Source: a phage
DNA: 64,000 nucleotides
Sequence record: NC_135731.1
Strand: one strand, 5' to 3'
The notes under the pieces were generated by a model. It saw only the letters and a list, made by a program, of their open reading frames with translations. It made no database searches and had not been told where the DNA came from. The position numbers and the translations under genes are program-made. This document shows positions 1-64,000 of the stretch, one piece after another (position 1 is the stretch's first letter; the number at the start of each line of letters is the position of its first letter).

Positions 1-1372
1 GAGCTTTCTTCTTGCTGTCTTTAGTTACATCCTTAGTTCTCCACATTGTCGGGAGCCAGCCAGCGCTGATCAGATACCGCTTAATGTCGTCCTGATTGCT
101 GATTTTCATAGGTATCTTGCAGTCCGGCATTCGCTTCTGCTGTAGATCACTTATTGCCTGATCCATCAGCTCTTTAGGCAAAGGGTGTGGTGTGGAAGTG
201 CCCTTAATATAGCCTCTCAAGAAATCAGCCATCTTATCGGGGTCTTTGCAGCCCATCTCTTCACACCATTTTATCCCCATCTTGCTGACATCCCCTGTAG
301 AGGTAAATGCTCTCTTAGGCGGGGCTTTGAACTCTAAAGCGCTCATGTCTACAGGATAGCCAAGCTTATCTTTTAACCATTTCCAACCATTATTAGAGAT
401 TGTCCCGTCTTGGTTAAACGGCTTTTCAGGGAACTTGGGCCGCTGAGACATTGACAGCTCTTTTAAAGGCAGTTGTGGTTCAACACGATCAGCTATTTCT
501 TTCATCCACGCATCGCAACGGTCACGTAAAGCAATAGCTCCATCTATGTCGAAGTATACACCCTGACGGGCCTGCAGCTCCATCAGGAAGTGCTGCAGCA
601 TGCCTCGACGTAATGCGTTCTTCCAGGTGATCTTCTTGAACCCTTTCGGCTTCTCTTTGGCTGGATCGTACATAAAGTTCTGCATGTCAGATTTGCCGTA
701 GAATACACCTTTTGATTCCGCTACCAGCTCTTTCCAGAGCAGCTCCTGGATGATAACGTCCTCGAATACACGATCCACATACTTCCACAACGGGAGATCG
801 CGCCAGTCATCAATTTGAACTTTCTGGTTACCAAGGGCGTAGCCCCATGCCATAAGACCGTGAGGTCCAACAGGCTGCATTTTCTTAGTAACCGGGTTAA
901 ATACTGAGTCTGGACAACCTTTTGGCAAAGGTCGGTCAGGCCACAAAATTCGGCTCATAGCCAATGTATCAAACAGATTAACCTGGTGGTCGTTGATAGT
1001 CCCCATACACTTAGGATCACGGAACATATCAAAATGAATACCGGACAATCTCTCCATCAGCATAAAGTCGTAGCTGTAGCAGTTGTGGCAGTTCAAAGCT
1101 GTGGGTGACCAGTCAGAATTGCCTGTAAGCCAACCTTCCAACTCTGAAAAATCTGCTATGCGAACTTCAAAATCTTTATAAAGAGTTTTCTTTGCCAGAA
1201 TAAAGTTCTTAGCCTTCTCTATATCCTCTTCAGAGTAGTGTGTGCGGTCATTTAGAGGAAGGAACAGCATAAAACGGTTCTTATTCAGCTCTTTAAACAA
1301 GCCGCAGTGATAATAAAGATCTAGGTCTTCTAGTAAACCAGAGGCCTCCAGGTCGAAAGACCACATACTCAT
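1..1372 (-). CDS. DNA polymerase, family A (T7 gp5-like), N-terminal exonuclease part; gene continues beyond window start
   Basis: Absent from ORF track because no stop lies inside the window. Manual translation from ATG at 1372 (RBS AAGGAG 8 nt upstream) gives MSMWSFDLEASGLLEDLDLYYHCGLF..., resembling the T7 DNA polymerase N-terminus with its D-x-E exonuclease motif; later segments HGLMAWGYALG and YVDRVFEDVIIQELLWKEL track recalled T7 gp5 segments. Frame appeared open to position 1 on manual translation (not rechecked codon by codon). Confidence 0.8.
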   Translation of the reverse strand, partial: MSMWSFDLEASGLLEDLDLYYHCGLFKELNKNRFMLFLPLNDRTHYSEEDIEKAKNFILAKKTLYKDFEVRIADFSELEGWLTGNSDWSPTALNCHNCYSYDFMLMERLSGIHFDMFRDPKCMGTINDHQVNLFDTLAMSRILWPDRPLPKGCPDSVFNPVTKKMQPVGPHGLMAWGYALGNQKVQIDDWRDLPLWKYVDRVFEDVIIQELLWKELVAESKGVFYGKSDMQNFMYDPAKEKPKGFKKITWKNALRRGMLQHFLMELQARQGVYFDIDGAIALRDRCDAWMKEIADRVEPQLPLKELSMSQRPKFPEKPFNQDGTISNNGWKWLKDKLGYPVDMSALEFKAPPKRAFTSTGDVSKMGIKWCEEMGCKDPDKMADFLRGYIKGTSTPHPLPKELMDQAISDLQQKRMPDCKIPMKISNQDDIKRYLISAGWLPTMWRTKDVTKDSKKKA

Positions 1373-1430
1373 ATACAGTTCTCCTTAAAGGGGAGGCGGT
1401 TGTACTACCCCTCCCACTCTTGGTTAAACA

Positions 1431-3509
1431 TTAAAAAGGTGTTTCATCGTCTTCAAAACCGGGAACAGGGTCAGAGGACGGATCATCATACGGAAGGTCT
1501 TCTTGTGTGTCAACAGGGTTAACAGTAGGAGTTACAACCTTATCAGCCACAACCCTACCTACAGGTGTTTCTACAACTGCGTGCTCTTGATCCTCAAACA
1601 TAGCTTGAGGTCTCCAAACAACCTCCCCACCTTCTCCGTCTGTGAACATCTGCATTTCTTTGTCCCAGTACCAGTTGCTGGCATCATGGAACTTACCTGT
1701 GTGGGGATCCATAACTAAGGTATCCGCAATGCCTAACGTTTTTGCTGGGCGGTTTTTAAGACCTACCAGTCGGACACGTCCACGGGAACGATCCACCATC
1801 TCTTCTGCCTCCACCCCAACAACTACCCAGCTAAGTTGCTCCAATCCGGCACTACCCCGAAGGTTCTCTTTTCGTACAGGATACCAGAAAGGTAACGGAT
1901 TCCCATCCTTGTCCTTTGGAGGCACAATCTCTGTGCGTTTCAGGTGAGCGATCACCAAGATAAATACATTAAACTGCTTACAGAACGCGGCTAGTTGGGT
2001 CATAGCCATGTCCAGCTCTTTTCGCTCATCCTTAACATTAAGCCCTGAAATTACCATGGACAGGTGATCCAGCACAATATAACGGCAGTGATACAGACAC
2101 ACCATTTGTTTAAGCTTAGTGATCAACTCATCTACAGGAATAGACCCAAAATGCTTGAACACTTTGATTTTTCCCTCCTTGGCCCAAGATTGGTGAATCT
2201 CAGCATGCTCCTGATCAGTCAGGAACTGACTAGGGTCTTCAACAAACTCTTTAACATCAAACCCCAACTGGTTGGCGTATAGAGAGTTAATTGCTTCCTC
2301 AGGGTCCTCTTCAAGGTGAATCAGACACAGGCGATCATCCTCTTCATAATCATCGGCTTTAGGGCATGTAGGATCCATCAAGTATTTTGCAATGCAGTGT
2401 TCTAGTTTCTTGGCTACAGTTGTTTTACCACCGCCAGATGGGCCTGTCAGCATCATCAAGGTGCCTTTGTGAAGTCCTTTCAGCATCTTCTGCAATTTAG
2501 GGAACTCCGCGCTGATATCTACGCCATTAGAAGTCTTCTTACGAAGAGATTCAATGGAGAAGTCTTCTAAATCAGATACAGCATCAGGCACATATTTGAC
2601 TGGGTGACGGAACATGTTGACAATATCTTCCAGCTTTTTAGCCTTCAGCATGTCACGGATATCTTTTACACCGTCAGGGTCGTTTACCTCACTGGGGTAT
2701 TCCACGTGGTAAACGTTATCAGCCATCAAAAATGCCGCGATATTATGTGTGGCTTCAACACCTTTGATAACGTGTTTTTGCTTCTCTACCTCGTTAGCTG
2801 CATCGTTGTCCATTGCAAGGACCACTGTTCCGTAGCTACGGATAAATTTCTCATTGTTTGCAAAAGTATCTACTGCGTTTGCACATCCACAGTTAATTCC
2901 AACAAAAGGCAGGCAGGGTTTTCCTGCCAGATCACTCCCGTTGATAACTGCATCGATCCCGTCCTGGACCTCTTTAGCCCACTGTTTCACCTTTGCCGGG
3001 GCTTTAGCGTTGGTGAGAATCCCTTTTACTTGTATCTGATATGCAGCCTGCCATGCTGCAATAACATCGCCTTCTCCCTCACAAACGTTAATCTGCTTAC
3101 GGTTGTTAGAAGATGCACACAGCTTTTGCCCAAACATTTGGGAGTTAGCCTTTACGATCCCAACCGTCGTAAAGTGCCCACGTTGCTCTTTGGGGATCGT
3201 CCAGTCACGCTTTTTGAAACCGGACAGATTCCCGTAGCGGTCGTAATATGGGAAATATGTTGCAGTAACTGTCACACCGTCTTCTTGGGACAATGCTGAT
3301 CGCACACCAAAATATTGTGCAGCCATTAGACCGATATTTTGTTGTGGTACAGGGACAATTTTAGTATTTTCTAAAACAGTCTCTACAGTTTCAACTTCTT
3401 TTTCATCACGATAGTCTCGTTTCACACTTCCCCCACTTTTATACTTAGTTGCTTTCGGGTTTGGCTCACCGAAACGGTTATATGCAGATGCCATAAATTT
3501 ACTTCCCAT
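1431..3509 (-). CDS. DNA primase/helicase (TOPRIM + DnaB/SF4-like helicase, T7 gp4-like)
   Basis: TOPRIM motifs VCEGEGD and LAMDNDAAN in N-terminal half; Walker A GPSGGGKTT and DnaB-like C-terminal half; lies immediately upstream of the polymerase as in T7 gene 4 then gene 5. No CxxC zinc-ribbon pairs seen at the N-terminus. Confidence 0.8.
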   Translation of the reverse strand: MGSKFMASAYNRFGEPNPKATKYKSGGSVKRDYRDEKEVETVETVLENTKIVPVPQQNIGLMAAQYFGVRSALSQEDGVTVTATYFPYYDRYGNLSGFKKRDWTIPKEQRGHFTTVGIVKANSQMFGQKLCASSNNRKQINVCEGEGDVIAAWQAAYQIQVKGILTNAKAPAKVKQWAKEVQDGIDAVINGSDLAGKPCLPFVGINCGCANAVDTFANNEKFIRSYGTVVLAMDNDAANEVEKQKHVIKGVEATHNIAAFLMADNVYHVEYPSEVNDPDGVKDIRDMLKAKKLEDIVNMFRHPVKYVPDAVSDLEDFSIESLRKKTSNGVDISAEFPKLQKMLKGLHKGTLMMLTGPSGGGKTTVAKKLEHCIAKYLMDPTCPKADDYEEDDRLCLIHLEEDPEEAINSLYANQLGFDVKEFVEDPSQFLTDQEHAEIHQSWAKEGKIKVFKHFGSIPVDELITKLKQMVCLYHCRYIVLDHLSMVISGLNVKDERKELDMAMTQLAAFCKQFNVFILVIAHLKRTEIVPPKDKDGNPLPFWYPVRKENLRGSAGLEQLSWVVVGVEAEEMVDRSRGRVRLVGLKNRPAKTLGIADTLVMDPHTGKFHDASNWYWDKEMQMFTDGEGGEVVWRPQAMFEDQEHAVVETPVGRVVADKVVTPTVNPVDTQEDLPYDDPSSDPVPGFEDDETPF

Positions 3510-4263
3510 TAATTCTGCTCCTTACTACAGGCTCGTTTGCTAAGAATACGGCTTTTGCCCAGCCACGGGGTGTGAGGCTTCGAATCATCTTCGTCCTTGC
3601 ACTTTTTCCACCTAGCTTAGCGTGTTGCATGGAATACCCGCTAACCGCGTCAACTATTTGCGGGACAGGTTTTGTGGCCGGGATTATAAATCCATTACCT
3701 ATCCAGCCGCAAGTTATTTTTGGATAGGCATCGCGTGGAGCTATAAATTCAGGAAACCAGGGGTTTACATCATTCTCCGGTAAATACCCGCCATAGTCAG
3801 AAGGATGAAAACGGTAATCAGGTTTGCGCCACAGTGTGGACATAACACCTACGGGATTCTCTACATGCCATGGGCAATCGTAAATCTCTCCTAGCTCTTC
3901 CGCAACCCGAGCATCCTTTACAGCATTAATTTGGATCAAAGGATCCTTAGCCAGCTTTTTCTTAAAATGTGCAGCACCTGATACTGCTAAATGCGTGCAC
4001 GGAGGAAATGCAAGAATAAAGTCTGGAGCTGGATACATGCAAAAAGTTTCCTGAGGGAACCATGGGTCAATCCAATAATCCACATAGTGAATGTTAGGAT
4101 GATCGGTTATCACCTCTGCATAACTGCCGTGGTCAGCACCTTCTGCATTAAAGCACAGGCACAGGTACCCAGCTTTTGCCCAGTCAATAACTGCACCACC
4201 AGACCCGTCAAATAGACTCCACACAACACCTTTGTGGTAGTGTTCTTTGTAGATGAATTTCAA
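3499..4263 (-). CDS. C5-cytosine methyltransferase-like protein (minimal; motifs I, IV, VI recognisable)
   Basis: SLFDGSGG (motif I-like), FPPCTHLAVSGA (PC motif IV-like, catalytic Cys), HVENPVG (ENV motif VI-like). Track start at 4293 is a GTG inside a terminator hairpin; TTG at 4261-4263 with AGGAG RBS 8 nt upstream is the likelier start. Too short for a canonical MTase with target-recognition domain, so function is uncertain. Confidence 0.4.
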   Translation of the reverse strand: MKFIYKEHYHKGVVWSLFDGSGGAVIDWAKAGYLCLCFNAEGADHGSYAEVITDHPNIHYVDYWIDPWFPQETFCMYPAPDFILAFPPCTHLAVSGAAHFKKKLAKDPLIQINAVKDARVAEELGEIYDCPWHVENPVGVMSTLWRKPDYRFHPSDYGGYLPENDVNPWFPEFIAPRDAYPKITCGWIGNGFIIPATKPVPQIVDAVSGYSMQHAKLGGKSARTKMIRSLTPRGWAKAVFLANEPVVRSRINGK

Positions 4264-4281
4264 TTTGCTGTCTCCTAATGC

Positions 4282-4308
4282 AAAAAGCCCCACCCTTTCG
4301 GGCAGGGC
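4282..4308 (-). terminator. rho-independent terminator after the 4315-4797 gene
   Basis: Imperfect GC-rich hairpin spanning 4287-4308 (GCCCTGCCC-GAAA-GGGTGGGGC on the minus strand) followed by TTTTTG. Confidence 0.5.
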
Positions 4309-4314
4309 CTAGTG

Positions 4315-4797
4315 TTAAACCCGGATACCTATTGTATACTCGGTGGATACCAATGTCAAATCTAAATTTAAAATTTCTTGCATCTCATAATATGCGTCCA
4401 GGGTTAGATACATTTCCCCATCCTTTTCTACATACTTGTCCAAGTGCTTGAGGCATTTCGGATAACTATCAAGTGCAGCTTTCAGGCACTCAAACTCTGT
4501 GCTGTTGATGAATCCTTCCATCTTGGCTACCCGTTCTGGGGTAATGATAGCACTGTAGTGAGATTTAGCTTCCTGAATGCAATGGGTCCAAGCATCAACT
4601 TTCTCTTCGAAAAGTCCGAAGAATTTCTTTTTGGTGAGCTTCAGATTCTTTAAGTGCTTAAGCACTCGGTTGCCGATCACAGCCACATCACGAAACTTAA
4701 GGATCACTTTGTCGATATCTTCGCGACCTATTTTCACAAAACAGGCCTTACACATTTCAGGGGAGGAATAACCAACTTTCCACATAAAATCTGACAT
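4315..4797 (-). CDS. hypothetical protein (160 aa)
   Basis: Long ORF co-directional with neighbours, tightly packed; no recognisable motif. Confidence 0.6.
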   Translation of the reverse strand: MSDFMWKVGYSSPEMCKACFVKIGREDIDKVILKFRDVAVIGNRVLKHLKNLKLTKKKFFGLFEEKVDAWTHCIQEAKSHYSAIITPERVAKMEGFINSTEFECLKAALDSYPKCLKHLDKYVEKDGEMYLTLDAYYEMQEILNLDLTLVSTEYTIGIRV

Positions 4798-4809
4798 ACC
4801 ACCTTCTCC

Positions 4810-5205
4810 TTATTCCTGAAAAGCAACGATATCATATGAACTTGCAGACGATCCTAGTGAAGAATGACTCCAATCTAGGTTATCAGAGTAGTCAGCGTAC
4901 TGTGCACCACTACGTAGTTTATATTTTACCCACTTACCTGGTGCAGGGTTTTCACCACCTTCCCATACTACCCAGTCTTCTGGCAGGCCGTCCTGAGGGT
5001 AGTCATCCACCTCACTAATAATCTTAGGGTTTGGCACCAAGAACCATGCAGGCTCTTCCTTCCGGGTAAGTGTCCACACAGCGTAGGTATCTGAGCAGGC
5101 GCATGATAGCAAAGTATATCCACTATTCAGAACTTTTGCAAGCTCTTTTTCAGCATCTCCTAATTTGGTTAAGTGGTATTGGATAATCTTCACACCTGTA
5201 ATCAT
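4810..5205 (-). CDS. hypothetical protein (131 aa)
   Basis: Co-directional ORF, stop adjacent to next start; no recognisable motif. Confidence 0.6.
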   Translation of the reverse strand: MITGVKIIQYHLTKLGDAEKELAKVLNSGYTLLSCACSDTYAVWTLTRKEEPAWFLVPNPKIISEVDDYPQDGLPEDWVVWEGGENPAPGKWVKYKLRSGAQYADYSDNLDWSHSSLGSSASSYDIVAFQE

Positions 5206-5507
5206 CAGAAACCTCCAACTTCTTCAGCAAATGCAGCTGCTGTCGTCGCTGCATCCAGATAGGACTCTAGTTCACGGGCTGCACGTTTGTAAATTGAGTG
5301 GCGCATATCGTTTGGCAGTTGGTGGAAGTCCACCTCTTCACCGTTGTGGTAAACACGCACATCGGTAATTTGTCTAAATCCGTAATAGTCAACATCAGAG
5401 TCACGGCACTCCGAGTCTGGCAACTGGACAACTGCTTGAGCTTCCACAGTAAACATATCGTCAAGTTCGAAATCGATTTCAAAAGTGTATGGTTTATAAC
5501 GTTTCAT
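5205..5507 (-). CDS. hypothetical protein (100 aa)
   Basis: Co-directional ORF; chosen over the overlapping 5267-5482 alternative-frame ORF because it fills the intergenic space and reads protein-like. Confidence 0.55.
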   Translation of the reverse strand: MKRYKPYTFEIDFELDDMFTVEAQAVVQLPDSECRDSDVDYYGFRQITDVRVYHNGEEVDFHQLPNDMRHSIYKRAARELESYLDAATTAAAFAEEVGGF

Positions 5508-5567
5508 CGTTTAGTGCTTCCTTAGTTTTTGTGGGGAGGAGTGCCTCCCCTTTAGACTAACATCTTA

Positions 5568-5909
5568 CTACTGAAGGTCTTCAGAGTCAAGCTCAAAAAG
5601 AATCAAACTGTGCATGCCTGCAGAGAGATCAACGCACCCTGCAATAATAAGGGTCTGATAGTAAGGTTCAGCACCCTCAATGTCTTCGTTAAAATCTACA
5701 ACAAGATAGTCACCTTTGTTAAAGGTGTATTTGTCCGATGTAAACGCAAAACCTGCCCAGTCCCCTACTGCAGGATCTTTATCAGTCACCTTTGTTAGCA
5801 GCAGGTCTTTTTCACGAGATCTTTTAGTAAAATCGTGAATAACAACATCCTTCTCTTCAGGAGTTGGATTGCCACACACGTAGTTAACTATATTTCTCCA
5901 CAAACTCAT
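5568..5909 (-). CDS. hypothetical protein (113 aa)
   Basis: Co-directional ORF whose stop overlaps the helicase start region. Confidence 0.55.
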   Translation of the reverse strand: MSLWRNIVNYVCGNPTPEEKDVVIHDFTKRSREKDLLLTKVTDKDPAVGDWAGFAFTSDKYTFNKGDYLVVDFNEDIEGAEPYYQTLIIAGCVDLSAGMHSLILFELDSEDLQ

Positions 5910-7276
5910 ACGTCCCCCTCTTCTGCTCTGGTTTCAAAATCTTTCCTGACAATTTTGTCTAAGTCAGGGAATGTTGTATTATAAAACTCTACGACTCGCG
6001 GGTCAACAATAATGTCAACTTCTCTTAGTGGACGCAACAAGTTTATTCCTTGTATTGTCTTAACTCGACTCAAAGCAACATACGTCATCCCAGGAGAGAA
6101 AGCTCCGTTCTTTCCAAGGTCTAGGTTGTAACAATCTAGCGTAAGTCCTTGACTTTTATGAGATGTTACGGCGTACCCAGATTTCAGAGGAAGTTGCCTG
6201 TATGATCCAATCACTACCCTCTCTATAAACTTCTCCATCTTCCTTTCTGCAATGTTGTATCTTTGAGATGGCTTATACTCGTTATTCTCCCACAACCTTT
6301 GCTCTATGTCAACCTGTGTTCCATCTTCAAGCTCCACCACCACCGCCTTGTTCTTAAATTTAACAATCGTGGCACGTGTTCCGTTAACATAATAAGGTAC
6401 TTTGTGCGTCGGGTCAACATCGTTGGCGGTTATCATAACCTTCATGCCAATTTTCAACTTCATCTCCTGCTCAACTGGTAGGGTGGAGGGAAACTTACCT
6501 TTCATTTCACCAGTGTATACCTTCTCTGGGGCGTTGATGGCATCATAGAACCTTCTGTTCACTTCCTCCGCTTGTTTGTTGGTGGCGCAAATTGTGAGAG
6601 CGTCTGTTGGTACACCGCCTTTGTAACAGCGAGCATTAAGTTCTGCTACAACCTCTTTTATGCGACGACCCTCACGAACACAGTTGAGCATTGTGGCAAA
6701 TCGAATAGACTCCTGTCGGAACTGATCTACTAGGGCTATGTTGTGGAGGTCAAGCTCTTTCCAAGATTCGGTATAGCAACACAGGTCCGTATGGTAGAAG
6801 TTGAAGTAGGCTTCCTTCTCCATAGAAGAGACAACAGGAGGTGCCTGGTAAAAATCGCCAAACAATATGACCTGTATGCCTCCGAAAGGTTTGTCATTTT
6901 TTCGAAGGAAGCGGAGTTTCCTATCCATCTCTATAAACTTATCAGCACGGATCATGGAGATTTCATCGATAATTAGGATGGTAAATGCCTTGCTTTTCAA
7001 AGGCTTTGCTGTTTTTGCCCTTATTGCGGTCCAGTCTGACTCCATGCTCACACCTGCTGCAAGATCGAAGGTTCGGTGTGCTGTTGCTCCATTAACGTTT
7101 AAAGCGGCCACCCCTGTCGGGGCAACCGTTATGCAAGAGTCTCCATACATTGACTGGATCATGTTGATGAGGTACGTCTTCCCACAACCTGCAGGTCCTG
7201 AGACGAAGACATTCTCACCGCTCATGATTGCAACGAGGGCAGCATCTGTGCCTACATCATACTGCCCTTTTTCCAT
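5906..7276 (-). CDS. SF1B DNA helicase (Dda/RecD/PIF1-like)
   Basis: Walker A GPAGCGKT, Walker B-like IIDEISM, C-terminal TSHKSQGLT and YVALSRV helicase motifs typical of the Dda/RecD family. Confidence 0.8.
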   Translation of the reverse strand: MEKGQYDVGTDAALVAIMSGENVFVSGPAGCGKTYLINMIQSMYGDSCITVAPTGVAALNVNGATAHRTFDLAAGVSMESDWTAIRAKTAKPLKSKAFTILIIDEISMIRADKFIEMDRKLRFLRKNDKPFGGIQVILFGDFYQAPPVVSSMEKEAYFNFYHTDLCCYTESWKELDLHNIALVDQFRQESIRFATMLNCVREGRRIKEVVAELNARCYKGGVPTDALTICATNKQAEEVNRRFYDAINAPEKVYTGEMKGKFPSTLPVEQEMKLKIGMKVMITANDVDPTHKVPYYVNGTRATIVKFKNKAVVVELEDGTQVDIEQRLWENNEYKPSQRYNIAERKMEKFIERVVIGSYRQLPLKSGYAVTSHKSQGLTLDCYNLDLGKNGAFSPGMTYVALSRVKTIQGINLLRPLREVDIIVDPRVVEFYNTTFPDLDKIVRKDFETRAEEGDV

Positions 7277-8517
7277 TACGCCTCCTCGTAAAGAATGTCG
7301 ATAGTGTTACCGTCGCGGTCAACCACGTATTCGATAGGGTCTCCATCTTTGCGTGCTTCCGGAGCTACCACAATCTCATAGCGGCATGCACGGCACTTAG
7401 CGCTATTGTGTTGGTATGGCACACTAACCACATCTGCAGGGTCAACCATAACAGTCATTACAGTGCCGTAGCTCTTTGCATACTCTTTGCTGGCGCAGTG
7501 CAGGCCATAAGAACACGCAGCTTCCGGATCATCTTCTACAAAGTTACGAGGCATGGATACAAAAGCACCCTGGTATTGTGGAACTTTACCGCTGTGCCAA
7601 TCCACCCACTTGCTTCCGTTAAACTGAACCCCCTTATAGCAAATGATTCGACCATCTTCTGCAATCTGGATATCGTTGGCCTGCATAAAATCGTAAAGCA
7701 TGTTTACAGATTTTGCAGATGGATTGCGTAGCAGGCGAACGAGGAATTTCACATAGCGGTCATCCAATGTTCCGTCTGCGTAGTCTTTCTCAATTTTCTT
7801 TGCAATGGTGGATCGCATCTCTACGCCGTAGTAGTAGAGCTTACCATCTTTCATGATCAGGTTGTCTGCAAGTGTAGTGAACTCGTTCTTGCGTTCCAGC
7901 CAGACAAGGATTTCACCAATTGCCTCATCATATTCCTGAACAGAGATATGGTCGAAGACTTTCTGGTAAACTTCCTCACTTTCACTGCGGCGAATTTCAA
8001 AAATACCTTCGTTGCAGGTGATCTGGAGGAGTTCTCCGCAAATAACTACCAAAGGCTCGATGCTTCGAGTCTGTTGCTGAGACACACTGCTCACCACCTC
8101 CAACACCGGATCTTTTACTTCTACTAAAGGTTCTTCTGACTTGATTGCTACCCCAGTGAACCCTACACCGTGAACAACACACAGTGGGTATACCACGCCC
8201 CAACGTTTAACGGAACCTTCGCCTAAATCTAAGATCATGGCGTACTTACCGTTATCTTCCAGACCGTATCGAAATAAACGGGCCTCTTCGCGGGTTTCAA
8301 AATCCTCACGGGTGTAGCAGACGCTGTCACGGTCAGGATCGAACAACTCTGGGGCACCAACTGCCAGTGTCCAGGTTGTGTCGCCTTTCTCAATGGCACA
8401 TGTGAAACCCTTCTTCTCAAGCTCTGCACGGCGGTCGCGTGCTTCTTTACGAGTTTTGAAGTGTTCGTAGATGAAAATCATAACTGTCTCCTTATTTGGT
8501 GTTATTCTTTGTATCAA
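7276..8517 (-). CDS. rIIB: rIIB-like protein
   Basis: C-terminal region (LYDFMQANDIQIAEDGRIICYKGV ... VSMPRNFVEDDPEAACSYGLHCASKEYAKSYG ... DVVSVPYQHNSAKCRACRYEIV) closely follows the recalled T4 rIIB C-terminus; lies directly downstream of the rIIA-like gene as in T4. Confidence 0.7.
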   Translation of the reverse strand: MIQRITPNKETVMIFIYEHFKTRKEARDRRAELEKKGFTCAIEKGDTTWTLAVGAPELFDPDRDSVCYTREDFETREEARLFRYGLEDNGKYAMILDLGEGSVKRWGVVYPLCVVHGVGFTGVAIKSEEPLVEVKDPVLEVVSSVSQQQTRSIEPLVVICGELLQITCNEGIFEIRRSESEEVYQKVFDHISVQEYDEAIGEILVWLERKNEFTTLADNLIMKDGKLYYYGVEMRSTIAKKIEKDYADGTLDDRYVKFLVRLLRNPSAKSVNMLYDFMQANDIQIAEDGRIICYKGVQFNGSKWVDWHSGKVPQYQGAFVSMPRNFVEDDPEAACSYGLHCASKEYAKSYGTVMTVMVDPADVVSVPYQHNSAKCRACRYEIVVAPEARKDGDPIEYVVDRDGNTIDILYEEA

Positions 8518-10474
8518 TCAGCTCACGGTATTCAATCATAGCAGGAGTGTCCCAATATTTCAAGCCTACATGCTTCAAAAGTGGATATTTCTTTTCCAAT
8601 CTTGCAATATAGGCCTTCCCGCACTTGACTCGGTTGGCGATTAAGATTTTGGCACGATGATTTAGCTCACTGTGCTTCCACGCGGTGTTGCCTTCCCACT
8701 TGTGGAAATGTGGCCGATAATTTCCAAAATCTTGCATGGGGATAATTTTCCCTAATTGTTTATACAGGCTGTCATATGAAGTTTCATTTGCTGCGCGAGT
8801 CAGTAAGAATTTCCAAGCGTCCTCTTTCAACAAATGTTCCACATTCTTCTCTGTAACATACTGGCAATCAGGATCAGTCCAAAGCAGACGGGATTCCGAT
8901 ACCAGGTACAGATCTTCCCCTTCAGGAATCTGGAGTGCCGCACGCACGCGGTCATAATCTTGCTGGTAGATGTTACTCAGCTGCCCCAGCCAACAACTTC
9001 CACGTTGGATATCACCCTCATAAGGAATGCAGTGCTTAATCTTCTTGAACTCTGCCTTAGTAATACGTTCACGACGGAAGTAACCATCCTTCTCAAGTTT
9101 TTTAACCCAATAACCTGGCTCATAATGAGTTTTGGTTTCACCTTTCTTCGCAGGTCGGCGTGGAAGCTCAGATAACAATTTGACCGTATCTGCAAAGAAC
9201 GGATGGTGTGCCACCTCTTTAAACTCTTTCACCAGATCCGTGTCCCGGCAATAGAAAACGTTGCGTCCGGTGATCTCGCTTAAGTAGTTACACTTATTTC
9301 GGTTATATTTGCCGTCTCCGTCGTTAAATACAAGGTATACACCTCGTAAGAACTCCGACTTTCCGTAACGAGCATAACCTATGCGGCCTTTATTTAAGCC
9401 GCCAGCGAAAATTTCACAATCGCCTAAGTCGCCAAGCCCTGTTTCTTCCCAACGGTTCCACATAAAGTTTTTGCCGAAGATGTGTCCGAACACTCCACTA
9501 TTCTTCATCATTTCACGTGCTTCTGCGGAGGTTTTTGCCGTCTCCAGTTCTGCAACAACTTCTGCCCCACGAAGACGTATACCTTCTTTGACAAAGGCCT
9601 CCAGGCGATCCTGGAATCCACCGTCGTCATGGCCCTCTATAGTCCATTCACGTCCTGGGTTAATATTGCAATCTCCGATAGGAATTTCCACGCAGATTGC
9701 AGGGTAATCGGTCAATGTCTCCAGGAACTTAGAGCGGTAAGGTTGGTGACCCATCACAACACGGCTCTCGTCTGAGCTGGTATAGCCCTTCAGAATGGTC
9801 ATCTTCCAACCATCCTTCTCGTAATGATACTGTGCCTCAACCTTGTCACCTTCTAACATCTTACTGGTCATGGGATCGGTGACGGTGAACGGAAACTTCG
9901 CATAGCGTAAGCACGATGCAATAGCAGTGCGATATTTCAGTACATGCTCTTTCTTAACATGGAACTGAACTTTTACCCCGTTGTGCTCTTCAGTCTTCCG
10001 CTCGCGGATCTTGGTAACGTTTGGGATACCCTGATCCAAGAACAATAGATATGTGCTTTCAACACCATTATGCACACTGATCACATCGAAAGTGTCCACC
10101 ATGCTGAACGGAGCCTTTGAACCAACACCTTTATTACCTACCAGAGCGTTGCTGTTGCGCTTGGTTGACTCCCCGAGGTTCATAAAAGTGTTGCGGACCA
10201 TCTCTTCTGACATACCCAATCCAACGTCCTGTACAAAGAAGTATGGTTCAAGGTCTGTAGGAGAGTGAATAATGATCGGTACATCCCCCCGTCCAGACTC
10301 AACATGGGAGTCCACGGCATTGAAGATTGGTTCACGGCAGCTTGCCAGCACCTTATCTTCGTAAATCCCTTTAATAATTAGCCCAAAAGTCTCTTTGTTC
10401 AGAGAAATTGAGCCCCTGGTGACCTCCATATTCCCGGTTAGTACCGCTTTAGTTTCATTACTGTTTACGATCAT
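8492..10474 (-). CDS. rIIA: rIIA-like protein with N-terminal GHKL (Bergerat-fold) ATPase domain
   Basis: N-box-like EPIFNAVDSH, G1 box QDVGLGMS, G2 box GNKGVGSKAPFS; the same order and spacing as recalled for the T4 rIIA N-terminus. Start ATG overlaps the upstream hydrolase stop (ATGA). Confidence 0.7.
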   Translation of the reverse strand: MIVNSNETKAVLTGNMEVTRGSISLNKETFGLIIKGIYEDKVLASCREPIFNAVDSHVESGRGDVPIIIHSPTDLEPYFFVQDVGLGMSEEMVRNTFMNLGESTKRNSNALVGNKGVGSKAPFSMVDTFDVISVHNGVESTYLLFLDQGIPNVTKIRERKTEEHNGVKVQFHVKKEHVLKYRTAIASCLRYAKFPFTVTDPMTSKMLEGDKVEAQYHYEKDGWKMTILKGYTSSDESRVVMGHQPYRSKFLETLTDYPAICVEIPIGDCNINPGREWTIEGHDDGGFQDRLEAFVKEGIRLRGAEVVAELETAKTSAEAREMMKNSGVFGHIFGKNFMWNRWEETGLGDLGDCEIFAGGLNKGRIGYARYGKSEFLRGVYLVFNDGDGKYNRNKCNYLSEITGRNVFYCRDTDLVKEFKEVAHHPFFADTVKLLSELPRRPAKKGETKTHYEPGYWVKKLEKDGYFRRERITKAEFKKIKHCIPYEGDIQRGSCWLGQLSNIYQQDYDRVRAALQIPEGEDLYLVSESRLLWTDPDCQYVTEKNVEHLLKEDAWKFLLTRAANETSYDSLYKQLGKIIPMQDFGNYRPHFHKWEGNTAWKHSELNHRAKILIANRVKCGKAYIARLEKKYPLLKHVGLKYWDTPAMIEYRELIDTKNNTK

Positions 10475-10971
10475 TTATTGCGCTCCTTGTAGTAGATATG
10501 GCTCCCGAATTGAGCTGTCCTCTGCATCTTTTTTGCCCATTTCGGTCGTACTTTGGTTGTATGGTAGTGTGTTGCTCCACCTGTTATATCCATAGCCATG
10601 TATGCAACATGGTTGTTATTATAGACCTTTAGAAGCATCTTTGCAAGACTTTTAGCGTGATCCCATGAATCTTTTTCTGTCACCTTAAAAGTTTTGCCGT
10701 GGTTTGTCCACGAAAACTGGTTAGGTTGGTAGACAATCTTTCTTATAGTGTCTGGGTATTTGGGGTGAGATTTCCTGTTTAGGGTGGCAAACCCAGATGC
10801 CAGCATACCCATCGTGCCATCACCTCTAGCTTCCCTGTAGATATTGCATGCTAGAATGTTTTCCTTAGTATCTGATGGCTTGCAAGTATGGTATACTTTT
10901 TGTTTTGGTGCTGCAACAACAGGCAGCGATAAAAATGCGCTCAAAATAATAGCAAAGATCTTAATTTTCAC
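10471..10971 (-). CDS. secreted cell-wall hydrolase, SleB / Hydrolase_2-like
   Basis: N-terminal signal-peptide-like segment MKIKIFAIILSAFLSLPVVAAP, then NIYREARGDGTMGM matching the SleB-family IYxEARGE signature. GTG start with GGAG RBS; terminator hairpin immediately upstream. Confidence 0.7.
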   Translation of the reverse strand: MKIKIFAIILSAFLSLPVVAAPKQKVYHTCKPSDTKENILACNIYREARGDGTMGMLASGFATLNRKSHPKYPDTIRKIVYQPNQFSWTNHGKTFKVTEKDSWDHAKSLAKMLLKVYNNNHVAYMAMDITGGATHYHTTKVRPKWAKKMQRTAQFGSHIYYKERNK

Positions 10972-10980
10972 AATAACTCC

Positions 10981-11007
10981 AAATAGAAAATCCCCGCCGA
11001 AGCGGGG
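10981..11007 (-). terminator. rho-independent terminator between the 126-aa gene and the hydrolase gene
   Basis: CCCCGC-CGAA-GCGGGG hairpin followed on the minus strand by TTTTCTATTT; the hydrolase RBS follows immediately. Confidence 0.65.
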
Positions 11008-11019
11008 TGGTCTTAGAAA

Positions 11020-11400
11020 TTAATCGTAGTGTGCCAAAATCTCTCCATCGTTGCAAGTTCCCTCTACAAAGTTATGAAGATTCATACACTCATCTTGATA
11101 GAAGAATTTACCGCTTTTCAGCCGTAAGCCAAATAACTCAGCATCTCCACGATGGCAAGCCTCTACAAGTTCATAGATTTCATACGGCAACTCTCCGTCG
11201 TCATGGAAGAACCCAGCCTTATCGTTGACATAGATGAAGAAATAATCACTGCTATCGCAAGCGTCCAATATTTTAAACCAGATTTCATCTACATCTTTTT
11301 CTCGGATATCGATCACGCAAGTAGAGCTGCATTCGTACTCCTTCTCCGGCTCCTCGGTCAATACCACCAGGTAGTTTCCCCGCTTACCTACTTTAGCCAT
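11020..11400 (-). CDS. hypothetical protein (126 aa)
   Basis: Co-directional ORF between the AAA+ ATPase gene and a terminator; no recognisable motif. Confidence 0.6.
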   Translation of the reverse strand: MAKVGKRGNYLVVLTEEPEKEYECSSTCVIDIREKDVDEIWFKILDACDSSDYFFIYVNDKAGFFHDDGELPYEIYELVEACHRGDAELFGLRLKSGKFFYQDECMNLHNFVEGTCNDGEILAHYD

Positions 11401-11409
11401 ACAACCTCC

Positions 11410-12594
11410 TTAAGCTTTAGCCAAAATGGCGCTAAACTCTTCACCAAACTCTTTTACAATCTTCATCAGGTTTGGGTATGCTTTGATCAGCTGAGCAACG
11501 ATCTTGTCACGACCTTTACCGATAAGCAAGGCATTTCCTAAGGCATTAGGTTTCATCATCGCCATAAAGACTGAGAATACAAAATCTCGGTTCTCGTCCT
11601 TGAAGTTTTCCCAAAGGAAATCGAGGAAGTTTGCCACACAGCTAACAAGATCTTCGTCGGAGATACTTGCATTTTCCATCATATTACGAATAGCGATACA
11701 ACCTTCAGATCCAAGAATCCACAAGATGTCCGGCTGTTTAGGACCTACGTATTCTTTGCAACCTCCTGCCATAATCCGACCGATTTCCGGTAAGTTGCGT
11801 TTCTTGGTGTGGTAAGTCCAGATCTCTACCGCTGCAGTGTGACCAATAGCACCTTGCAGAAGAACACGGGCCATAGCGTCAGAAATAATACCGCTGTCAA
11901 AATCGTGCAAGATATCAGATGCAGCAACCCAAGATCGTGGTGTGGCAAAAGATGGACAATTAATCTCAGCCATGGCCTCATAATTATCGATAGCTGATGG
12001 AACTCTTTTCAGATATCCAATTACAGAGGAGTGCACCCCATTAAGGAATGCGTAGTCCTCAATAAACACCTCTGCATTGCTTGTAACTTCTACAATGATA
12101 AAACGGTTAGCCAGAGGGGCTTCGAGCGCCGAAAGAACCGCACCATCTGTAGAACGGTTACCAGCAGCCACAAAAACAGAACCCTTAGGGAATGCATAGG
12201 TACCGCACTTGTGGTCGAGCATAATTTGCATTGCCACCTTTTGCAGGTAGTTATCTGCATGAGTGAGCTCATCCAGAAAGATAATTCCGCTCCAGTCAGG
12301 ATCCGCAGGCCAAAATTCTGGAATTGCAAATACTGTACGTGTAGTTCCATCCGCTTCTACAGGGATAGGTAGCCCAGATAAGTCGGCAGGATCTTTATCT
12401 GACAGTCGCACGTCAACCAAGTTGTCATCTCGCTCACCGAACATATTATCGGCAATCTGCTTCATCACCTGGCTCTTTCCCACGCCCATCGGTCCTAAAA
12501 TCAGGACAGATCGGTTATGACGCTGGGCAAACTGAATGATAGCTGGCAACTCACGGACAGTGATTTGACCACTTTCAAATACGTTTCTTGACAT
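11410..12594 (-). CDS. MoxR-class AAA+ ATPase (CobS-like)
   Basis: Walker A ILGPMGVGKS, Walker B IIFLDELTHA, sensor-like VAAGN; single AAA module of about 390 aa as in MoxR/CbbQ/CobS proteins. Confidence 0.75.
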   Translation of the reverse strand: MSRNVFESGQITVRELPAIIQFAQRHNRSVLILGPMGVGKSQVMKQIADNMFGERDDNLVDVRLSDKDPADLSGLPIPVEADGTTRTVFAIPEFWPADPDWSGIIFLDELTHADNYLQKVAMQIMLDHKCGTYAFPKGSVFVAAGNRSTDGAVLSALEAPLANRFIIVEVTSNAEVFIEDYAFLNGVHSSVIGYLKRVPSAIDNYEAMAEINCPSFATPRSWVAASDILHDFDSGIISDAMARVLLQGAIGHTAAVEIWTYHTKKRNLPEIGRIMAGGCKEYVGPKQPDILWILGSEGCIAIRNMMENASISDEDLVSCVANFLDFLWENFKDENRDFVFSVFMAMMKPNALGNALLIGKGRDKIVAQLIKAYPNLMKIVKEFGEEFSAILAKA

Positions 12595-12863
12595 TAGTAA
12601 AAGTCCTCTACTTGTGTGTAAGTGTTTTCAAAGTTTTCCAAAACAGATATCACATCGGATCTGTCAATATCATACGTTACTCTCCAGTTGTACGCAACCC
12701 TTTCTGCTGTTGCCTCTTCTGGCGCTAGTCGTCTGCTGGCATAAAAGAGTGTTGGAGTGCACTTTCTTGCTTGCCCTCTAACTTTCCCATAATAATATCT
12801 GTGAATATCTTTGTCAAAATTTAACTCTTTTTCTGCACGAAGTTCATATTGCTGGTATAACAT
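12594..12863 (-). CDS. hypothetical protein (89 aa)
   Basis: Co-directional ORF abutting the AAA+ ATPase start. Confidence 0.55.
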   Translation of the reverse strand: MLYQQYELRAEKELNFDKDIHRYYYGKVRGQARKCTPTLFYASRRLAPEEATAERVAYNWRVTYDIDRSDVISVLENFENTYTQVEDFY

Positions 12864-12907
12864 CTCTACTACTCCTTAAGCAGCATCCTTGCCGCCATTC
12901 CTGCCCA

Positions 12908-13288
12908 CTAAAATGCAGTCCGAATCCAGACAAGGTTCTTATCTGCCCAATCGTAGAGGCAAGTCATTGCGCTATTAAATTGCTCGCACGGAGGATAATC
13001 TTCTTCCATCTGGCGCATAGCAGAGCCTTGTGGGTAAAGCTCCCGTGCTGCAAACCACGCATCGTAGTCATCCACGGTATCGAAGTAGTATACAACATCC
13101 TCCAACTCAGGATCGAACTTTGAATCATCAGGATCCAGTTGTTCAGGGAACTTGGAGCGTAACTTGCCAGCCACAATGCTTGCCAACTCGCTAACATGCT
13201 TATTGTCCCACTCCACTAGTTTCCCGTCTTCAGTGATGCGTCCTAACCACTGATCATGCAGGTCAATTGTTGTCTTCCACCGGGCCAT
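12908..13288 (-). CDS. hypothetical protein (126 aa)
   Basis: Co-directional ORF; no motif recognised. Confidence 0.6.
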   Translation of the reverse strand: MARWKTTIDLHDQWLGRITEDGKLVEWDNKHVSELASIVAGKLRSKFPEQLDPDDSKFDPELEDVVYYFDTVDDYDAWFAARELYPQGSAMRQMEEDYPPCEQFNSAMTCLYDWADKNLVWIRTAF

Positions 13289-13290
13289 TA

Positions 13291-13548
13291 TCAGTCCACC
13301 TCTTCTTCTCGTTGTAGTTCAAGATACCCGTAGGTCTGGACATCTTGAAGGGTGTGGAACTCCCCATCTGCCGCTAAGGCACGAACAACTTGGCACAAAA
13401 CCTTATGAGGAACTTCATCCAGACCCAGATTCAGTGCAGGAAACACCTTATCTAAGTCAACAAAATAAACAAATTGTAGCTCACCAGCTTCAAAAGGTGT
13501 ATCTTCAATAAACATCTTCTCGGCATTAGTCAAGATCTGCACTTTCAT
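13291..13548 (-). CDS. hypothetical acidic protein (85 aa)
   Basis: Co-directional ORF; acidic C-terminus (LQREEEVD). Confidence 0.55.
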   Translation of the reverse strand: MKVQILTNAEKMFIEDTPFEAGELQFVYFVDLDKVFPALNLGLDEVPHKVLCQVVRALAADGEFHTLQDVQTYGYLELQREEEVD

Positions 13549-13925
13549 TATTCTACCTCCTCTTCTTTTTCTTCGGTATTAGTTTCAGTGCTACCCCACT
13601 CTGGAGTTTCCACCTCGATAGTAAACTCACGTACTACACGGTAATTACCCATGAAGCGCTCCACTTCGTCAAGGCTTACGGAGAAGCCATTGGCAACCAG
13701 GTCTGCAGCACCCTCTTCTACCAGGTAGTCCAGATTGGCTTCCAAAGCTTCAGGCTCAAACCCTGTTAATGCAATCAGATAACCTTCCCCTTCATCAGGG
13801 AGGACAATACATCCCAACTGATTTTCTTTGAAAAGGCAGTGACCATCATTATTGATTGGGTGTTCATTGCAGTAAATAGCTGCACGATAAGTAACTTTAG
13901 ACATCGGTAAGGTCTCCTTAGGCAA
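13548..13925 (-). CDS. hypothetical acidic protein (125 aa)
   Basis: Co-directional ORF with glutamate-rich tail (TEEKEEEVE). Confidence 0.55.
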   Translation of the reverse strand: MPKETLPMSKVTYRAAIYCNEHPINNDGHCLFKENQLGCIVLPDEGEGYLIALTGFEPEALEANLDYLVEEGAADLVANGFSVSLDEVERFMGNYRVVREFTIEVETPEWGSTETNTEEKEEEVE

Positions 13926-14196
13926 TTGTCATTTTACATTCTTGAAATTTTAACACAAGACGGTGATTGTGTCTAGTGTCTAAAAAGATTTTTTCAACCA
14001 TCAGGCACACGGTATAACCGTCCATCTTGTTGACAACAAAATCTCCAGGATGAGGGAGAATGTCTCCCGGATTGGGAAAACATAACCCGCTCAGAAAGGC
14101 ATCATCGGTGGTGGACTTAATGGATTTCCACACACTATCTGCCTGAACATTCTCACCAACATAATATACACTACCACATGACTTCATCATAGTCAA
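13918..14196 (-). CDS. hypothetical protein (92 aa)
   Basis: Co-directional ORF with overlapping stop/start junctions. Confidence 0.5.
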   Translation of the reverse strand: MTMMKSCGSVYYVGENVQADSVWKSIKSTTDDAFLSGLCFPNPGDILPHPGDFVVNKMDGYTVCLMVEKIFLDTRHNHRLVLKFQECKMTIA

Positions 14197-15092
14197 ATCT
14201 CCGCGTAAATTAAACTGGAATCAGTATACTTCTTTAGTGGGTAAATATCCTGTCCATAGATGCAATCATTAAACACCTCATCTACCCAAAGGCTACACTT
14301 ATATCCCATCATTTCTAAAACATCCATCTCTTCTTCGGTAAACTTATCACCGCTCTTGCAAGATGTCAATACCTCATTCTGAACTCTTGCTACCTCGAAG
14401 CGGTTATTGGCAATATCGCTATTGGCGATCAAATACTCACCTAGAGGGTGTGCGGCATTAAAGATGCACAGTGGACGGTTGACGTAATAGTCTCCGGGTG
14501 TATAAAAATTGTTGAGGTCTTTCACTAGAACATTCTTATCAGTCACTTCATTTATAACATCATGCATATCGCACATCTTTATATGTTTGAGGATTCCATC
14601 CCCCATCACAAAATAAAAACTTGCTGAGACACTTTCGGCATAGATCTTACTAGATCCGTTGTAGTTGTATTTTACGCGAATGCTCACTGGGGTTTTTCCT
14701 GTCGCGTTAGCCATCATCCAAAGGAACGGAAGTTCAAACTTCTCTTCTGAGGAAACAAAAGGTGAAGTTGCCAGAGATCTGAAACCTCCAGAAAAGTTGA
14801 AAGTCACAGAACCGCTTCGGCGGTATGATACCGCGTATTCTACTTTTATATCGACATACCCATTGGAATAGGTGTGTCCTTCATTATCTAAATATGTCCA
14901 CTTATCAGACCCAGATACCAATCTACGCTCAATAACCTTCATCACTACAGGAATTAGTGGGTTGGTACAAACCGCTTTTGAAGTAGCTTTATCATCTAAA
15001 GCCTCGTAAATTGCAGAAAGGATGTCCCCAGCTGAAAGATTGGTTGTTATGTCCTGTTTCCACCGCGTACTAAAACTGTTAAGATTTGCCAT
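14193..15092 (-). CDS. hypothetical protein (299 aa), first gene of the leftward early operon
   Basis: Long ORF starting next to the divergent intergenic region 15093-15168; no motif recognised. Confidence 0.65.
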   Translation of the reverse strand: MANLNSFSTRWKQDITTNLSAGDILSAIYEALDDKATSKAVCTNPLIPVVMKVIERRLVSGSDKWTYLDNEGHTYSNGYVDIKVEYAVSYRRSGSVTFNFSGGFRSLATSPFVSSEEKFELPFLWMMANATGKTPVSIRVKYNYNGSSKIYAESVSASFYFVMGDGILKHIKMCDMHDVINEVTDKNVLVKDLNNFYTPGDYYVNRPLCIFNAAHPLGEYLIANSDIANNRFEVARVQNEVLTSCKSGDKFTEEEMDVLEMMGYKCSLWVDEVFNDCIYGQDIYPLKKYTDSSLIYAEI

Positions 15093-15174
15093 AAGTAAGT
15101 GCTCCTATGTTAGTTTTCTTTCGAATGGGTGCACTATATTGTGGAGTTAGAGTAAAGTCAACACGTTTTTGATG

Positions 15175-15203
15175 TTGACATCTGTTGAGACACTTGATAC
15201 GAT
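15175..15203 (+). promoter_or_regulatory. sigma70-type promoter (TTGACA-17 nt-TACGAT)
   Basis: Perfect -35 hexamer 15175-15180, 17-nt spacer, -10 TACGAT 15198-15203, at the head of the plus-strand operon; it overlaps the track ATG at 15169, which argues for the downstream start at 15235. Confidence 0.5.
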
Positions 15204-15234
15204 TTCTTCACTTACAGAGCACGAGAGACGACTC

Positions 15235-16212
15235 ATGAATCTTGAAAAATATTATACACCAGAAGAGTTAGAGCGCTTGCTCAAAAAATATAGACGCAAA
15301 CAGAATAACGCACGGAAACGAGATATAGAGTTCGACCTGTCATGGGAAGAATACCTCCTATTTGGTAAAAAACTTTTAGGAGATGGAGTATGCGACTATA
15401 CCCTTATACCTTTTGACATGCACACAGATGAAAACGGGCTGGGGAATCCTTTCTACCCATCTTTGGAGCGTATAGATGATGAAGGTCCTTACGCAATTGA
15501 CAATTGTTGTGTGGTAGGGTTGAGGTGCAATGCTCTGAAAGACTGTCTGGTAGATAAAAAGACTGCAATCCTGATTAAAGACAAAACTGATCGAAAAATT
15601 GTCCAGCAGATGATGCTCCACCTGAGCGAAGAGCGTATGGAGAAATTGAAAGGTGATTATACTTTTGAAGATTTCATCTTGCAATACGGGACAGAAGAAG
15701 ATAAGCTAGCACTATTTGACGAAGAGGAAGAAGATATGTCACCAATGCAGGACTTTAAAAATTTCATGGCTGATCGTGCAGCCAACAAACACATTTCAGA
15801 CATCGTAAACGAGACTGTGACAGAAGAAGTTGAAGAACAGAACTCTGAAGAGGAAAAAGAGCCTCAGGAGGTCGAAGAGGAGATTTCAGAAGAGGTTCCT
15901 GCACTGCCTGATGATGTTGAGATTGCTAAGGCTTACACTTTCTATTGTCAAACGTTCTACGATGCAGGTATGAAAGTTGATCTGTCGTTCAGCCAATTTA
16001 AGAGTTCGTATATTCGCAAATGCTGTGCTTTAACTGGTGAACGTCTTGGAGCTGGACTTAAACCCCTGTTGGTGACCGACTGGAATAAAGGTTTCACTAA
16101 AGGAAACTTTATGGTAGTATCTCCAATTATGGAGAAAGCTATGACAGACCTTATGAAGACCACTCGCATGACAATGACCGAGTTGGCAGGTATTTTCAAA
16201 CACGTTAAATAA
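15235..16212 (+). CDS. hypothetical protein with an internal tandem duplication (track start 15169 is the alternative)
   Basis: N-terminal segment (FDLSWEEY...GVCDYTLIPFD...AIDNCCVV) is echoed near the C-terminus (VDLSFSQF...CCALTGERL...LLVTDWNKG...FMVVS), separated by an acidic linker. Start chosen downstream of the promoter. Confidence 0.55.
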   Translation: MNLEKYYTPEELERLLKKYRRKQNNARKRDIEFDLSWEEYLLFGKKLLGDGVCDYTLIPFDMHTDENGLGNPFYPSLERIDDEGPYAIDNCCVVGLRCNALKDCLVDKKTAILIKDKTDRKIVQQMMLHLSEERMEKLKGDYTFEDFILQYGTEEDKLALFDEEEEDMSPMQDFKNFMADRAANKHISDIVNETVTEEVEEQNSEEEKEPQEVEEEISEEVPALPDDVEIAKAYTFYCQTFYDAGMKVDLSFSQFKSSYIRKCCALTGERLGAGLKPLLVTDWNKGFTKGNFMVVSPIMEKAMTDLMKTTRMTMTELAGIFKHVK

Positions 16213-16216
16213 TGAC

Positions 16217-16233
16217 AGGGGCCAATGGCCCCT
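16217..16233 (+). terminator. intergenic stem-loop (weak terminator or attenuator)
   Basis: AGGGGCC-AAT-GGCCCCT hairpin between the 15235-16212 gene and the next start; the T-tract is interrupted, so probably leaky. Confidence 0.35.
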
Positions 16234-16245
16234 TCTGGAGTTTTA

Positions 16246-17706
16246 ATGGATAGCAGAAGTTCAGAAATCATTGCCTCGCAGAAAGATGATGCCCTGAGAA
16301 TGTTGCAGGCTGCACGTATGTATCTTCTTGAAAAGCTGCCTTTTTATGGCACACTACTGTCAGGGTTGCAGTTCGTAGAAAACCACACATGGTGCTCCAC
16401 CATGGCAACCGACCATAAACGCATCTATTACAGTCCTGAGTTCATTATGGGATTGGCTGATGAACGCAAGGCTATTCTTAAGGCTTCTCTAACTGACGAG
16501 CAGTTTGAGATGGCTGAAGTTTTCTATTCCCCAAAATCTGTGAAAGAGGTGGCCTTCCTTCTGTCACATGAGGTGGGGCATATTATCTGTGATCACCTGG
16601 TCCGTGGTAAAAGCTTTGAGCCGGAACTGTTCAATATTGCTTGTGATCACGTTATCAACACAGGCCTTGTGGTTGACTTTAGCAAACCTCCTTGTGTTTT
16701 CTTCCCGAAGGGGAAAAGCACTATGTTCGTGAAAGGTAAGCCTTTTGGCTTCTTAGCCAGCTGCTACTGCGACATGAAGTTTCATGGATGGATTGCTGAG
16801 AACGTTTATGCAGTTCTTGATAAGCAAAGAGATCAGAATAACGGTAAAAGTAAGAGCGGTAAAGGTGAGAACTCTCAAGGTGATAAGCGACAAACCGATG
16901 ATCACATGAGTGGGAATGGTGGCACCAGTGATAATCTTGGAAAGGCTATGGGGTATGATCAGCCACAACCTGTAATCAGCCAATCTGATAAAGATCAGGC
17001 CATGCAAGACTCTGGTGACATGCTGGAAGCAGCAATGCAAGCTTCCGGAGGTCGTTGCCCTGAGGCGGTGCGTGAGTTTGTCAAGAACAGAGGTAAGCCT
17101 GTAATCAACTATATAGACATCATTAAGCAACGTATGTTGTCTAAACGAAAGGCTGAACTGACTTACAGAAAACCTGGTCGCCGATCTGGGTCTTTGACCA
17201 GCACAATGCGAAAAGTTGGGGCTATAAACAAGAACCAGCACGTTATTGTTCCTGGCCGTAATCCGGAAAACACTATAGATATTGTGGTGGCTTTAGACGT
17301 TTCTGGCTCAATCTCTCAAAGAACTTTAAAGAAAATGTTCAATGAAATCACCGGATTGTGCAATCTGTATAAAGAGTTTAAGGTTACAATGTTCTGTTGG
17401 TCAACTGAGGTTGGAGAGGTTAAAGTATACACTCGCGGCAACATAGACGAGATGATCAACTATGAGGTCCACTCAACATGGGGCACAACAGCTGCTTGCG
17501 TGTTCGAGTATCTGGATGCCAACATACCGAATGCAAAAGATGTCATCGTCCTGACCGATCTATACTTTGAGCATAACTTTGAACAAAAGGCTATTGACAA
17601 CAAGTGGAAAAAGTACGATACTCTATGGGTCCTCACTGATGGGTATAATAAAAATTATATCCCGAGCTTTGGGAAAACTGTGGAATTAATCGAGTACGCT
17701 AAGTAA
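16246..17706 (+). CDS. VWA-domain protein with N-terminal metallopeptidase-like domain (DUF2201 / CobT-like partner of MoxR ATPases)
   Basis: N-terminal TMATDHKRIYYSPEF ... LLSHEVGHIICDH (HExxH-like); C-terminal VWA/MIDAS-like VALDVSGSIS. Track start 16225 lies inside the upstream hairpin; ATG 16246 has a GGAG RBS. Confidence 0.65.
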   Translation: MDSRSSEIIASQKDDALRMLQAARMYLLEKLPFYGTLLSGLQFVENHTWCSTMATDHKRIYYSPEFIMGLADERKAILKASLTDEQFEMAEVFYSPKSVKEVAFLLSHEVGHIICDHLVRGKSFEPELFNIACDHVINTGLVVDFSKPPCVFFPKGKSTMFVKGKPFGFLASCYCDMKFHGWIAENVYAVLDKQRDQNNGKSKSGKGENSQGDKRQTDDHMSGNGGTSDNLGKAMGYDQPQPVISQSDKDQAMQDSGDMLEAAMQASGGRCPEAVREFVKNRGKPVINYIDIIKQRMLSKRKAELTYRKPGRRSGSLTSTMRKVGAINKNQHVIVPGRNPENTIDIVVALDVSGSISQRTLKKMFNEITGLCNLYKEFKVTMFCWSTEVGEVKVYTRGNIDEMINYEVHSTWGTTAACVFEYLDANIPNAKDVIVLTDLYFEHNFEQKAIDNKWKKYDTLWVLTDGYNKNYIPSFGKTVELIEYAK

Positions 17707-17721
17707 GAGAGGAGGTTATTT

Positions 17722-17985
17722 ATGGCAACAGAGTTAAAATTTGCATCAAACCGTAAAACTAAGAAGTATCTGTCCTCAGTAGCTCCAGGCACTGTGGTGA
17801 TGTTTGTTGATGAACTTGGGGATGTGAATACAGCACTTGTTGTAAAATCACATCCTGCAAACATATATGTTGGGGTATTTGACCTGTTCAGAAAGGTGTT
17901 TGTAGAACTACCTCACAGTTTGGTTGTTACAGAAATGGATGCCTGCATAGAAATTCTTGGCGAAGTTATGGTGGAGGAACAATAA
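17722..17985 (+). CDS. small paralog family protein 1 of 4 (87 aa)
   Basis: Strong RBS AGAGGAGG; shares a pattern (basic N-terminus, G-x-VV, VxxFDL, ELD..I.ILGE) with the three following ORFs. Confidence 0.65.
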   Translation: MATELKFASNRKTKKYLSSVAPGTVVMFVDELGDVNTALVVKSHPANIYVGVFDLFRKVFVELPHSLVVTEMDACIEILGEVMVEEQ

Positions 17986-18248
17986 TGGCTACTAGCATTG
18001 TATTCAATTCTAAGGTGAAGAACAAAAAGCGTGCAGACAGTTTTCCGTGTGGGACCGTGGTAAGTTGCGACGGAGACGGCATTCAAAACATAGTTATGAT
18101 TGTCAAAACAGGAGAACATTGTGTGTGGGGTTTCGATTTAGAAAATAATGAGTTGTACGATCTGCCGCCAAACATGAAAGTTACAGAGCTTGACACCAAA
18201 ATTACCATCCTTGGAGAGACAAGCTATTCAAAAGAAGGAGGAGAATAA
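17985..18248 (+). CDS. small paralog family protein 2 of 4 (87 aa)
   Basis: TAATG stop-start overlap with paralog 1; FPCGTVV ... WGFDL ... ELDTKITILGE. Confidence 0.65.
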   Translation: MATSIVFNSKVKNKKRADSFPCGTVVSCDGDGIQNIVMIVKTGEHCVWGFDLENNELYDLPPNMKVTELDTKITILGETSYSKEGGE

Positions 18249-18511
18249 TGACCACAAAAATCACTATCGCAGAACCGAAAGCCAACACTCAACCTATCGA
18301 AAAGTTTAAGTGCGGTGAGGTGGTAACATTCACACCAGATAATGAAGATGCTAAGATTTTCGCAATGGTCACAGCTGAGTGGATGTGCGACAACACCACA
18401 CAAGTGCTACGTTTCGATACCTACCTCACAGATGAGATCCGAAACGATAAGATCGTGACAGGTGTGGACACTGAAATTATTTTCTACAAGAGCTTTTTAG
18501 AGGGTTTCTGA
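18248..18511 (+). CDS. small paralog family protein 3 of 4 (87 aa)
   Basis: TAATG overlap with paralog 2; FKCGEVV ... LRFDTYL ... GVDTEIIFY. Confidence 0.6.
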   Translation: MTTKITIAEPKANTQPIEKFKCGEVVTFTPDNEDAKIFAMVTAEWMCDNTTQVLRFDTYLTDEIRNDKIVTGVDTEIIFYKSFLEGF

Positions 18512-18512
18512 T

Positions 18513-18746
18513 ATGGCAAAAATTCGTAAATTATCCAGCAATCAGGTTGTGAAAGACTTTGAATCTGGAGAGATTCTGTATGTTCGTGATGCAGATGACG
18601 AAGGTGAAGATCTTGTTATGTTGGTGGGGCACGCTGAGGACGGATGCATCCAAGCTGTTTTTCTTGAAACAGCTATGGTGCACTGGATAGAGCTGGACCT
18701 GAAAGCACGAAAACCTAAAGCAGAAATCCTGATTTACGAAGATTAA
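18513..18746 (+). CDS. small paralog family protein 4 of 4 (77 aa), most divergent
   Basis: Starts 2 nt after paralog 3; similar length and hydrophobic/acidic pattern (ESGEILYV ... ELDLKARKP..ILIYED). Confidence 0.55.
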   Translation: MAKIRKLSSNQVVKDFESGEILYVRDADDEGEDLVMLVGHAEDGCIQAVFLETAMVHWIELDLKARKPKAEILIYED

Positions 18747-18762
18747 CAAAAAGGAGATAGCC

Positions 18763-19212
18763 GTGTTGAGCAAACGTGAATGCGACAGCATTAGCCTGAA
18801 TTCTTATAAGAAACAATGGTTTGGGGTGGAAGTTTGCCGACTGCGGCTAGGCTCCTACCTGAACTTCGTTTATTATGAGAGTGACAGTCGTATCGTTTCT
18901 TATGAAGTGTTCTACACTAAGAACACCTTCGAACTGCGCCGTAAAGTGGATGGTGGGAGAACTACCCCCCAGAATAATTGGGAAACTATCCTACCTACAG
19001 ATGTTATAGGAAGTCCCCTGAATGTATCTGAAGATGAAAATCTTATGGTTCATGCTATGATGGGACTTGACAGCTTAGAGCTGGCGATCTATGATATGTC
19101 CATCGAAGCAGTTAAGCTGGACTACATCGAAAACACTTTAGAGGAAGGTATCAAGAAGTTTCTCAGTGAGAAATTAAAAGACCACTTTCATAAGGAGCTA
19201 TATCTGTTATGA
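18763..19212 (+). CDS. hypothetical protein (149 aa)
   Basis: GTG start with AAGGAGA RBS; co-directional in the early operon. Confidence 0.55.
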   Translation: MLSKRECDSISLNSYKKQWFGVEVCRLRLGSYLNFVYYESDSRIVSYEVFYTKNTFELRRKVDGGRTTPQNNWETILPTDVIGSPLNVSEDENLMVHAMMGLDSLELAIYDMSIEAVKLDYIENTLEEGIKKFLSEKLKDHFHKELYLL

Positions 19213-19454
19213 AGACCCGTAAAGAACGTAACAAAATTTTACCTGGAGCTCTCGAACACCTGATGAAGTGCAGATCTATTTGGCACTCTGCCAAGGAAGG
19301 GCAGAAGGTGGTTGTGGTTAGTGACAATACCAACCCGTTTGGAGATTATACCACCATGATGGCCCCATATGTCCGTGATGGCGTTGTAGAAGTTGTCCCT
19401 TACAACGGTTTGCATGAACGGCACTTTGAAAGCACTTTGCTAGTGGAGCTATAG
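19209..19454 (+). CDS. hypothetical protein (81 aa)
   Basis: ATGA overlap with the preceding gene. Confidence 0.5.
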   Translation: MKTRKERNKILPGALEHLMKCRSIWHSAKEGQKVVVVSDNTNPFGDYTTMMAPYVRDGVVEVVPYNGLHERHFESTLLVEL

Positions 19455-19456
19455 TC

Positions 19457-20023
19457 ATGGCGGTCAATGTGGCTTACAACACAGGAAAGCTTGACAGAGA
19501 CATTGGATGTCTTGTCCTTTCAGATACAGAAGAGTATTGGGGCTATGGGTTGCTGTCAGACCCACACCCGAGCAACCTTGTATCAACAGTGCTATACCGC
19601 TACGACCCTGTGCCAACGGTACACGACAAAGACATTCACGACCTTCGGATCAAGTGTCTGGAAGATCTGCTGAACAATGGTTGCAATGATCTGCGGGTAG
19701 CCAAAGAGAAGCTTACAAACATTCACAAAGAGGAAGTGATGAGCACCCTAAGTAAGAGATCAGTGCACAAAAAGATGATGCTGAACTTTGCAATGGGTAT
19801 CTACATGGACGGATATAAGGGTGGGGATCCGATCCTCAAACTTCGCTGCCCAACACTGTGGGAAAGGGTGGTTGACAGTAAGGACGGTACTGCCCTGCTT
19901 GAGCTACACACTGCAGGTTGGATTTGGCGGTATGTGGACGGATACCCTCTGTGGGCATGTGGACCTGGGGAATTTGTTGACAGACCTAGCGCGGTAGTGG
20001 ACTTACTATTGCAGTTTGAATAA
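19457..20023 (+). CDS. hypothetical protein (188 aa)
   Basis: Co-directional ORF; no motif recognised. Confidence 0.6.
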   Translation: MAVNVAYNTGKLDRDIGCLVLSDTEEYWGYGLLSDPHPSNLVSTVLYRYDPVPTVHDKDIHDLRIKCLEDLLNNGCNDLRVAKEKLTNIHKEEVMSTLSKRSVHKKMMLNFAMGIYMDGYKGGDPILKLRCPTLWERVVDSKDGTALLELHTAGWIWRYVDGYPLWACGPGEFVDRPSAVVDLLLQFE

Positions 20024-20081
20024 AAAAGGTGAGTTATAAGGTATTCATACACCTACCAACAATACAACAGGAGAGACTGAG

Positions 20082-20357
20082 ATGACGAAAGAAGAAGCCG
20101 ACGTATTAGATTTTGCACTAGAGGCTACGCAGGAGGCTTTGGTGTTAGCTTGGAAAATGAACCAGCGTGCTGCAGAATGCAACCGCCGCATCAATGAGAT
20201 TCTAGGCATGTCCATGTATGATTTCACCATGCATGCTGGAGAGATCCCTGAATTAACTGCTGAGATGAATGATCTTGACGATAAAATTAATATCATTCTG
20301 AAGACAGCGGAAACAACTCACCAAACCGCCCGTAAATTTATCAACGAGAAGGTGTGA
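20082..20357 (+). CDS. hypothetical helical protein (91 aa)
   Basis: RBS-like AGGAGAGA upstream; co-directional. Confidence 0.55.
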   Translation: MTKEEADVLDFALEATQEALVLAWKMNQRAAECNRRINEILGMSMYDFTMHAGEIPELTAEMNDLDDKINIILKTAETTHQTARKFINEKV

Positions 20358-20359
20358 AT

Positions 20360-20824
20360 ATGGACTACAGCTACTGCGGGGAAGAGGTCCCTTTTAACTA
20401 CAGCAATCTTACCACAAGCAATCCATATGAGACACGCCACGGCACACACATCATTGCCATTGACTTTGATGGAACATTTAATGCGAGTCCTTTCATCTTC
20501 TCCCGCCTGATCAGGGACCTGAAGAAGGAGAGGTGGACAGTATACCTTGTGACTTTCCGATTCATTACTCAAGACAATGTGGACATTGAGTATTGGCGCA
20601 AGGAGCTTGATGTTGGTGTGTTTTATACTGGAGGTATTCAGAAGGCAGCCTATCTGGCGCAGTTTGATATCTACCCAGATATCTGGATTGATGATTCTCC
20701 GGCATGTATTCCGGCTAAAAATCAGTTAGAGTTTGCAATGAAGGAGATCGAGTATAAGTCTGAGGCTAAGCGGAACGGATGGCCTTTTATTATTGAAGAT
20801 TACCCAGATCCTGAACCGGAGTAA
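20360..20824 (+). CDS. HAD-superfamily hydrolase (possible 5'(3')-deoxyribonucleotidase)
   Basis: HAD motif I IIAIDFDGTF (DxDGT) and C-terminal acidic motif IWIDDSP; ATG at 20360 with AAGG RBS preferred over the GTG at 20354. Confidence 0.5.
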   Translation: MDYSYCGEEVPFNYSNLTTSNPYETRHGTHIIAIDFDGTFNASPFIFSRLIRDLKKERWTVYLVTFRFITQDNVDIEYWRKELDVGVFYTGGIQKAAYLAQFDIYPDIWIDDSPACIPAKNQLEFAMKEIEYKSEAKRNGWPFIIEDYPDPEPE

Positions 20825-20829
20825 GAGCC

Positions 20830-21000
20830 ATGAGGCGAAGATATCATTACCTGATGTGGAAGTTATATCATGGTGCTGCTAAAGCTTACCGCACCGTGTT
20901 TAGTAATGACAATCACTGCATTATGTTACGCCTTGCCGCCATTGAACACCACAATGAGTGGATTCGTGCAATCGTAATAGGTGACAAAGATTTTAAGTAA
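20830..21000 (+). CDS. small hypothetical protein (56 aa), below the ORF-track size cutoff
   Basis: ATG 6 nt after the preceding stop with GGAG upstream; reads MRRRYHYLMWKLYHGAAKAYRTVFSNDNHCIMLRLAAIEHHNEWIRAIVIGDKDFK. Confidence 0.4.
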   Translation: MRRRYHYLMWKLYHGAAKAYRTVFSNDNHCIMLRLAAIEHHNEWIRAIVIGDKDFK

Positions 21001-21030
21001 AGTATTGCTTTCTAGATGGAGACTGATTAA

Positions 21031-21411
21031 ATGTGCAAGTGTAAATCCTATAATTGGAAAGTGAAAGGTGCCAAGCATCAAAATGTTATCGTTGATGTGC
21101 CTAAAAAGCTCCGTGACGGCAAAAAACGTGTGTGCCTTGATAAGTGCATGGTTAAGCCTATCATGAGTCTATGGGCGGCAGGATTGAAAACTCTAAACTG
21201 CTGCTGTGGTCATAACAAAGATGTTCCAAGTATAATTATCCCAGAAGATGCAGACCCTAAAGCTTATGCCAAAATACTGACCCGCTACCCCAGCACCTTC
21301 CTGATCGGAAAATGGTGTCACGATGAACTTCAATGGTGGGTAGCGTACGGTAGTATAGGTACTGCTTTTGGCTTTCCAGCCCTGTCAGAGCGCTACGTAA
21401 AAGTGTCATAA
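21031..21411 (+). CDS. cysteine-rich (zinc-binding-like) protein, 126 aa
   Basis: Cys clusters MCKCKS, CLDKC and NCCCGH suggest a zinc-binding fold; family not identified. Confidence 0.5.
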   Translation: MCKCKSYNWKVKGAKHQNVIVDVPKKLRDGKKRVCLDKCMVKPIMSLWAAGLKTLNCCCGHNKDVPSIIIPEDADPKAYAKILTRYPSTFLIGKWCHDELQWWVAYGSIGTAFGFPALSERYVKVS

Positions 21412-21420
21412 TCGATTTTA

Positions 21421-21438
21421 AGGCCTCAAACGAGGCCT
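21421..21438 (+). terminator. stem-loop after the Cys-rich gene (weak terminator)
   Basis: AGGCCTC-AAAC-GAGGCCT hairpin 10 nt after the stop; poor T-tract. Confidence 0.3.
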
Positions 21439-21516
21439 GTGCCTTCATAAATTGTCCTACCTTATGTGATTACCCTCCTGAACAAAATACCTCTCCAAAA
21501 TCGTTTAAAATTAAGC

Positions 21517-21545
21517 TTGACACCAACATCAGATCTATGTATGAT
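21517..21545 (+). promoter_or_regulatory. sigma70-type promoter (TTGACA-17 nt-TATGAT)
   Basis: Perfect -35 21517-21522, 17-nt spacer, -10 TATGAT 21540-21545; overlaps the track ATG at 21537, implying the real start is ATG 21576. Confidence 0.5.
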
Positions 21546-21575
21546 TATCTCACCAACCAAACAGAGGAGATCGTC

Positions 21576-21983
21576 ATGAACAATCTTGCAGATGTAAATG
21601 TCGAAATTGTTAAACTAAAGTTCTTGGGCTTTCGAGACCCTTATTCTTTAACAGCTATACTAATGGATACTCACTTCACACCAGGTAAAGAGTACACAGC
21701 CTTCCGTTATATTTGTGGAGATCACGAATCAGCTTATAGTGTGAATACAAACCTCGGCGAGGGATATTTCATCAAAGATATCACAGATCACTTGTGGGGT
21801 ATGTGGGAGTTGGTGGAGAAAGAGAATAAATCCCTCCCCAAAGAGATTTGGGTGCACACCTTTCACACAGGTAAGTTTGGGGGTACGGAACATAAGTCTA
21901 TCCACTATGATGAAGAAAGCGCCATAAAACAGCAAGCTGTGCTTGGTGGATCTGTAGAAAAATTTGTTAAATGCGAGGACTGA
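21576..21983 (+). CDS. hypothetical protein (track start 21537 is the alternative)
   Basis: ATG 21576 has RBS GAGGAGA 5 nt upstream and lies downstream of the predicted promoter. Confidence 0.55.
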   Translation: MNNLADVNVEIVKLKFLGFRDPYSLTAILMDTHFTPGKEYTAFRYICGDHESAYSVNTNLGEGYFIKDITDHLWGMWELVEKENKSLPKEIWVHTFHTGKFGGTEHKSIHYDEESAIKQQAVLGGSVEKFVKCED

Positions 21984-21986
21984 GAA

Positions 21987-22187
21987 ATGGCTGATTTTTG
22001 CAAAGATTGTTCTGAAGAGTTGTTTGGTCGTGACTGCGGAGATCTGAAAGGACTGATCACAGAAGACCAGTGGAAGGAAGGTTACGCGGCACCTGTTATC
22101 TGTGAAGGCTGTGGTTACACCTATGTCGATCATGAAGGTAAGCGTGTCCAGCCGTCTGAAGATGGGTCGTGTTGGGAATATTACTAA
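21987..22187 (+). CDS. zinc-ribbon protein (66 aa)
   Basis: Two CxxC pairs (CKDC ... CEGC); last gene before the bidirectional terminator. Confidence 0.5.
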   Translation: MADFCKDCSEELFGRDCGDLKGLITEDQWKEGYAAPVICEGCGYTYVDHEGKRVQPSEDGSCWEYY

Positions 22188-22191
22188 TTAT

Positions 22192-22228
22192 AAAAAGAAA
22201 GGGGCCGTTTGGCCCCTTTTTTATTTTC
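22192..22228. terminator. bidirectional rho-independent terminator between convergent operons
   Basis: GGGGCC-GTTT-GGCCCC hairpin flanked by an A-run on one side and a T-run on the other (AAAAAGAAA ... TTTTTTATTTT); sits between the plus-strand stop at 22187 and the minus-strand stop at 22235. Confidence 0.7.
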
Positions 22229-22234
22229 CTCCTG

Positions 22235-25200
22235 TTAACTAGGGAAGTTTGTATAAGCTTCGAGATGGTATTGCTGGTTACCAGGTAGCATAACACCTAT
22301 GCTTGCAATACCTAATGTTCTACCACCAGGGTTCCACTGAAACTTAAATCCAATCCAACCCGAGCTTCTGGCTGCATCAATGTTATCACTGTACCCAAAA
22401 GTGGCTAGACCATCAACACCTGCTCCGAAAAGCAGTTGTATCTGGTTCCTTGGTAGGCCAATAATTTCAGGTATGTAAGCACCAAAAAATGTAGGGTTGG
22501 TGGTTGTGGTCGGATTGTTCATTACCGGACCGGTAAAGACCCTCATATTAGACGTTCCTGCAGGTCTAGGGTAGGCCCCGTCAAGAGGATTTCCTTCCCA
22601 AATAAACCACTGAGGTGCCATCTGTTTGACAGTGAATGATGTTGAGGACGTTTTGCGGCCTGCATCATCTGTAACTACAAACTTTATAGTGACATTCCCA
22701 GCAGCTTTAAATGTTACCAATCCTGTGGCAGCGTCCACTGTTGCAATGTTGGTATTACTACTTTCCCAAGTCTTTCTAATCCCGGATACATTGGAAGGGG
22801 TAATAGAAGGTTCCTGCATCTGCAGTTGACCACCCACAATCCCTATGCCGTTGCCTGGATTATACAGCACACCAACCTCGTCTATAATGTTCCCTGCTTT
22901 GAGACTATACTTCCTTGAGAAGTTGTAGGTTCCGTTATAAGTGTGTGTCCCTGAGAAGGTGACATCTGCCTTTCCGTAAGAGATGCAAACCAAAGCATAC
23001 TTCCTGTCAGGCAACGTTGCTCCAGTCTCCGGGTGAGTTTTACCCACCTGAAACACACTTGGGTCAGTGGAGTCGTGGCTATCACTAACGGAGCTTGGAC
23101 CACCCATCAGTTGTGACAAGCAATTCCTTACCCATGTCCAGTTATTATCGCTGGAGAAGTCCACAGTTAAATCAAACACAACCCACTCATTTGGCTTCCA
23201 CACAGGTGTTGTAATGGACTTGCCTACACCGCCTCCTTGGAGTGTTGCCGACTGTTCAGTGATCAGGGCCGCATAGGCCAGAGTTCCTAAACTCAGAGTC
23301 TGGCTTGCTGTCCTCACTACCTTAGAATCAGCATCTGTGAAGTTGTTGATGATTTGGAATGTGCCATAAGTGTTTTTACAGGTAATTCTGGCGTTCAGTG
23401 TGTCAATCTTTCTCACATCTGCCATAGCAGTGTTAGACACAGAGAAGTCAGAAGCTTTAGCTGAGTTTGCCGCAACAGCAGGATCAACGTTAAGAGTTGC
23501 GTTGAACTGACAAGCGGGGGTAACCAGCAGCTTGTTATCACCTATTTGCTTCCATGAAACACTTTGAACAGGAAGATTCCATTTAATACCTGAGAAAACC
23601 TTAGCAACCCTTGGCCCCAAAGCTCCAGTCCTGTTGTCTTTACAGCACATAGACATGGTGATCGTTGACGGAGTGGCCTGACCAAATAATTGCTGTGCTT
23701 TTGCAGAGGACATAGTGTAGAAATTGTCCTTAACAAACTCATCAGCGGCTAAAGATCCGTCAGCCCTCCACCACTGCACCTGATACCCAGTCTTATCCCA
23801 GCCACCGACCTGCTTCAGGTCTTCCCAGGAGATTTCCAGATCCCCAGTGGTAGGGTTGATTGCAGCAGTTCCTGGTGTTCCAGAGGACCATAATGGGATA
23901 TCGAACCACGCTGGTTTAACAGATTGTACTGCGCTCGGTCCTATTGCAGCAGCAAGTTGCTGACCCATCAACACACGAGCATCTTTTACCAGACCCCACT
24001 CAATCATAGACCCAGAGTAGCCCTCTTTCTTGTAGGCTGAGGATCCGTTCAAATGGATGAGTCGGCTTGTGCCAAAGTTATGTGCTCCACCACCGTTGTC
24101 GTCTGCAAAATTGGTTATGATTCTGTCCCTGATGTTTTTCCATGCCCTGCCTCCAATCTCATAGTCATGGTCATAACATCTTTGCAGTGTTGTCCAGCAA
24201 ATGATCGCCATCCTTCTACCATCGCTGAATCCAAAGGCCTGATCGTTAAGCTCTCTCCACAAGTAGCAGTTAGTGGTCCACATGGCCCTATGAATGTTAA
24301 ACCAGTTTATAGATTTGGCTGAGTTGTCCCACTGAGTCCCAGGTAATTCAGGCCATACTGCATTGACCAGCATGTCTTCTGTTCCTGCATCAACCAAGAA
24401 CCCTCTTACCTTCTTACCCATGCCTACCCTATCTTTTGCAATCCAGCTGCCAAACAATCTCAGTTTTGGACCGTAGACAACATCTTCCGGATGCTCAAAA
24501 GAAACATATTTTAGGTATATTGTAGGGTCACCATAGGTGCCATCACAAACAGCTTTGTGCATGTTCTCGCCAAGGTCTAGACGAAGTCCTGTTACAACTT
24601 TAGACGTGTCGGTGAATTTGTCTGTTAAATCAAACTCATACCACCACCAACCTGCACCCAACAATACTTTCTTACAACGCTGTGCGTCTGTATCAGATAT
24701 TCTCTTATCCCCTGCAAAAGGTGAGTCAGCAAACTGATAGTGCAGAGCGATCTCAAAAGGATGTGTGGATGTCCCGTTTTCTGCAAGAACTTGTTTACCT
24801 ATCAGGTCGCACTTAATGATCATCACAACACGTTTGTATCCGTTTGTTACCGGAATTTGCATGGACATGGATGTCCCATCCATGTTTGATCTCAGTGCAG
24901 TCATGATGATATAAGGGTCAACGGCATTGCCCAAAGTCTCAGGACCGGGGATTATCTTATACTTCTTGACCTGCCCCATGATGTAGTCACTTGCGTAAGT
25001 TGCCTCATTCAAGCAAGATCCCCCACCAGGTAACTCACCAGGTCCCCAGAAAAATGCGCCGTAACAGTTGTAGAACCACTTGTTAGGATCGTATTTATTC
25101 TTGAAGGTCTGAACCTCGTTGGCCTGTTTTGTCAAGAAAACCTGCGTGTCTGTGAAGATTGCAGGGTTTACTCTCGCCTGTCTTGGAGGGTAACCTGTAG

Positions 25201-27862
25201 TTTGGTTAAACCACAAATTACAAGAGTAATCCCTCATATAGTCATAATCAGAGTATTTGTTTACATCTTCGTTCCAACACATGTTTAGGTTGGTACCGCC
25301 CATGCATACAATATATTCTGCGACATACTTATCACTTCTGGTAGGAATACCTATGAACCATCTGTTAACAGGCTCATCCCAAGCTGTGCGCTCATCTTTA
25401 ACGCAGATAGCAATCCAGTCATGTGTTCCTGTTTTCTTGCACACATCTCGCTTCATACCATAGTAGAACTCTTTAGTATTCGGCTCAGGTGCATTTATCA
25501 GGTAACTCCATGCCTGATTTGCATAAGTTCCATTGGTGCGTGGATCATGATCAAAGGCATACATGATGATCCTTTCCCCACCAAGATGTTCGCCAAGAGT
25601 AACTTTGACATTTACATCGCCGTAACCGTTGCGAACAACATCCATATTATCAATAGAGATGCCTCTAGGGGTATAGGCAATTTTCAGAGAGTTATCTTCA
25701 CTAGTGCCACCAAGGGTGATCCCTATGTTGTTTGTTGTCCCGTCGGCATATCTTACTGTGGCTTCCCAGCGTATTCCGAAATATCCTGCATCATGGCTGA
25801 CAATTTTCAGTGTACGAGCTCCTGGGTGAGGTTTTCCAGGATCAGGCCAAGGGTCTGGGTGTTCGTGAACAGTCAACGACGTTCCGTTCTGCTCATTAAC
25901 CTGCAACATTTTACCACCCTTGCCATTAGGATTGAACTCCCACAAGGCTTGTGTTTTCACAATATTGTCATACGTGGCGCGTCTTTGATCGTAGATCTCT
26001 TGGGTCACATCATAAGTGACTGATCCAGCATCCATTCTGTGGAGTCTGACCATATACGATGTATCCCCTTCTACTGCAGGCTGGGTCCCATTCAGCCCAA
26101 AGTATACAGTATCGTTAACATGGAACTGCTTGTTTCTACCAACGGTATGCCACTTGCCGTCGGACGGATACGCAGGAACTATAGTGTTCCAGTTCAAAGT
26201 CCTTGTCGTATAGGTTCTTCCAGTGCCATGCTTGTCATGGTAGGTGATCTTGATAGAATACAAACCACGTCTGTTGATGTTACGGTTATACTGGGTAACC
26301 ACAACTTCGTTAGCACCACCATGGTTCCAGTTAGTGGAAAACTGATAGTTTGCATCTGTAACAACAGTGCCTGCAGCATTTACCAACTCAATCTTGTCAA
26401 TAATGAACGTAGCACCCTCCGGCTGAGGTTTCAATTTCATCTTGACAGTATCTCCGATGTAAATGTTGCTAGCATTGCTCACACCATTGACATCAAAGAT
26501 GTCTTCGATACCCCAGCTATCTACCGGGACATTTTTATACCAATTCTCCGGAATCTCTGTGAACCCTTGGCTGTTAAGTCTGCCACCAAAGAGGTTATTA
26601 GATCCTGAAAAACTACCACGTGGTATTCCTGACCACCAAAGCTTTCCATTTACCACACAGAGTGTGCCTAAGAAACCTTCCCTGTGGATCCCTTGAAAAT
26701 AAACGCTTTCTGTCCAGCTTACTGGCTCTGTCTGTTCAACAAACTTAGCTGTTGCCAGCGCTCTGTAATGAATAAAATTGGCCCTAGGACTATTATTAGC
26801 AGATTGAGCACCAATATCGTTACACAGGTTTCTGGAGAAACCACGGTACTGTTTTGTACCATTATTGAAGAAAATTCCACTAGTCCCGTACCCGCGAGCC
26901 ATAATTACTTCATGGGTATAGGTGATGTTAAGGCTTCTCCACGTGTCGTCACCCCAAACATCCTGACCATAAAACACATTAACAAGCTGTTGGTCATCAG
27001 GTTTGTGCATCCTTTCTGTGGCTATAATTGCACCATTAGGTCCACACATGAACCCTTTCCATGTCTCGCCCACCGGGATGCCTTTAAACTGGTCAAGAGT
27101 CACATGCTCGGCTGGATAAACTAGTGCGTTTTTGCTGTTATTTCTTAAGAAATCGTAACCTGCAATCCAGAATCCGTTAGGACCACCAAAAATAACCGAG
27201 TTGTCATGAACTTCACAATTAATTCTTGGATTTTTCCAAGGACCTGTCTCTGGACTTTCAGATGTTTCACCAATCTTAACTGGAGTAGCGTGTTGATTTT
27301 TGTCAACATGAAGAGAGCCGTAAGTATTATTGCCAGAGCCGTACAGGTGAAGCATACCATCAGCCTCTGGTGCAGCAATTACCCACACTGTATTGTTTAC
27401 ACCACCCATTACTTCAACAAGTCTCTCAGGATGGGTGTCCAAATGCAACCCTGTTACGATCTGTTCCGGCAAAGGTGTCCACTCTCTGACACAAACATCG
27501 TTTCCACCTGCTGCCTCAGATCCGATAAGACCAGCTGTGCAACCAATATAGAAAAATTTATTATCGAATGTGCGGATTACAAATGCACGGTCAGCTCTCC
27601 AAACATGGTCTACGTTCCAAGCTGCCTCATTAGGATAGTTTATTGTATCAAGATCTCCAGTCCGACACTCTCCGAACCTATTATAGCCAGTAATATTAAG
27701 CTGACCATCATCAAAAAGTATAGCTAAGCTATTTACATAGGATACTGTATTGCTTGTACCATCACTGTTGTCTATTGGGTATGACAGAACAGCAAGTTCC
27801 TTAATTCCACCCCTCTTATCGAGGAAATGACGACCAAGTTTTAGCAAAGGGATTGGAAGCAT
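22235..27862 (-). CDS. very large virion-associated protein (1875 aa), putative adhesin or fibre with RCC1-like repeats and a C-terminal Ig-like (Big_2-like) domain
   Basis: N-terminal glycine-rich repeats resembling RCC1 beta-propeller blades (ITGYNRFGECRTGD, LYGSGNNTYGSLH); near the C-terminus NIATVDAATGLVTFKAAGNVTIKFVVTDDAG resembles bacterial Ig-like domains; last gene of the late operon. Confidence 0.4.
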   Translation of the reverse strand: MLPIPLLKLGRHFLDKRGGIKELAVLSYPIDNSDGTSNTVSYVNSLAILFDDGQLNITGYNRFGECRTGDLDTINYPNEAAWNVDHVWRADRAFVIRTFDNKFFYIGCTAGLIGSEAAGGNDVCVREWTPLPEQIVTGLHLDTHPERLVEVMGGVNNTVWVIAAPEADGMLHLYGSGNNTYGSLHVDKNQHATPVKIGETSESPETGPWKNPRINCEVHDNSVIFGGPNGFWIAGYDFLRNNSKNALVYPAEHVTLDQFKGIPVGETWKGFMCGPNGAIIATERMHKPDDQQLVNVFYGQDVWGDDTWRSLNITYTHEVIMARGYGTSGIFFNNGTKQYRGFSRNLCNDIGAQSANNSPRANFIHYRALATAKFVEQTEPVSWTESVYFQGIHREGFLGTLCVVNGKLWWSGIPRGSFSGSNNLFGGRLNSQGFTEIPENWYKNVPVDSWGIEDIFDVNGVSNASNIYIGDTVKMKLKPQPEGATFIIDKIELVNAAGTVVTDANYQFSTNWNHGGANEVVVTQYNRNINRRGLYSIKITYHDKHGTGRTYTTRTLNWNTIVPAYPSDGKWHTVGRNKQFHVNDTVYFGLNGTQPAVEGDTSYMVRLHRMDAGSVTYDVTQEIYDQRRATYDNIVKTQALWEFNPNGKGGKMLQVNEQNGTSLTVHEHPDPWPDPGKPHPGARTLKIVSHDAGYFGIRWEATVRYADGTTNNIGITLGGTSEDNSLKIAYTPRGISIDNMDVVRNGYGDVNVKVTLGEHLGGERIIMYAFDHDPRTNGTYANQAWSYLINAPEPNTKEFYYGMKRDVCKKTGTHDWIAICVKDERTAWDEPVNRWFIGIPTRSDKYVAEYIVCMGGTNLNMCWNEDVNKYSDYDYMRDYSCNLWFNQTTGYPPRQARVNPAIFTDTQVFLTKQANEVQTFKNKYDPNKWFYNCYGAFFWGPGELPGGGSCLNEATYASDYIMGQVKKYKIIPGPETLGNAVDPYIIMTALRSNMDGTSMSMQIPVTNGYKRVVMIIKCDLIGKQVLAENGTSTHPFEIALHYQFADSPFAGDKRISDTDAQRCKKVLLGAGWWWYEFDLTDKFTDTSKVVTGLRLDLGENMHKAVCDGTYGDPTIYLKYVSFEHPEDVVYGPKLRLFGSWIAKDRVGMGKKVRGFLVDAGTEDMLVNAVWPELPGTQWDNSAKSINWFNIHRAMWTTNCYLWRELNDQAFGFSDGRRMAIICWTTLQRCYDHDYEIGGRAWKNIRDRIITNFADDNGGGAHNFGTSRLIHLNGSSAYKKEGYSGSMIEWGLVKDARVLMGQQLAAAIGPSAVQSVKPAWFDIPLWSSGTPGTAAINPTTGDLEISWEDLKQVGGWDKTGYQVQWWRADGSLAADEFVKDNFYTMSSAKAQQLFGQATPSTITMSMCCKDNRTGALGPRVAKVFSGIKWNLPVQSVSWKQIGDNKLLVTPACQFNATLNVDPAVAANSAKASDFSVSNTAMADVRKIDTLNARITCKNTYGTFQIINNFTDADSKVVRTASQTLSLGTLAYAALITEQSATLQGGGVGKSITTPVWKPNEWVVFDLTVDFSSDNNWTWVRNCLSQLMGGPSSVSDSHDSTDPSVFQVGKTHPETGATLPDRKYALVCISYGKADVTFSGTHTYNGTYNFSRKYSLKAGNIIDEVGVLYNPGNGIGIVGGQLQMQEPSITPSNVSGIRKTWESSNTNIATVDAATGLVTFKAAGNVTIKFVVTDDAGRKTSSTSFTVKQMAPQWFIWEGNPLDGAYPRPAGTSNMRVFTGPVMNNPTTTTNPTFFGAYIPEIIGLPRNQIQLLFGAGVDGLATFGYSDNIDAARSSGWIGFKFQWNPGGRTLGIASIGVMLPGNQQYHLEAYTNFPS

Positions 27863-27872
27863 TGTGTTCTCC

Positions 27873-27903
27873 AGATAAGAAAACCGCCCCGTCAGGAGCG
27901 GTT
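27873..27903 (-). terminator. hairpin with T-tract directly upstream of the RBS of the 1875-aa gene (attenuator-like)
   Basis: Minus-sense CCGCTCC-TGAC-GGGGCGG followed by TTTTCTTATCT, then GGAGAA RBS and ATG at 27862. Confidence 0.45.
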
Positions 27904-27910
27904 AGATATA

Positions 27911-29656
27911 TTAACGTTGTGCAATTACTACGTCTACGATATCACCAACACCACAATACGTTAATTGCAGCAAGGTAACACTGTTAGCCTTGTTGTTAAT
28001 AACAGGTGTTGCCGACAGGATAGCATACTTATCGTGCAAAGTCACGTTGTGACCTACAGCATCCTGAATTACATAGATAACCGCAGTGAATGGATAAGGT
28101 TTATCTTCCGCTGATGTCCCAGGCCACTGTCCTATTGTAAAATCCCCTTTCGCGTGGACAACATACATACTGGCCTGCCCGTTAGGTGTCCATGTCCCCC
28201 CGGATGCGTCAACCTCCTCTAGATCAAAATCTACCTTCCCTGCGTGGAAAGTAGGGGCAGTAATGGTTTTACCAGCCTCAATTTCTTGAGAGGTGGTTAT
28301 CTTACCGCTGGAGTTAATGCCATTACAAACAAAGTTGACATTGGAGAAGTCTGGCAGCCACCCGGTCACTGTGCCGGATATTTCAAGGTTGTGAAGGTAG
28401 GTGGTGCCCGTACCTGCTGCGTTTAAACTAACATCCCCATTTACCTGCAAGTTTCTGGTAACGTTGCAGTTTTCAGAGTTTGCAGTTGTTGCAGTTAAAG
28501 TGGTGGTTGTCAGCTCGGTAATTACACCTTTGTTGGCTGTAAGCCCTTCTCCTTCAAAAGTTGCACGCTCATTGACCCTTAGAGTATTCAGAGCTATGTT
28601 TTGGATAGAGGCCGTACCTCGAATAACTACAGACCCGCCAACCTCCAAATCACCATTTATTAATGCGTCACCCGTGCTTTCAATATAGCTAGGGTAGATC
28701 ATGGTGCCATCGACAGAGTAGGTTATCCCTGTAACGGTACCTGTCACCTCAAGGTTCTTAACCCTGGTGGTCCCATCGACCTGCAATGTCGGTTCGGTTG
28801 CTGCCTTCATGGCATTACCACGAATGTACACGTAGTCAAAAAAGTTATTACCTAGACCGTCAAAATGCACATCGTTGTTATTAGCCACTGGTTTCCCAGA
28901 AGTTATAGTGTCGGCTATAACTCTGTGGGTGGATACTTCATGAGGTTGCAGCTCTGTGCTTCTCCAGTCTGCATGCTTAGGATCGCTCCACGCAAAAGTT
29001 AGTGTAGAAGTATTTGCAGTAAGGATTAGGTTCCTGAAGCGTGCAGTAGAATCCGCTCCATTAACAGGCCCGTGTATGGTAAGGGTGCCACCAACTATGG
29101 TGTTAGCCAGTTCTGTAAGACCTTTTACTACCAAAGACCCTACAGTTACTTTCATCCCCTCCATGGCTTTGAATATACTATCCACATAGTCAACAACAAA
29201 CTCTGTGTTTGCTATAGACTCGGACTTATCGTCCATTGGAGGTGTAGGTGCTCTCGGGTCACCTTCGAACCTTGGACTGTTAAGTTTTGCGTAGTATTTT
29301 GCCATTACTGCAGAATCGGTATATAATCTCCAGTTTGGAGATTGTGAAGGATCTGCTGGCATTCTAACCGGGTTAGATTTTGATGCTGCTGGGGCATACC
29401 ACCACTGAGTGCCTGTATCCCCTTTAAACTCATACAACTGGTTAAAAACTGTTGTGGATGCACCATACGCCCAAGGGATTGGTGGCGTTTTAAAATAAAG
29501 GGTGTCAAGCATGGCTTTTCGTACCGTAGGGATGGTGGTCCCATCCTCTACGACAACTTCATCCACAGCGTTACCGTTGACAATCAAGTGCAAACGTTCA
29601 GAATCAACAATTACTTGATCTACCGCCTGCTCGAAGCTTGTCATGTCTTGCGCCAT
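27911..29656 (-). CDS. putative tail fibre or spike protein (581 aa)
   Basis: Ser/Thr/Gly/Asn-rich repetitive sequence typical of beta-structured fibre proteins; lies in the fibre cluster. Confidence 0.4.
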   Translation of the reverse strand: MAQDMTSFEQAVDQVIVDSERLHLIVNGNAVDEVVVEDGTTIPTVRKAMLDTLYFKTPPIPWAYGASTTVFNQLYEFKGDTGTQWWYAPAASKSNPVRMPADPSQSPNWRLYTDSAVMAKYYAKLNSPRFEGDPRAPTPPMDDKSESIANTEFVVDYVDSIFKAMEGMKVTVGSLVVKGLTELANTIVGGTLTIHGPVNGADSTARFRNLILTANTSTLTFAWSDPKHADWRSTELQPHEVSTHRVIADTITSGKPVANNNDVHFDGLGNNFFDYVYIRGNAMKAATEPTLQVDGTTRVKNLEVTGTVTGITYSVDGTMIYPSYIESTGDALINGDLEVGGSVVIRGTASIQNIALNTLRVNERATFEGEGLTANKGVITELTTTTLTATTANSENCNVTRNLQVNGDVSLNAAGTGTTYLHNLEISGTVTGWLPDFSNVNFVCNGINSSGKITTSQEIEAGKTITAPTFHAGKVDFDLEEVDASGGTWTPNGQASMYVVHAKGDFTIGQWPGTSAEDKPYPFTAVIYVIQDAVGHNVTLHDKYAILSATPVINNKANSVTLLQLTYCGVGDIVDVVIAQR

Positions 29657-29665
29657 GATTTCTCC

Positions 29666-29932
29666 TTAAGCTTTTTGCTCTTCGTTTTTAACGTGGTCAG
29701 GGTGCTGGCAACCCCACCGGAGCGAGATGAATTTGCTAATAAGCTGGGGGCAGGCTACTGAAGGTGCATATATCCACGCATACCATTCAGGAAGCGTATC
29801 ATTGTACCCCATATGAATAAACACCCCAGTCATCACCGCCATGCCTATGTTAGACCATAGCTTAGATTGGGACACTTTCGTAGGGTCATCAGATGCCGCA
29901 ACCAGTCCCCATAAAAACTGAGTTAGTTTCAT
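29666..29932 (-). CDS. small membrane protein (88 aa)
   Basis: Hydrophobic segment NIGMAVMTGVFIHMGY; holin-like size but no lysis partner nearby, so not called a holin. Confidence 0.35.
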   Translation of the reverse strand: MKLTQFLWGLVAASDDPTKVSQSKLWSNIGMAVMTGVFIHMGYNDTLPEWYAWIYAPSVACPQLISKFISLRWGCQHPDHVKNEEQKA

Positions 29933-29943
29933 TTACCCTCTTT

Positions 29944-30990
29944 TTAAGCATAAGATATAGTGATCCATTGACCATTTACAAGTTTTTGGATAGCACCTGT
30001 CCAGTAATCACCTTGATAAGGGTGTTTATAAGCGTAGTTACCAGAGCACATCACATGTCCAGGGTAGACTCTTGACTCTCTGTAGGTGGTTTTGAAACGG
30101 TTTGCTATCCTTACATCATCAACCCCTCTGCTGGGCATAGGGATGGTAAGGTTACCACTACTGTCTGCGCCGTTACCATTTACCCTACGGACCACGTTTC
30201 TTCCACCGACTGTTGCATATTGGCCCCTAACGGTTTCATCGTTACAATCAACTCTTCCACCTATTTGAGCGCTTCCGCAGGATTGTTGTCCATTAACAGT
30301 GGCTCTTGGTATCGTGACCGCATTGGCATTTGCAGAGGAACTTTTTGCATCGTTGCATTCAAGATTTCCTTGGATAGCCAGTCTTGCACGGTTGGCAGTT
30401 ATAGCATTGAGCTTCATAGCTGAAAACACAGGCTGCCCACCAGAAGGTTGAAATCTCCAACGGAACCCATCTATTTGGTGAGAAGGATCATCAAGGTCTG
30501 TGCCGTCAGCACCACCGATGTTGTCCATAATCCAGAAATCCATCGTCGTCTTGTCTGGAGTTATGGTGGTATATATTGCCGCACTGTCTGTTGACGCAGA
30601 TGCAAACTCGATTCTTTGAAGACCTAAAGTTTGAGTCTGAGTCATTATGTCTCCAGACTTGTCAACATATAGATCGTCCATTTCTTCAGGTGAGTATACA
30701 TTGAGAACTTGACGTGCAGCAGCTTTGTCTGGAACGTCTGCTAGATTATTAGTGACCCTTAAGAATCTATTATCCCATCCTGGGACAACATCTTCTGTTA
30801 AATGCTTCAACCACGCAGAAAGCATGTGAAGTTCAAAGTTAACAACTTCACATGCCATTCTTTGTGTCATATCCCAACCTTTCAATCTCTCTTCTTTTTT
30901 TGGTTGAGATTTATTCAACTCTCCCGTATTTTCAAGCACAACATCCTGATTGGCCCAAATATCAAGAGGGATAACTGGTTTAGTCATCAC
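29944..30990 (-). CDS. tail fibre protein, paralog B (348 aa)
   Basis: Homologous along its length to the 32002-33042 product; shared termini MxKPxxPLxIWA and LQKLVNGQWIT(I/V)xYA with a divergent central region. Confidence 0.6.
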   Translation of the reverse strand: MMTKPVIPLDIWANQDVVLENTGELNKSQPKKEERLKGWDMTQRMACEVVNFELHMLSAWLKHLTEDVVPGWDNRFLRVTNNLADVPDKAAARQVLNVYSPEEMDDLYVDKSGDIMTQTQTLGLQRIEFASASTDSAAIYTTITPDKTTMDFWIMDNIGGADGTDLDDPSHQIDGFRWRFQPSGGQPVFSAMKLNAITANRARLAIQGNLECNDAKSSSANANAVTIPRATVNGQQSCGSAQIGGRVDCNDETVRGQYATVGGRNVVRRVNGNGADSSGNLTIPMPSRGVDDVRIANRFKTTYRESRVYPGHVMCSGNYAYKHPYQGDYWTGAIQKLVNGQWITISYA

Positions 30991-31017
30991 GTTCTCCTGA
31001 GAAAATTCCTTAGGACT

Positions 31018-31046
31018 ATTTTAACACTTTAGAGAACAAAATGCAA
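31018..31046 (-). promoter_or_regulatory. putative promoter with extended -10 (TGTTAAAAT) upstream of fibre paralog B
   Basis: Minus-sense TTGCAT-17 nt-TGT-TAAAAT about 28 nt upstream of the ATG at 30990; the -35 overlaps the T-tract of the preceding terminator. Confidence 0.4.
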
Positions 31047-31066
31047 GAACGGAGTCCTTTCCGTTC
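31030..31066 (-). terminator. rho-independent terminator after the 104-aa gene
   Basis: Minus-sense GAACGG-AAAGGACT-CCGTTC hairpin followed by TTGCATTTTGTTCTCT. Confidence 0.5.
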
Positions 31067-31076
31067 TGACCTTTGT

Positions 31077-31391
31077 TTACCTTTTACTATGCTCTACGAG
31101 CATGTGCAAAATCTTTTGTACATCAGCTCGGATGCCGGAGACATCTGTCCTGACATCCTGCTTAAGGTCGTTAATATCGGCCTCTAGCTTGCTTAACCGA
31201 GTCTCGATAACGGAATCAAGTCTATCTTTTGTAACCATACTGTTTTTCACTAAGATGAGGTCTTTCTCCAGCTCATCCAACCTCTTGGAAATGCCTTTCC
31301 ATTTGGTGTGCCACTGGTTGAAAGCCCATACACAGATCGGGACAACGGTACCCATGCAGATACCGTACAATGCCGCCAAATCCAACTCCAC
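31077..31391 (-). CDS. membrane-anchored coiled-coil protein (104 aa)
   Basis: N-terminal hydrophobic helix LYGICMGTVVPICVWAF followed by heptad-like charged repeats (LDELEKDLILVK ... LSKLEADINDLKQDV); topology resembles an i-spanin but no embedded lipoprotein partner was identified. Confidence 0.4.
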   Translation of the reverse strand: MELDLAALYGICMGTVVPICVWAFNQWHTKWKGISKRLDELEKDLILVKNSMVTKDRLDSVIETRLSKLEADINDLKQDVRTDVSGIRADVQKILHMLVEHSKR

Positions 31392-31402
31392 AACACCTCC
31401 TC

Positions 31403-31987
31403 TTAGAGGGTAGGTCGCTCCGGGAAGAAAATGTCAGGGGCTTTAGATGTATCTATTTCAAGAAGTTTTACCCTGTACATTTTCAAATCTCTGATGTTAC
31501 GTTTCTGGTCATCAGTAAGATCATATTCAAGGTCAATCATGTCTTGATAGGCACCAATTCTAGCAGTAGCCCAAGCAAGTTCTGTCTCTATGACACCCTC
31601 TGCCTGTTGAACAAAGAATTCATTATCTGTGACAAATTCATCACCAACTAAACGCAAAGCGTCGTGGTGAAGCATAATGTTTTCTGGTACCTCTTCTTTT
31701 TTGGCGATAACCACACGAAGACCTGGAGCAGGCCATAAGGCATCAGGTTCTTCTGTAGATGTCTTAAGAATTCCCTTCTCGTCAACAAGTAGGAAGACAC
31801 AACCCGGATTTTCTTGTCGTAATGTTCGTGACTGCACATACCAATCGCCATCATCATTACGTAAAAAATACCCAGTGTATGCGGTGTAATCCTCAACCTC
31901 TTGAGGGGTCAGCTCTTTGGTTTCCTTGTTGGCGTGGTATTCGCCAGATCCCGGTTGGTAAAGTTTAAACTCTTGAAGTATTTTCAT
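31403..31987 (-). CDS. tail fibre assembly protein (Tfa family)
   Basis: C-terminal KMYRVKLLEIDTSKAPDIFFPERP matches the recalled lambda Tfa C-terminus ([24 protein letters not shown]); lies immediately downstream of a fibre gene, as for lambda stf-tfa. Confidence 0.75.
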   Translation of the reverse strand: MKILQEFKLYQPGSGEYHANKETKELTPQEVEDYTAYTGYFLRNDDGDWYVQSRTLRQENPGCVFLLVDEKGILKTSTEEPDALWPAPGLRVVIAKKEEVPENIMLHHDALRLVGDEFVTDNEFFVQQAEGVIETELAWATARIGAYQDMIDLEYDLTDDQKRNIRDLKMYRVKLLEIDTSKAPDIFFPERPTL

Positions 31988-32001
31988 GTTAGTCCTCCGA
32001 T

Positions 32002-33042
32002 CTATGCATAATTAACAGTGATCCATTGACCATTTACAAGTTTTTGTAAAGGTCCTGCCCAGTAGGTTGAACCACGCATCTCTTTTTTGTCACCGAAATG
32101 CCAGCCTGTGACAACGTAGCCGTTGCGAATTGGAGATTCAGAAACGCCGTCAACAAGTCTTGCACCGATTCTGATGTCTTGCACACCTGTCTGCGGGATA
32201 GTGATCGTTACATCACCGTTACCGTTAGCCGTCACTCCGTTCACAGAGCGAACCACATTTCTATTACCGACAACACAGTGCTGGCTTCTTACAACCATAC
32301 TGTCACAACTTGCACCACCATTAACATACACTGACCCAGCCGTCAACTGACTAGCCACATTACAGTTGGTGAATGTTGCTGTATTGCTGATAGTAAGGTT
32401 ATTGCACCTCATGTTATCGACAACTTCAACATTGCCTACCACTTTCAACAGCGCACGATTAGCCGTGATCGCGTTAAGGTACATCAAAGTGAACTCTGGA
32501 TTAATATCCGGCTGAGTTGGCTGGAATCTCCAACGAAACGCATCTACTGTAGATGTACCACCATCATCAAACGACCCGGTATTATCACTTAACCCAAAGT
32601 CGAGAGTTGTCTTATCTGGGCCAATAGTTGTCTCTATCCAAGCCTTATCTGTCTCGGCAGCTTTAAAGTTGATACGTTGCAACCCCAAGGGGCCTGTCAT
32701 TGTATCACCTGTAACTTTTACATACCTGGCGTCTGCCTCTTCCTTAGTGATAATCCCAAGGTTTCTACGGGCAACAGGGATGTTCAAAAGATCGCTCAAG
32801 TTATTATCACGTACCAGATAACGACCTTCTTGAGCGGGGATCTGCTCGTCAGCAATGTATTTTGCCCAAGTCCCGAGCATATTGAAAATATAGTTAAGTT
32901 CTTCACAGGATGGCTTTTGACCAAGATCCCAACCTTTTCTCCACAAATCATCAATCGGGCGTAGCCTGTTCTGTCTGTGGGTGTTAGGCAGAACCTGATC
33001 CTCCTCTGCCCAAATCTCTAATGGAAAACTAGGTTTTGACAT
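32002..33042 (-). CDS. tail fibre protein, paralog A (346 aa)
   Basis: Fibre-type motif VTGDTMTGPLGLQRINF; conserved termini shared with paralog B; followed by the Tfa gene. Confidence 0.65.
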   Translation of the reverse strand: MSKPSFPLEIWAEEDQVLPNTHRQNRLRPIDDLWRKGWDLGQKPSCEELNYIFNMLGTWAKYIADEQIPAQEGRYLVRDNNLSDLLNIPVARRNLGIITKEEADARYVKVTGDTMTGPLGLQRINFKAAETDKAWIETTIGPDKTTLDFGLSDNTGSFDDGGTSTVDAFRWRFQPTQPDINPEFTLMYLNAITANRALLKVVGNVEVVDNMRCNNLTISNTATFTNCNVASQLTAGSVYVNGGASCDSMVVRSQHCVVGNRNVVRSVNGVTANGNGDVTITIPQTGVQDIRIGARLVDGVSESPIRNGYVVTGWHFGDKKEMRGSTYWAGPLQKLVNGQWITVNYA

Positions 33043-33054
33043 TTTATCTCCTGA

Positions 33055-35127
33055 TTATGAGAAGTCTGGCGGGACAACATCTTCTACATACCCTTTCAGA
33101 GCAACCTGCCCCATATGAAGCACGGTAGAATCTCTGGCGGTAACAGTGATGCTGTCAGACATTACTTGCGGGTATGCCCACACATACTGTTTTACCTCAG
33201 GGTATCTATACTCTATGGTTGCCATGTTTCCGCAGATACATCTCCATAAAAATTCTTGGTAATTCCTGGTTGGGTCGTAGCCATATACCGGAGCAAGCTC
33301 TTTGCTAGGAACGAACCCTGCAAGGTATTGTATTTCAGACGGTTGCCAACCTAACTTAACGATAGGTATGTTTACAGACTCTTTTGCCTTTTCAATACCT
33401 CCCTGCATCACCCAATCGTAGCACTCGGTGCAGAAGAAATCAAGAGCACCTGCTTCCTTTTTATATTGGTCAGCAAGGTTCAGCTTTTGCGTAAGCTCGG
33501 TTTCCATGATGGTTGGGAAAAACAGCAAAGCTGTCATCTGAGCTGATGCAGCGTGTGCCTTTATTGCCTTTGAAATAGCCGCAATACGAGCGCCAAGCTT
33601 ACCACGACAAAATGCTACATACTTGTCGTAAACACCGCCAGTTTTAGGATCGTCAATAGTCCCAATATCTAATGCATACTCACCTGTCTCATCATAAAAC
33701 GCCTGCTTTGTAGGGTAATCATAAATACAAGGTCTACGAGTATCGGTATTGTACCACCACCACGGTTCACCAACCTGCATAATCACTGGCAGGTTGTTTC
33801 TCATAGCGGCTGATGCAAAATTCTTAAATACTGCAGTAAGGAAATTCATACCCTCTTCAATGGTTGGAGACAGGAGGTAGCTACAGGGTGTATACCCTGT
33901 TTTAGCGTAGTTATCGTTCCAGTCTCTTTGGGTCCATTCCAACGGGCAGGCATCGCTGAAAAGCTCAAAACTTACAGATTGCATAACGTCGAAGTTATGT
34001 CGTTTGGCATTGTACATAAAATCATCATGCCATTTATAAGCTGCAGCGTTTAGCGCCCCTGTTCTGTTTATAGACCATTGGGTTCCTGACCATGTGTAGT
34101 CATAATAATGACTCATACCAACATAATGGTTTATGGTTCCGGTATAGCCCAGACGCTTGATATTGTTCAACACCCTTAAAGGAGATACGTTCCACATATC
34201 GTCATATGCGGTGCAGATCCCAACGTCGTGCTCTTTAACCTGAATATTGTTAAGTTGCATCATTTTCCAACCCGTGTCTGGCTGAAGCAGATCTAGGCGC
34301 AACTCACACTCTACATTTTCCGTTCTCGGGTCTGTGCTATTACTTACCCAGTCTTTAGGCATAAGCGGTATTAAAATCCTTCTCACCTGCCGAGGATCAA
34401 CACCCATCATGTTGTTGTTCTGATCCATCCCGACGCAGTCCTCGAAATCAATATGAATCTCTGCAACATTCTTATCCTCTGAGATGCTGACAGCATATTG
34501 AGCTAAAGGAACATAGATGATTGTGCCATCAACAAGGTCTACAGTCATAATCATCTTTTCAGGAGTGGAGAAGTTGCTGGCATTGGTTATTGACATTCTG
34601 AACCAAAGCTTGGTGTTTCTCATCTCGTAGTGATCATCAAACCCAATACCGAAATGGTCATACTTGTCAACTGTTTCCCAAATGCACCCAGCCATACCTC
34701 CATATGTTCTTGACACTAAACGGTTAATACAACAGTTGTTATCTGCAACAATACAGGTACTTTCAGTCTGCTGAGTAGTTGTAACCCAATATCTTGGGTG
34801 AAACATTCTCTCCTCAACAGTATCCCAAGATATCCTGTCAAGATTCTCATCTGAAACTATTGTACATTTCGACCTTTGTGTTCCAATCATCACCCCTTGA
34901 GATTTTGATGAAAACTCCATAAAGAAGCTTCTTGGCAACCTGTTGGGTAATTTGTCAACAATTTCTACGGGGATCTCAATACTGGTTGCCCCAATTGGGA
35001 TAGTTACATCGCCCTCAACATGATTATAATCCCTACCAGGAACGGCAGTATCCTGAACTGTGCGGTAATGAAACTGTGCAGCCATTGTAGAGTAATCACG
35101 GTAAGGTTTAAAAACAGCTGTTGCCAT
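33055..35127 (-). CDS. tail-associated protein (690 aa), possibly carbohydrate-active
   Basis: Large ORF in the fibre cluster; N-terminal segment (GRDYNHVEGDVTIPIGATSIEIPVEIVDK) resembles Calx-beta-like modules; no catalytic motif confirmed. Confidence 0.35.
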   Translation of the reverse strand: MATAVFKPYRDYSTMAAQFHYRTVQDTAVPGRDYNHVEGDVTIPIGATSIEIPVEIVDKLPNRLPRSFFMEFSSKSQGVMIGTQRSKCTIVSDENLDRISWDTVEERMFHPRYWVTTTQQTESTCIVADNNCCINRLVSRTYGGMAGCIWETVDKYDHFGIGFDDHYEMRNTKLWFRMSITNASNFSTPEKMIMTVDLVDGTIIYVPLAQYAVSISEDKNVAEIHIDFEDCVGMDQNNNMMGVDPRQVRRILIPLMPKDWVSNSTDPRTENVECELRLDLLQPDTGWKMMQLNNIQVKEHDVGICTAYDDMWNVSPLRVLNNIKRLGYTGTINHYVGMSHYYDYTWSGTQWSINRTGALNAAAYKWHDDFMYNAKRHNFDVMQSVSFELFSDACPLEWTQRDWNDNYAKTGYTPCSYLLSPTIEEGMNFLTAVFKNFASAAMRNNLPVIMQVGEPWWWYNTDTRRPCIYDYPTKQAFYDETGEYALDIGTIDDPKTGGVYDKYVAFCRGKLGARIAAISKAIKAHAASAQMTALLFFPTIMETELTQKLNLADQYKKEAGALDFFCTECYDWVMQGGIEKAKESVNIPIVKLGWQPSEIQYLAGFVPSKELAPVYGYDPTRNYQEFLWRCICGNMATIEYRYPEVKQYVWAYPQVMSDSITVTARDSTVLHMGQVALKGYVEDVVPPDFS

Positions 35128-35813
35128 TAACCCTCCTGTCTAGTTGCGTTTACTGTAATACTTTCACAATAAATGGTTGTGGTGTCCCAATCAGGTCTTA
35201 CGTCAGGAACATATAGCAAAGTAGCCAGCCCACCAACTCCAAACTGGTTTTCTTCCCATACTGATCCGAAGCCAAGAGCTGTGGAGTCCCCTTCAAAACC
35301 AAAAGCTTGCCCTTGCGATTCTGTAAGACGCAAATGACAAGGCAATGGTAACATATCTAAGATCTGATCGATAGACTGCAATATGTCAAAGCAAGTTTTT
35401 CTAATATTTATGTCAAACCTGAAGTTGTCTCCTTTCCACGTATCGAAATTGTCTCTTCCGAACAATTGTCGCAAGGTGGAGATGACATCTTCGCGAGTCC
35501 CGCCCCTTGATGCTGCGGCCTGCTGAATAATTAGTGTGGCACGAAAATCAGCATCTGAAAGTCCATTCCTAAGAATACCAAGTTGATTACCAACTTCGTC
35601 AAGGTATCTTCCGCTGGCATTGTTAAGCAATCTTCCTTCAGCCAAACCTACCAGCATCTTATCAACATCCTCCAACCTTTTAAGGTATACGGTTAAGAAT
35701 GTGACTAAATTAACCTTCTCAGCCAGAAAATCTCCAGGTAGGTAGTCAAGACCTCCCTGAACAAAATCTGGCAGAGTGTGGATGTGGTTAACATCCGACT
35801 TAATCTCTGCCAT
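35127..35813 (-). CDS. putative tail or baseplate structural protein (228 aa)
   Basis: Position between structural genes with stop/start overlap; no motif recognised. Confidence 0.4.
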   Translation of the reverse strand: MAEIKSDVNHIHTLPDFVQGGLDYLPGDFLAEKVNLVTFLTVYLKRLEDVDKMLVGLAEGRLLNNASGRYLDEVGNQLGILRNGLSDADFRATLIIQQAAASRGGTREDVISTLRQLFGRDNFDTWKGDNFRFDINIRKTCFDILQSIDQILDMLPLPCHLRLTESQGQAFGFEGDSTALGFGSVWEENQFGVGGLATLLYVPDVRPDWDTTTIYCESITVNATRQEG

Positions 35814-35824
35814 ATCTCGCCGCC

Positions 35825-37315
35825 TTAAATAGTTTGTTGGAAAGTTATATTACTTTCATCGAGGTCAAACACCTCGGTCATGTTTGCAACAATATCGTTT
35901 GCAGTGTAAGCTTCATCGGAAGCCCCCACAGGCTTAACTTGAATTACCAGTCTATTAAATCTACCTATCGACACAGCAGCTGATGCAGCACCAACCAATT
36001 GGATATTGTACAACGTATCTGCAACATCCAGTCCGTTAACAACCTGCAAAAGAGCCTCTACAATGGCATCTTTTTCGGTTGTGGAAAGCGCAGCACCGGA
36101 GTAGGTAATTCTTACATCCAAACGGTAGGTATTTGCCTTGGAATAATAAATTCTTTCAGTTTGACCGTCAGATGTAGTTACATCGTAGAAAATATTACCA
36201 TAAGTCCTGTTCGTACAGGCTATAGTTTGGTAAAGTGCTTGGCAAATGTCCTCCGTTGCACCACCAAACACAACCACTTGGAACTTGTAAGGAGGTATAC
36301 CTTTAGCATCAGTTTTATCGGTATTGTTAGAGAACACTCTCACTTTCTCAACACCTTTCACCTCGCTTACAGCGCTAAGGATTGCAGGACGGGTAGCCTT
36401 AGATGTTAACTGTTTTGTGCTGGAAGCTCTTAAGCGATACTCTGAGTCTTTCTCAACATCCCTGCCCTCATTGAATCTTTCTCTGTTGGTAAGCTTGATA
36501 AATCCACTGGGAGTAGGCGACATTGTTGTCACGGTTTCTGCCTCTCTTGACAGCTCACCAGCCTCGTTAGCTATAACATCTAGGGTGATAGTTCTTTCCC
36601 CTACAATCGGGGATACTCTGAAATCTACCCTACTATTAAGTCCAACTTGATCAAGATTCGAATTGTAACCTATCCACAACGTTCCTGTCAACATATCGAT
36701 CTGAATCAAATCGTCGTTCAACAGGGTTGTATTATCGACAATGAATTGCTTAATCTCTCCGTAAAAGCTTGGCAGATCAGAAGAGTCCAGAGCCTTATCT
36801 GTTAAAACCAAACTTTTTGTTTTGATACTTCCATCTGTCTGGTTGGTAATTTGAAAGTTGTATTTACCAATCCTTAGGTCTGGAGCATTTATTCTGTGGG
36901 CAATAAGATTCCCTGCCACTTGAACATCATTGCTAAGAACAAAGTTGCCACTATCCAGCGTATAAGTTTTGGAATCATAAATCATATTGTACGGCACAGT
37001 TGTGTTGATCGTCAACTGGCAGGTACCTGATGATTTAGAACGGCCTCTTCGGTAAATACCCTGCCTTCCAAGAAGTTCGTCTAGGTAAATACCTTCTGCC
37101 CCATACAGCGTCTGCGATGCGTATACAGATGCTGCCATAAGAATAAGTTGATACTCTCGCTCGTTGAAGATAGTGGTCAGCTTATCTGCAACGGAGTTAC
37201 TCTGTACGTTGAAGTTTTCGCCAAAAGCACGGATCAGGCTTTGCTTAGTTTCAACGATTAGGTCATTTAGGGTTGGTATAACGAAACCAGCCTCTGTCAA
37301 TCCATACTTAGCCAC
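35825..37315 (-). CDS. putative tail or baseplate structural protein (496 aa)
   Basis: GTG start at 37313-37315 with perfect GGAGGA RBS; first gene after a promoter/terminator pair. Confidence 0.45.
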   Translation of the reverse strand: MAKYGLTEAGFVIPTLNDLIVETKQSLIRAFGENFNVQSNSVADKLTTIFNEREYQLILMAASVYASQTLYGAEGIYLDELLGRQGIYRRGRSKSSGTCQLTINTTVPYNMIYDSKTYTLDSGNFVLSNDVQVAGNLIAHRINAPDLRIGKYNFQITNQTDGSIKTKSLVLTDKALDSSDLPSFYGEIKQFIVDNTTLLNDDLIQIDMLTGTLWIGYNSNLDQVGLNSRVDFRVSPIVGERTITLDVIANEAGELSREAETVTTMSPTPSGFIKLTNRERFNEGRDVEKDSEYRLRASSTKQLTSKATRPAILSAVSEVKGVEKVRVFSNNTDKTDAKGIPPYKFQVVVFGGATEDICQALYQTIACTNRTYGNIFYDVTTSDGQTERIYYSKANTYRLDVRITYSGAALSTTEKDAIVEALLQVVNGLDVADTLYNIQLVGAASAAVSIGRFNRLVIQVKPVGASDEAYTANDIVANMTEVFDLDESNITFQQTI

Positions 37316-37348
37316 GTCACTCCTCCGGTATGAAAATCTCTACAAGGT

Positions 37349-37377
37349 ATTTTACCAAATTTTGTAACAATAGTCAA
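37349..37377 (-). promoter_or_regulatory. sigma70-type promoter with extended -10 (TTGACT-17 nt-TGG-TAAAAT)
   Basis: Minus-sense -35 TTGACT (plus 37372-37377) and -10 TAAAAT (plus 37349-37354) preceded by TGG; about 33 nt upstream of the GTG start at 37315. Confidence 0.5.
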
Positions 37378-37384
37378 TCTGAGC

Positions 37385-37412
37385 ATAAAAATAAACCCCG
37401 CCGAAGCGGGGG
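37385..37412 (-). terminator. rho-independent terminator after the gpJ-like gene
   Basis: CCCCGC-CGAA-GCGGGG hairpin followed on the minus strand by TTTATTTTT, 10 nt after the stop at 37422. Confidence 0.7.
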
Positions 37413-37421
37413 CTTTAAAGG

Positions 37422-40400
37422 TTAGTCGTGAGACTCGTTCCAAGGTCCCTGGAAGCTTGAGTTAGAACGACTAACGATCACAGTGGGACAGGAGATTGTG
37501 ACACTTGTCACGTTTGACGTTGACCACGGGGTGTAGATTTCAATAATAATGTCTATAGTTTGTTCACCTAGACCTGTTATCCCAATTGCACACATGCCAT
37601 CGTTGTCGTTTCCGTACTTCTTGCCAGCAAGGAGTTGATGACCAGCTATCCACGCATTTAGTTGGGAGTTGGCACGAGTACCTTTCAGTTTAAAGAAGAA
37701 TGTTACGTTCTTACCTTGACCTGAAACGTTATCTACGTATCTCCACCTCCAACGGCAAACCCTCTGCTGGGAGTTATGCACTGGAGCACAATCTCCGTAA
37801 GTCCTGTGTGCAACAATTGCACCTTCGAACTGGTTAGCACGGATAACAGAAGCTTCTACACGACCACGGAATGTACCTCCGGTTGCATCTATGGTACCTC
37901 TAAAGCTACCATTATTGGCATAAACATCTCCACGGAAGGTACCACTAGTGGCATTAACTGCCCCTGTGAAGTTACCAGAACTGGCGTTGATGTTGCCTTT
38001 CACCCACACATCCATAAATTGGGCATGCCCGTTCTTGTTAATATACCAACCGTATTTATGGTACCCGTTGCCATCGTAGTTGTTTGACGAAATTTCTTGT
38101 GCGATCTTGGCAGAGGAGATCGTGCCATTCTCTATAAAAGCGTCTTTCAAGAACGCTTGGTTGTTCTTGATTGCGAAAGCAAGGGTTGCTGTTCCATTTC
38201 CGGGGTTATATACCGCAAAGTTGTTTGCACTAACCATGAAGTATGATTGAACTTGTCCTCCAGACCCCTCCATGCCCAGCTGGATACCTGCCACATATTT
38301 ATTACCATGGCTGTCAACCTGAATCTTAGCTCCCCACTGAGCATCTATTTTACCCTCAAGTGTTGTTACAGCTTTAGAGGTATTAGATACTGTAGCCCTG
38401 AGCTCATCAATATTACCCATTTCGTCAACAATTTCTTGTTTTGCAGAGGTAAGTTCTTGACGGATCGCTGTGGCTGTATTATTAACAAGATCAACTGTTG
38501 TACTATTAGTTTCTTGAATAGATGCTTGCAGATTGGCAACCTCTTTCTGCACATCATCTTCCAGCTTGGTGATCTTCCCTGTAGCTGCCACCAGATCCTG
38601 CTTAATAGCTTCCGTTGTCTTATTTAGCAGATCGGTTGTTGCCTTGTTGGTTTCTTGAATAGAGGAGTTAAGTTTGCTCTCAGTGTTCTTCAACTCTTCC
38701 CGCAGAGTACCTTGAGTTGCAGTTATTTGCTCACTCAATGCTTGAGTTTTACGATTAACGAGATCAACGGTTGATCTATTTGTTGTCTCGATTAGTGACC
38801 CAAGCCTACCAGACTCTGCTGCAAGTTTATCGTCAAAGGATTGCTGAGCTGCTACCAGCTTACTGTTAAGGGCAGAAATTTCTCCATTAACCCCTGTAAA
38901 TTTTTCTGTCGTCTCTCTGACAACACCCTCTATTGTATCCCCAAGCTCTTCAAAAATGCTAGTAACACGGTCATTGACTGCACCAACATTTTTATCCATT
39001 TCCTTGACTGCATTATCAAGATTGGCGGTAAGCTCTTTATAAGTCTCTGTCTTTTTGAACTCAGCATCAATCTGTGGCATAAGATCTTCTATGGATGTGT
39101 AACAGCGGGCTGCACACTCCACAAAAGCAGATGAACCAAAAGCATTTGTTGTCCTGATATACCAGTAATAAATCTTATCGTTCTGCAGACCTTCAGATGT
39201 CCAAGTTGAACCAACACCCATACGAGTGGCTTTTGAAGTAACTGTTACATCACTGGTATCTGGCAATCTTGTCATCCCAGATGTCCAAAAGTCGTACTGG
39301 GTGCTTACACTAGCCAAGTCTCTGCTGTGCGGGATCAGGGTAATAGCAAAGTATCCCTGTTTAACCTCCACAGAAACAGGAGCTTCAGGTGCCTGAATGT
39401 TGAACTCACAATATGCTTCCGGAGATACGCCACCTTTATAAGATGTTGCAACCACGGTTGCTGTGTATGACCCCTTGGTCAAGCCTTCTACTCTGACAAA
39501 CTGCTCAACTGTTTGTGCTGTCCAAACAATCTCTCCGTTCTTTCTTACCTGCACAATATTTTGAGCGTAGGTCCCAACGTTGTCCCAAGCCAAAACACCG
39601 TGAGTTACTTCTCCAGCTTGGAGAACGGAATATCTGAAGTTTTGCGGTTGAGCTATACCAGATGGAGATATTGGAATATCTACATCACCAGAATCCGGAA
39701 GTTGACCCGTGGCATCATTCCACTCTTTAGCATCTTGACGAAGTTTTACCTTGACGCCACCCTTTTTGGTAAACTCCCATTCAAGAACTCTCATTTCTTG
39801 GCCCACTATACCAATACTTGGGAGGTCCATCGTAACGTAACGACCAGGTTTAAATTTGAAACCTCGCATATTGCAGGTGACTTCAATAATCCTACCAGCT
39901 CTGGCACGTCTTAGGAAGATTGCAGAAACACGCTGAGCTTGATAAGGACTGGTAACAAAACGATAGTCTATATCGATTATCTTTCTTTCTCCATCCTTCT
40001 CTATCCACTCTGGGACAAACACTGATGGAAAATCTGTTTCAGAATATCCTTTGGTCGGACTAGTGAATCTGCCAGTTATTGTGTTGGATCTTTTGTCAAA
40101 TGAGGCTTCCGGATAGATCTTTACCTCACCACAGACACAATCCTCACTCAGTGTCATTGTTGCCGGGCCATAGTATGCACCAACCAGCAAACCATACTTA
40201 CCAGCTACATAGCTGAGATCTGCGCCACAAGCTTTCAGCATTTCTGCCATAATACTTGCTGGTGCCTCATCCATATCGAACTCGCCATTAATTGTGTAAC
40301 GGCGCTCACTGGTTCCGTCTGCGTTTTTTACCTCCTCGTCACATATGTTGGCAGCCTCCTTGAAGGACTCCCAGTTGATGGTTTCGTCAGGACATTTAAG

Positions 40401-41021
40401 GTATGTTCTTAAATAGTCCAGAATCACTAAGGCCGCGTTATTGGTATACACCTCTTTACTGATGCGAGGGTCATAGCATTTTTTACCAACCTTGACCAGT
40501 GTAACGTTTGGCAACCCAAAAGGAAACTTATTAGGGTCAAACTTGAAGCTGGCACGCAGCCAACTGATCCCTCTACCTATCATATCTGGTGACCACGATG
40601 GGCAGTGTGTACCCATGAAAGGATCAGATGTTTTTCTGTCGTTATGTAGCTCCCACGATACCAGATCTCCATACGAGGAAATAGGATTACCGTCGATGAG
40701 TATGTCTTCTATACCTTCCAGAGGATGATTAGCAAGAACAATGGCACAATGGAGGGTTCTGTCTCTGTCCTGCTCCAAAAACGCAAGCAGCCCAGACGTG
40801 CGTGTCTTTCCATACACTACAGAGCAGGGTGCAGCAGAAGATCTGAGAAGCTTTTGTCTATCTTGCTGACTTCTGTAAGATTTGTTGCCCTCAAAAATCT
40901 TATCCAGAGTTCTGGTGGTAACAGTGTTCAGGCTGTCAGCCAGAGCTGCCTTGGATGCGTTCCAGTCATAGCTTGAAGATCTTGCAGAAGCAACGATGTT
41001 ATCAATCATTGCAATTGGCAT
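37422..41021 (-). CDS. lambda gpJ-like protein (tip attachment / host specificity family, with fibronectin III-like region)
   Basis: Several segments track recalled lambda gpJ: GYFAITLIPH vs GYFQITATPH; YYWYIRTTNAFGSSAFVE vs YYFYIRSVNTVGKSAFVE; NKYVAGIQLGMEGSGG...NNFAVYNPGNGTAT vs KHYVAGIGLSMEDTEEG...NRIAFIDPANGNET; N-terminal WESFKEAANICDE resembles the gpJ hub region. Confidence 0.75.
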   Translation of the reverse strand: MPIAMIDNIVASARSSSYDWNASKAALADSLNTVTTRTLDKIFEGNKSYRSQQDRQKLLRSSAAPCSVVYGKTRTSGLLAFLEQDRDRTLHCAIVLANHPLEGIEDILIDGNPISSYGDLVSWELHNDRKTSDPFMGTHCPSWSPDMIGRGISWLRASFKFDPNKFPFGLPNVTLVKVGKKCYDPRISKEVYTNNAALVILDYLRTYLKCPDETINWESFKEAANICDEEVKNADGTSERRYTINGEFDMDEAPASIMAEMLKACGADLSYVAGKYGLLVGAYYGPATMTLSEDCVCGEVKIYPEASFDKRSNTITGRFTSPTKGYSETDFPSVFVPEWIEKDGERKIIDIDYRFVTSPYQAQRVSAIFLRRARAGRIIEVTCNMRGFKFKPGRYVTMDLPSIGIVGQEMRVLEWEFTKKGGVKVKLRQDAKEWNDATGQLPDSGDVDIPISPSGIAQPQNFRYSVLQAGEVTHGVLAWDNVGTYAQNIVQVRKNGEIVWTAQTVEQFVRVEGLTKGSYTATVVATSYKGGVSPEAYCEFNIQAPEAPVSVEVKQGYFAITLIPHSRDLASVSTQYDFWTSGMTRLPDTSDVTVTSKATRMGVGSTWTSEGLQNDKIYYWYIRTTNAFGSSAFVECAARCYTSIEDLMPQIDAEFKKTETYKELTANLDNAVKEMDKNVGAVNDRVTSIFEELGDTIEGVVRETTEKFTGVNGEISALNSKLVAAQQSFDDKLAAESGRLGSLIETTNRSTVDLVNRKTQALSEQITATQGTLREELKNTESKLNSSIQETNKATTDLLNKTTEAIKQDLVAATGKITKLEDDVQKEVANLQASIQETNSTTVDLVNNTATAIRQELTSAKQEIVDEMGNIDELRATVSNTSKAVTTLEGKIDAQWGAKIQVDSHGNKYVAGIQLGMEGSGGQVQSYFMVSANNFAVYNPGNGTATLAFAIKNNQAFLKDAFIENGTISSAKIAQEISSNNYDGNGYHKYGWYINKNGHAQFMDVWVKGNINASSGNFTGAVNATSGTFRGDVYANNGSFRGTIDATGGTFRGRVEASVIRANQFEGAIVAHRTYGDCAPVHNSQQRVCRWRWRYVDNVSGQGKNVTFFFKLKGTRANSQLNAWIAGHQLLAGKKYGNDNDGMCAIGITGLGEQTIDIIIEIYTPWSTSNVTSVTISCPTVIVSRSNSSFQGPWNESHD

Positions 41022-41458
41022 TAATACCTCCAGACATCAACAACGATAGAATCTTTCATGTCGAACATAAAGACCCCTTTATCACCTTTCGCCCAAATCT
41101 GGTTGTTCCAGAACACACCAGCGGTGAGCCCGTTCAGACCCTCGAAGATAACAATATCGCCACGCTGAACCTGTTTAGGAGTATCTAGTCGAGTCATAAA
41201 GAGATCAAAAATAGTAGGTAGGTGTGTGGTTTTGAAACGGAGCATGCACCATCTTTTGCTTTCCAACTCTGTTTTATACGTTCCTTCGAAGTTAGAAAGA
41301 AAATCTGTTCCGTATTGGGCATCAACACACTTGGCTGCAAAGGTGCAACAATCGTGGAATCCCCATTCAAAAGGTATGGTGGCCTCTTCGTCAAACACTT
41401 TCCACAATCTTTCTTGCCAATCTACTAAACGAGGATGTGTGCTCATTAAACCTCCCAA
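41021..41458 (-). CDS. putative tail-tip assembly protein (145 aa)
   Basis: One of three short genes directly upstream of the gpJ-like gene, a position occupied in lambda by tip-assembly genes; contains a Cys motif FHDCCTF; assignment is positional only. Confidence 0.3.
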   Translation of the reverse strand: MGGLMSTHPRLVDWQERLWKVFDEEATIPFEWGFHDCCTFAAKCVDAQYGTDFLSNFEGTYKTELESKRWCMLRFKTTHLPTIFDLFMTRLDTPKQVQRGDIVIFEGLNGLTAGVFWNNQIWAKGDKGVFMFDMKDSIVVDVWRY

Positions 41459-42012
41459 ATGATCGGGCGGCTCGCCACCTGATCCACATATTTAAAAAAT
41501 CTGTCATTATCGTTTCTTGAGCTGTGGCTTTCCTCCGTGTACCGATAAGGAAAACCTCTTAACCAACTGTTGAAGATGGAAGAGATGGATATGGACAAAG
41601 CACTATTCTCACCTGTCTGAATAGCCATATCTGTTATAAGTCCGTCAAACAAGCCATTGGTTGTAACAGGCAGACCATTCTCCATAGCGGTAATGTACAA
41701 CGTGGCACGACAACCAGAATACTCCGTCTTCAGTAGATCACCAACATACTTAGGATCAAACCCGTTCAATGTTGCTACCACAGATCCGAAGTTGGTGGCA
41801 TCTTTCTCAGACACAGCAGTTAATGTTGCTGATCCACCTATCCCTATAAAATGTTGCCCCTCAATTACTACAACACCAGTGCCTGAGCACACCCTGACAG
41901 TCCCTGTCGGTAGCTCTAGCTTTGCAGCAATTAAGATCTCAACACCATCAAGCTCCAGCTTCTCAAGAAATAAATTATCTAATGGCGCTCTGATCATCTT
42001 AGAAATCCTCAA
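41446..42012 (-). CDS. putative minor tail protein (188 aa)
   Basis: Positional call, second gene upstream of the gpJ-like gene; no direct motif match. Confidence 0.3.
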   Translation of the reverse strand: MRISKMIRAPLDNLFLEKLELDGVEILIAAKLELPTGTVRVCSGTGVVVIEGQHFIGIGGSATLTAVSEKDATNFGSVVATLNGFDPKYVGDLLKTEYSGCRATLYITAMENGLPVTTNGLFDGLITDMAIQTGENSALSISISSIFNSWLRGFPYRYTEESHSSRNDNDRFFKYVDQVASRPIIWEV

Positions 42013-42589
42013 AGAAGGTGATAACTATATTATCACCTTTTTGCATAGCATCGACTTTTTGCTTAATTTTATAAATATCTCTGATATGAAACCTACCCTT
42101 TGGGGATTGAGTTATTATCTTCATAGTATCCCCTGCGGCAATAGGTTTTCTAAGTCTTGGAGATATGCTTATAACAGCAGACCCAACACCATCGCTGCGC
42201 ACTGGAGCTGTTACCACTTTCAACTCATCATTGACAGATATTTTATCCCCAGCTCTGGCTATGTCTCTGTTTGGCTCCCACCCAACCGTCTTCAAAAAAT
42301 CGTCGTTACCGGTAGGCCCAAGGGCGATTGGCTCATTAGCTGTAACTGAGTGACCGTAAGTTTTAATAAGAAAGATGTTTCCATCTTTATACACCTGATC
42401 AACAAAACTCTTAAGTTCCAGCAGCTGAGACTCGCTGATATTTGAAACCGTCAGAGTGCCTTTCCAGTTAGGTGTGGCATAGGTTACTTTTTGCGTTTTA
42501 CCTGTAAACGGACTTTTAAACGTAACAATATCTGCCAGCAGCTCCAATCTAATATCTGGAAGATATCTAGGCCTTTCCCATAAAAACAT
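41999..42589 (-). CDS. putative minor tail protein (196 aa)
   Basis: First gene after a promoter/terminator pair; GGAGG RBS; positional call only. Confidence 0.3.
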   Translation of the reverse strand: MFLWERPRYLPDIRLELLADIVTFKSPFTGKTQKVTYATPNWKGTLTVSNISESQLLELKSFVDQVYKDGNIFLIKTYGHSVTANEPIALGPTGNDDFLKTVGWEPNRDIARAGDKISVNDELKVVTAPVRSDGVGSAVISISPRLRKPIAAGDTMKIITQSPKGRFHIRDIYKIKQKVDAMQKGDNIVITFFEDF

Positions 42590-42620
42590 TGTGCCTCCAG
42601 GTTAAACAATCATGATAGTT

Positions 42621-42649
42621 ATTTTACCAGATTTTAAGTTAATACGCAA
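42621..42649 (-). promoter_or_regulatory. putative promoter with extended -10 (TTGCGT-17 nt-TGG-TAAAAT)
   Basis: Minus-sense -10 TAAAAT (plus 42621-42626) preceded by TGG, about 31 nt upstream of the ATG at 42589; weak -35. Confidence 0.45.
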
Positions 42650-42650
42650 T

Positions 42651-42681
42651 ACAAACAAAAAGCCCCCGCCGAAGCGAGGGC
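42651..42681 (-). terminator. rho-independent terminator after the long fibre gene
   Basis: Hairpin CCCTCGC-TTCG-GCGGGGG followed by CTTTTTGTTTGT on the minus strand, 8 nt after the stop at 42689. Confidence 0.65.
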
Positions 42682-42688
42682 AAAACAG

Positions 42689-45600
42689 TTACTTCAGTTT
42701 CTCTTGCAACCCAGCAACAACCTCTGTCAATTTTTTAACCTGCTCCTCAAGGGCGGTTATTTTATCGTCCTGTTCCCTGCAAACCTGGACAAGCAAGCCT
42801 GTTACAGCTGCGTAATCCACGCTGTAGAATCTTTCCTCTGTTATTAAAGGAGTTCCATCCTGATCAGGGTTTGGGATTTCCTTTCTTTGCACGAAAGAGC
42901 TAACTGCTTCCGGCAGCGCTTCAAGCACTTCTTGTGCTATAACACCTGCATAAGGCATACCGTTCTCTTTAAGAGTGTAAGTATAACCCTTCATCTTCCG
43001 GATAGCTTCTAACGCATCAGGAATAACAGATATGTTATCTTTCAGGTCTCTGTCAGAACTCTGATTGACAGATGTGCAATTCACAGCACCGTTTACAGAA
43101 AGATATCTTGATTTATCCGGCAAGGTACCGCAATGCCATACCCAATTTGCTTGAGACTCGTCACGAACCTTAAACTCTAACACGTTTGGACGATCCCCTG
43201 TGCTGCCGTTACCCCAATAATGGAGTACAGCATCATCCTTGGGTAAGCCATCTGCGTTGGAGGGAAGACCATTAGCACCGATATGAATTTCCAGTTGATT
43301 ACTGGTTTCACCAAAAATGTGATTAGGTCTTAACTGAATGCCCTTACCAGCATCGTGTCTCCATTCTTCCCAAGTAAAGACATCGCCAACGTAGTTACCA
43401 GCACGAGTATATCTGTCACCAAAATAGGTGATATATTCCTGCACACAACCTTGAGGTCTGTTAGCTGTGTTTTTGTAAACAAGCAGTGTACCAGCGTACG
43501 GAGCAGGGTAGTGGCGATCTGTTACAAGTGCGTCAGCGTTTGAACCCTGGTGATAGAAACCTTCACGGCTACCATCGTAGTCATTAAGGTCTTCTGTCCC
43601 TAGACCTTGACCACGGTGCTGAATAACTTTGTTCCACGCCCTGTGGTTTCCCTGCTCTATGGAACGAGTGTACAACTGGTCTAAACGACCTGCCATCTGG
43701 AAAGCGTAGTTTCCAGAAAATGCCACAGACAGTCCGCCAACAACCATTGAACCTTCAGGTCCGTTGACGTTGCCAGCCAGTATTTTGGATGGGTTGTTAG
43801 GCCCAAACTGGTTGTTCCAGTCTGCACCCGTATGACATACAAAACCACCTGGTGCCGAGAAAGTACCATCTTTGTTGAAATTGTAGAATCTGTGAGCAGA
43901 ACCTACAACATCACGAACAATAACTTGACCAGCCTCTGGAGTAGATCTGAACTCTGCCTGACCTTTGAGACCAGCACCATTACCGCATTTGGAGGTAAAC
44001 GTACCGTTAGTCAGATCCTCTGTCCCATCTGATGCACACTGGAAGCCTGCATTAGAGAATAACGCCTTTCTAGGACTGCCGTAGCACAAATAGTCAAGAC
44101 CGTCGGCGCATAGCTCGACTTTTGGCATATTCATTTTGCTCATCACAGCATAGCGTTCAGCAGTGCCTATATAGTGCCACTGTGTGCCGCCACCAGTGTA
44201 GAACCCTGAAGTCCCTTTGAAGTCAACAATAGGTCTGGTGTTGGTATTATTATCTCCAAGAACAGCAAGATTCAAATCTGCTGACTGGAGAGGTGCAACG
44301 AACTTAACACCGTCCTGATTGTCTGTTACAGAGCCAACCTGGTAATCTTGCTCCCTGGTAAACACCTCGACAACATTTCTACTTGCGTATATGCTGACAG
44401 GGAAAGCACGCGCCTCTGCATAGAAAGCAACATATTCTTGTTTACCCCTTGTTGGAGCAACCATCCCAAGAAGTGCTTTTTCATTCTGGTAGAAATTTAC
44501 TACCCCGTAGAAAGAGTCTCCTCTGTCTGTCCAACCACCAGTTCTATAGTGACACTGCAGAGTCGCACAGTTCATAGGGTCACTGCCGGATGACGATCTG
44601 GTAACTATGGTAATATCAGTGCCAGTTGCTGGAGCATAGTACGGATCTGTTCTGACGATAATTGGGTAGTATTTCCCATCTTCCATCCCTGCGGTTCTTG
44701 GCAGTGTTAAGAAGTCTTTTACACCTGCTGCTATAGGAACTTTGAACAGATTCTGAGCATCTGCTAAAGTTGTGGCCCCAGTACCACCTGCGGCGTGAGG
44801 TAAAGGTTCCCACTTGGCCTTCCGGTTGTTATAAACACCCCATTCCAGAGTGCCGTTACCGGATTCATCCATCCCGCCATCCCAGATGACCATCTTGGCG
44901 GCTTTCTTGGATCCCCAGAAGCCTCTTTCTGCTCCTGAACTGCGGATCCACTCTCCAAGTCCCCAGTTTGTCAGCTGACCAGTAAGATCCCCAACCTGCA
45001 TGTATTTAGGACAATCTAAGACCCCATCCTCACGGAATCCTAAATATCTATGAGTTTCAGATCCTTTTGCGCCTTTGTGCAGGTGGATTGTCAACCAAGC
45101 TTTGTTATCGTTCCTTACCTCAGAGTAAATCCTATACCCATGCTCAAGGACACCATCAGCGCTGTATTTGTCTCCGTTAACAATACCTGATGCTGACTTA
45201 ACATCAGCAGAACTTTGAGACAGGTAAAGGTGACCGAAGGTAGGGGAGTTTCTAGACCCGAGACCGATGTGCGCTCTAAAGGTCTCATCGTTACGAGGTC
45301 TGACCATCGGCTGCCATGCAGTCCACTGATTTGTGTCGGCCTGATAGGTTCTCAAATACCAAACATCTACGTTAGAGAATGGATAGTATTCCTGACGACA
45401 ACCTGTACCGCCGTTAGCATTGTTCTGCCAAACAATCAAGTGACCAGCACCAGAACCTGCAGGGTATCCATTTGCCTCAGTTGCATAAGCAGTCATTGGC
45501 TGGTAGTATACACCATCCTGATTACCAGTCAAGTTATTGATATTGAAATTTGGCTCAAGGGCTGCACGTTGCTTATAGAAAGCACCGATATTGATACGGA

Positions 45601-46495
45601 TTCCAGCGGCATCTCTAGCCCCTGTGCCGCCCTGCTCTATAGCAAGAGGCTGCCAAGAAGCTGTTTGTTGGTTCCACATACCCCAACGGCCTGTTGCATC
45701 AAGCTGCAAGTACCCTGCCGTGTTTAAATCATCTCCAGCACGGATAACTGTTCTTGTTGGATTATTTGCCTCTAGGCGTTTAAATTCATCACGAAGTGCT
45801 ATTCTTTTTGTTGTTGCTACACCGTTGGTTACTGCGATGGTATACATTGCTCCGGAGGTAGCTCCACGGAAAATACCATCAACAGTTGTAGTATCACGAC
45901 GAGATACCACACCGTTCAGAAATTTTTCACCAGCTGCTACAGAAGGATAGTTGGTGGTTCTTCCCTCTTCAATAACTGCAGGGCCAACAAAGTTATCAAG
46001 GTGGATAACATCGCCTACAGTGTGCACTGTACCAAAATCTACACGCTGTGCAAGTGCTTTAGCATCGTTAGCTGTCTGAACAGTAACATCCATTACATCC
46101 TGGACAGACTGACCTTCAGCTGTCATAATCATGGATGCGCCAATGGTAGATTCCAGCTCCTCTCTCAATGATGGATCTGTATATACCATCCATGCAGCGT
46201 CAGTAATCCCACCATCGGAGTACGGTGAAGACAATGCAGGAACAGTGTGCGGAAATTCGCCTTTCCAACGCAGGTAGAGGTCTTCCTCTTCGAAGTAGGC
46301 AAAATCCATTGGGCCGTTTAACTTACCACCTTCCTTAAAGGAGATTACATGAGAAACAGTCCCATCCACATGGACAACATCGCCAATTTTTACACGACGG
46401 GTCAGGTCTGGTTGTTGAACAACCAGGTAATCATCCTCTGTCACTGCGGTAGTGGCAGGAAGAGATTCAATTCTGACAACTTTAATATCAGCCAT
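42689..46495 (-). CDS. long tail fibre or tailspike (1268 aa) with C-terminal intramolecular chaperone (peptidase S74-like) domain
   Basis: C-terminus SDRDLKDNISVIPDALEAIRKMKGYTYTLKENGMPYAGVIAQEVLEALPEAV followed by a coiled coil matches the auto-cleaving chaperone domain of endosialidase and T5 L-shaped fibre type proteins; N-terminal roughly 80 aa are shared with the 49130-49798 product. Confidence 0.7.
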   Translation of the reverse strand: MADIKVVRIESLPATTAVTEDDYLVVQQPDLTRRVKIGDVVHVDGTVSHVISFKEGGKLNGPMDFAYFEEEDLYLRWKGEFPHTVPALSSPYSDGGITDAAWMVYTDPSLREELESTIGASMIMTAEGQSVQDVMDVTVQTANDAKALAQRVDFGTVHTVGDVIHLDNFVGPAVIEEGRTTNYPSVAAGEKFLNGVVSRRDTTTVDGIFRGATSGAMYTIAVTNGVATTKRIALRDEFKRLEANNPTRTVIRAGDDLNTAGYLQLDATGRWGMWNQQTASWQPLAIEQGGTGARDAAGIRINIGAFYKQRAALEPNFNINNLTGNQDGVYYQPMTAYATEANGYPAGSGAGHLIVWQNNANGGTGCRQEYYPFSNVDVWYLRTYQADTNQWTAWQPMVRPRNDETFRAHIGLGSRNSPTFGHLYLSQSSADVKSASGIVNGDKYSADGVLEHGYRIYSEVRNDNKAWLTIHLHKGAKGSETHRYLGFREDGVLDCPKYMQVGDLTGQLTNWGLGEWIRSSGAERGFWGSKKAAKMVIWDGGMDESGNGTLEWGVYNNRKAKWEPLPHAAGGTGATTLADAQNLFKVPIAAGVKDFLTLPRTAGMEDGKYYPIIVRTDPYYAPATGTDITIVTRSSSGSDPMNCATLQCHYRTGGWTDRGDSFYGVVNFYQNEKALLGMVAPTRGKQEYVAFYAEARAFPVSIYASRNVVEVFTREQDYQVGSVTDNQDGVKFVAPLQSADLNLAVLGDNNTNTRPIVDFKGTSGFYTGGGTQWHYIGTAERYAVMSKMNMPKVELCADGLDYLCYGSPRKALFSNAGFQCASDGTEDLTNGTFTSKCGNGAGLKGQAEFRSTPEAGQVIVRDVVGSAHRFYNFNKDGTFSAPGGFVCHTGADWNNQFGPNNPSKILAGNVNGPEGSMVVGGLSVAFSGNYAFQMAGRLDQLYTRSIEQGNHRAWNKVIQHRGQGLGTEDLNDYDGSREGFYHQGSNADALVTDRHYPAPYAGTLLVYKNTANRPQGCVQEYITYFGDRYTRAGNYVGDVFTWEEWRHDAGKGIQLRPNHIFGETSNQLEIHIGANGLPSNADGLPKDDAVLHYWGNGSTGDRPNVLEFKVRDESQANWVWHCGTLPDKSRYLSVNGAVNCTSVNQSSDRDLKDNISVIPDALEAIRKMKGYTYTLKENGMPYAGVIAQEVLEALPEAVSSFVQRKEIPNPDQDGTPLITEERFYSVDYAAVTGLLVQVCREQDDKITALEEQVKKLTEVVAGLQEKLK

Positions 46496-46508
46496 TCTTT
46501 CTCCTGAA

Positions 46509-46526
46509 AGGGGGCAAACAGCCCCC
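46509..46526 (-). terminator. hairpin directly upstream of the fibre gene RBS (attenuator-like)
   Basis: Minus-sense GGGGGC-TGTTT-GCCCCC followed by TTTCAGGAGAAAGA and ATG at 46495; short T-tract, so probably partial termination. Confidence 0.35.
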
Positions 46527-46530
46527 TATG

Positions 46531-49128
46531 TTAAAGGTACAATCCACGGTATTGAGCATAAAGGCCCAGACCGCGAAGGATTTCGCCAGAGTGATAGCCA
46601 ACCGGATCAGAAACTGCCCAGCAGCCGTTTAAAACATTATCACCATTGATGAAGTGGTGCTTTTGCAGTAGCTTCACACAGGCCTCTACAACAATATCTA
46701 TTTGAGGTATTGTCTCTGAATACCCGCACAGACCTAGCCAGCAGCAACCTGCAAGCCATTCACCTACCACCCACATCCTGTCTCCTCTGTCCTGATAAGA
46801 ATATCCCCCCGAGGTGTTAAAGTCTGTAGGTAGATTTCCTGAATGAGATGACTGGAATCTGTTGAGGAACCATGCCCATTTCTGGCAGAACAGGAATAGT
46901 CTTTCATCAACAGGTTCTTTATGTTTCTTGAGCTCATATATTGTGCGGCACGCAGCAACAAAAGATCTTGACTGGAGCTTAGAGTTATCTACCATCTCCC
47001 ACCAACCAGTCAGCCCTTCATTACCTCTTTGCCATACATAACGTGAGGCAACTGGACCCTCTGTCTTAAATGTATTATTATACCAGACTTGAGCGTCATA
47101 CAGAAAGCCTATTGTATTTGACAATCTATGGCGATCTATGTTTTCTGCACCCATGCAGTATACTGCTGGGTATTGCATGCCTGGGTAGGGCCAATTTGGC
47201 CTTTCCTCTAAGAGATAGTTTTCCTTATCTATCACCTTTCCGGCAGGGAACACACCTGGTGTGTGCCTGTATGCACCTTGCTTGTAGTTTCTGACATAGC
47301 AATCGCCAACCTTAGCGGTTGATTCTGTCTTGCTTGCCATCCACACGCTAAACCAGATTAGATAAGCATCCCTATCTGCAATATAGAATTGCGGCAGCGT
47401 GTTGACGCAATACAGATCAAACAAGCCATTACCTATCTGCCTGTCGCTTAGGCTGAAATCTACAGAGGTGAGTCCCTTAGGATTAGCAAAGAAAGGTTTA
47501 ATCTCTTCTTCAGTGTGATGAGGTTGTGTCGGATCTAGTTTGAAATCTCCTAGAGTAAGAGTTTCTGTTATCCATTGTCCATTAGTGGCATATAGATCAG
47601 CATACCATAACCACCTGTCTTTGTCAAGAAATTTGACCCTTACCATCTCATCATCTGATCGATAAGTTACTGAGTTTAAAGAAATCTCTCTTCCAAAATT
47701 GAAAGTTACTTTGCCTCTTGCTATATTACAACGGGTGAAGTTGTCAGAGTGGTTGTAAATGTCAGTATCGTACTGCATACTAACACTGGCACCACCGCTC
47801 ACGGCAATATTTTCCTCTTTAGGTAAGAGGTACGGATTACCGTCTTTACCAACTACCTCTACGAAATCAGTAACCTTGGCAACTATTTCTGTTACCTCTG
47901 CCCCTCCAAAAGGAACCCCTATCCTGTACTGTTTTTTGTTATTGTTGCCATCATTAAGGATGAAATGTGGCTGGAACAGAACCCCTTCTCCTCCGAAATT
48001 CATAACAATTTCAGCATCTCTGCCTATTTTATATGTAGTCCCTTTTTGAATTATTTCGCAAGGCTGGCGTGCGTTCATCCTAAAATTGATATACCCGTCA
48101 CTGTCCCTACTCATGACAGGAACTGTTCCTGCAACAAGACAAGTACCATCTGTGAACGGTGCCTTAATCAACGTGGTCTTTCTAAACAACTTGTCGTAGG
48201 CGTTTATATCACTGAAATTAAGCAACTTGTTGTAAGACTGTTTAAACGCGGTGTAATACTTTTCCTCACCTGTCAAGGTGTAGAGTTGATAACAAGCGTC
48301 ACACCACATTTCTTCCCCGTCCAACTCTGGGGCCTGATTATCTGCAACCACGTTTATAGGATTTACAATTACAGGGGATCCAGCAGGTATCACCGATCCA
48401 CCCTGCTCTTGAGGTAATCTTACACAATAGGTCACCTTGTGGCTTCCTGTAACACCCTTATCTTGTAATTGGATTGTGCCGAACTCTATAGACGTATGCC
48501 CACTGTCGGCTATGCTCCCGTTAGCCCAATAGCGGTTACCATCCCATGCTATGTACCACTCAACCCACCAACTTAATCCTGATGTTGTCCAATCTGGGTT
48601 AGCATCTGTGCCACCGTAAACATCAGAGTCTACAGTGTTTCTTCCTAACACACCGTTATACGCTTGGAATGCCTTGTCCAGGTATTCCCCCCATGTCGGA
48701 GCTCCCGCTGGGATTTTTCCTCTACCGTTGGTAAAAGACACCACCACATCTTTAAACCCACCGTGTGATGGAACCCCATCTGTGGATAGAGGGTAGTGGG
48801 ACAATCTTTGCATTTTACTTTCTACGGCATATGCACCCAGAAGATGACTATTGTAAGCTTCCCAAGCATCTTTTGCCCTATCCAGATAGAAATCGCTTTT
48901 CGATGCCCTGTATGCTTCAATGTATCCCAGAATCAACACAGCTTGGGACTCATGCATTGCCCAATCGTTATTTATCTTATTACCTGCCCACCCTGCAGCT
49001 ATAAGACCATCAGGGTTTACTAGCTTATTTTGTGTAGGTGTGTTGGTAATACCTGTGTTGTTATCGAGGCACTTCCTGTGCCCCTCAATCATCTGAAATA
49101 CGTTATCAATGTTGTGTTGAATACGCAT
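46531..49128 (-). CDS. large tail-associated protein (865 aa), possibly a polysaccharide-degrading tailspike
   Basis: ATG lies 1 nt after the stop of the 222-aa anchor-like gene (TAAGATG) with GGAG upstream; aromatic-rich, enzyme-like composition; no catalytic motif confirmed. Confidence 0.4.
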   Translation of the reverse strand: MRIQHNIDNVFQMIEGHRKCLDNNTGITNTPTQNKLVNPDGLIAAGWAGNKINNDWAMHESQAVLILGYIEAYRASKSDFYLDRAKDAWEAYNSHLLGAYAVESKMQRLSHYPLSTDGVPSHGGFKDVVVSFTNGRGKIPAGAPTWGEYLDKAFQAYNGVLGRNTVDSDVYGGTDANPDWTTSGLSWWVEWYIAWDGNRYWANGSIADSGHTSIEFGTIQLQDKGVTGSHKVTYCVRLPQEQGGSVIPAGSPVIVNPINVVADNQAPELDGEEMWCDACYQLYTLTGEEKYYTAFKQSYNKLLNFSDINAYDKLFRKTTLIKAPFTDGTCLVAGTVPVMSRDSDGYINFRMNARQPCEIIQKGTTYKIGRDAEIVMNFGGEGVLFQPHFILNDGNNNKKQYRIGVPFGGAEVTEIVAKVTDFVEVVGKDGNPYLLPKEENIAVSGGASVSMQYDTDIYNHSDNFTRCNIARGKVTFNFGREISLNSVTYRSDDEMVRVKFLDKDRWLWYADLYATNGQWITETLTLGDFKLDPTQPHHTEEEIKPFFANPKGLTSVDFSLSDRQIGNGLFDLYCVNTLPQFYIADRDAYLIWFSVWMASKTESTAKVGDCYVRNYKQGAYRHTPGVFPAGKVIDKENYLLEERPNWPYPGMQYPAVYCMGAENIDRHRLSNTIGFLYDAQVWYNNTFKTEGPVASRYVWQRGNEGLTGWWEMVDNSKLQSRSFVAACRTIYELKKHKEPVDERLFLFCQKWAWFLNRFQSSHSGNLPTDFNTSGGYSYQDRGDRMWVVGEWLAGCCWLGLCGYSETIPQIDIVVEACVKLLQKHHFINGDNVLNGCWAVSDPVGYHSGEILRGLGLYAQYRGLYL

Positions 49129-49129
49129 C

Positions 49130-49798
49130 TTAGATAGCTCCTGCGATAATCAGTGCCCCGTACCAAGTTAACCCGTTGTCGTAGGTTTCCAACTTGAAAA
49201 TGTCTGTTGCACCAGCTGTAAATGTTAGGATAGGATCTCTTCCGTAGGACCATTTAACATTACCAGGCCAATAGACTTTGTTGCCGCCAGAGGTCTGAGT
49301 AATGCATACGGTTATAGTTCTCGCCACCCCTTCAAGACCTTCTGTTTGATTTTCAAAAGAGATTGTGGTATTTGAAGTTAGTCGAACCTTAAAGGTATCC
49401 GCAACTTCAAGATCCATATCAAGCTGACCACCGATAGATCCGTAATCAACTATTCTGCCAGAAGAAGTTGCAGCAAGCTCACCAAAAACAGACCAGGCGT
49501 TTGCAGACACACCCCCAGCACCCTCTACAGTGGAGTCTGGGAGGATTATTTTAGGATAATCCCCGTTCCACGTGTAGTAGCGCTTAGTTTCTGGATCATA
49601 AGCAAAGTCCTTCTTGCTCTTAAGATAACCACCCTCTGTGAAATAGACTATTTTAGTAATGCTGAGATCGTTGACAACATCATCAATCTTAGCCTTTCTT
49701 GTCCCATCAGTCTGGTTGACAACCAAGAAGTCATCACTCAGGACTGTTTCTGCATCTTCAAGATCTGGAATTGGTATTGTAGGATAAGCTACAGCCAT
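49130..49798 (-). CDS. tail protein carrying a fibre N-terminal anchor-like domain (222 aa)
   Basis: N-terminus (DDFLVVNQTDGTRKAKIDDVV ... EGGYL...DFAY) is homologous to the N-terminus of the 1268-aa fibre (DDYLVVQQPDLTRRVKIGDVV ... EGGKL...DFAY). Confidence 0.5.
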   Translation of the reverse strand: MAVAYPTIPIPDLEDAETVLSDDFLVVNQTDGTRKAKIDDVVNDLSITKIVYFTEGGYLKSKKDFAYDPETKRYYTWNGDYPKIILPDSTVEGAGGVSANAWSVFGELAATSSGRIVDYGSIGGQLDMDLEVADTFKVRLTSNTTISFENQTEGLEGVARTITVCITQTSGGNKVYWPGNVKWSYGRDPILTFTAGATDIFKLETYDNGLTWYGALIIAGAI

Positions 49799-49807
49799 GA
49801 TTTCTCC

Positions 49808-50524
49808 TTAGTTAACATCAATAGCACGACCAGACTGGTTGGCAATAGCCTCATCATTGGAGGTAGCAATAACACCAGAGTATTCGCGCTCATCTGGAGC
49901 AAGCGTCCAGGTATTGCGGTTAATGGTTTGTTCTGCCTCAGTCATCAGCAGATCTTTATCCTGAGTCAACAGAGAGCCTACAGGGATCGGGTTTTCCATC
50001 TCAGGACCAGCATACTGGTTCCACCATGTGGCATCTCCGGTTCTAGGCAATCTGAAGTTGATCAGGTAGTACAGTTTATTAGCCCACTTAATCCAACCCT
50101 CATCATCACAGAGAGAGGTTGTCCCAGAATCAGGTTGTGGGTAGGTAAACTGATCAAGACCTACGAAAGCCAGCCTTACAATCTCGTTCTCTTTGGTAAC
50201 AACCTCAAAGAACGCTTGGTATGTTCTCGATCTTCGATCCATGGTAGACTGGAAGTTTACGATGTTTAGCACATCCGGCTCTTGTCTTGCCACTTCCATA
50301 ATCTTGTTATCAAGAACAGTCTTCATGACCTTCTTACTGAGAAAGTCCATATAAGGGAAGCCAAACAACTCGTCAAAGTACCAGCTCCCCTTCCACGTAT
50401 TAAACCTCATCCACAAGCGCTGGCGCAGACTTACCTGGTTTGAATCTATCAACTCAAGACCTTTGTCTATCGCCAAATCACCTGTCTGTGGGTCCATCAA
50501 TATATCACTATAAAGCGTAGCCAT
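49808..50524 (-). CDS. putative baseplate protein (238 aa)
   Basis: Immediately downstream of the spike-like gene, where baseplate wedge genes sit in P2/Mu-type tails; positional call only. Confidence 0.35.
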   Translation of the reverse strand: MATLYSDILMDPQTGDLAIDKGLELIDSNQVSLRQRLWMRFNTWKGSWYFDELFGFPYMDFLSKKVMKTVLDNKIMEVARQEPDVLNIVNFQSTMDRRSRTYQAFFEVVTKENEIVRLAFVGLDQFTYPQPDSGTTSLCDDEGWIKWANKLYYLINFRLPRTGDATWWNQYAGPEMENPIPVGSLLTQDKDLLMTEAEQTINRNTWTLAPDEREYSGVIATSNDEAIANQSGRAIDVN

Positions 50525-50536
50525 GAAAGCCCTCTA

Positions 50537-51214
50537 TTAGTGCGGTCCACTTGTCTCGCCATCAGGGCAAGAGTGGGTATGACCTTTATATTCTGCATAG
50601 AATGAATCCAAATCCACACCAGCAGCAGTTATAATTCTACCAGATGGGTCTATTGTGGCACCATTCATTCTGATATTTCCATCCACAGCAGCTCGCAAAT
50701 TGGCAGCACCGTTAGTGAAAGAAAACTCCCCGCTGCTGTCGCACCGTAATGTCCCACCCGGTGTTTGAAGCTCAAAATCTCCAGAAGGTGTCAGTTTAAA
50801 ATAGACCTTATCATTCCATAACTCTACGTTATCAGGATCGATCTGTAAAGCGTTTGAGTCTGAATGAACAGAGGTTATTGCCCACCCAGGAAACAGGCCG
50901 TGAGTTTGTTGATCGTCGTTATTGTTTTCATTTCTCTCTGAAAACTGCAATCCTACAACATCACCAGCTTTAATAGGAAGTGTTAACCTTGCCTTTCCAC
51001 TGTTTGCAGACATCACCTGAATTGGAACGTCATAGATAAGAGGGTATCTCTCCACATCTCCATCATCAAACGTGGTTTCAGCTATTGGCTGCACGGCTGC
51101 AGAAGGGATACTGTAGTCTACACTGACAACTCTGGCCCTGATACTGGTGTGGTAGTCCCTCATTATTTTTTCTATAAAGGATCTTACAGCAGCATCTTTC
51201 CTATTTATTGCCAT
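50537..51214 (-). CDS. baseplate central spike protein (P2 gpV / Mu gp45-like)
   Basis: C-terminus KGHTHSCPDGETSGPH resembles the recalled P2 gpV terminus (HTHKHPGDSGGTTGSPL) with its His-x-His apex motif; N-terminal LPIKAGDVVGLQFSERN fits the OB-fold part of such spikes. Confidence 0.55.
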   Translation of the reverse strand: MAINRKDAAVRSFIEKIMRDYHTSIRARVVSVDYSIPSAAVQPIAETTFDDGDVERYPLIYDVPIQVMSANSGKARLTLPIKAGDVVGLQFSERNENNNDDQQTHGLFPGWAITSVHSDSNALQIDPDNVELWNDKVYFKLTPSGDFELQTPGGTLRCDSSGEFSFTNGAANLRAAVDGNIRMNGATIDPSGRIITAAGVDLDSFYAEYKGHTHSCPDGETSGPH

Positions 51215-52218
51215 TATACCTCCTCAGTTTTGTCAACAACTCCACCCACTGTTTCCCCAAGGCCAAGCTCTGTAGTGTAATCACCTCCTTCTATGGTGCC
51301 CTTATGATGCACCGTGATCACCTTATAGAATCCTGTATATTGCTTGCTTTTAAGATAAATAGTGGACTCTGGGAGGATAGCTCCGTTAAGGCATGTGGTT
51401 ACAGTAAGGCCAACATCCTCTCTCGGGTTTTTCTTTTTCTTTTTAGATGTCGAACCACCTTTGGCAGCAGCTTTAGCTTTTCGTTTTTTAGCAGGTTCTG
51501 GATTTTTAGGGGTAGGAGATCCATGCATCCCAGACTCTGCACTTATTTCAAACACAGAGTCTTTGAACCTTTTTCCAACCTTGGTCCAATACAAAGCCCC
51601 ATCCTGAACGCTAAATGTGGAGTTGGTCAGCCTTGCAAACCTGCGGAGGTTCTCTGCAGTGTTTCCAGAGAAAGCCATAGAGTATTGTAAAGTCTGGTTT
51701 CCAAAACCCACAACCCTACCTTTTGGCAAGTTCATATCCTTCAGTAGGTCATTAAGCACAGAGTTCAGAGGTGTGCCTTTCTGATAAGATCTTGTGCTTT
51801 GGCACTTAATGATGTTCTCAGTGCCATCCCCAAAGATGAACTTAGTTTTTCTGGTCGGACCTTCCCATCTGTCTTCAACAAACTCCACAGTTCCGGAGAA
51901 TATCAACTGGTTCTCATTATCATAGCCAGCTTCAAACATAACTGCAAGGGCATCGGCCTGATGCATATCCAAATAGTTAACTGTATCGTCAGACAGGTTG
52001 TAAACTGTCACATAACCTTTGTTTGGCTCTTTGGTATTGTCCTTTTGTATGTCAAACTCTATATTGGCAGCACCAGTGTCCGAGCTAACTTCATAGACTC
52101 CGGAATCACTCTCCCCTTTCTTTTCAACAGATTTTGGGATATTGGTTTTTGATTTACCACCATGTTCTACAGGACGACCAAACAATAATCGCCATGTTCT
52201 ACGTCTGTACTCTGCCAT
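51214..52218 (-). CDS. putative baseplate or tail structural protein (334 aa) with lysine-rich segment
   Basis: Position between the tape measure and spike genes; internal basic stretch KKRKAKAAAKGGSTSKKKKKNPRE; no motif match. Confidence 0.35.
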   Translation of the reverse strand: MAEYRRRTWRLLFGRPVEHGGKSKTNIPKSVEKKGESDSGVYEVSSDTGAANIEFDIQKDNTKEPNKGYVTVYNLSDDTVNYLDMHQADALAVMFEAGYDNENQLIFSGTVEFVEDRWEGPTRKTKFIFGDGTENIIKCQSTRSYQKGTPLNSVLNDLLKDMNLPKGRVVGFGNQTLQYSMAFSGNTAENLRRFARLTNSTFSVQDGALYWTKVGKRFKDSVFEISAESGMHGSPTPKNPEPAKKRKAKAAAKGGSTSKKKKKNPREDVGLTVTTCLNGAILPESTIYLKSKQYTGFYKVITVHHKGTIEGGDYTTELGLGETVGGVVDKTEEV

Positions 52219-52598
52219 TATTCTAACCCTTGCTGTTCCTTGTAAAGATCAACCGGGGTGCCGTATACAAGTTGTAGCTCAGATCTCGCCCCAAGGTTAT
52301 ATCTTCCAACCCTGCCCCAATATTGATCGTCTTTAAACGACAGCGCCATCAGTCTACCTTTCGGTAAATCATCTCTGTAATGCAGTCCGTCTAAAATATC
52401 TTGACAAGCTGTTACTTTTCTGGTTACTAAAGGACTGTCACCTACTGGACCAAGAGATAACCACCAGGACTCATCCCTCTCATTCCATTGCATACGCATT
52501 TCATACGTTTCATTGTCTAAAACAACACGCATGGTTTGATCAGGAAAGCCGTCAATGTCCCACACAAAGGTGATTATGCACCAATCTTTAAGCTCCAT
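52218..52598 (-). CDS. putative tail structural protein (126 aa)
   Basis: Co-directional with stop/start overlap in the tail module. Confidence 0.35.
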   Translation of the reverse strand: MELKDWCIITFVWDIDGFPDQTMRVVLDNETYEMRMQWNERDESWWLSLGPVGDSPLVTRKVTACQDILDGLHYRDDLPKGRLMALSFKDDQYWGRVGRYNLGARSELQLVYGTPVDLYKEQQGLE

Positions 52599-52610
52599 TA
52601 TACGCTCCCC

Positions 52611-53495
52611 TTATTTCCCGTTAACTTTGTTGTAGTTTCCCTGCTCAGATGGGACTATGGTAGAAGGTCTTCCATATTCCTGATAATACCAATCCGCAGC
52701 CGATTGGGTAACACCGTTTTCATCTGTCCACATCATAGATTTGTATGGCTGCCACTCCTCTGCAGCGTTTGTGGATGCAGTGTCTGCGAATGCTCCTGTG
52801 TCCCTCTTGTTACCTACGTTACTACCATTCTTACAGTCGTTGACAGCGCCTTTTTGTTGGGTCTTGCCTACTTTCTTAGGATTGCTGTATACAGTTGCAT
52901 TAACAACCTTATTCAAGTAGAATGTGCGGAACTCTGTAAGTTCTACATCAAACACCATTGCAGCGCCTTCACCAACAGACTTGTTGGCAGAAAGACTGGT
53001 TATGATGTAGTTCTCAAGAAGTCTCTCCTCGGTAACCAAAGAAACCAACTGGCGCTTATTAATGATCTCAGTCAAAGCCTCCAGTGCAGCGCCCGGTCGC
53101 ATAGATGCTGCAGGGTTTTTAGAGTCAGTATTCCTGTCAATGTAGTTTTGCTCATAGATTATATGTGGAGATGTATTTACCCTGCCAGTAAAAGAAAATA
53201 CACCATCTTTAATTACAGCGTGGTCTGACAGGGTAGATTTATCTTCCACCGCAAACCCAGTCTTATCAACAGAATGTTTGAAAGAGTAATTCTCAACCTG
53301 ATCGAAGATAATGGCAAGATCGTTAGTAAAGTTTTTACCCTTCATCTCCGTATTGCGACCACCATAGTTAAGACCGCTGACAAACATAGTATACTTTACA
53401 TCGCTTTCAGTTTGCTGCTCTGCCTTTTCAGCCTTTGGAGATTTAACCTCTTGAGGCTTGTACAGGTCTTTTTCATCAACTATATTGCTTGGCAT
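52611..53495 (-). CDS. putative tail structural protein (294 aa), first gene after the tape measure gene
   Basis: GGAGAGG RBS; preceded by its own promoter-like element and the tape measure terminator. Confidence 0.4.
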   Translation of the reverse strand: MPSNIVDEKDLYKPQEVKSPKAEKAEQQTESDVKYTMFVSGLNYGGRNTEMKGKNFTNDLAIIFDQVENYSFKHSVDKTGFAVEDKSTLSDHAVIKDGVFSFTGRVNTSPHIIYEQNYIDRNTDSKNPAASMRPGAALEALTEIINKRQLVSLVTEERLLENYIITSLSANKSVGEGAAMVFDVELTEFRTFYLNKVVNATVYSNPKKVGKTQQKGAVNDCKNGSNVGNKRDTGAFADTASTNAAEEWQPYKSMMWTDENGVTQSAADWYYQEYGRPSTIVPSEQGNYNKVNGK

Positions 53496-53528
53496 AACCT
53501 CTCCAGGACACTCCTATACCATCTAGAT

Positions 53529-53557
53529 ATTGTATCATAAAATAGCCGTTTTTACAA
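53529..53557 (-). promoter_or_regulatory. putative promoter with extended -10 (TTGTAA-17 nt-TGA-TACAAT)
   Basis: Minus-sense elements about 33 nt upstream of the ATG at 53495, immediately after the tape measure terminator. Confidence 0.4.
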
Positions 53558-53561
53558 CACC

Positions 53562-53588
53562 GATAAAATAAAGGGGGCCGGAGCCCCC
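53562..53588 (-). terminator. rho-independent terminator after the tape measure gene
   Basis: GGGGGC-CGGA-GCCCCC hairpin followed on the minus strand by TTTATTTTATC, 12 nt after the stop at 53600. Confidence 0.65.
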
Positions 53589-53599
53589 TGCACAGTTTA

Positions 53600-55936
53600 T
53601 TACCAAAGGTCGGTAGACATGAAGTTGATATCTTTATTGTTCTCCCACTCAAGTTTTGCATCAAATATTTTGTTAAACTCACCCTCATCTATTGAAATCG
53701 TGATTTTCCCATCACTGATCTCTAAAGGTAGCATTTCCATAGTTCTTAATTGAGAAGCAAAACCAGGGCCACCCGGCAACGGAAGAGTCCCGCCCGGTAA
53801 GGTGTCCAAAGGATTAACAAACCCGTTACCTCCCGATATGATATCTTTGCGAATCATATCGCTGATAGTATCCAGCTGCTGATTTCTTTCACTTAGTGGG
53901 TTGTAACGGTCATTAAATAATTCCCCGGCGCTTAGTATTGTACCGATAATGCCCAGCTTACCGAGCAGACCAACTTTGCCACCAGGTGTCTTGAGGCCAC
54001 CCCCACCTTTTCCTGCCGGAGCTCCACCACCAGATCCTTCTGTAGTAGCGGCACCCGCTGCTCCAGCTGCACCCCTTAGAGAGTTAAGGAATTTAAAGGT
54101 TTTTACAAGCATGGATGCCATGACAAAACCTTTTGTTAGGGCATTGACTACCAGCATGATGGCAGCAGCAAACCCTGCCCATTTAGCATAGCTAAAGGTG
54201 TCATGAAGCTCTTCAGAATATTCCTTCGTCTTAGCTGTTATGAATCCCCATTTAATCCCCCATTCAAGGAAAAACATGCGGATCTTGACTATGGTGTTGT
54301 TTAGTTCACCAACTACCCAGTTAAGGCCTCTCACAAACCCGCTAACAAAATCACCAGAGGCATCCCACACAAATTGCAGAGTCTCACCAGTGCGGATCAG
54401 TGTATAATAGAACTCTGTCAGTTCGTCAGACCAACGGGTGAACAGTTTCTGACGAGTCAGTTCGATGAAGGTTTTCAGTCTGTTTTCTGCCAGCACGTTA
54501 GACTTCTGCATTCTTTCATAACCAGCTGCAGATGCCTCGTTCATGTACTTAGCCACATACTTCATGATCTTGGCTGTTTTAACCTCACCTTTCTTCATCA
54601 TGTCCATGAACTGATCCATGGAGAGTTCAGAAAGACCAAAAGCCTCTTTGGTGGCCTTGATAAAAGGTTCGTATGCACCGGGCAATGCTTCAGCAAGTTG
54701 TTGCTTCAGTTCTTCGGACATTACTTGTCCCTTGCCTAGCATCTGTTGGATAGCCATAATACCACGCTGGTATTTTACCTCATCGGCACCATAAGCAGCA
54801 GCATACTGGGAGTATGCAGAGAACAGCTCATGAACCTCCTGATTTGTCATCTGGTTTTTGGCGTTTACCGACATCTGGGCGTAACCTTGAAGACCAGATT
54901 TGAGATCAAAACCAAGACGCATAGCCTCTTGCTGGACAAACGCAACCTCACTGTTGGCTTTGTTTGGATCTCCAGTAACAGCAGTAAGAGCAGCACTTGC
55001 ACCCTCCATCATGTGACCGGATCTGTTAACAGCAGTAAATCCAGAAAAAGCCGTATACGCAGCTGTTGCATTAATAACAGATCTACGTAAGTCTCTCATG
55101 GCATCGCCTAGTGTAAGCGTTTGGCTGGTGGCGCTTTTAAACCCAGACTGCAGCGCTGACAGGTGGGCGTTAAAGGTTGACTTCTTCATCTCCCCGCGAG
55201 CAAACCTGGACTCTAACTCTGAGTATCCTGGCAAGCTTCCACGGAATCCGGCCCCATACTTGGCAGAAAGTCTTATCGCGGAGTTGTAGAGGTGGGTTCT
55301 CCTTGCCTCACGATCCGACATAAGCTTATTATCCATACCAGCTTTACTGTCTCTTCTTAGCTGTCTATGATAACGATTCATAGCGGCTGTCTGAGCTTTC
55401 ACAAGGTTAGGGTCGGAAGCCACACCACCCATATTAGGGTTACCGGGGATATATTTGAAAGATTTGGCATTAGCCAAAACTCTTGCCTTAGGTGCCTTAT
55501 AACCACCGTAAGACACTGGTGCAGATTTGGCAGCCTTTTTGGCCTCTTTAGCTTGCTGCTGGTAGAACTTACGCATCCTAGCCATTTCTGGATTTTTAGC
55601 GGTAAGATTACCTACAGCTTGTTTACGTCTCGCATTCTCCCTACGTTCTATTGCAGCCCTTACTGCAGCCTCTTTCTTGGCCTGTGCTACGCTCTCTCTG
55701 TGCAGCTTAGCATTTGCCTGAGATTGCTGTCTGGCAACCCGCTGCATTGTCTGCTGGGTTTTAACAGCTACCGCCTGCCATCTACTCATGGGGTTGGCTG
55801 AGTTAAAATCTTCGCCCAGTTTCCTGAACTCCCTCCCAATACTGCGAATTTTCTCTACAGCTTTTTTGTAGGAGGAGTTCTCTATCTCAAAGCCAATCTT
55901 GTTGACTGTTGTGGCAACTATTTTGTTTGTAGCCAT
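53600..55936 (-). CDS. tail tape measure protein (778 aa)
   Basis: Long, low-complexity helical protein with Ala/Gln/Lys-rich segments, a hydrophobic segment (WAGFAAAIMLVVNALTKGFVMASMLV) and a Gly-rich tract; lies directly downstream of the frameshifting chaperone pair, the canonical tape measure position. Confidence 0.7.
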   Translation of the reverse strand: MATNKIVATTVNKIGFEIENSSYKKAVEKIRSIGREFRKLGEDFNSANPMSRWQAVAVKTQQTMQRVARQQSQANAKLHRESVAQAKKEAAVRAAIERRENARRKQAVGNLTAKNPEMARMRKFYQQQAKEAKKAAKSAPVSYGGYKAPKARVLANAKSFKYIPGNPNMGGVASDPNLVKAQTAAMNRYHRQLRRDSKAGMDNKLMSDREARRTHLYNSAIRLSAKYGAGFRGSLPGYSELESRFARGEMKKSTFNAHLSALQSGFKSATSQTLTLGDAMRDLRRSVINATAAYTAFSGFTAVNRSGHMMEGASAALTAVTGDPNKANSEVAFVQQEAMRLGFDLKSGLQGYAQMSVNAKNQMTNQEVHELFSAYSQYAAAYGADEVKYQRGIMAIQQMLGKGQVMSEELKQQLAEALPGAYEPFIKATKEAFGLSELSMDQFMDMMKKGEVKTAKIMKYVAKYMNEASAAGYERMQKSNVLAENRLKTFIELTRQKLFTRWSDELTEFYYTLIRTGETLQFVWDASGDFVSGFVRGLNWVVGELNNTIVKIRMFFLEWGIKWGFITAKTKEYSEELHDTFSYAKWAGFAAAIMLVVNALTKGFVMASMLVKTFKFLNSLRGAAGAAGAATTEGSGGGAPAGKGGGGLKTPGGKVGLLGKLGIIGTILSAGELFNDRYNPLSERNQQLDTISDMIRKDIISGGNGFVNPLDTLPGGTLPLPGGPGFASQLRTMEMLPLEISDGKITISIDEGEFNKIFDAKLEWENNKDINFMSTDLW

Positions 55937-55990
55937 GGTTTCCTCATAATAAAAAGGGCCAGATCCCAGAAAAGGAATCCGGCCCTTAGA

Positions 55991-56356
55991 TTATCCTCTC
56001 CTGCGCTTAGCTTTCGCAGCAGCTGCGGCAGCCTTCTGCTCCCGCTCCATTTCCCTGTTTTGGACGGTATCTAGGAATTCTTCGATATCAAGATACTCAC
56101 AGAGCTTCAGGAAATACGCCATATCTGCAAGATTTAGCGATTCAAAATTTTCCCCTTTGAAATTCTTGAGCACCCTGCACCAAAGAAAGTCGAACCAGTT
56201 GAGTGAACTGTTCTTAGCTGCCCACTCGCTGGCCCTCACAACAACCTTGCTTATTCCTGCTCTTCCGGAGTCTGATCCAGGTTGTTCACCTGCTGAATCA
56301 TACCCATCTGCTGTAACATCTCCAGAAGGCTTCCTAAACCGTCTTGTGTGAAAAAA
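55991..56356 (-). CDS. tail assembly chaperone, -1 frameshift extension frame (T-like part of a G/GT-type pair)
   Basis: The frame of the 82-aa ORF (GTG at 56239) is open upstream to a stop at 56366-56368 and overlaps the 3' part of the upstream chaperone ORF in the -1 frame; a slippery heptamer lies at 56350-56356. Confidence 0.5.
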   Translation of the reverse strand, partial: FFHTRRFRKPSGDVTADGYDSAGEQPGSDSGRAGISKVVVRASEWAAKNSSLNWFDFLWCRVLKNFKGENFESLNLADMAYFLKLCEYLDIEEFLDTVQNREMEREQKAAAAAAKAKRRRG

Positions 56357-56724
56357 CAGCCGTAGTTAACCTCCAGAACCTTACCTGCCAGCTTAATCAT
56401 CTCCAGCAGATGCCCTGCAAACACAACATCTGGGTTAAGCTTATCCACACCATCCACAGTAATATCTTCGAACAAGATTTTAAATAACTCTTCAATGGAG
56501 TTATCATCAAGTTCTTGGAACAGGTAAGCCAGGGCTGTAGGAAGGACCTCTGCCATATTCTGACCACCTGAGAGAATAGATCCACCGATAGCACCTAGCG
56601 GGACAGCCACAATCTTACCGATTTTAGGCATGTTTTTCATTGCTTTCATCGGTCCCCAGTGGGTGATCACAAAGTTGTGCCCTGCTAAATCAATCTCTGT
56701 TGTAGGTCTAAAGTTTATAGCCAT
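56251..56724 (-). CDS. tail assembly chaperone (G-like, 157 aa)
   Basis: Small acidic protein immediately upstream of the tape measure gene, with a downstream overlapping -1 frame; RBS AAGGATG; driven by the promoter at 56768-56796. Confidence 0.6.
   Translation of the reverse strand: MAINFRPTTEIDLAGHNFVITHWGPMKAMKNMPKIGKIVAVPLGAIGGSILSGGQNMAEVLPTALAYLFQELDDNSIEELFKILFEDITVDGVDKLNPDVVFAGHLLEMIKLAGKVLEVNYGCFFTQDGLGSLLEMLQQMGMIQQVNNLDQTPEEQE
56350..56356 (-). other. candidate -1 programmed ribosomal frameshift site (T TTT TTC)
   Basis: X XXY YYZ heptamer in the zero frame of the chaperone ORF (codons TGT TTT TTC, residues CFF) inside the region where the -1 frame is open. Confidence 0.45.
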
Positions 56725-56751
56725 TTTATAGCATCCTTATTAGTCATGTTG

Positions 56752-56789
56752 TGCACCATATTTGTGTATTTTACCATGATTATGGTGCA
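56752..56789 (-). promoter_or_regulatory. inverted repeat (TGCACCATA ... TATGGTGCA) overlapping the chaperone/tape measure promoter; candidate operator
   Basis: Perfect 9-bp arms at 56752-56760 and 56781-56789 separated by 20 bp; one arm lies in the promoter spacer, the other just downstream of the -10. Confidence 0.4.
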
Positions 56790-56796
56790 TTGTCAA
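56768..56796 (-). promoter_or_regulatory. strong sigma70-type promoter (TTGACA-17 nt-TAAAAT with TGG extended -10)
   Basis: Minus-sense perfect -35 TTGACA (plus 56791-56796), 17-nt spacer, TGG then TAAAAT (plus 56768-56773); about 45 nt upstream of the chaperone ATG at 56724. Confidence 0.6.
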
Positions 56797-56837
56797 TTTA
56801 ACCTTTCAAGCAATTCAAGAACGTGTGTCAAAACCAT

Positions 56838-56868
56838 AAAAGCAAAAAGCCCCACCCGAAGGTGAGGC
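56838..56868 (-). terminator. rho-independent terminator after the tube-like gene
   Basis: Hairpin GCCTCACC-TTCG-GGTGGGGC followed on the minus strand by TTTTTGCTTTT, 19 nt after the stop at 56887. Confidence 0.65.
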
Positions 56869-56886
56869 TTATGCTAAAGTGTGCCC

Positions 56887-57360
56887 TTAGATAATACCTG
56901 CAAGACCTGCGAGGCCAGTAAGAGCACCAGTGATGTTATCACGGTTGAGCCATGCATCCAGAATACCGATATCCCAGTCAAGTTGGCCCACTTCTGTTCC
57001 GTAAGTCAGGTCAGGCTGTTTCTGGATCCAACCGATTGTGGAAATACCAGGACCCTGGCTACCTTCCAGCAGAACCGGGAAGAATACCAGGCCAGTAATC
57101 GATGCCTGTTTCTGCCAGTCAGAAAGGTAAGCGTTCCATACAGAAGTGTTCTGCAAAGACACAGTCATAACACCGGATTGGTTACGGGACAGAGCCGCAG
57201 ACATTTCACCATCCACACCGACGTGAGGATAAATGTTGTCCTCGTTTCTTGAAACAACAATCTTAGTGTCAGCAGCGAAGCCAGTGACACGCTGCTGCAT
57301 CAGATACAGTTTGACCTTTTTAGGGTCATACGCATAAGGAGTTAAAATTTGAGTTTCCAT
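56887..57360 (-). CDS. putative tail tube protein (157 aa)
   Basis: Small protein directly after the sheath-like gene and before the chaperones, the tube position in P2/Mu-type contractile tails; followed by a strong terminator. Confidence 0.45.
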   Translation of the reverse strand: METQILTPYAYDPKKVKLYLMQQRVTGFAADTKIVVSRNEDNIYPHVGVDGEMSAALSRNQSGVMTVSLQNTSVWNAYLSDWQKQASITGLVFFPVLLEGSQGPGISTIGWIQKQPDLTYGTEVGQLDWDIGILDAWLNRDNITGALTGLAGLAGII

Positions 57361-57370
57361 CTAGGCTTCC

Positions 57371-58747
57371 TTATTCAGTCATTGCAACAGCACTGGTGGA
57401 TTTAGAACCAACTTTGTCCAGAAGGACGTTGATCCGGATACGAACGAAGTGCAGGGCGTTATTATACACCAGTTCTACTTTCACACCTTCCAGAACACGA
57501 GCAGCCAACTGATTGGTTGGGATTTCTGCACGTTTAGGAACTGTGATGATCGGGTCGTAGAATACATTATTGTCTTCGTCGAAACCTGTCAGGATCGCAC
57601 CATTCTTAATGCCAGTGTTGATTGGGTTGTTCATCAGGACAGACTTGATAACCGGAAGATCATCATCAGACATCTTCATGCTTAAACCCATATTGGAGCG
57701 ACGATGCATGTACCCAAACATGGATTCTTCAGATCTGAACTTGATCCAGTGTGCAAAACGAATAGCGTCTGCATACTGACCTGAAGCACACTTGCCTTCC
57801 CAGAAAGCACCAACACCGTTAATCATTCTGTAGAAGTTAACGTGGTTTTCCCAAATCGCCATACGCTGAGTTAAAGTCAGAGATGGTGCAATCACACCCG
57901 GCATCTGTTTTAAGTGCAAGCTGTCACCGTAAGACGGATCGTTGGATGCCATAGCGCCTACGATACCACCCTCTGGAAAATCTTTATCAGCACGAGGATC
58001 GTACATGCCAACACTGTCATACTGTGCAGCCATCAGTTTGGTGGCGATGTTATTATCTTTACCAGTCACATCTTCTGCAGTAGAGTAGACATGCAGCTTG
58101 TAGTTAGCCTGAGCCCACTTAGCACATGCTTCAATGTCGGTGTGGTCTTCATGGCACAGGAAGTACCAATTGTCACGCTCAGCATTGATCTTATCAACTA
58201 CTGTAGAAGGTTTTTCAGCATTGGCGATATTTTTGATTGTATAGTTACCAGTATGGTAACCAACAGTGCAGTCACCAGTGATGGTGAGAACACCTTCAGC
58301 AGCCTCTACAGTGATATCGTTCAAGCTATCATCTGCTTCAATTTTAGTCTTCATTGACTCTGCAATCTGAGTTGCACCTGTTCCACCAGAGATAGGCACT
58401 ATCAAAGAAGTATTGTAGCTACCTTTTGCAATAGTCATTACGACATCGGTATCAGCTGCGGCAGCAATACCTTTAAAATCTACAGTGGTCTTTTCTTTGG
58501 CCTGTCTGCCGATCATAACGTATTGTGGAGGGAATACACCACCAAAAGCTTTTGCTGCAAACTCATACGCTGCAGAGCCTTGTGCGAAACCATCTTCCAC
58601 CATCTGATCCAGCTCAGCATACACGCGAGCTCGCTCAGTAAAGTTGTTGTGGATAGCGATGAACAGCGGAGTTTCGAAACCTACAGTGTCAATAGGCTGG
58701 GTTCCGAGGTTAACTGTAACATCTACCACTTTATCTAAATATGGCAT
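57371..58747 (-). CDS. putative tail sheath protein (458 aa); alternative is a large siphovirus-type tail tube protein
   Basis: Size and position; C-terminal region HVNFYRMINGVGAFWEGKCASG resembles the conserved sheath motif recalled from P2 FI (LIRRDGFRFWGNRT) and T4 gp18 (VIRTFPGRGVVVWGARTL). Confidence 0.5.
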   Translation of the reverse strand: MPYLDKVVDVTVNLGTQPIDTVGFETPLFIAIHNNFTERARVYAELDQMVEDGFAQGSAAYEFAAKAFGGVFPPQYVMIGRQAKEKTTVDFKGIAAAADTDVVMTIAKGSYNTSLIVPISGGTGATQIAESMKTKIEADDSLNDITVEAAEGVLTITGDCTVGYHTGNYTIKNIANAEKPSTVVDKINAERDNWYFLCHEDHTDIEACAKWAQANYKLHVYSTAEDVTGKDNNIATKLMAAQYDSVGMYDPRADKDFPEGGIVGAMASNDPSYGDSLHLKQMPGVIAPSLTLTQRMAIWENHVNFYRMINGVGAFWEGKCASGQYADAIRFAHWIKFRSEESMFGYMHRRSNMGLSMKMSDDDLPVIKSVLMNNPINTGIKNGAILTGFDEDNNVFYDPIITVPKRAEIPTNQLAARVLEGVKVELVYNNALHFVRIRINVLLDKVGSKSTSAVAMTE

Positions 58748-58809
58748 TTGTTTCCTCTTAATATCTGTGCACGGATATCAAACACGCAGTGTAATCATTA
58801 CACTACACA

Positions 58810-58840
58810 ATTATAACGATTACTGACCACTGTCTGTAAC
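58810..58840 (-). promoter_or_regulatory. putative promoter (-10 TATAAT) upstream of the sheath gene
   Basis: Minus-sense perfect TATAAT (plus 58810-58815) about 60 nt upstream of the ATG at 58747; -35 is poor (TACAGA). Confidence 0.3.
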
Positions 58841-59371
58841 CGCTTTACCAGAATTGGGTGAAGGGAAGTGTGTGGTTATTTCAGCCTTAATTCCCTGAAG
58901 ATCCTCAAAAGCCCCAATGTCTGTTTCAACAAACCTTACGTTAAATGTCAGCATCACAGTGGCTCTATTTTCATACGTCTGCTTATTCAACGGCACCCTT
59001 TGAGGTGAGATTGTTGAATTGTTAGAGTAGGCAAAGCACGATCCCAGGGGGAAATACTTGTCATAAAACATTGGAAGATTTATTGCTTGCAATACTCTGC
59101 TAAGTGCAGCATGTGCCCTGCCACGATAAGCTGTTAACAGATAGGTAACAGTGTAACTGTGTGTTACGTAAGCATTACCCTCCGCATCTTGAAACTCATT
59201 ATCTTCCCAAGTGGTGGGATTGATCGCCAAGGTTTGTAAAAGTACAAACTCACCTTCCGGCTTTGGTATGGTAGAGCTTTCTGCCAGAACTACAGTTCTT
59301 CCTGTGGCAACCTTGACAAGCTTAGCAATGGTTGTTTCAAGATCAGAAAAAACTTTTTCGAAAGCTTCCAT
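58820..59371 (-). CDS. putative neck or tail completion protein (183 aa)
   Basis: Position between the head genes and the sheath gene; no motif match. Confidence 0.35.
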   Translation of the reverse strand: MEAFEKVFSDLETTIAKLVKVATGRTVVLAESSTIPKPEGEFVLLQTLAINPTTWEDNEFQDAEGNAYVTHSYTVTYLLTAYRGRAHAALSRVLQAINLPMFYDKYFPLGSCFAYSNNSTISPQRVPLNKQTYENRATVMLTFNVRFVETDIGAFEDLQGIKAEITTHFPSPNSGKAVTDSGQ

Positions 59372-59796
59372 TAGTTTTCTCCTTCAGGCTCTTCTACCAC
59401 AAAAAATCTATATCTTCCACCACCAGATGTGACATATGCATCGCATTTTAAAACGGTAAACCATTTCAAGTCACCACGGATGTCAGGCAGCTGAATTTGA
59501 TCAGCCATTGCATATGTTCCTTCATCTGGACTATACAACTTGGTCGAGGAGTAAACTGTAAAAGCCTCGTACTGTCTGTCACCTTCGGGATTTATTTGAG
59601 AGGAGTAATCTTTAGCTGCCCTTCCTGTCAACGGCTGCACAACACACTCTAAGACATCAAACTCTTCATACTCAAGTTCTAACCCCTCGTTAGCAAAAGG
59701 ACCACCAACTGTTTTGTTATACACTCTGTGGCGACCTTTGAATGTTTTACGAGGTATTAGTCTGTTCTTTCCTATCAGCTTATAACCTGCTGCCAC
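59371..59796 (-). CDS. putative head-tail joining protein (141 aa)
   Basis: Positional call; stop/start overlap with the downstream gene. Confidence 0.35.
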   Translation of the reverse strand: MAAGYKLIGKNRLIPRKTFKGRHRVYNKTVGGPFANEGLELEYEEFDVLECVVQPLTGRAAKDYSSQINPEGDRQYEAFTVYSSTKLYSPDEGTYAMADQIQLPDIRGDLKWFTVLKCDAYVTSGGGRYRFFVVEEPEGEN

Positions 59797-59811
59797 TCAA
59801 CCCCCCTTATT

Positions 59812-60270
59812 TTACTGTCCGATTTTAAAGGTTGCAGATTCCAGCAGCACATCGTAATGCCGCATAGCCTCGTTGAAGCCCTTCTCTTGTGCCCACTGCT
59901 CGCTAACAGTAGGGTTACTAAACTGACCAGCCTCAATAACAAACTGGATAGCTTTGGCCCCTGTGTCCCCCATCTGCCTAAGAACAGCCTCTGCACTTGA
60001 TCCTCTAGCCATAGCTCTCAACAATTTTTCTGTCAAGGTCTGCAGTTGCGTGCTGTGAAATGCAAAGGCCGTCTCCATGAAATTGCGAACAGGCAGCCCG
60101 TTCCAACCGAAGTTGTGAATAGCTGCCAATGTTGCCATATTTAAGCCTGACGGGTGAGGTTCGTCATAAAAGCCGTAGGTTATTGTTTTACTTTCAAGTC
60201 TCACAAGTTCTTTGTAGAAGCGATCTAAACGCTTTAGGTTGAACCTTGTTTGACATTTAACCTTTAGCAT
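59812..60270 (-). CDS. putative head completion or neck protein (152 aa; track start 60282 is a GTG alternative)
   Basis: ATG at 60268-60270 preceded by GAGGGA; the promoter -10 ends only a few nt upstream of the GTG at 60282, so the ATG is preferred. Confidence 0.4.
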   Translation of the reverse strand: MLKVKCQTRFNLKRLDRFYKELVRLESKTITYGFYDEPHPSGLNMATLAAIHNFGWNGLPVRNFMETAFAFHSTQLQTLTEKLLRAMARGSSAEAVLRQMGDTGAKAIQFVIEAGQFSNPTVSEQWAQEKGFNEAMRHYDVLLESATFKIGQ

Positions 60271-60288
60271 TATATCCCTCACTAATGT

Positions 60289-60317
60289 ATTTTACCACAA
60301 AGATACATCAAAAGCAA
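60289..60317 (-). promoter_or_regulatory. putative promoter with extended -10 (TTGCTT-17 nt-TGG-TAAAAT)
   Basis: Minus-sense TGG then TAAAAT (plus 60289-60294) with a weak -35; same extended -10 as at 37349, 42621 and 56768. Confidence 0.45.
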
Positions 60318-60323
60318 CAATTT

Positions 60324-60944
60324 TTAAAAACTGCGTTTGCGTCTTGGGTGGCGAGGAGGTTGGTTATTTAGACCACTGATAGGTGTAATCCCCTGGACAT
60401 CGAACGGTCCGTTGCTGTTTTCATTAAATTTAACCCGAATTCCTTCGTCTACACGAACACCACCAATGATAATCATTCTGCTGTAAGCATCTAGCTCAGA
60501 ATCTACATAGTCTGGGTGTGCCAGCAGCCAATCAAGGAAATCTTTCCATTGGGCGTAGGAAGATCCACCACGAATCTCTATGGTCTCATCACCTATTTTT
60601 TCCAGACGGGAAGTTATACTTGCATTACCGCTGGACACTTCCTGCATCATCAGCCACCGCACAAGCTGCACAAGCACATTGTACTTAAGTAGGGGCAGCT
60701 TATCAGGATCTGCCGGATAATTTAGTTTCAACTTCTCCATGTCAAGGAATGTTTTAATTACCCCGTCAGGGAGTGTTTCCTCATCAACATTGCCAAGCAA
60801 TAACCTCATAATATCAATAAGAGGTTGGTCCGGATCAGGTTCCGGAGGTACAGGATCTTCTTTTGGTGGTTCTTCTGGGGTATCAACTACACCATCATGG
60901 TTAGGCGGGGACGGGATAATCTCTTCATCTTCATACCATGCCAT
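60324..60944 (-). CDS. putative head-associated protein (206 aa) with Pro/Glu-rich N-terminal linker
   Basis: Track start 61001 lies inside the terminator hairpin; ATG at 60942-60944 (MAWYEDEE...) has GAGG 9 nt upstream. Confidence 0.4.
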   Translation of the reverse strand: MAWYEDEEIIPSPPNHDGVVDTPEEPPKEDPVPPEPDPDQPLIDIMRLLLGNVDEETLPDGVIKTFLDMEKLKLNYPADPDKLPLLKYNVLVQLVRWLMMQEVSSGNASITSRLEKIGDETIEIRGGSSYAQWKDFLDWLLAHPDYVDSELDAYSRMIIIGGVRVDEGIRVKFNENSNGPFDVQGITPISGLNNQPPRHPRRKRSF

Positions 60945-60959
60945 TTGAAAATACCTCGT

Positions 60960-60993
60960 AAAAATAAAGCCCCATTCCTGATTTGGAAGGGGC
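60960..60993 (-). terminator. rho-independent terminator after the 61004-61831 gene
   Basis: Hairpin GGCCCCTTCC-AAATCA-GGAATGGGGC followed on the minus strand by TTTATTTTT. Confidence 0.55.
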
Positions 60994-61003
60994 CTTAACA
61001 AAA

Positions 61004-61831
61004 TTATGCCAGTGCAGCCTCAAAATCTTTCATCATATTTTGGAAAGTTTTTGCCTTACTTAAGGTAACACCGTACTCTTTAGCGAAGGTTTGGAGTGCA
61101 TCTTTTGAACCACTTTTGTCATCTTCGTTGTTAAGAGCTGCGGCCTGTTTAAGGATTTCATCCTTATTCTCAACAGCTGCAGATGCGAAAGAGGCTACAG
61201 CCACATCTTGTGGATCTGCTACAGGACCTTCACCGTCACCACCAGGTTCAGTAGGACCTACAGGCGGCTCCGGCTCTGGTTCAGGCGGTGGAGCTATCGT
61301 AGAGACCAGCCCAAGATTTACAACCTGAGAACGTTTCTTAGGCCACTCAATGGTGAAAGTTTGGGTATCTTCTTCATAAACAATGTTGCATTGCTCATCG
61401 TTTATGGTCACTTTTTTAGGCATCCCTACAGGGTCCCACAGATGTCCCTCTGCCACGGAAACTTTGAAAGCAGCATCTACCTCTTTAAACACTGACGGAG
61501 TGAGTGTGATATTGACATCCCCGCTTTGCAGTGTTAAAGTGCTTTCATCAAGGTTCTCTGTGAAGAACAGAAGAATAACACCCATACGGATGGTTGAAAT
61601 ACCAGTATCAATTGGCAGGCCTGTGTGTTTTGCAATCTTCTGGAAGAAGTCTACAATCGTTCTACATGGATAGTGAACACTGCCAATAACGAATTCTGTT
61701 GGTGGCAGCAGAGCTGATAAACCAACATTGATTTCTGGATTGTATTGTGCTAAAAATTGATAAAAACTTAATTGATTGTTGAAAACTCTTAATAGAGGAT
61801 CATACTCAACTGGATATACGGCTCTCTTCAC
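61004..61831 (-). CDS. virion structural protein (275 aa) with Pro/Glu-rich linker
   Basis: First gene after the major capsid terminator; internal linker PPPEPEPEPPVGPTEPGGDGEGP between two folded-looking halves. Confidence 0.4.
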   Translation of the reverse strand: MKRAVYPVEYDPLLRVFNNQLSFYQFLAQYNPEINVGLSALLPPTEFVIGSVHYPCRTIVDFFQKIAKHTGLPIDTGISTIRMGVILLFFTENLDESTLTLQSGDVNITLTPSVFKEVDAAFKVSVAEGHLWDPVGMPKKVTINDEQCNIVYEEDTQTFTIEWPKKRSQVVNLGLVSTIAPPPEPEPEPPVGPTEPGGDGEGPVADPQDVAVASFASAAVENKDEILKQAAALNNEDDKSGSKDALQTFAKEYGVTLSKAKTFQNMMKDFEAALA

Positions 61832-61850
61832 GGGACACTCCTGTTAAACC

Positions 61851-61887
61851 CTAATAAATAAAAAGGGGAGGGGAGAACCCCCTCCCC
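61851..61887 (-). terminator. strong rho-independent terminator after the major capsid gene
   Basis: Hairpin GGGGAGGGGG-TTCT-CCCCTCCCC followed on the minus strand by TTTTTATTTATT, 25 nt after the stop at 61912. Confidence 0.7.
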
Positions 61888-61911
61888 ATATGGGATGAAT
61901 CACCTTAGTGA

Positions 61912-62922
61912 TTAGCCACCGTTTTTCAGAGTTACTTTAACAACCAGCTCTGGACGGGTGTTAACTGCCAGCATAGAAGTTTCAGATTCAATCTTCTCTT
62001 CACGCAGGTATGCAGAATGTTTATACCACATATACAGTTCCTGTGCTGGGGTATTTGCTTCGTTAACATCGTCTGCCGGAGCAAAGTGCAGCTGGAACAT
62101 CTGATCAATACCCATCGGCAGAATGCGAGCTTCTTTCTTAGGAATATTGCCAGAGATATCTTCGATAAAGGTGATACCTTTATGCTCAAACACACGGTAT
62201 ACGCTGTCTTGACCGCCAGCACCCAGACGGCGACGCAGAGGTTCCTGAGCAGAGCCGTAATAGGTGTATGCCAGTTCTACCAGCGGGTGATGGGTAATAG
62301 CACTGAAGAACTCTGGTGAGCACAGGGCTACGATGCGATAGCCAGCTGCGTTATCGCCAGCTTGCAGCGCGATGTGCAGACGAGCTTCTTCCAGAACCTC
62401 CATAGGATCCTGATCTGCTTTTGCAGGGTCAATTTCAACAGATTTCTGAGACACACCCCACAGAGTGTAGTAATCATACTGGCAGGTGGTGTCACCAGGT
62501 GCATAGGATTTACCTAGAATAGCCTGGAACAGCGCTTTCTCACGCAGTGCTTCATGAGAAACACGGATACGGCGAACAACGCGGGTTACTACGTCCTGAA
62601 CAGTTTTCGGAGCATCAGGGGTGAAGTAACGACGGAAGTTCTGAACATCTGCTGCGGTAATGCCTTTGTCCAGAGGGAAGAACGGGATGTTCAGGTTTTT
62701 AACCTGAGCACGTTCACTACCAACGTAGTTACGCTCACCACCACGACGGCGTGCCGGAATGTCGGTTACAACTTCATCAACACGTTCGATCTGAGCAATT
62801 GTTGAGGTGCCAAGGCGAGTTTCGAACAGATCCATACCGGTAATCAGGCGAAATTGACGCGGAACAAGGTCCAGAGTAGCACCTAAATCAACAATGCCAA
62901 ATTCATCTTTACGAGTAATCAT
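61912..62922 (-). CDS. major capsid protein (lambda gpE-like family)
   Basis: 336 aa, preceded by scaffold-like and decoration-like genes and followed by a strong terminator, the lambda-type head order; weak sequence resemblance to gpE, so family assignment is partly positional. Confidence 0.65.
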   Translation of the reverse strand: MITRKDEFGIVDLGATLDLVPRQFRLITGMDLFETRLGTSTIAQIERVDEVVTDIPARRRGGERNYVGSERAQVKNLNIPFFPLDKGITAADVQNFRRYFTPDAPKTVQDVVTRVVRRIRVSHEALREKALFQAILGKSYAPGDTTCQYDYYTLWGVSQKSVEIDPAKADQDPMEVLEEARLHIALQAGDNAAGYRIVALCSPEFFSAITHHPLVELAYTYYGSAQEPLRRRLGAGGQDSVYRVFEHKGITFIEDISGNIPKKEARILPMGIDQMFQLHFAPADDVNEANTPAQELYMWYKHSAYLREEKIESETSMLAVNTRPELVVKVTLKNGG

Positions 62923-62970
62923 TTATTTCTCCAAAGTAAAACTTAAATATTTTCCCGAACAATTTAGGGC

Positions 62971-63360
62971 TTACTCTTCACCAAGAGTCTGGACGTGAAC
63001 TTTGTTACCCAGAGCTTCCAGCTTTTCAAGAACAGCCTGCTTAGCTGCTTCACCGTTAGACCCTAGCAGTTTATCTTTTGCAAAGGTAACACCGTGAACT
63101 GCAACAACCAGTTTATATTTCTGACCTGTTTGCAGAGGCTCAGCGAGATGAACTTTTCCTGCATCTTTTACCAGAGCTCGGTCTACAAGAACACCATAAA
63201 CGTCTGAGCCATCATCGTTAGCGATAGTGCCAGTTTTTGTTACAACAGTACCAGCATGATGGTGCTCTGTCAGTGTAATTTCCATCTCTTTAAAATTGTA
63301 GCCAGCATCGCTAGAATCAACTTTGCCGAGCACGATATCAGAATATTGAGCGGTAATCAT
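62971..63360 (-). CDS. head decoration protein (lambda gpD-like position), 129 aa
   Basis: Small protein between the scaffold-like and major capsid genes; Gly/Val-rich beta-type composition. Confidence 0.55.
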   Translation of the reverse strand: MITAQYSDIVLGKVDSSDAGYNFKEMEITLTEHHHAGTVVTKTGTIANDDGSDVYGVLVDRALVKDAGKVHLAEPLQTGQKYKLVVAVHGVTFAKDKLLGSNGEAAKQAVLEKLEALGNKVHVQTLGEE

Positions 63361-63380
63361 TTATTTCCCCCGTTAATGTC

Positions 63381-64000
63381 TTATTTGTTAGATTCTGCAC
63401 GTGCACGAGCAAGTGCTTTTGCAACGTTTTCAGCAAGAATTTCTTCTGCGGATTTTGCAATATCATCCACAACAGGTTCGCCATCATTACCATGTTCAGT
63501 GGTGGCAAACTCTTCTTTAGTTTTATGCACCTCTGCTTCCAGCTCTTCAATTTTTGCTTGAGCTTTCTCCAGCATAGCTACGATAGGTTCGTTAGCTTTT
63601 TCCAGCATGAAGTCAACCAGGGTTGCGTGATCTTCTTCACCAACAAAGCTTAAAGCTTGAGCCTTAGTCAGCATTTTAGCTTTTTCAACTTCAACCTGGG
63701 CCTTGATGATTTCTTCAGCTTTACTCTGGGTTGCTTTCAGCTCTTCTACTTGCTTCAGCAGATCCAGATACTCTTTAGTTTTGGTTACGTCCACCGGATT
63801 CTCCTCGGTATTTGCGGATTTTGCAACATCATCCACCTCGGTAGTTTTATCCACCTCAGCAGGTTCCTGTACCGCCTTGATCAGGTTCCCTTCTTTATCG
63901 AAGAGATCAGCGGTTACTTGTTCAAAAATCTGTTGTGTTTTTAACAGGCTGTACTGATCTACCACACTAAGCTGCTTGCCTTCTTTTGCAGCCTTATGAA
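63381..64000 (-). CDS. head scaffolding protein, C-terminal part (possibly the end of a protease-scaffold fusion); 5' end beyond the window
   Basis: Highly charged Ala/Glu/Lys-rich coiled-coil sequence (KAQVEVEKAKM ... KIEELEAEVHKTKEE); the frame stays open upstream of the track start at 63965 to the window end, and the GTG at 63965 has no well-placed RBS. Confidence 0.55.
   Translation of the reverse strand, partial: HKAAKEGKQLSVVDQYSLLKTQQIFEQVTADLFDKEGNLIKAVQEPAEVDKTTEVDDVAKSANTEENPVDVTKTKEYLDLLKQVEELKATQSKAEEIIKAQVEVEKAKMLTKAQALSFVGEEDHATLVDFMLEKANEPIVAMLEKAQAKIEELEAEVHKTKEEFATTEHGNDGEPVVDDIAKSAEEILAENVAKALARARAESNK

Follow-up and report, generated by a model that had tools for sequence, protein, structure and literature searches.

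The largest gene of an rV5-like phage is a catalogued gp27 orthologue behind a terminator-like hairpin and may encode a distal adhesin of the adjacent tail fibre

The largest open reading frame in the 64,000-nt stretch of phage DNA analyzed here (the window) runs from 22235 to 27862 on the minus strand and comprises 1875 codons plus a stop (ATG at 27862-27860, TAA at 22237-22235); the second-largest ORF has 1268 aa. The locus raises the questions of which family such a protein belongs to, what its parts might do and whether the hairpin preceding it reduces its expression. The ORF and its rank were correctly given in an earlier note made from the sequence, in which the strand was absent; the description fits the minus strand only. 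The protein was said there to be impossible to place in a known family, which was wrong.

The window, including this gene, matches Escherichia phage phiWec196 (Vequintavirus) with 100% identity, and the gene shares 90-98% identity with > 100 Vequintavirus records. PHROG 15684 matched with E = 0 and 4454 bits, aa 1-1874 corresponding to profile positions 1-1877 of 1878. This full-length match and the synteny with MaxBurger and rV5 place the protein in the Vequintavirus gp27 orthologous group. Judged by its sequence, the ORF encodes a protein that had been catalogued before, gp27 of the rV5-like phages of E. coli. The predicted product has 208.0 kDa and a pI of 6.17; the rV5 gene table lists gp27 with 1878 aa and 208 kDa. 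In BASEL, the orthologue bas54_0041 of Bas54 (MaxBurger) is annotated as ‘lateral tail fiber protein with intimin domain’. Another orthologue, P0001, carries the precomputed Pfam assignment PF26918.1. The GC content of the gene (45.1%) equals that of the window (44.5%), hence, horizontal acquisition judged by composition was rejected. Tandem DNA repeats were not found within the gene.

The gene is the final minus-strand late gene and is followed by a bidirectional terminator with convergent plus-strand genes beyond, which bears out the proposal that it ends the structural operon. A gp27-type gene closes the tail-fibre cluster in four genera (Vequintavirus, Seunavirus, Phapecoctavirus and the phi92-like Justusliebigvirus), and the gene order is constant: membrane protein, gp28-like fibre, gp27-type protein, convergent genes. 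At present, the finding amounts to correctly describing an ordinary gene and a terminator prediction, the former catalogued and the latter published before. Orthology, domain content, synteny, hairpin conservation and dispensability on K-12 are documented here or in the cited papers. New are the N-terminal homology across genera, the association of an M-x-P-I-P motif with a 115-aa fibre head, the description of the hairpin for each junction, and the jelly-roll/Ig-like model. The features are as follows:

22195..22222: bidirectional terminator of gp27 and of the convergent genes on the plus strand (rV5 t026/t027)
22235..27862, minus strand: whole gp27 ORF, orthologue of rV5 gp27 and Bas54 bas54_0041
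22238..22582, minus strand: C-terminal beta domain, aa 1761-1875, two alleles within the genus (model pLDDT 50-75)
22583..23098, minus strand: two Ig-like domains, aa 1589-1760 (pLDDT 76-94)
22664-22834, minus strand: Pfam Big_2 match (second Ig-like domain), aa 1677-1733
23099..23857, minus strand: aa 1336-1588, small beta domain at aa 1339-1419 and, behind it, the part of gp27 with the highest variability (aa 1451-1550)
23858..24505, minus strand: Trp-rich, mostly helical segment, aa 1120-1335, motifs GTEDMLVNAVWP, NWFN.HRAMW and EGYSGSMIEWG
24506..24958, minus strand: predicted jelly-roll domain, CBM-like, aa 969-1119, exchanged between alleles
24959..25327, minus strand: aa 846-968, motifs FTD..FL.KQANEVQ and W..Y..W.GE.L (invariant columns, alignment A1)
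25328..26527, minus strand: several predicted beta-sandwich (Ig/FN3-like) domains, aa 446-845
26528..27832, minus strand: RCC1-like beta-propeller region, about aa 11-445, best conserved part of gp27
27833..27862, minus strand: N-terminal peptide MLPIPLLKLG with the M-x-P-I-P motif, which is invariant in four genera
27869..27872, minus strand: Shine-Dalgarno sequence GGAG, 6 nt before ATG, invariant in alignment A7
27873..27903, minus strand: hairpin and interrupted U-run between gp28 and gp27 (rV5 t028), proposed partial terminator
27914..28258, minus strand: C-terminal head of fibre gp28 (aa 467-581; gp28 ORF 27911-29656), proposed gp27 docking site
31017..31026, minus strand: late-promoter-like TGTTAAAATA (rV5 P030), nearest upstream promoter for gp30-gp29-gp28-[hairpin]-gp27

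For structure prediction, gp27 was modelled with AlphaFold in two segments (aa 1-1000 and aa 930-1875, using a 16-sequence alignment each). The mean pLDDT was 44.6 for the first and 59.5 for the second segment, with low confidence over about 40-60% of the length. The RCC1-like part had a pLDDT < 50 and aa 846-968 < 30; for the propeller, aa 846-968 and the helical region aa 1126-1330, no credible model was obtained. Fold assignments are taken from parts of one model. In this model, the C-terminal half appears as a CBM-like jelly roll plus Ig-like domains, and aa 969-1119 resemble carbohydrate-binding modules in their predicted fold. Foldseek against the PDB returned strings of Ig-like domains with TM-scores of only 0.1-0.15, which give a description of the architecture only. 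The Ig-like segment that had been noticed near the C-terminus is a Pfam Big_2 domain (PF02368, E 3.9e-9, 36.8 bits at a cut-off of 22.8), modelled with a pLDDT of 84-94. Structural neighbours of aa 1589-1760 include intimin, S-layer Sap and lambda gpV-C.

Adhesins of the intimin/invasin type combine an outer-membrane beta-barrel at the N-terminus with a lectin-like domain at the C-terminus. Membership of gp27 in this family was rejected, the Big_2 fold being all that is common to both. The NCBIfam model intimin_all reached 21.8 bits at a cut-off of 1400 over 39 residues only (aa 1696-1734), and the PDB intimin matches covered 48 residues in the same place. Since these matches are confined to the Big_2 region, the ‘intimin domain’ of the annotation means the Big_2 fold only.

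Searching the PDB with the full-length gp27 profile gave nothing significant. The segment aa 1120-1335, which contains 5.1% Trp and is strongly conserved, had no match in Pfam, NCBIfam or PDB, and for aa 846-968 no homologue outside the family was found. In the same three databases, no catalytic or toxin domain was detected in gp27. Pfam, PHROGs and NCBIfam gave no coiled coil, collagen repeat, triple beta-helix or beta-helix, Peptidase_S74 or fibre-chaperone signature. As the models are of low confidence over the fraction given above, absence of trimerisation elements is not proven; gp27, a modular 208-kDa protein, is probably not trimeric.

RCC1-like propellers are globular domains, and a closed RCC1 propeller consists of seven blades of about 50-60 aa. 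A Pfam scan of full-length gp27 reported no RCC1-like domain. When the N-terminal 470 aa were scanned alone, WD40_RLD (PF25390) matched aa 45-199 with E 2.8e-4 and 20.7 bits at a cut-off of 150 bits; RCC1_2 reached 13.7 bits at a cut-off of 22. Thus, gp27 itself stays below the Pfam gathering cut-offs for RCC1 (PF00415) and WD40_RLD, but homologues exceed the RCC1 repeat cut-off (21.8 and 28.3 bits vs. 21.7). A profile of the N-terminal domain matched RCC1-family propellers only in the PDB (UVR8 1.4e-8, HERC1 5e-7, HERC2, RPGR and RCC2). Using hhalign, the gp27 N-terminus aligned to an RCC1-positive 890-aa family with a probability of 99.85% over 400 columns. According to these profile comparisons, the N-terminus is homologous to proteins of RCC1 fold, in agreement with the RCC1-like repeats named in the earlier note. 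Self-comparison of the propeller (hhalign) recovered one weak repeat (E 0.16), the blade repeats being too divergent. In front of the propeller, M1, P3, I4 and P5 are invariant in gp27-type proteins of the four genera (alignment A5), and the M-x-P-I-P codons differ synonymously between genera. The motif comprises only five residues.

Conservation decreases along the protein. Compared to distant orthologues, identity amounts to 70-80% in the N-terminus and to 12-36% in the C-terminal part, with values down to 12-24% in aa 1336-1588. Differences between alleles are concentrated in aa 251-300, 451-850, 951-1000 and 1200-1550 as well as the final 125 aa, and modules are swapped at aa 951-1150 and aa 1751-1875. 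The P0001 allele, for example, has 50-76% identity in aa 1761-1875 despite 91% overall. Such a pattern is, at sequence level, typical of receptor-binding proteins. An exhaustive phmmer search with aa 1-1200 against 1.84 billion representative proteins gave 8 matches only and, beyond aa 200, none outside the family; a word-indexed search found 15 proteins. For about 1000 aa of gp27, homologues were detected only within the family. Proteins of 573-890 aa encoded at the same position in Seunavirus and Phapecoctavirus are homologous to the first about 445 aa. With the phi92-like counterpart (942 aa), only the first residues are common; it has no propeller, MYPIP is kept, and a weak SASA esterase-like match was obtained (E 0.033). 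The Pa223 capsid spike, likened by the phi92 authors to gp140 and gp151, is a trimeric beta-helix and unrelated to gp27.

All gp27-type proteins start with M-x-P-I-P and are encoded after a fibre gene whose product carries a conserved C-terminal head of 115 aa. Across the four genera, this head of gp28 shows 42-49% identity and 30 invariant residues, also in cases where the remainder of the fibre is unrelated; gp28 orthologues carry the Pfam domains Phage_phiTE_241_N and _C. In Phapecoctavirus, the upstream fibre has only the last 115 aa in common with gp28 (49% identity, E 2e-29), and the 890-aa downstream protein has only the N-terminal domain in common with gp27 (38% identity, E 1e-27). Strict co-occurrence of head and propeller was rejected: 385 phage records, some of them of jumbo phages, contain the head and 213 the propeller, hence, the gp28 head does not need a propeller partner.

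Structural work on Bas54 is of relevance here. In the cryo-EM study using RBPseg, density was found for three fibres only, and an extra density attached to the C-terminal head of the TC8-class fibre RBP65 was left without a fitted protein. In the TC8 fibre, a helical bundle at the N-terminus and beta-helices are combined with a C-terminal head, which the study interprets as an adaptor for a tip adhesin. From this architecture, we infer that TC8 is the gp28 orthologue. [quoted passage not shown]

The hairpin announced as lying directly before the ribosome binding site of gp27 was found at 27903..27882 on the minus strand (AACCGCUCC-UGAC-GGGGCGGUU; nine pairs, six of them G-C, and a loop of 4), and the T-tract turned out to be interrupted. 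The hairpin is followed by UUUUCUUAU, in which the first two U lie inside the stem and four U precede the interruption. The GC-rich hairpin with its T-run lies 10 nt before the GGAG-ATG of gp27, with GGAG at 27872-27869. A G+C-rich stem-loop, as expected for an intrinsic terminator, is thus present. The centroid energy in the window is about -14 to -15 kcal/mol, and the 54-nt gp28-gp27 junction has z = -3.1, one of 200 shuffles folding as well. The gp28 stop codon and the gp27 ATG are 48 nt apart; this leaves no room for a promoter, so every gp27 transcript crosses the hairpin.

A hairpin with a different stem occupies the same place in Phapecoctavirus, Seunavirus, phi92-like phages, a metagenomic clade and another Vequintavirus allele. 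At all junctions examined, the energy is -14 to -15.5 kcal/mol and z is -2.7 to -3.4, with unrelated stem sequences. Within the family, three pairs are changed on both sides (compensatory), and 87% of cells are paired. Phapecoctavirus and Seunavirus have a good U-tract; the metagenomic clade has a poor one (UUUACUGU), and the P0002-type allele lacks it (UAUUAAC). The hairpin is published as terminator t028 of rV5, and one at the corresponding junction of phAPEC8 likewise, both being ARNold-based predictions. A role as attenuator of gp27 expression is plausible from the sequence. Transcription of gp27 would then start at the late promoter before gp30 and read through hairpin and U-run, which would yield fewer gp27 than gp28 transcripts, e.g., one adhesin per fibre trimer.

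Putting these lines together, we consider the chances about even that gp27 is a low-copy accessory glycan-binding distal adhesin on the gp28 lateral fibre, dispensable on K-12; the ‘low-copy adhesin or fibre’ of the earlier note is the best reading of the protein. The conserved N-terminus of a monomeric gp27 would dock in the virion on the conserved C-terminal head of trimeric gp28, encoded immediately upstream, and the variable C-terminal half would bind surface glycans of particular hosts or of the environment. Such binding would extend adsorption without being needed on E. coli K-12. A transposon screen showed that bas54_0041 tolerates insertions and is dispensable on this host. Two observations had been named in advance as counting against the proposal, of which assignment to a well-characterised fibre family was not returned by the domain searches; of the other, absence from virions together with non-essentiality, the latter was found on K-12. 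The host requirements of phiWec196 (nfrA/B, waaY, waaG and waaF) are all envelope glycan or LPS-core synthesis genes, and none is linked to gp27 in that paper. In the BASEL paper, recognition of the shared glycan receptor is ascribed to the fibre with the deacetylase domain and that of the LPS core to the short tail fibres. More tentatively, and with rather less confidence than an even chance, we suggest a plug-and-socket arrangement for the four genera. The socket would be the 115-aa C-terminal head of a phiTE-241-type lateral fibre, and the plug the M-x-P-I-P peptide, usually together with an RCC1-like propeller, of the protein encoded next. In this way, the fibre tip would receive interchangeable adhesins, not trimeric and 573 to about 1976 aa long, at a dosage of about one adhesin per trimer, set by the conserved leaky terminator hairpin.

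Other locations and roles of gp27 have to be weighed. The protein might be part of the virion away from the gp28 fibre, as a Hoc- or whisker-like decoration of head, neck or sheath whose Ig-like and CBM-like domains would attach the phage to mucus or cell-surface glycans and which is not a specific receptor binder. PHROG 215, a ‘structural protein with Ig domain’ of the head and packaging class, does match aa 1592-1760, there is a marginal PDB profile match to a phage decoration protein (E 0.26), and dispensability on K-12 would fit, as would the fact that the Bas54 fibre reconstructions did not place the gp27 orthologue. But the gene ends the tail-fibre module in four genera and is not in the head module, conservation of the N-terminus goes together with that of the adjacent fibre head, and the allelic mosaicism is like that of receptor-binding proteins; we regard a decoration as unlikely. 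Little credit is given to a conventional homotrimeric lateral tail fibre attached straight to the baseplate, as implied by the GenBank annotation. This would agree with the BASEL wording quoted above and with the listing of the gp27 orthologue among three large variable fibre genes in the BASEL paper; moreover, phi92 relatives carry three fibre sets, of which fiber II is still unassigned. Against it stand the lack of the trimeric-fibre and chaperone signatures searched for above, fold matches that are chains of Ig-like domains and CBMs, and the globular nature of RCC1-like propellers. An AlphaFold3 screen of phi92 for fibre-like proteins named four further candidates (gp15, gp140, gp150 and gp151). 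Least probable appears a function outside the virion, either as soluble or injected effector or as a free glycan-binding or -degrading factor released at lysis. In the rV5 gene table, gp27 carries no mark for detection by mass spectrometry (a confirmation obtained for just six rV5 proteins), the orthologue is non-essential, the approximately 1000 aa lacking outside homologues leave room for another activity, and the SASA esterase-like match of the phi92-like counterpart could be taken in this sense. However, the database searches gave no catalytic or toxin domain, gp27 is transcribed together with the late fibre genes, mass spectrometry detected related RCC1-like proteins in the virions of W70 (Vequintavirinae), and the shorter homologues are annotated as tail proteins (PHROG 11922). 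Nothing was found in favour of the ‘injected effector’ considered in the earlier note: the gene lies in the fibre module and no effector domain is present.

The hairpin, too, permits another explanation, which we think possible yet doubtful. It could be an RNA-stability or processing element (a protective stem at the 3’ end of the gp28 message or a stem at the 5’ end of the gp27 message), or the original operon terminator behind which gp27 was added later. UUCG and GCAA tetraloops are unusually stable; the former occurs in the hairpins of Seunavirus and phi92-like phages, the latter in that of Phapecoctavirus. The hairpin is kept in all lineages with the U-tract weak or missing in two, and since the U-tract is interrupted, poor or absent in some versions, termination may not be the conserved function. 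Furthermore, terminator-like sites in the wider region occur at chance frequency (9 found vs. 8.3 expected). In favour of termination, however, a U-rich run directly follows the stem in the window and in three other genera, and ARNold calls a terminator in rV5 and phAPEC8. With either role, gp27 expression would still be lower than that of gp28 or uncoupled from it.

The rV5-like phages are candidates for therapy with a broad host range, which is attributed to a multi-fibre ‘Swiss army knife’. In this apparatus, gp27 is the largest protein of the phages and the least explained part. If the docking model is true, gp27 gains a place in the network and corresponds to the density without assignment on the Bas54 fibre head. 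The gp28 head and the M-x-P-I-P plug would then be a natural exchange point for engineering new specificities.

Compared with known systems, rV5 gp27 and bas54_0041 are full-length orthologues (1875-1878 aa, 91-97% DNA identity) with the same position, upstream hairpin (rV5 t028) and downstream terminator, and the window gene shows no material difference. Phapecoctavirus phAPEC8_00180, the 890-aa protein of phiWec190 and the 573-aa Seunavirus ‘tail protein’ of PHROG 11922 have M-x-P-I-P and an RCC1-like propeller like gp27. In these short homologues, Big_2 domains follow the propeller, and, as for gp27, the gene is the last of the fibre cluster, behind a hairpin and downstream of a fibre with a gp28-type C-terminal head. 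They are 2-3x shorter, without the central roughly 1000 aa (jelly roll, Trp-rich segment and variable region), and alignable with gp27 only over aa 1 to about 445. Monomeric tip adhesins on trimeric fibres are known from T-even phages (gp38-type adhesins) and T5 (pb5). The arrangement proposed for gp27 would be analogous: a non-trimeric receptor binder, encoded directly downstream, caps a trimeric fibre head. However, gp27 has no sequence or fold relationship to gp38 and is about ten times larger; the docking is a proposal and membership is not claimed. Ig-like domains on phage structural proteins such as T4 Hoc and the C-terminal domain of lambda gpV were reportedly reviewed by Fraser et al. 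in 2006. Hoc and gpV are head and tail-tube proteins, whereas the gp27 gene lies in the fibre module and its product has a propeller and a CBM-like domain in addition. Finally, W70_237-239 (PHROG 4219) are RCC1-like beta-propeller virion proteins identified by MS/MS and belong to the same subfamily as gp27, PHROG 4219 matching the N-terminus of the Phapecoctavirus homologue with E 1.8e-32; in contrast to gp27, they are stand-alone proteins of 40-43 kDa encoded elsewhere in the genome.

The gene under study, gp27, is the largest ORF of the window, as the earlier note had claimed; the runner-up encodes 1268 aa. On the minus strand, it extends from an ATG at 27862 over 1875 codons to a TAA at 22235. 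The predicted protein has a mass of 208.0 kDa and a pI of 6.17, and the GC content of the gene (45.1%) is close to that of the window (44.5%). Between the stop codon of the upstream fibre gene, gp28, and the ATG of gp27 there is a gap of only 48 nt. The features of the region are:

22195-22222, both strands: bidirectional terminator downstream of gp27, with convergent plus-strand genes beyond
22235-27862, minus strand: gp27, 1875 aa
27872-27869, minus strand: Shine-Dalgarno sequence GGAG in the gp28/gp27 gap
27903-27882, minus strand: hairpin AACCGCUCC-UGAC-GGGGCGGUU in the same gap, followed by UUUUCUUAU, of which the first two U belong to the stem
27911-29656, minus strand: gp28, 581 aa, TAA at 27913-27911
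31017-31026, minus strand: late-promoter-like TGTTAAAATA, the window counterpart of P030 in phage rV5

Thus, a hairpin with a T-tract directly precedes the ribosome binding site and gp27 closes its operon, both of which the earlier note had described; read on the minus strand, its description was accurate. Elsewhere in the window, three 87-aa ORFs lie head-to-tail on the plus strand (17722-17985, 17985-18248 and 18248-18511) and resemble one small early gene triplicated in tandem. At the position of this stretch (17722-18511), phage MaxBurger (Bas54) has three genes of 87-88 aa (264-267 bp) and one of 77 aa.

The gp27 gene is 100% identical to that of Escherichia phage phiWec196 (LC739542, Vequintavirus). 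Among 121 matching phage records, 107 have a gene coverage of 80% or more, mostly with 90-98% DNA identity. The protein could not be placed in a known family from the sequence alone; it is an orthologue of rV5 gp27 and of bas54_0041 of Bas54, and PHROG 15684 (function unknown) matches it end to end. In the rV5 gene table, the orthologue is a ‘conserved hypothetical protein’ of 1878 aa and 208 kDa with a Big_2 domain, and bas54_0041 is annotated as ‘lateral tail fiber protein with intimin domain’. A 91%-identical orthologue (P0001) has a precomputed match to PF26918.1; a segment of the protein may already belong to a recent Pfam family. In 15-20 GenBank records (MG0656xx) named ‘Campylobacter phage’ with host C. 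jejuni, gene and junction share 92-99% identity with genomes of E. coli Vequintavirus or Phapecoctavirus; probably, either the host was mislabelled or the isolates were contaminated.

The Ig-like segment expected near the C-terminus was found in the Pfam scan as a Big_2 domain (aa 1677-1733, E 3.9e-9, above the cut-off). The NCBIfam model intimin_all scored 21.8 bits against a cut-off of 1400, and the ‘intimin’ label denotes the Big_2 fold and nothing more. For the N-terminus, the Pfam scan of full-length gp27 reported no RCC1-like domain; when the N-terminal 470 aa were scanned alone, WD40_RLD appeared at E 2.8e-4, far below the cut-off. Two orthologues (P0003 and P0009) behaved in the same way. 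A profile of the N-terminal domain, compared with the PDB, matched RCC1-family propellers only (UVR8 at 1.4e-8, then HERC1, HERC2, RPGR and RCC2). Furthermore, an 890-aa protein of Phapecoctavirus aligned at its N-terminus with aa 1-460 of gp27 over 400 columns (probability 99.85%). This protein scored 2.4e-11 for WD40_RLD and attained the cut-off for the RCC1 repeat; it also matches PHROGs named ‘regulator of chromosome condensation’. On the strength of the PDB matches and this RCC1-positive homologue, we accept a predicted RCC1-like propeller at about aa 11-445, in line with the N-terminal repeats of the earlier note; the AlphaFold model of this part has low confidence (pLDDT below 50).

Beyond the propeller region, gp27 has relatives in its own family only: when aa 1-1200 were compared exhaustively (phmmer) with 1.84 billion representative proteins, there were 8 matches, and those in other families were limited to the first 200 aa. 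The AlphaFold model of the second segment (aa 930-1875, mean pLDDT 59.5) contains, in its confident parts, a 150-aa beta-sandwich (aa 969-1119), a small beta domain (aa 1339-1419) and Ig-like domains between aa 1529 and 1759. According to this model, the C-terminal half would be of CBM-like and Ig-like make-up. In the Pfam, PHROG and NCBIfam scans, signatures of a coiled coil, collagen repeats, a beta-helix or an S74 chaperone were absent throughout gp27. Among 15 orthologues (40-91% identical), identity is 70-80% in the N-terminal 450 aa and drops to 12-24% at aa 1451-1600; two blocks, aa 951-1150 and the C-terminal 125 aa, are exchanged among alleles independently of the rest. In a typical receptor-binding protein the attachment end is conserved, and the distal end is variable and recombining. 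The conservation pattern of gp27 is of this type.

Four genera share a gene order of small membrane protein, fibre, a protein starting with M-x-P-I-P, and convergent genes. At every junction, a stable stem-loop separates the stop codon from the Shine-Dalgarno sequence, the stem sequences being mutually unrelated.

Length of the last protein, stem-loop and following run at the junctions
Vequintavirus, 1875 aa, with the window hairpin given above; second Vequintavirus allele (P0002 type): GGCCGUCA-CAACUU-UGACGGCC, run UAUUAAC
Phapecoctavirus, 890 aa: GAAGCCCC-GCAA-GGGGCUUC, run UUUUCUUUUAU, first four bases in the stem
Seunavirus, 573 aa: AAGGGCUGUC-UUCG-GACAGCCUUU, run CUUUU
phi92-like Justusliebigvirus, 942 aa: AAGCCCC-UUCG-GGGGCUU, run AUUGUUU
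Metagenomic relatives, up to 1976 aa; metagenomic clade: AGCCUCUCC-UGCG-GGAGAGGCU, run UUACUGU

The last proteins of Seunavirus and Phapecoctavirus carry the propeller followed by Big_2 domains; the phi92-like protein is without propeller and keeps MYPIP. Since the M-x-P-I-P codons differ synonymously among the genera, selection acts on the protein. The gene calls of the metagenomic relatives (L007-L011) start four codons early, about 12 nt before the true start (e.g. L007 4001), giving ‘MENTM-FPIP’; the early ATG sits in the Shine-Dalgarno region uAUGGAGAACACAAUG, and the true start is likely the conserved M-x-P-I-P. Just past the fibre cluster of one metagenomic relative, L008 11189-12298 (minus strand) encodes a 369-aa protein with YadA_anchor, a trimeric autotransporter anchor which is unusual in phages.

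The upstream fibres all end in a common domain of about 115 aa (42-49% identity, 30 invariant residues), which is the head of gp28 (aa 467-581; 27914-28258, minus strand). The Phapecoctavirus fibre keeps this head though its remainder is an unrelated Tail_spike_N and collagen protein. The head occurs in 385 phage records, including ‘long tail fiber proximal subunit’ proteins of jumbo phages and collagen-containing phi92-like fibres, compared with 213 for the propeller. This wider distribution fits a general fibre-to-fibre adaptor, and the gp28-type head may be one. Orthologues of gp28 contain the Pfam families Phage_phiTE_241_N and _C; in the phiTE long tail fibre, an N-terminal helical bundle is tied to the sheath initiator. 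The RBPseg study described a Bas54 fibre of class TC8, without database annotation, in which a helical bundle at the N-terminus is accompanied by two beta-helices and a head at the C-terminus. Its cryo-EM map shows extra, unassigned density on this head, and its authors suggested an adaptor for a tip adhesin. We infer that TC8 is gp28 and the extra density gp27. Together, head, M-x-P-I-P and hairpin at the four-genus junction suggest a docking model.

The window hairpin has about -14 to -15 kcal/mol; for the 54-nt junction z is -3.1, and 1 of 200 shuffles folds equally well. Across the junctions, the hairpins have -14 to -15.5 kcal/mol and z of -2.7 to -3.4. In the orthologous alignment, 87% of cells are paired and 3 pairs have changed on both sides, values reached by 4-6 of 500 shuffles; the hairpin is thus under selection. 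A role in RNA stability or processing is a live alternative, and the quality of the U-tract is uneven among the junctions. Against this alternative, the stem is directly followed by a U-rich run in the window and in three other genera, and ARNold predicts a terminator in rV5 (t028) and phAPEC8. The reading that needs the fewest assumptions is a leaky terminator. The space from hairpin to ATG is too short for a promoter, hence any effect of the hairpin, such as the putative attenuation, would be on expression of gp27 relative to gp28. Within gp28, TGGCAAAATA at 29295-29304 (minus strand) has 1 mismatch to the late-promoter core TGGTAAAATA, which is enriched in the window (19 matches versus 5.7 expected); if active, this site would add transcripts that still must cross the hairpin. 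At 27869-27881 (minus strand), the minimum-energy fold of the window junction has a weak pairing of the pyrimidine run after the stem (UUCUU) with the Shine-Dalgarno sequence GGAG(A/G), and so has that of the Phapecoctavirus junction (run UUUCU). This pairing is absent from the centroid structures and may be meaningless.

We regard the chances as evenly balanced that gp27 is carried on the virion as an accessory adhesin in the network of lateral fibres, binds glycans and has an output below that of the upstream fibre; it is presumably monomeric. Attachment to the gp28 head is a more tentative part of this proposal, possible and rather doubtful. Virion presence has indirect support from the related phage W70, in whose virions MS/MS detected RCC1-like proteins; counting against it, gp27 is unflagged in rV5 proteomics, a study in which only six proteins were confirmed by mass spectrometry. 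[quoted passage not shown] The host genes that phage phiWec196 needs are nfrA/B, waaY, waaG and waaF, which serve the synthesis of envelope glycan and LPS core, and the paper reporting this ties none of them to gp27. According to the BASEL paper, the deacetylase-domain fibre recognises the shared glycan receptor, and the short tail fibres the LPS core. With these assignments, every receptor on these hosts is accounted for, in agreement with an accessory role. The low-copy adhesin or fibre considered in the earlier note was a reasonable interpretation in outline.

Gene, tail-fibre annotation, dispensability and terminator prediction are already in the literature: in the rV5 paper, terminator t028 (-12.4 kcal/mol) is the upstream hairpin, t026/t027 is the terminator downstream and P030 the nearest late promoter, and the BASEL paper calls the gene-to-fibre assignment unclear. 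To these known systems, the present analysis adds the transitive RCC1 assignment, the predicted CBM-like and Ig-like C-terminal half and the junction shared by four genera.

Follow-up and report, generated by a model that had tools for sequence, protein, structure and literature searches.

Paralogous short tail fibre genes with a single folding chaperone in an rV5-like phage of Escherichia coli

We analyzed a 64,000-nucleotide stretch of phage DNA (NC_135731.1, hereafter the window) around two similar tail fibre genes, named here A and B. With one folding chaperone gene, they make up the known pair of short tail fibre paralogues found in all rV5-like E. coli phages. The pair does exist but is nothing unusual, and it does not act as a host-range switch. 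The window belongs to a Vequintavirus (rV5-like myophage), the locus DNA being 100% identical to phiWec196 and 98-99% identical to rV5-like phages. Its genes pair one by one with rV5 gp28-gp36, and the BASEL annotation agrees ('short tail fiber protein (x2), tail fiber chaperone'). There is nothing new in the locus itself, which has already been described and annotated: rV5 gp33/gp32/gp31/gp30 are the same genes in the same order with the same P030 promoter sequence, and nothing in the locus differs from them. The pair, the chaperone, the Mu ancestry, the two-chemotype idea and the promoter before B are all known. The publications of 2013 and 2021 report the paralogy (42.3% identity) and the absence of allelic variation, raise the possibility of two LPS chemotypes, note that phi92-like phages have a single copy and trace the genes to Mu GpS/GpU (PMC3606486, PMC8594841). 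The present analysis adds the identity of the gene that B replaced, a dating of the duplication, gene conversion at the 3' ends, homogenisation of the tips in an uncultured lineage, and missing mass-spectrometric support in the parts of the deposited rV5 table considered below. The features of the locus are as follows.

32002..33042, minus strand: short tail fibre paralogue A, 346 aa, orthologue of rV5 gp33 (ORF; 99.7% identity to rV5 gp33)
32003..32064, minus strand: 3'-end partner tract in A (same repeat/conversion pair as the B tract)
31403..31987, minus strand: tail fibre assembly chaperone, 194 aa, orthologue of rV5 gp32 (Caudo_TAP, phrog_136)
31077..31391, minus strand: 104-aa protein with a transmembrane segment and a coiled-coil-like part, orthologue of rV5 gp31 (phrog_5345, unknown function)
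31046..31067, minus strand: terminator-like hairpin, then TTGCATTTT (terminator scan), between the 104-aa gene and B
31017..31026, minus strand: late-promoter-like motif TGTTAAAATA (identical to rV5 'P030')
29944..30987, minus strand: short tail fibre paralogue B, 347 aa, orthologue of rV5 gp30 (ORF; 98.8% identity to rV5 gp30)
29945..30006, minus strand: 62-nt 3'-end tract of B (repeat family D1, blastn)
29666..29932, minus strand: 88-aa small protein, orthologue of rV5 gp29 (phrog_1322, E=2.7e-32)

The A gene lies directly downstream of the baseplate wedge genes, the order being a 496-aa Baseplate_J-like protein, a 228-aa protein, a 690-aa fibre, A and Tfa. The B gene comes two genes further on, without a Tfa of its own.

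The first-pass annotation described A and B as homologous fibre proteins with conserved termini and divergent centres. Their homology was confirmed by 43% identity over the full length (BLASTP of A against B, E=2e-94), and each protein matches phrog_4465 ('tail fiber protein') end to end. The described pattern holds for the last 15 residues (80% identity), of which 12 are identical and the first one differs (L vs I). It does not hold elsewhere: the N-terminus is average (43% in alignment columns 1-60), and on proper alignment part of the centre (columns 121-215) turned out to be the best conserved long stretch (54%). Conserved central regions had at first been named as grounds for refutation, and they are present in part. 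Identity in the other columns is 33% (61-120), 38% (216-300) and 29% (301-342). Divergence is concentrated in the linker (columns 51-90) and the distal third, and the tips (residues ~286-331) are 33-38% identical in this lineage. The shafts differ by indels of 2, 4 and 2 residues plus a 6/4-residue offset. Both proteins end in the family motif P[LI]QK.[VI]NG.W.T.

All N-terminal residues that are invariant in the family are kept by B (P4, P7, W11, A12, N25, P29, G37-W38-D39, E47, N50, W59). Among the 21 residues that are conserved in A and the outgroups and lost in the B clade, 13 lie within the first 70, in the N-terminal docking domain, and this clustering hints at a different attachment site. 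Searches against the PDB (phmmer) matched the phiTE short tail fibre 9cuy with residues 1-108 of A (E=1.4e-19) and residues 2-84 of B (E=1.1e-9), and Mu tail fibre protein S (5yvq_A, residues 440-501) with residues 286-343 of A. The family profile matched 9cuy at the N-terminus (1.6e-27) and Mu protein S 5yvq at the C-terminus (5.6e-10), as well as the S/S' chimera 8ju3. On its own, B gave no direct PDB match to Mu protein S, and its Mu-type tip is assigned through the family profile and the homology to A. Monomer AlphaFold models of the two fibres reached pLDDT values of 33 and 39, too poor for a fold search.

Both minus-strand ORFs were found as first annotated, except that B is likelier to start at the ATG at 30987 (347 aa) than at the GTG at 30990 (348 aa), since an AGGAG box lies 6 nt upstream of the ATG and just 3 nt from the GTG; rV5 gp30 is likewise annotated with 347 aa. 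The promoter-like element suggested before B is borne out by the 31017-31026 motif, with 30 bases between it and the ATG, and a sequence identical to 'P030' in Table S4 of the rV5 paper (PMC3606486). The pattern TGKTAAAATA has five matches in the window, all on the minus (coding) strand, compared with 0.42 expected by chance, and TG(T/C)TAAAATA is invariant across five lineages. The hairpin between the 104-aa gene and B is kept across lineages, where 4 of the 7 stem pairs still pair despite changes on both sides, and the TTGCATTTT after it is invariant.

The proposed Tfa chaperone after A is supported by a Caudo_TAP domain (PF02413, residues 121-192, E=7.5e-12, 46 bits against the Pfam cut-off of 22.1) and by a match to phrog_136 (E=6e-36). 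It is the sole Tfa in the locus, one gene for two fibres. Its N-terminal domain diverges more between lineages than its C-terminal domain (72 vs 86% and 43 vs 54% identity). According to the model for Tfa proteins, based on cited Mu work, the N-domain binds the fibre and the conserved C-domain drives trimerisation (PMC9608196). The 104-aa product has one hydrophobic segment (residues 3-24) and a coiled-coil-like remainder, as expected for the membrane-anchored coiled-coil protein first described here. A small membrane protein had also been suggested after B: PHROGs and RefSeq name the 88-aa product 'membrane protein', but its hydropathy is not decisive, and this property is uncertain because no 19-residue window exceeds a Kyte-Doolittle value of 1.6. 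Homologues of both small genes occupy the same positions in Av-05, R7, GAP31 and phiTE. In Avunavirus, Seunavirus and Certrevirus the 104-aa homologue (112 aa in phiTE) comes after the Tfa gene, and the 88-aa gene is conserved downstream of the module.

These single-copy relatives have the gene order STF-Tfa-104aa-157aa-88aa. The comparison shows that B took the place of the gene for a 157-aa multi-pass membrane protein, which is still present in Avunavirus, Seunavirus and Certrevirus and has no homologue in the window. Neighbour-joining groups the A and B clades as sisters (bootstrap 1.0) and places the single-copy orthologues outside them. B goes back to one duplication, which took place in the ancestor common to the rV5-like phages, and A keeps the ancestral position.

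Both paralogues are under purifying selection, the rate of B being about twice that of A. Amino-acid versus synonymous codon differences are 6/50 for A and 16/54 for B in the comparison with HMD-6, and 45/165 and 76/156, respectively, in the comparison with L006. Among 116 cultured relatives, identity is at least 99% in 100 records for A and in 55 records for B, and none falls below 90%. The tip is the most conserved part within each paralogue. The N-terminus of B is also conserved inside its clade (57-63% between lineages). Of the genomes examined, 8 of 9 cultured ones and 10 of 10 metagenomic contigs have both ORFs intact. Phage V18 (NC_041937), which was propagated, has a 1-nt deletion at codon ~26 of gene A, possibly a sequencing error.

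At their 3' ends the two genes evolve together. The 62-nt tract of B and the corresponding end of A share 84% DNA identity, with 10 identical codons (QKLVNGQWIT), and the fraction of identical codons between A and B is 0.85 in the last 20 codons and 0.31 elsewhere. In the L006 lineage, A and B have synonymous variants in common at the 3' end. Gene conversion keeps the last ~10 codons identical between the paralogues. The terminal tripeptide co-varies within a genome (NYA/SYA vs QTL/QTL), and this concerted evolution probably stems from one chaperone serving both fibres.

A larger replacement was found in an uncultured, L009-like sister lineage, represented by five contigs, together with two related B-slot proteins (P0003 and P0005) that have the same tip. 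Here A's tip has replaced the whole receptor-binding tip of B: the two tips are 78-87% identical, both of A type, and the N-termini (37-41%) and mid-shafts (47-50%) are still as different as in rV5. The B protein of L009 type carries an insertion of 8-9 residues in its shaft. Therefore, different tips are not what universally maintains the pair, and the overwriting speaks against explaining the two copies in general by dual receptor specificity. The first reading of the pair as two receptor-binding fibres accordingly stands in part: two binding specificities are possible in this lineage, where the tips differ, and there is no universal need for different tips. Two LPS chemotypes had already been proposed for the pair by Kropinski et al. 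in 2013 (PMC3606486).

The suggestion that the pair would switch host range found no such support. Each tip is strongly conserved, at odds with a variable host-range determinant, and fits a conserved LPS-core receptor, as was argued in the BASEL paper (PMC8594841). None of the Vequintavirinae that were tested succeeded on waaC or waaG mutants (PMC8594841), and LL12 requires the outer-core Glc I of LPS (PMC7229145). The homology of the fibres and chaperone to Mu S/U (PMC8594841), a system that is invertible in Mu, brings to mind an expression switch of the kind seen in the G segment of Mu or the C segment of P1, giving one fibre type per particle or lineage, but such a switch is extremely improbable here. 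Both genes are full-length, lie on the same strand and start separately, B is preceded by a late promoter motif of its own, and a single chaperone takes the place of two. A repeat search of the locus revealed no flanking inverted repeats, its sole inverted repeat (18 nt, 78% complementarity) flanking no cassette. The ORFs and public annotations between 22 and 38 kb comprise fibre, baseplate and small hypothetical proteins, with no invertase noticed among them, and eight proteins of the locus have no recombinase match in Pfam. The same gene order is fixed in every genome examined in detail, and in 113 of the 116 phage records a single place accounts for at least 80% of the 3.5-kb region. The lack of an inversion arrangement and the separate promoter point to co-expression rather than alternation.

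The presence of both paralogues in the virion is less well documented than the literature implies, as judged from the mass-spectrometry table deposited for rV5 (parts 1, 3 and 4). The text of the rV5 paper names gp30, gp32 and gp33 among the detected proteins (PMC3606486). In those three parts, the table of 19 proteins includes no protein of 346, 347 or 194 residues and no match for five tryptic peptides of A, B and Tfa or for one of the 88-aa protein. By cryo-EM, the BASEL Vequintaviruses Bas49 and Bas54 show one short-tail-fibre-type density at 7-9.5 A (PMC12143355), a resolution at which A and B are not separable. Relatives with a single short tail fibre have six docking sites per baseplate. 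In phiTE, fibre residues 3-92 contact wedge 1 (PMC11972413), and in phi92 the single homologue, fibre III (gp147), forms six trimers on the wedge that reorient on contraction (PMC13450770).

The explanation that we favour, and consider moderately probable, is that A and B are two paralogous short tail fibres served by a single Tfa, standing as homotrimers on the baseplate with two LPS-core tips and making the virion constitutively bivalent. Each paralogue keeps the type of N-terminal domain that docks the phiTE fibre trimer onto baseplate wedge protein 1. [quoted passage not shown] Both fibres would then sit on the baseplate and bind the LPS core as the terminal, irreversible receptor. Two different and highly conserved tips may recognize two conserved core structures, in which case the virion would be constitutively bivalent and not switchable. 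This dual-receptor step is the weakest part of the explanation, since the L009-like lineage keeps the pair with both tips of A type.

The same lineage, with its similar tips on distinct N-termini and mid-shafts, favours a reading in which both proteins are virion fibres kept for different sites or mechanical roles rather than for their tips, for example with A on the wedge like phiTE gp236 or phi92 gp147 and B on another site or fibre. This is a serious but unlikely alternative. The conservation of B's own N-terminus and the clustering of B-clade replacements in the domain that contacts the wedge in phiTE agree with it, but B has retained every family-invariant N-terminal residue, cryo-EM reported just the one density, and in all cultured isolates the tips differ and are each strongly conserved, which is hard to explain if tip identity is irrelevant. 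In a related form, which we regard as somewhat less likely still, the pair represents two structurally distinct fibre sets (in docking or geometry) and not two specificities, and dependence on one chaperone drives the recurrent 3' gene conversion, which in some lineages extends to the replacement of B's entire tip by that of A. If true, the single Tfa would couple the paralogous fibres in their evolution, and the baseplates of rV5-like phages would carry two positional classes of short fibre.

That only one copy works as a virion fibre, the other being redundant, decaying or non-structural, is improbable. The absence of gp30, gp32 and gp33 from the three table parts, the propagation of V18 and the faster evolution of B could be read in this way; however, V18 is the exception among genomes with both ORFs intact, its deletion may be an error, and the mass-spectrometry run recovered few low-copy tail proteins. 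Moreover, synonymous changes far outnumber amino-acid changes in both genes, and B's promoter is conserved. Co-assembly of A and B into heterotrimers, a single fibre species with mixed tips, is more improbable again. A common C-terminal nucleation strand and chaperone and the similarity of the central shaft would allow it, but several shaft indels, including the insertion in L009-type B, and the 33-38% identity of the N-terminal and distal regions would make a regular three-fold beta-structure of mixed chains unlikely.

After the rV5 genes themselves, the closest known systems are the following. The phiTE gp236 (9cuy/9mjn) and phi92 gp147 fibres share a homologous N-terminal wedge-docking domain, the C-terminal motif PIQKKVNGVWVTI and, like A, the genomic slot after the baseplate wedge genes and before Tfa; phiTE and phi92 have one fibre copy, whereas rV5-type phages have two. 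The phiTE fibre, of 554 aa, contains Ig-like domains and a long coiled coil, and flagella binding was proposed for it (PMC11972413); unlike it, the rV5-type fibres have 346-347 aa and no coiled-coil match. Mu GpS/GpU (5yvq) resembles A in its C-terminal domain and in the Caudo_TAP chaperone gene directly downstream, and Mu S/S' also provides two alternative tips in one genome. However, S/U and S'/U' alternate by Gin-mediated inversion with one chaperone per tip, whereas the window fibres are complete, co-oriented and separately promoted, with one chaperone for both, and have no relationship to Mu S over their N-terminal two-thirds. For T4 gp12 the same role is assumed: attached to the baseplate, it binds the LPS core irreversibly. 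It is the only such fibre in T4, where the chaperone is a different one, gp57A. No gp12 chains were found at E<=1 with A or B against the PDB or at E<=0.01 with the family profile; HHpred similarity to gp12 (1PDI) with probabilities of 98% and 97% was reported in 2013 (PMC3606486).

The rV5-like phages rank among the E. coli phages isolated most frequently, with uses in O157 typing, food biocontrol and therapy cocktails. For resistance prediction and host-range engineering it matters which of the fibres binds the terminal receptor in the LPS core, and the natural lineage with the same tips on both fibres offers a ready-made test of whether the duplication concerns receptors.

The region 29600-33100 of the window shares 100% identity with Escherichia phage phiWec196 and 98-99% with more than 100 rV5-like phages of the genus Vequintavirus. 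It corresponds gene by gene to rV5 gp28-gp36, and in the BASEL phage DrSchubert the matching genes are annotated as 'short tail fiber protein' (both paralogs, A and B) and 'tail fiber chaperone' (the gene between them). The duplicated fibre genes noticed in the first-pass annotation are real and correctly located, but already described and annotated. Two paralogous short tail fibres with a chaperone, homologous to Mu GpS/GpU and without considerable allelic variation, were published for the Vequintavirinae sensu stricto, with one copy in phi92-like phages and Phapecoctavirus (Maffei et al. 2021, PMC8594841); thus, the observation is a rediscovery. The locus contains the following features:

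32002..33042, minus strand: short tail fibre A, 346 aa (rV5 gp33)
31403..31987: tail fibre chaperone, Tfa (rV5 gp32)
31077..31391: 104-aa protein (rV5 gp31)
31046-31067: terminator-like hairpin, with a stem kept across lineages
29944..30987/30990: short tail fibre B (rV5 gp30)
29666..29932: 88-aa protein (rV5 gp29)

The assignment of the middle gene to the Tfa family is borne out by a match to Pfam Caudo_TAP (E=7.5e-12), and the 104-aa product, proposed to be a membrane-anchored coiled-coil protein, shows a single hydrophobic segment, at its N-terminus, along with weak matches of coiled-coil type. The start codon of B is most likely the ATG at 30987 (347 aa), since the AGGAG box is spaced 6 nt from this ATG but just 3 nt from the GTG; the rV5 annotation agrees. 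Between 16 and 21 GenBank records of 'Campylobacter phage' (MG0656xx; stated host Campylobacter jejuni) share 98-99% identity with the locus and are probably mislabelled or contaminant genomes.

The paralogy of A and B extends over their whole length (BLASTP, 43% identity, E=2e-94), and phrog_4465 is matched over the full length of each protein. However, the description of conserved termini and divergent centres is partly wrong upon alignment. Only the extreme C-terminal strand stands out, with 80% identity in the last 15 columns, whereas the N-terminus is average (43% over columns 1-60) and the best long stretch is central (54% in columns 121-215). The divergence is concentrated in a linker and in the distal third; identity is 33% in columns 61-120, 38% in columns 216-300 and 29% in columns 301-342. 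Over the first 110 residues A and B share 38% identity, differing at about 60% of positions.

Over their N-terminal ~100 residues, A and B are homologous to the phiTE short tail fibre of Pectobacterium (PDB 9cuy; E=1.4e-19 for A, 1.1e-9 for B and 1.6e-27 for a 12-sequence family profile), in which residues 3-92 form the joint that fixes the fibre trimer to baseplate wedge protein 1, as seen by cryo-EM (PMC11972413). In A, ~60 C-terminal residues match the Mu tail fibre protein S (5yvq); the family profile also matched protein S (E=5.6e-10) and 8ju3, an S/S' chimera of Mu. Since phiTE, Mu, the single-copy relatives, A and B all share the terminal motif P[LI]QK.[VI]NG.W.T, the similarity of the last 15 residues is primarily a mark of the family. 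Phage phi92, in contrast to the rV5-type phages, has a single homologue, gp147 ('fibre III'), which forms six trimers on the wedge that swing at contraction (PMC13450770); LL12 gp29 was linked to it in the LL12 paper (PMC7229145). AlphaFold2 monomer models built on 9-sequence alignments had a mean pLDDT of 33 (B) and 39 (A) and were unusable, so no fold-level comparison was possible.

Upstream of A, a 690-aa protein (33055-35127, minus strand) contains a Calx-beta domain together with two domains, N-terminal and TIM-barrel, known from the N4 gp65-type non-contractile tail sheath protein (E=4e-80); its homologues are treated in the literature as an ECA/NGR-binding deacetylase fibre. The gene is present at the same position in Avunavirus Av-05, but in R7 and GAP31 (Seunavirus) nothing separates the baseplate gene from the short tail fibre. 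The 581-aa downstream fibre (27911-29656, minus strand) has weak Bactofilin-like Pfam matches, which explain why 'polymer-forming cytoskeletal protein' appears as an odd annotation in certain GenBank records, and its homologues have precomputed matches to Phage_phiTE_241_N and Phage_phiTE_241_C.

Comparison with the single-copy relatives, Avunavirus (Av-05), Seunavirus (R7, GAP31) and Certrevirus (phiTE), points to the origin of B. In all of them the gene order is short tail fibre, Tfa, a ~104-aa membrane/coiled-coil protein, a ~157-aa multi-pass membrane protein, a ~88-aa protein and the next fibre; in Vequintavirus the slot of the 157-aa gene is taken by B. Relocation of this gene within the window was rejected, as tblastn found no homologue there (best match, 39 aa, E=0.11). 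In a neighbour-joining tree the A and B clades are sisters (bootstrap 1.0) and the single-copy orthologues fall outside. Tree topology and slot occupancy point to one duplication that produced B in the ancestor of the rV5-like phages. There was no sign of import from a prophage or another phage family, given this topology and the search of 5.8 billion proteins with B, which returned only 8 clusters, all from the rV5-like group.

The trio of small genes that the tail-fibre modules of Avunavirus, Seunavirus and Certrevirus contain (~104-aa with a transmembrane segment and coiled coil, ~157-aa multi-pass, ~88-aa) lies at L002:6638-7701 and L014:5728-6805 in two of the sequences compared; its members in the window are at 31077-31391 and 29666-29932, the middle gene having been lost in Vequintavirus, with fibre B in its place. 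Membrane proteins within a virion-fibre operon are odd, and a role in lysis, superinfection exclusion or assembly is a tentative suggestion.

The promoter-like element noticed ahead of B is confirmed and was already published: the late promoter 'P030' of Table S4 in Kropinski et al. (PMC3606486) is exactly the intergenic sequence found here. The hairpin shows compensatory changes in 4 of its 7 pairs across lineages and is followed by the invariant TTGCATTTT and then by the motif TG(T/C)TAAAATA. The insertion of B carried in, or created, a regulatory unit of hairpin and putative promoter motif. The late-promoter-like TGKTAAAATA, which agrees with the rV5 MEME motif TggTAaAAtA, has five matches in the window, all of them on the coding strand, versus 0.42 expected by chance:

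31017-31026, minus strand: TGKTAAAATA
37348-37357, minus strand: TGKTAAAATA
42620-42629, minus strand: TGKTAAAATA
56767-56776, minus strand: TGKTAAAATA
60288-60297, minus strand: TGKTAAAATA

At the DNA level, A and B are similar only in a 62-nt tract at the 3' end (84% identity) and in a 28-nt stretch. Where the amino acids are identical, the codons are identical in 31% of cases in the body, a figure that rises to 85% over the last 20 codons. In the window, rV5 and DrSchubert, A and B use identical codons for all ten residues of QKLVNGQWIT; in the metagenomic relative L006 and in L008 the two paralogs have three synonymous alternatives in common (CTG, GTC, CAG), A of L007 shares two of the three, and HMD-6 has AAC in both A and B. 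Mere amino-acid constraint was therefore rejected as the cause of the 3' similarity, since synonymous sites are the same within a genome and differ between lineages, the signature of gene conversion. The terminal tripeptide also co-varies between A and B (NYA/SYA in rV5-like genomes, QTL/QTL in the L009-like lineage), and the N-terminal, fibre-binding domain of Tfa is only 43% identical between these two groups. The published Tfa model assigns binding of the fibre's C-terminal region to the variable N-domain and the driving of trimerisation to the conserved C-domain (PMC9608196). In the simplest reading, a single chaperone serving A and B would constrain both C-termini jointly.

Cultured isolates vary little in either gene. 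A is at least 99% identical in 100 records and 95-99% identical in 15, and B in 55 and 60 records, respectively. Amino-acid and synonymous codon differences number 6 and 50 for A and 16 and 54 for B against HMD-6, and 45 and 165 for A and 76 and 156 for B against L006. These counts indicate purifying selection on both genes, with B changing about twice as fast. The distal, receptor-binding tip (residues ~286-331) is the most conserved part within each paralog (89% in A and 91% in B between the window and L006, versus 71-80% in the rest of B). A hypervariable host-range determinant would show the reverse pattern.

The A tip (32011-32184, residues 287-344) is also 57-59% identical to the tail fibre C-termini of ~52-kb Salmonella and E. 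coli phages (BP63, JEP7, UPF_BP2, SE13 and others) and is far closer to them than to B (33%), which suggests horizontal exchange of a tip module between phage families. In phage V18 (NC_041937.1; L012:2501-2662, ~32965 in the window), a 1-nt deletion changes AACAGGCTA to AACA-GCTA at codon ~26 of A, owing to which an N-terminally truncated 292-aa product is annotated; the deletion reflects either a sequencing error or the natural loss of a working A gene (a knock-out).

For rV5 virions, gp30, gp32 and gp33 are among the proteins detected by proteomics according to the 2013 text (PMC3606486). The deposited DTASelect table (Additional file 5/Table S5) holds 19 proteins: parts 1, 3 and 4 of its 4 parts give loci 61, 60, 53, 52, 133, 79, 152, 82, 34, 237, 41, 62, 235, 106, 37, 1, 27 and 228, and the nineteenth entry is in part 2. 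The whole MS file, searched by length (346, 347 and 194) and for five tryptic peptides of A, B and Tfa and one of the 88-aa protein, gave no match for gp29-gp33, and the 'MS evidence' flag of Table S3 is present for gp34, not for gp30 or gp33. BASEL cryo-EM maps at 7-9.5 Å contain one density of short-tail-fibre type, in which A and B are indistinguishable (PMC12143355). Joint incorporation of A and B in virions, whose failure would refute the first-pass reading, is therefore putative.

The first-pass annotation took A and B for alternative receptor-binding fibres that would widen or switch host range. Unlike the invertible Mu G segment, the A/B locus carries two complete, co-oriented genes and one chaperone rather than two; no inverted repeats flank it, no invertase was noticed among the neighbourhood ORFs and annotations, and gene order is fixed in every genome examined in detail. 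An inversion switch was rejected on these grounds. Two specificities that would widen host range are the published hypothesis for the pair, which is weakened by the conserved tips and by an uncultured sister lineage in which both fibres have nearly the same tip.

This lineage comprises five long contigs (L009 and L019-L022) and two related proteins from the B slot (P0003, P0005), and has the A-Tfa-104-B architecture of the window. Its A and B are 78-87% identical in the tips and 87-100% in the extreme C-terminal strand; the N-termini (37-41%) and mid-shafts (47-50%) diverge to the same extent as in rV5. Both copies carry an A-type tip with lineage-specific residues in common, whereas the rV5-type B tip retains ancestral residues of Av-05 (NRF..., YPGHVM) absent from A, so the B tip was overwritten by that of A in the sister lineage. 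Patchy nucleotide blocks of 90-100% identity that differ between the contigs indicate repeated short-tract conversion. The pair is therefore kept even without a tip difference. This retention, with N-termini and mid-shafts remaining distinct, and the location in the N-terminal docking domain of 13 of the 21 otherwise conserved residues lost specifically in the B clade together keep alive the alternative that A and B are seated at different places on the baseplate or in different ways.

Follow-up and report, generated by a model that had tools for sequence, protein, structure and literature searches.

The window analysed here, a 64,000-nucleotide stretch of phage DNA (NC_135731.1), is 100% identical to phiWec196, an Escherichia phage of the genus Vequintavirus and an rV5-like myovirus, and 112 phage records span at least 80% of the tail region described below. 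All of the open reading frames that a sequence-only reading had named in this region are present on the - strand with the sizes it gave, and every feature described here lies on that strand. The 458-aa product (57371–58747; Pfam DUF3383) matches the phiTE sheath 9cb9_A (E=1.2e-142, residues 3–454) and phi92 gp130 21vm_B (E=6.6e-48) by phmmer, and this homology, which runs the full length of sheaths whose structures are known from extended as well as contracted tails, bears out its assignment as the contractile sheath. The prototype rV5 is a myovirus by electron microscopy (PMC3606486), with a contracted sheath visible, and the FV3 ortholog of the sheath makes polysheaths (PMC6357053). The 157-aa product (56887–57360) is likewise the tail tube protein, as had been proposed, with matches to Pfam KPP10_Orf10 (E=7e-9) and NCBIfam gp105_phage_fam (structural protein, 95 bits); its DrSchubert counterpart carries the tube annotation and its rV5 counterpart is gp52. 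Sequence reading and a motif search place a terminator and a promoter-like element in the intergenic stretch 3' of the tube gene (56725–56886). The expected terminator is a GC-rich hairpin, GCCTCACC-TTCG-GGTGGGGC, followed by a T-run, after which comes a promoter-like TTGACA-17-TAAAAT with the motif TGGTAAAAT at 56768–56776. The tail assembly chaperone pair (55991–56724) includes a 157-aa protein (56251–56724; Pfam Phage_TAC_15, E=1e-23) whose gene carries a slippery T_TTT_TTC at 56350–56356, and frame analysis found the -1 frame open from 56365 through the stop of an 82-aa ORF. The pair would thus be made by -1 frameshifting, in agreement with the earlier suggestion.

The tape measure gene (53600–55936; 778 aa, the size reported before; Pfam TMP_3, E=2.5e-18) is followed by the axial components of a myovirus baseplate. 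These are a 294-aa tube initiator (52611–53495; Pfam Dit_like, E=2.4e-22), conserved in SSE121, KB57 and 4L372D and equal in position to phi92 gp135; a 126-aa baseplate plug (52218–52598; Pfam Pam3_gp18, E=3e-18), equal in position to phi92 gp136; and a 334-aa hub (51214–52218; phrog_196 'baseplate hub', E=2e-83; NCBIfam orf58_phage_fam). The 225-aa product of the next gene (50537–51214), previously read as a gpV-like spike, has an OB-fold N-domain (Pfam spike N-domain, E=1.4e-9), a beta-helix and an apex whose single H-x-H is HTH at residues 212–214 of 225. By phmmer it matches the phiTE puncture protein 9cuy_Y (E=2e-62) and phi92 gp138 3pqi_A (E=1.6e-18 over residues 8–218), which identifies it as a gpV/gp138-type HxH spike, orthologous to the spikes whose structures were solved in situ for phiTE and phi92 (PMC11972413, PMC13450770). 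In phiTE, the C-terminus of the tape measure is buried within the orthologous hub and spike (PMC11972413). The 238-aa protein encoded next (49808–50524) is probably the sheath initiator, since its gene occupies the position of phi92 gp139; it also matches the wedge family phrog_120. It has about 33 extra C-terminal residues compared with its relatives: its phrog_4233 match covers residues 1–205 only, and the matches to SSE121 and KB57 end at 202–204.

Three genes come next, encoding a small 222-aa protein with a Tail_spike_N anchor domain (49130–49798; Pfam PF18668, E=2e-10), an 865-aa large fibre or spike protein (46531–49128) conserved in sister genera, with 35% identity over its full length to SSE121 and nieznany by tblastn, and a variable lateral fibre of 1268 aa (42689–46495) that combines a Tail_spike_N anchor with an S74 chaperone at its C-terminus (Pfam) and shows 88–92% amino-acid identity among Vequintaviruses. 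At the far end of the region lie a 496-aa baseplate wedge protein (35825–37315; Pfam Baseplate_J), 60% identical to those of SSE121 and KB57, and a second, 228-aa baseplate (wedge) protein (35127–35813; phrog_4056 'baseplate protein', E=2.5e-103). Sheath, tube, tape measure, tube initiator, plug, hub, HxH spike, sheath initiator and wedges all have orthologs in phi92 (PMC13450770) and phiTE (PMC11972413). The contractile-tail set is complete and orthodox, and the axis of the Vequintavirus tail is filled by a tube initiator, a hub and an iron-type HxH spike that all belong to the myovirus itself.

Between the lateral fibre gene and the wedge genes lie four further genes. On the upstream side, at 42621–42681, a terminator hairpin (42662–42681) is followed by TGGTAAAAT as an extended -10 motif (42621–42629); on the downstream side, at 37349–37411, a terminator hairpin (37396–37411) is followed by TTGACT-17-TAAAAT with TGGTAAAAT at 37349–37357. 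The window holds five copies of the motif, where 0.8 would be expected, all of them on the - strand, and the four sites that were placed, both boundary sites among them, are all intergenic. With terminators at both sides, this cassette forms an operon of its own.

The first gene (41999–42589, 196 aa) encodes a distal tail protein (Dit). The top ten Foldseek matches of its model (pLDDT 76) are all T5-type pb9 proteins (2e-8 to 3.6e-5), and the model has the Dit fold of a tube-like N-domain and an accessory domain. The second (41446–42012, 188 aa) encodes a gpL-like hub subunit. Its AF2 model (pLDDT 75) has the gpL or hub N-terminal fold and matches T5 pb3 7zhj_b (2e-6), lambda gpL 8iyk_L (4e-5, TMq 0.51), T1 9l9p_J (1.3e-4) and RcGTA 6tba_7A (2.5e-4) in Foldseek, and its sequence is 38% identical to JenP2 gp18. 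The C-terminus of gpL carries a four-cysteine iron-sulfur site; the 188-aa sequence has two cysteines only (RVCSG, SGCRA). The third gene (41021–41458, 145 aa) encodes a DUF6950 protein (Pfam, E=3e-33) that is putatively NlpC/P60-like. A DUF6950 profile of 125 sequences gave borderline matches to MepS (0.0056), CwlO (0.05) and RipA (about 1.5), confined to the GD...G segment; Cys37 is invariant in the 125 sequences and the position of the catalytic His is not conserved. The suggestion that these three short genes (41021–42589) occupy the place of tip-assembly genes was sound, as fold and profile matches make them tip-complex genes.

The fourth gene (37422–41021) encodes a 1199-aa hub-fibre protein of the pb3/gpJ type, assigned through Pfam, phrog_31, lambda J and a T5 pb3 profile match. 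A polar N-terminus (residues 1–47) leads into a hub (48 to about 492), an Ig_J region (493–652), a coiled coil (about 653–877), a J tip-fibre domain (878 to about 1040) and a variable head (1041–1199). A profile of residues 1–495 matched T5 pb3 (E=4e-21), the T1 J-like protein (2.4e-5), the gp24 J-like protein (2.5e-5) and, at 0.04, lambda J (residues 267–481), so that its N-terminus has baseplate-hub domains of the gp27/pb3 kind. The whole protein matches phrog_31 over residues 143–1057 (E=8.5e-165), Pfam Ig_J, Ig_J_second (E=2e-30) and Phage_Tail_Tip (E=1.6e-38), and more weakly Pfam Phage-tail_3, and phmmer aligns it with lambda J 8iyk_J (E=5e-28) at residues 497–665 (J 666–832) and 875–1036 (J 842–991). 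The likeness to gpJ therefore spans the hub, Ig/FN3 and tip-fibre regions, as claimed, and is not limited to shared fibronectin III domains. The hub portion that the protein lacks (before residue 263 in T5 pb3) is the fold of the gpL-like protein. The four genes are one complete, portable siphovirus tip cassette of Dit, gpL-like, P60-like and pb3/J hub-fibre proteins. Besides its complete contractile tail, this E. coli phage bears a full set of four tail-tip genes of the sort used by long-tailed, non-contractile phages, and the mosaic character first noticed in this module, a contractile-tail set together with a gpJ-type protein, is upheld.

The cassette is most closely related to Queuovirinae siphoviruses and to T5 pb9/pb3, and less so to lambda. 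Four genes of the same kind, identically ordered and of similar sizes, follow the tape measure gene as the sole tail tip in Queuovirinae (Nonagvirus JenP2, gp17–gp20), PY54, psageK9, Lokivirus D0 and RcapNL, whereas here over 11 kb separate the cassette from the tape measure gene. The Queuovirinae are closest (32–57% identity): the four JenP2 genes are 32, 38, 44 and 49–54% identical, and Seuratvirus J N-termini reach 57%. The siphovirus J N-terminus is hydrophobic while that of the 1199-aa protein is polar (best 19-residue hydropathy of 1.7–2.5 in four siphovirus J proteins, against 0.31 here), the 1199-aa protein has the longer coiled coil, and its head at the C-terminus is unrelated to theirs. 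Among solved structures, T5 pb3 is the best match to both the hub of the 1199-aa protein and the 188-aa model, and pb9 to the 196-aa model. The T5 hub, however, is one 949-aa chain, here split between the gpL-like protein and the fibre N-terminus; its central fibre pb4 is separate, whereas the fibre is fused to the hub here; and, within what was examined here, T5 lacks a DUF6950 gene at the corresponding place. With lambda (gpM, gpL, gpK, gpI, gpJ), the cassette shares the order of ring, gpL-type subunit, P60-like protein and J, as well as direct sequence matches in the Ig and tip-fibre domains of J, the gpL fold and the weak hub match. It differs in lacking an equivalent of gpI, in a two-domain Dit of the pb9 type instead of the 109-aa gpM, in a gpL-like protein whose two cysteines leave it without a four-Cys iron-sulfur site, and in a P60-like protein lacking the MPN domain and catalytic His. 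The LamB-binding C-terminus of lambda is also absent from the 1199-aa protein, where the alignment to J ends near residue 1036, and the protein reaches 154.7 of the 1950 bits that the NCBIfam equivalog lambda_TipJ requires.

In IMG/VR, the four genes occur in the same order in all 80 loci examined, a tape-measure-sized ORF lies upstream in 79 of them, and six of seven sampled ORFs of this kind carry tape measure domains. The sheath, tube, tube initiator, hub, spike and wedge of the window have no match in these 80 loci. Matches to the J N-terminus fall into 116 records with at least 95% identity, in which all four ORFs are intact, and the next ones are below 60%. Four sister genomes compared directly, SSE121, nieznany, KB57 and 4L372D, lack the cassette, although every core tail gene has its match in them. 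Nor is it among the baseplate proteins of phi92, phiTE and W70, a comparison that for phi92 and phiTE covered only these proteins; the published descriptions of both phages include no Dit, gpL or J type complex. The cassette is a genus-specific insertion that separates the last of the lateral-fibre genes from those of the wedge, and its donor was probably a Queuovirinae-like siphovirus, as judged from present-day closest relatives of only 32–57% identity. Its dN/dS of 0–0.07 for all four genes is similar to that of core baseplate genes, which points to purifying selection. In purified rV5 virions, mass spectrometry detected peptides of gp37, the large cassette protein, as the sole cassette product among 19 proteins in all.

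We propose, at a probability of roughly 60%, that this siphovirus tip complex was gained by horizontal transfer and now works off the tail axis as an additional device for receptor binding. The Queuovirinae-like donor would have passed the cassette to an ancestor of the genus, where it came under a late-type promoter motif of the phage, after which purifying selection would have kept it. The four products could assemble in siphovirus style into a closed trimeric cone (J3 plus three gpL-like subunits) with a Dit ring as a cap. Because it is the hub of the myovirus itself on which tape measure and tube terminate, the cone would not be a DNA conduit; the loss of the hydrophobic N-terminal segment from the 1199-aa protein fits the loss of a conduit or plug role. 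The tape measure gene precedes the myovirus tube initiator, and it is the 1199-aa gene that the tip-assembly genes adjoin. The large protein is thus not in the gpJ-type position just downstream of the tape measure gene: the spacing of about 11 kb given earlier was approximate, the distance being 12.6 kb from the tape-measure stop and 9.5 kb from the spike stop. The cone may be mounted off-axis on the baseplate and anchor one more receptor-binding fibre, whose C-terminal 160 or so residues would contact the cell. Half of the between-strain amino-acid differences in the 1199-aa protein fall within residues 1041–1199, and neither this stretch nor the last 200 residues as a whole has a close relative outside Vequintavirus. 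We know of no precedent for a six-fold Dit ring docked on a wedge or another fibre. The sequence-only reading had itself offered, as one alternative, that the gpJ-like protein is used as a fibre, and the evidence agrees with a use for something besides the axial tip.

A single Dit-gpL-J cone could instead sit on the tail axis under the baseplate, enclosing the HxH spike, with the 1199-aa protein as a true central fibre whose receptor binding opens the cone in a T5-like manner and so releases or triggers the contractile machinery. The intact hub domains, with few changes under purifying selection, are in keeping with such an arrangement, as are the closed and opened cone states of T5 pb3 (PDB titles 7zhj, 7zqp), and a six-fold Dit ring would presumably fit the six-fold underside of the wedge ring. 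The few gp37 spectra in rV5 virions (five, against nine for gp41) also lean this way, in a dataset too shallow for copy counts. However, the spike tip is free in the solved phiTE and phi92 structures, with no ring docking site described, and the hub of the myovirus, rather than a Dit-gpL-J cone, is where the tape measure terminates. The maps of Bas49 and Bas54 (7–9.5 Å), which tell against the off-axis proposal too, located three other fibres and only these, with no central fibre reported in the baseplate reconstructions, and the siphovirus-type hydrophobic segment is gone. We therefore consider an axial position unlikely.

To much the same degree, we doubt that the 1199-aa protein alone is structural, with the Dit-like, gpL-like and DUF6950 proteins serving as chaperones or assembly factors outside the finished particle. 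In lambda, tip assembly requires certain proteins, gpK among them, that are not prominent in the virion, and the three small proteins went undetected among the 19 of rV5. Yet tube initiator, plug and hub likewise escaped detection in that run, which leaves this absence with little meaning. Dit and gpL-type proteins are structural in all of the matched solved tips (T5, lambda, T1, Chi, JBD30 and RcGTA), and the 1199-aa protein is without the part of the pb3 hub for which the gpL-like protein provides the fold.

It is very improbable that recombination with a siphovirus left the cassette behind as a passenger or a decaying remnant, having no virion role. The cassette is missing from all of the sister genera compared, which makes it dispensable for building such a tail, but the four intact ORFs, the low dN/dS, its own promoter-like motif and terminators, and the presence of the large protein in virions speak against such a remnant. 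A truly non-contractile tail, with the 458-aa protein as a siphovirus tube, the gpJ-like protein as the true tip and the spike-like protein in another role, as the sequence-only reading had also allowed, has nothing in its favour except that a complete siphovirus tip cassette is there, and is rejected with near certainty on the end-to-end sheath alignments (phmmer), the orthology of spike, hub, tube initiator and wedge to proteins whose places in the phiTE and phi92 particles were determined in situ, the contracted rV5 sheath and FV3 polysheaths noted above, and a tape measure gene followed by the myovirus tube initiator instead of the cassette.

The same four-gene logic recurs in the baseplate genes g12–g15 of RcGTA, which we take to encode Dit, hub, peptidase and megatron, with 6tba_7A (292 aa) presumably being the hub g13. 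The match is distant and, for the small proteins, at the level of fold only; the hub region of the 1199-aa protein also finds matches in a 'megatron' from Mesorhizobium and in the tail protein of RcapNL.

The region 37422-58747, in which every gene lies on the - strand, is 100% identical to Escherichia phage phiWec196; with over 100 records of Vequintavirus (rV5-like myoviruses of ~137 kb) it shares 95-98% identity, and at least 80% of it is covered in 112 records. Public annotation of the same genes conflicts between records, the 1199-aa protein appearing as 'host specificity protein J', 'central tail fiber J', 'tip attachment protein J' or 'lateral tail fiber protein with fibronectin type III domain'. 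The phage, its genes, the J-like label and the likenesses to PY54 and to a Mu-type hub, noted years ago, are already known. In the literature, we found no statement that the four genes at 37422-42589 are a complete siphovirus tip cassette, that they are T5 pb9/pb3-like and lambda gpL/J-like, that the cassette is an operon of its own inserted in one myovirus genus, or that Vequintavirus encodes two full hub systems. Database names can thereby be put right: within the genus, 'central tail fiber J', 'distal tail protein' and 'lateral tail fiber with FN3 domain' are parts of one cassette. Eighteen unannotated 'Campylobacter phage' records (for example MG065646 and MG065647; host given as Campylobacter jejuni) are ~97% identical to this Vequintavirus over 21 kb, and their host labels look doubtful.

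The sequence-only reading had likened the 1199-aa protein to lambda gpJ across both hub-like and fibronectin-like regions, and this is borne out. Pfam places Ig_J at residues 493-545, Ig_J_second at 547-652 (E=2e-30) and, beyond a coiled coil, Phage_Tail_Tip at 878-1017 (E=1.6e-38). In a phmmer search of PDB sequences, residues 497-665 and 875-1036 align to lambda J 666-832 and 842-991, and the PHROG 'central tail fiber J' spans residues 143-1057 (E=8.5e-165). A hub profile built on residues 1-495 from six sequences (the window protein and five siphovirus homologs) matches the T5 baseplate hub protein pb3 (E=4e-21; pb3 263-317 and 414-718), the T1 J-like protein (2.4e-5), another J-like tip protein (2.5e-5) and lambda J 267-481 (0.04). 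The likeness is thus not confined to fibronectin III domains, since hub and tip-fibre regions match too; the NCBIfam score of 155 bits lies below the lambda J equivalog cut-off of 1950. A homolog search found no close relative of the last 160-200 residues outside the genus. Against other Vequintavirus strains, 11-13 of the 21-22 amino-acid differences fall in residues 1041-1199 (a rate of 7-8%, and at most 1.8% elsewhere in the protein), a clustering that would be expected of a receptor-binding head. The rV5 ortholog, gp37, has 1279 aa, and its 80 extra residues form four insertions, all between window residues 684 and 830 in the coiled coil (window ~38530-38970, - strand; rV5 locus 3001-6840), so that fibre length differs among close relatives. 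The N-terminal segment, residues 1-47 (window 40881-41021, - strand), is invariant in three Vequintaviruses. The first 45 residues are polar in the window protein (hydropathy 0.31, nine charged residues); in four siphovirus homologs they are hydrophobic, Gly/Ala-rich and transmembrane-like (best 19-residue hydropathy 1.7-2.5).

The three short genes ahead of it, placed by position among tip-assembly genes in the same reading, do prove to be tip-complex genes; the 196-aa protein (the Dit) and the 188-aa protein are identified by the fold of their predicted models. Single-sequence searches of the PDB with the 196-, 188- and 145-aa proteins returned nothing, and six-sequence profiles of the 188- and 196-aa families found nothing meaningful among PDB sequences; fold prediction was therefore needed. 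The model of the 188-aa protein (pLDDT 75) matches T5 pb3 (2e-6) and lambda gpL (4e-5, TMq 0.51), with further matches to T1 and Chi tip proteins, JBD30 and the RcGTA hub protein. Lambda gpL carries a four-Cys site; the 188-aa protein, with two cysteines only, is without it. The hub profile of the 1199-aa protein begins to match pb3 at residue 263, so that its N-terminus may, with the 188-aa protein, represent a split pb3, as far as the models go. Homologs of the 188-aa protein were collected by a search seeded with an alignment of siphovirus homologs, used instead of a word-indexed single query that gave three proteins; Pfam scans of distant homologs yielded only a weak PF09931 hub hint (E=0.089). 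Pfam assigns the 145-aa protein to DUF6950 (E=3e-33), which has ~2100 cluster representatives across a library of 1.84 billion proteins. A 125-sequence DUF6950 profile has borderline matches to the NlpC/P60 peptidases MepS (0.0056), CwlO (0.05) and RipA (~1.5); in this alignment Cys37 is invariant and the usual catalytic His is not conserved.

The four genes form one portable cassette, which is at home in the siphovirus tail tip. Genes of 197, 194, 138 and 874 aa come after the tape measure gene of Nonagvirus JenP2 and match the cassette in order at 32, 38, 44 and 49-54% identity; PY54, Pseudomonas phage psageK9, Acinetobacter phage D0 and RcapNL show this layout behind the tape measure too. 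All 80 IMG/VR loci fetched for having a relative of the 1199-aa hub region have the full set of four, with order and strand preserved, and none matches the window's sheath, tube, tube initiator, plug, hub, spike, sheath initiator or wedge. In 79 of the 80, an ORF no shorter than 450 aa (median ~1100 aa) ends at most 1.5 kb upstream of the Dit gene, and six of seven such ORFs sampled have tape-measure Pfam domains.

Among myoviruses, the cassette is confined to Vequintavirus. With the hub region, tblastn found 116 records at 95% identity or above and then none above 60%, the next best being Seuratvirus and Nonagvirus siphoviruses at 57%; the Vequintavirus wedge gene likewise gives 116 records at 95% or above. 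Seunavirus SSE121, Phapecoctavirus nieznany, Mydovirus KB57 and Aeromonas phage 4L372D match all core tail and baseplate genes of the window and none of the four cassette genes, and in each of these sister genomes fibre genes directly adjoin the wedge gene. No such cassette proteins are among those listed in the published virion descriptions of phi92 (PMC13450770), phiTE (PMC11972413) and W70. The simplest history would be one acquisition from a siphovirus by the ancestor of the genus; identity of only 32-57% implies that the donor is unsampled or the event old. The RefSeq notes of rV5 state that ORFs 37-40 resemble PY54 proteins, and our literature search found no paper interpreting this likeness.

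Strong TTCG-loop terminators bound the cassette at 42662-42681 and 37396-37411, and TGGTAAAAT precedes it. Five copies of this motif lie in the window, where 0.8 would be expected, at 25908, 37349, 42621, 56768 and 60289, all of them on the - strand, which is the coding strand. The four sites that were placed (37349, 42621, 56768 and 60289) are intergenic; one precedes the cassette, and the others stand before the wedge gene, the chaperone gene and another structural gene. The motif is probably the extended -10 element of the phage's late or structural promoters. The cassette thus has its own predicted transcription signals. Compared with phages Murica and DrSchubert, all four genes have dN/dS of 0-0.07, a range equal to that of sheath, hub, spike and wedge. 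According to the rV5 genome paper, gp37, which had an HHpred match to a Mu-type hub, is present in virions; four gp37 peptides are given in its supplementary table, one from the hub region, found in the window protein too. The four genes are under purifying selection and the cassette is domesticated and in use; low dN/dS and the large protein in virions make a decaying remnant very unlikely, and that reading is rejected.

The cassette lies downstream of a complete contractile-tail set, and the contractile layout proposed from sequence was correct, with sheath, tube, chaperone, tube initiator, plug, hub and spike all identified. Over its whole length, the 458-aa protein aligns with the phiTE tail sheath 9cb9_A (phmmer, E=1.2e-142) and with phi92 gp130 (E=6.6e-48), phiTE and phi92 being related myoviruses, and the 157-aa protein matches tube-type families. 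The alternative offered then, that the 458-aa protein is a siphovirus tube and the spike-like protein has another role, is refuted: the former is the sheath and the latter, with its gpV-type C-terminus (a single H-x-H at residues 212-214), is the ortholog of the phiTE puncture protein (E=2e-62) and of phi92 gp138 (crystal structure sequence, E=1.6e-18). A non-contractile tail is ruled out by the full-length sheath alignment, by the spike orthology and by electron microscopy of rV5, which shows a contracted sheath (PMC3606486); for phi92, extended and contracted tails are reported (PMC13450770). On the 3' side of the tube gene, a GC-rich TTCG hairpin with a T-run and then a TTGACA-17-TAAAAT promoter precede the chaperone gene. 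Of the frameshifting chaperones claimed there, the Phage_TAC_15 (Pfam) identity stands, together with a T_TTT_TTC heptamer at 56350-56356 (- strand), 105 nt ahead of the stop codon, and a -1 frame open from 56365, just upstream of the heptamer, through an 82-aa ORF; the lambda G/GT-type frameshift itself is plausible only, and public records show two separate ORFs with no frameshift product annotated. The tape measure is followed by the tube initiator, a Pam3-gp18-type plug, the hub (phrog_196) and the 225-aa spike. The genome thus encodes two Dit-type proteins, the axial tube initiator (Pfam Dit_like; 52611-53495, - strand) and the cassette Dit (pb9-like fold; 41999-42589, - strand), and likewise a pair of hub systems, one being the 334-aa hub and the other the 188-aa protein with the 1199-aa N-terminus.

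Cryo-EM of phiTE (PMC11972413) and phi92 (PMC13450770) puts orthologs of the sheath, hub and spike set on the tail axis, where hub and spike enclose the C-terminus of the tape measure. On the reading we consider most likely, the tube and tape measure would terminate at the myovirus hub and spike, so that the cassette cone would not be a DNA conduit. The four products would assemble siphovirus-fashion as a trimeric cone capped by the Dit ring, mounted off axis on the baseplate as the root of an extra receptor-binding fibre. It is unlikely that the cone instead caps the spike as a central trigger opened by the receptor, as the spike tip is free in the solved relatives and no central fibre is reported. 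That the 1199-aa protein is the only structural product of the cassette we consider improbable to a similar degree; on the small proteins, the published mass spectrometry is uninformative because the rV5 table holds 19 proteins in all, with only 15 spectra for sheath, and it cannot separate 3 from 18 copies. Still more doubtful is a working receptor-opened sensor on or beside the tail axis, a sipho-myo hybrid tip in which contraction of the sheath would be gated or triggered by a J-type central fibre; intact hub domains with strong conservation are compatible with it.

Contractile and non-contractile tail tips are normally treated as alternative designs; this genus of E. coli phages, abundant and in therapeutic use, has the two together. 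Its own myovirus hub and spike occupy the axis, and it encodes besides a full second set of hub proteins, apparently from a siphovirus, consisting of Dit ring, gpL-type subunit and J-type hub-fibre. If the off-axis cone is indeed baseplate-mounted, an entire multi-protein tip can pass from one tail type to another and take on a new role as fibre anchor, which would widen the notion of an exchangeable host-range module. In low-resolution maps of the Vequintaviruses Bas49 and Bas54, three of nine annotated fibres were located and one density was fitted by no fibre model. Deposited Vequintavirus maps are EMD-51868 and EMD-51869, and unassigned density adjoins the head of the 'TC8' fibre; the cassette complex may explain unassigned density in current maps.

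The probable sheath initiator of Vequintavirus (238 aa) has ~33 extra C-terminal residues (~205-238; 49808-49909, - strand) that are absent in SSE121, KB57, 4L372D and the PHROG profile. In phiTE, the sheath-initiator C-terminus is joined to the helical bundle at the N-terminus of a fibre (PMC11972413), and by analogy the extra residues are a candidate docking element for a genus-specific fibre. Elsewhere in the module, the C-terminus of the 1268-aa fibre (42689-43400, - strand; the last ~200 residues including the S74 chaperone) is 44% identical to that of the JenP2 lateral fibre gp25 (JenP2 locus 16483-17064), another sign that genes have passed between this myovirus genus and siphoviruses of the Queuovirinae. 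Beyond the wedge genes, on their downstream side, a 690-aa protein (33055-35127, - strand) carries Pfam NCTSP_N, TIM-barrel_NCTSP (E=4e-80) and Calx-beta; the first two families presumably derive from the non-contractile sheath protein gp65 of podovirus N4. SSE121 and KB57 have no homolog, nieznany has one at 43%, and published work links the protein to ECA/NGR glycan binding.
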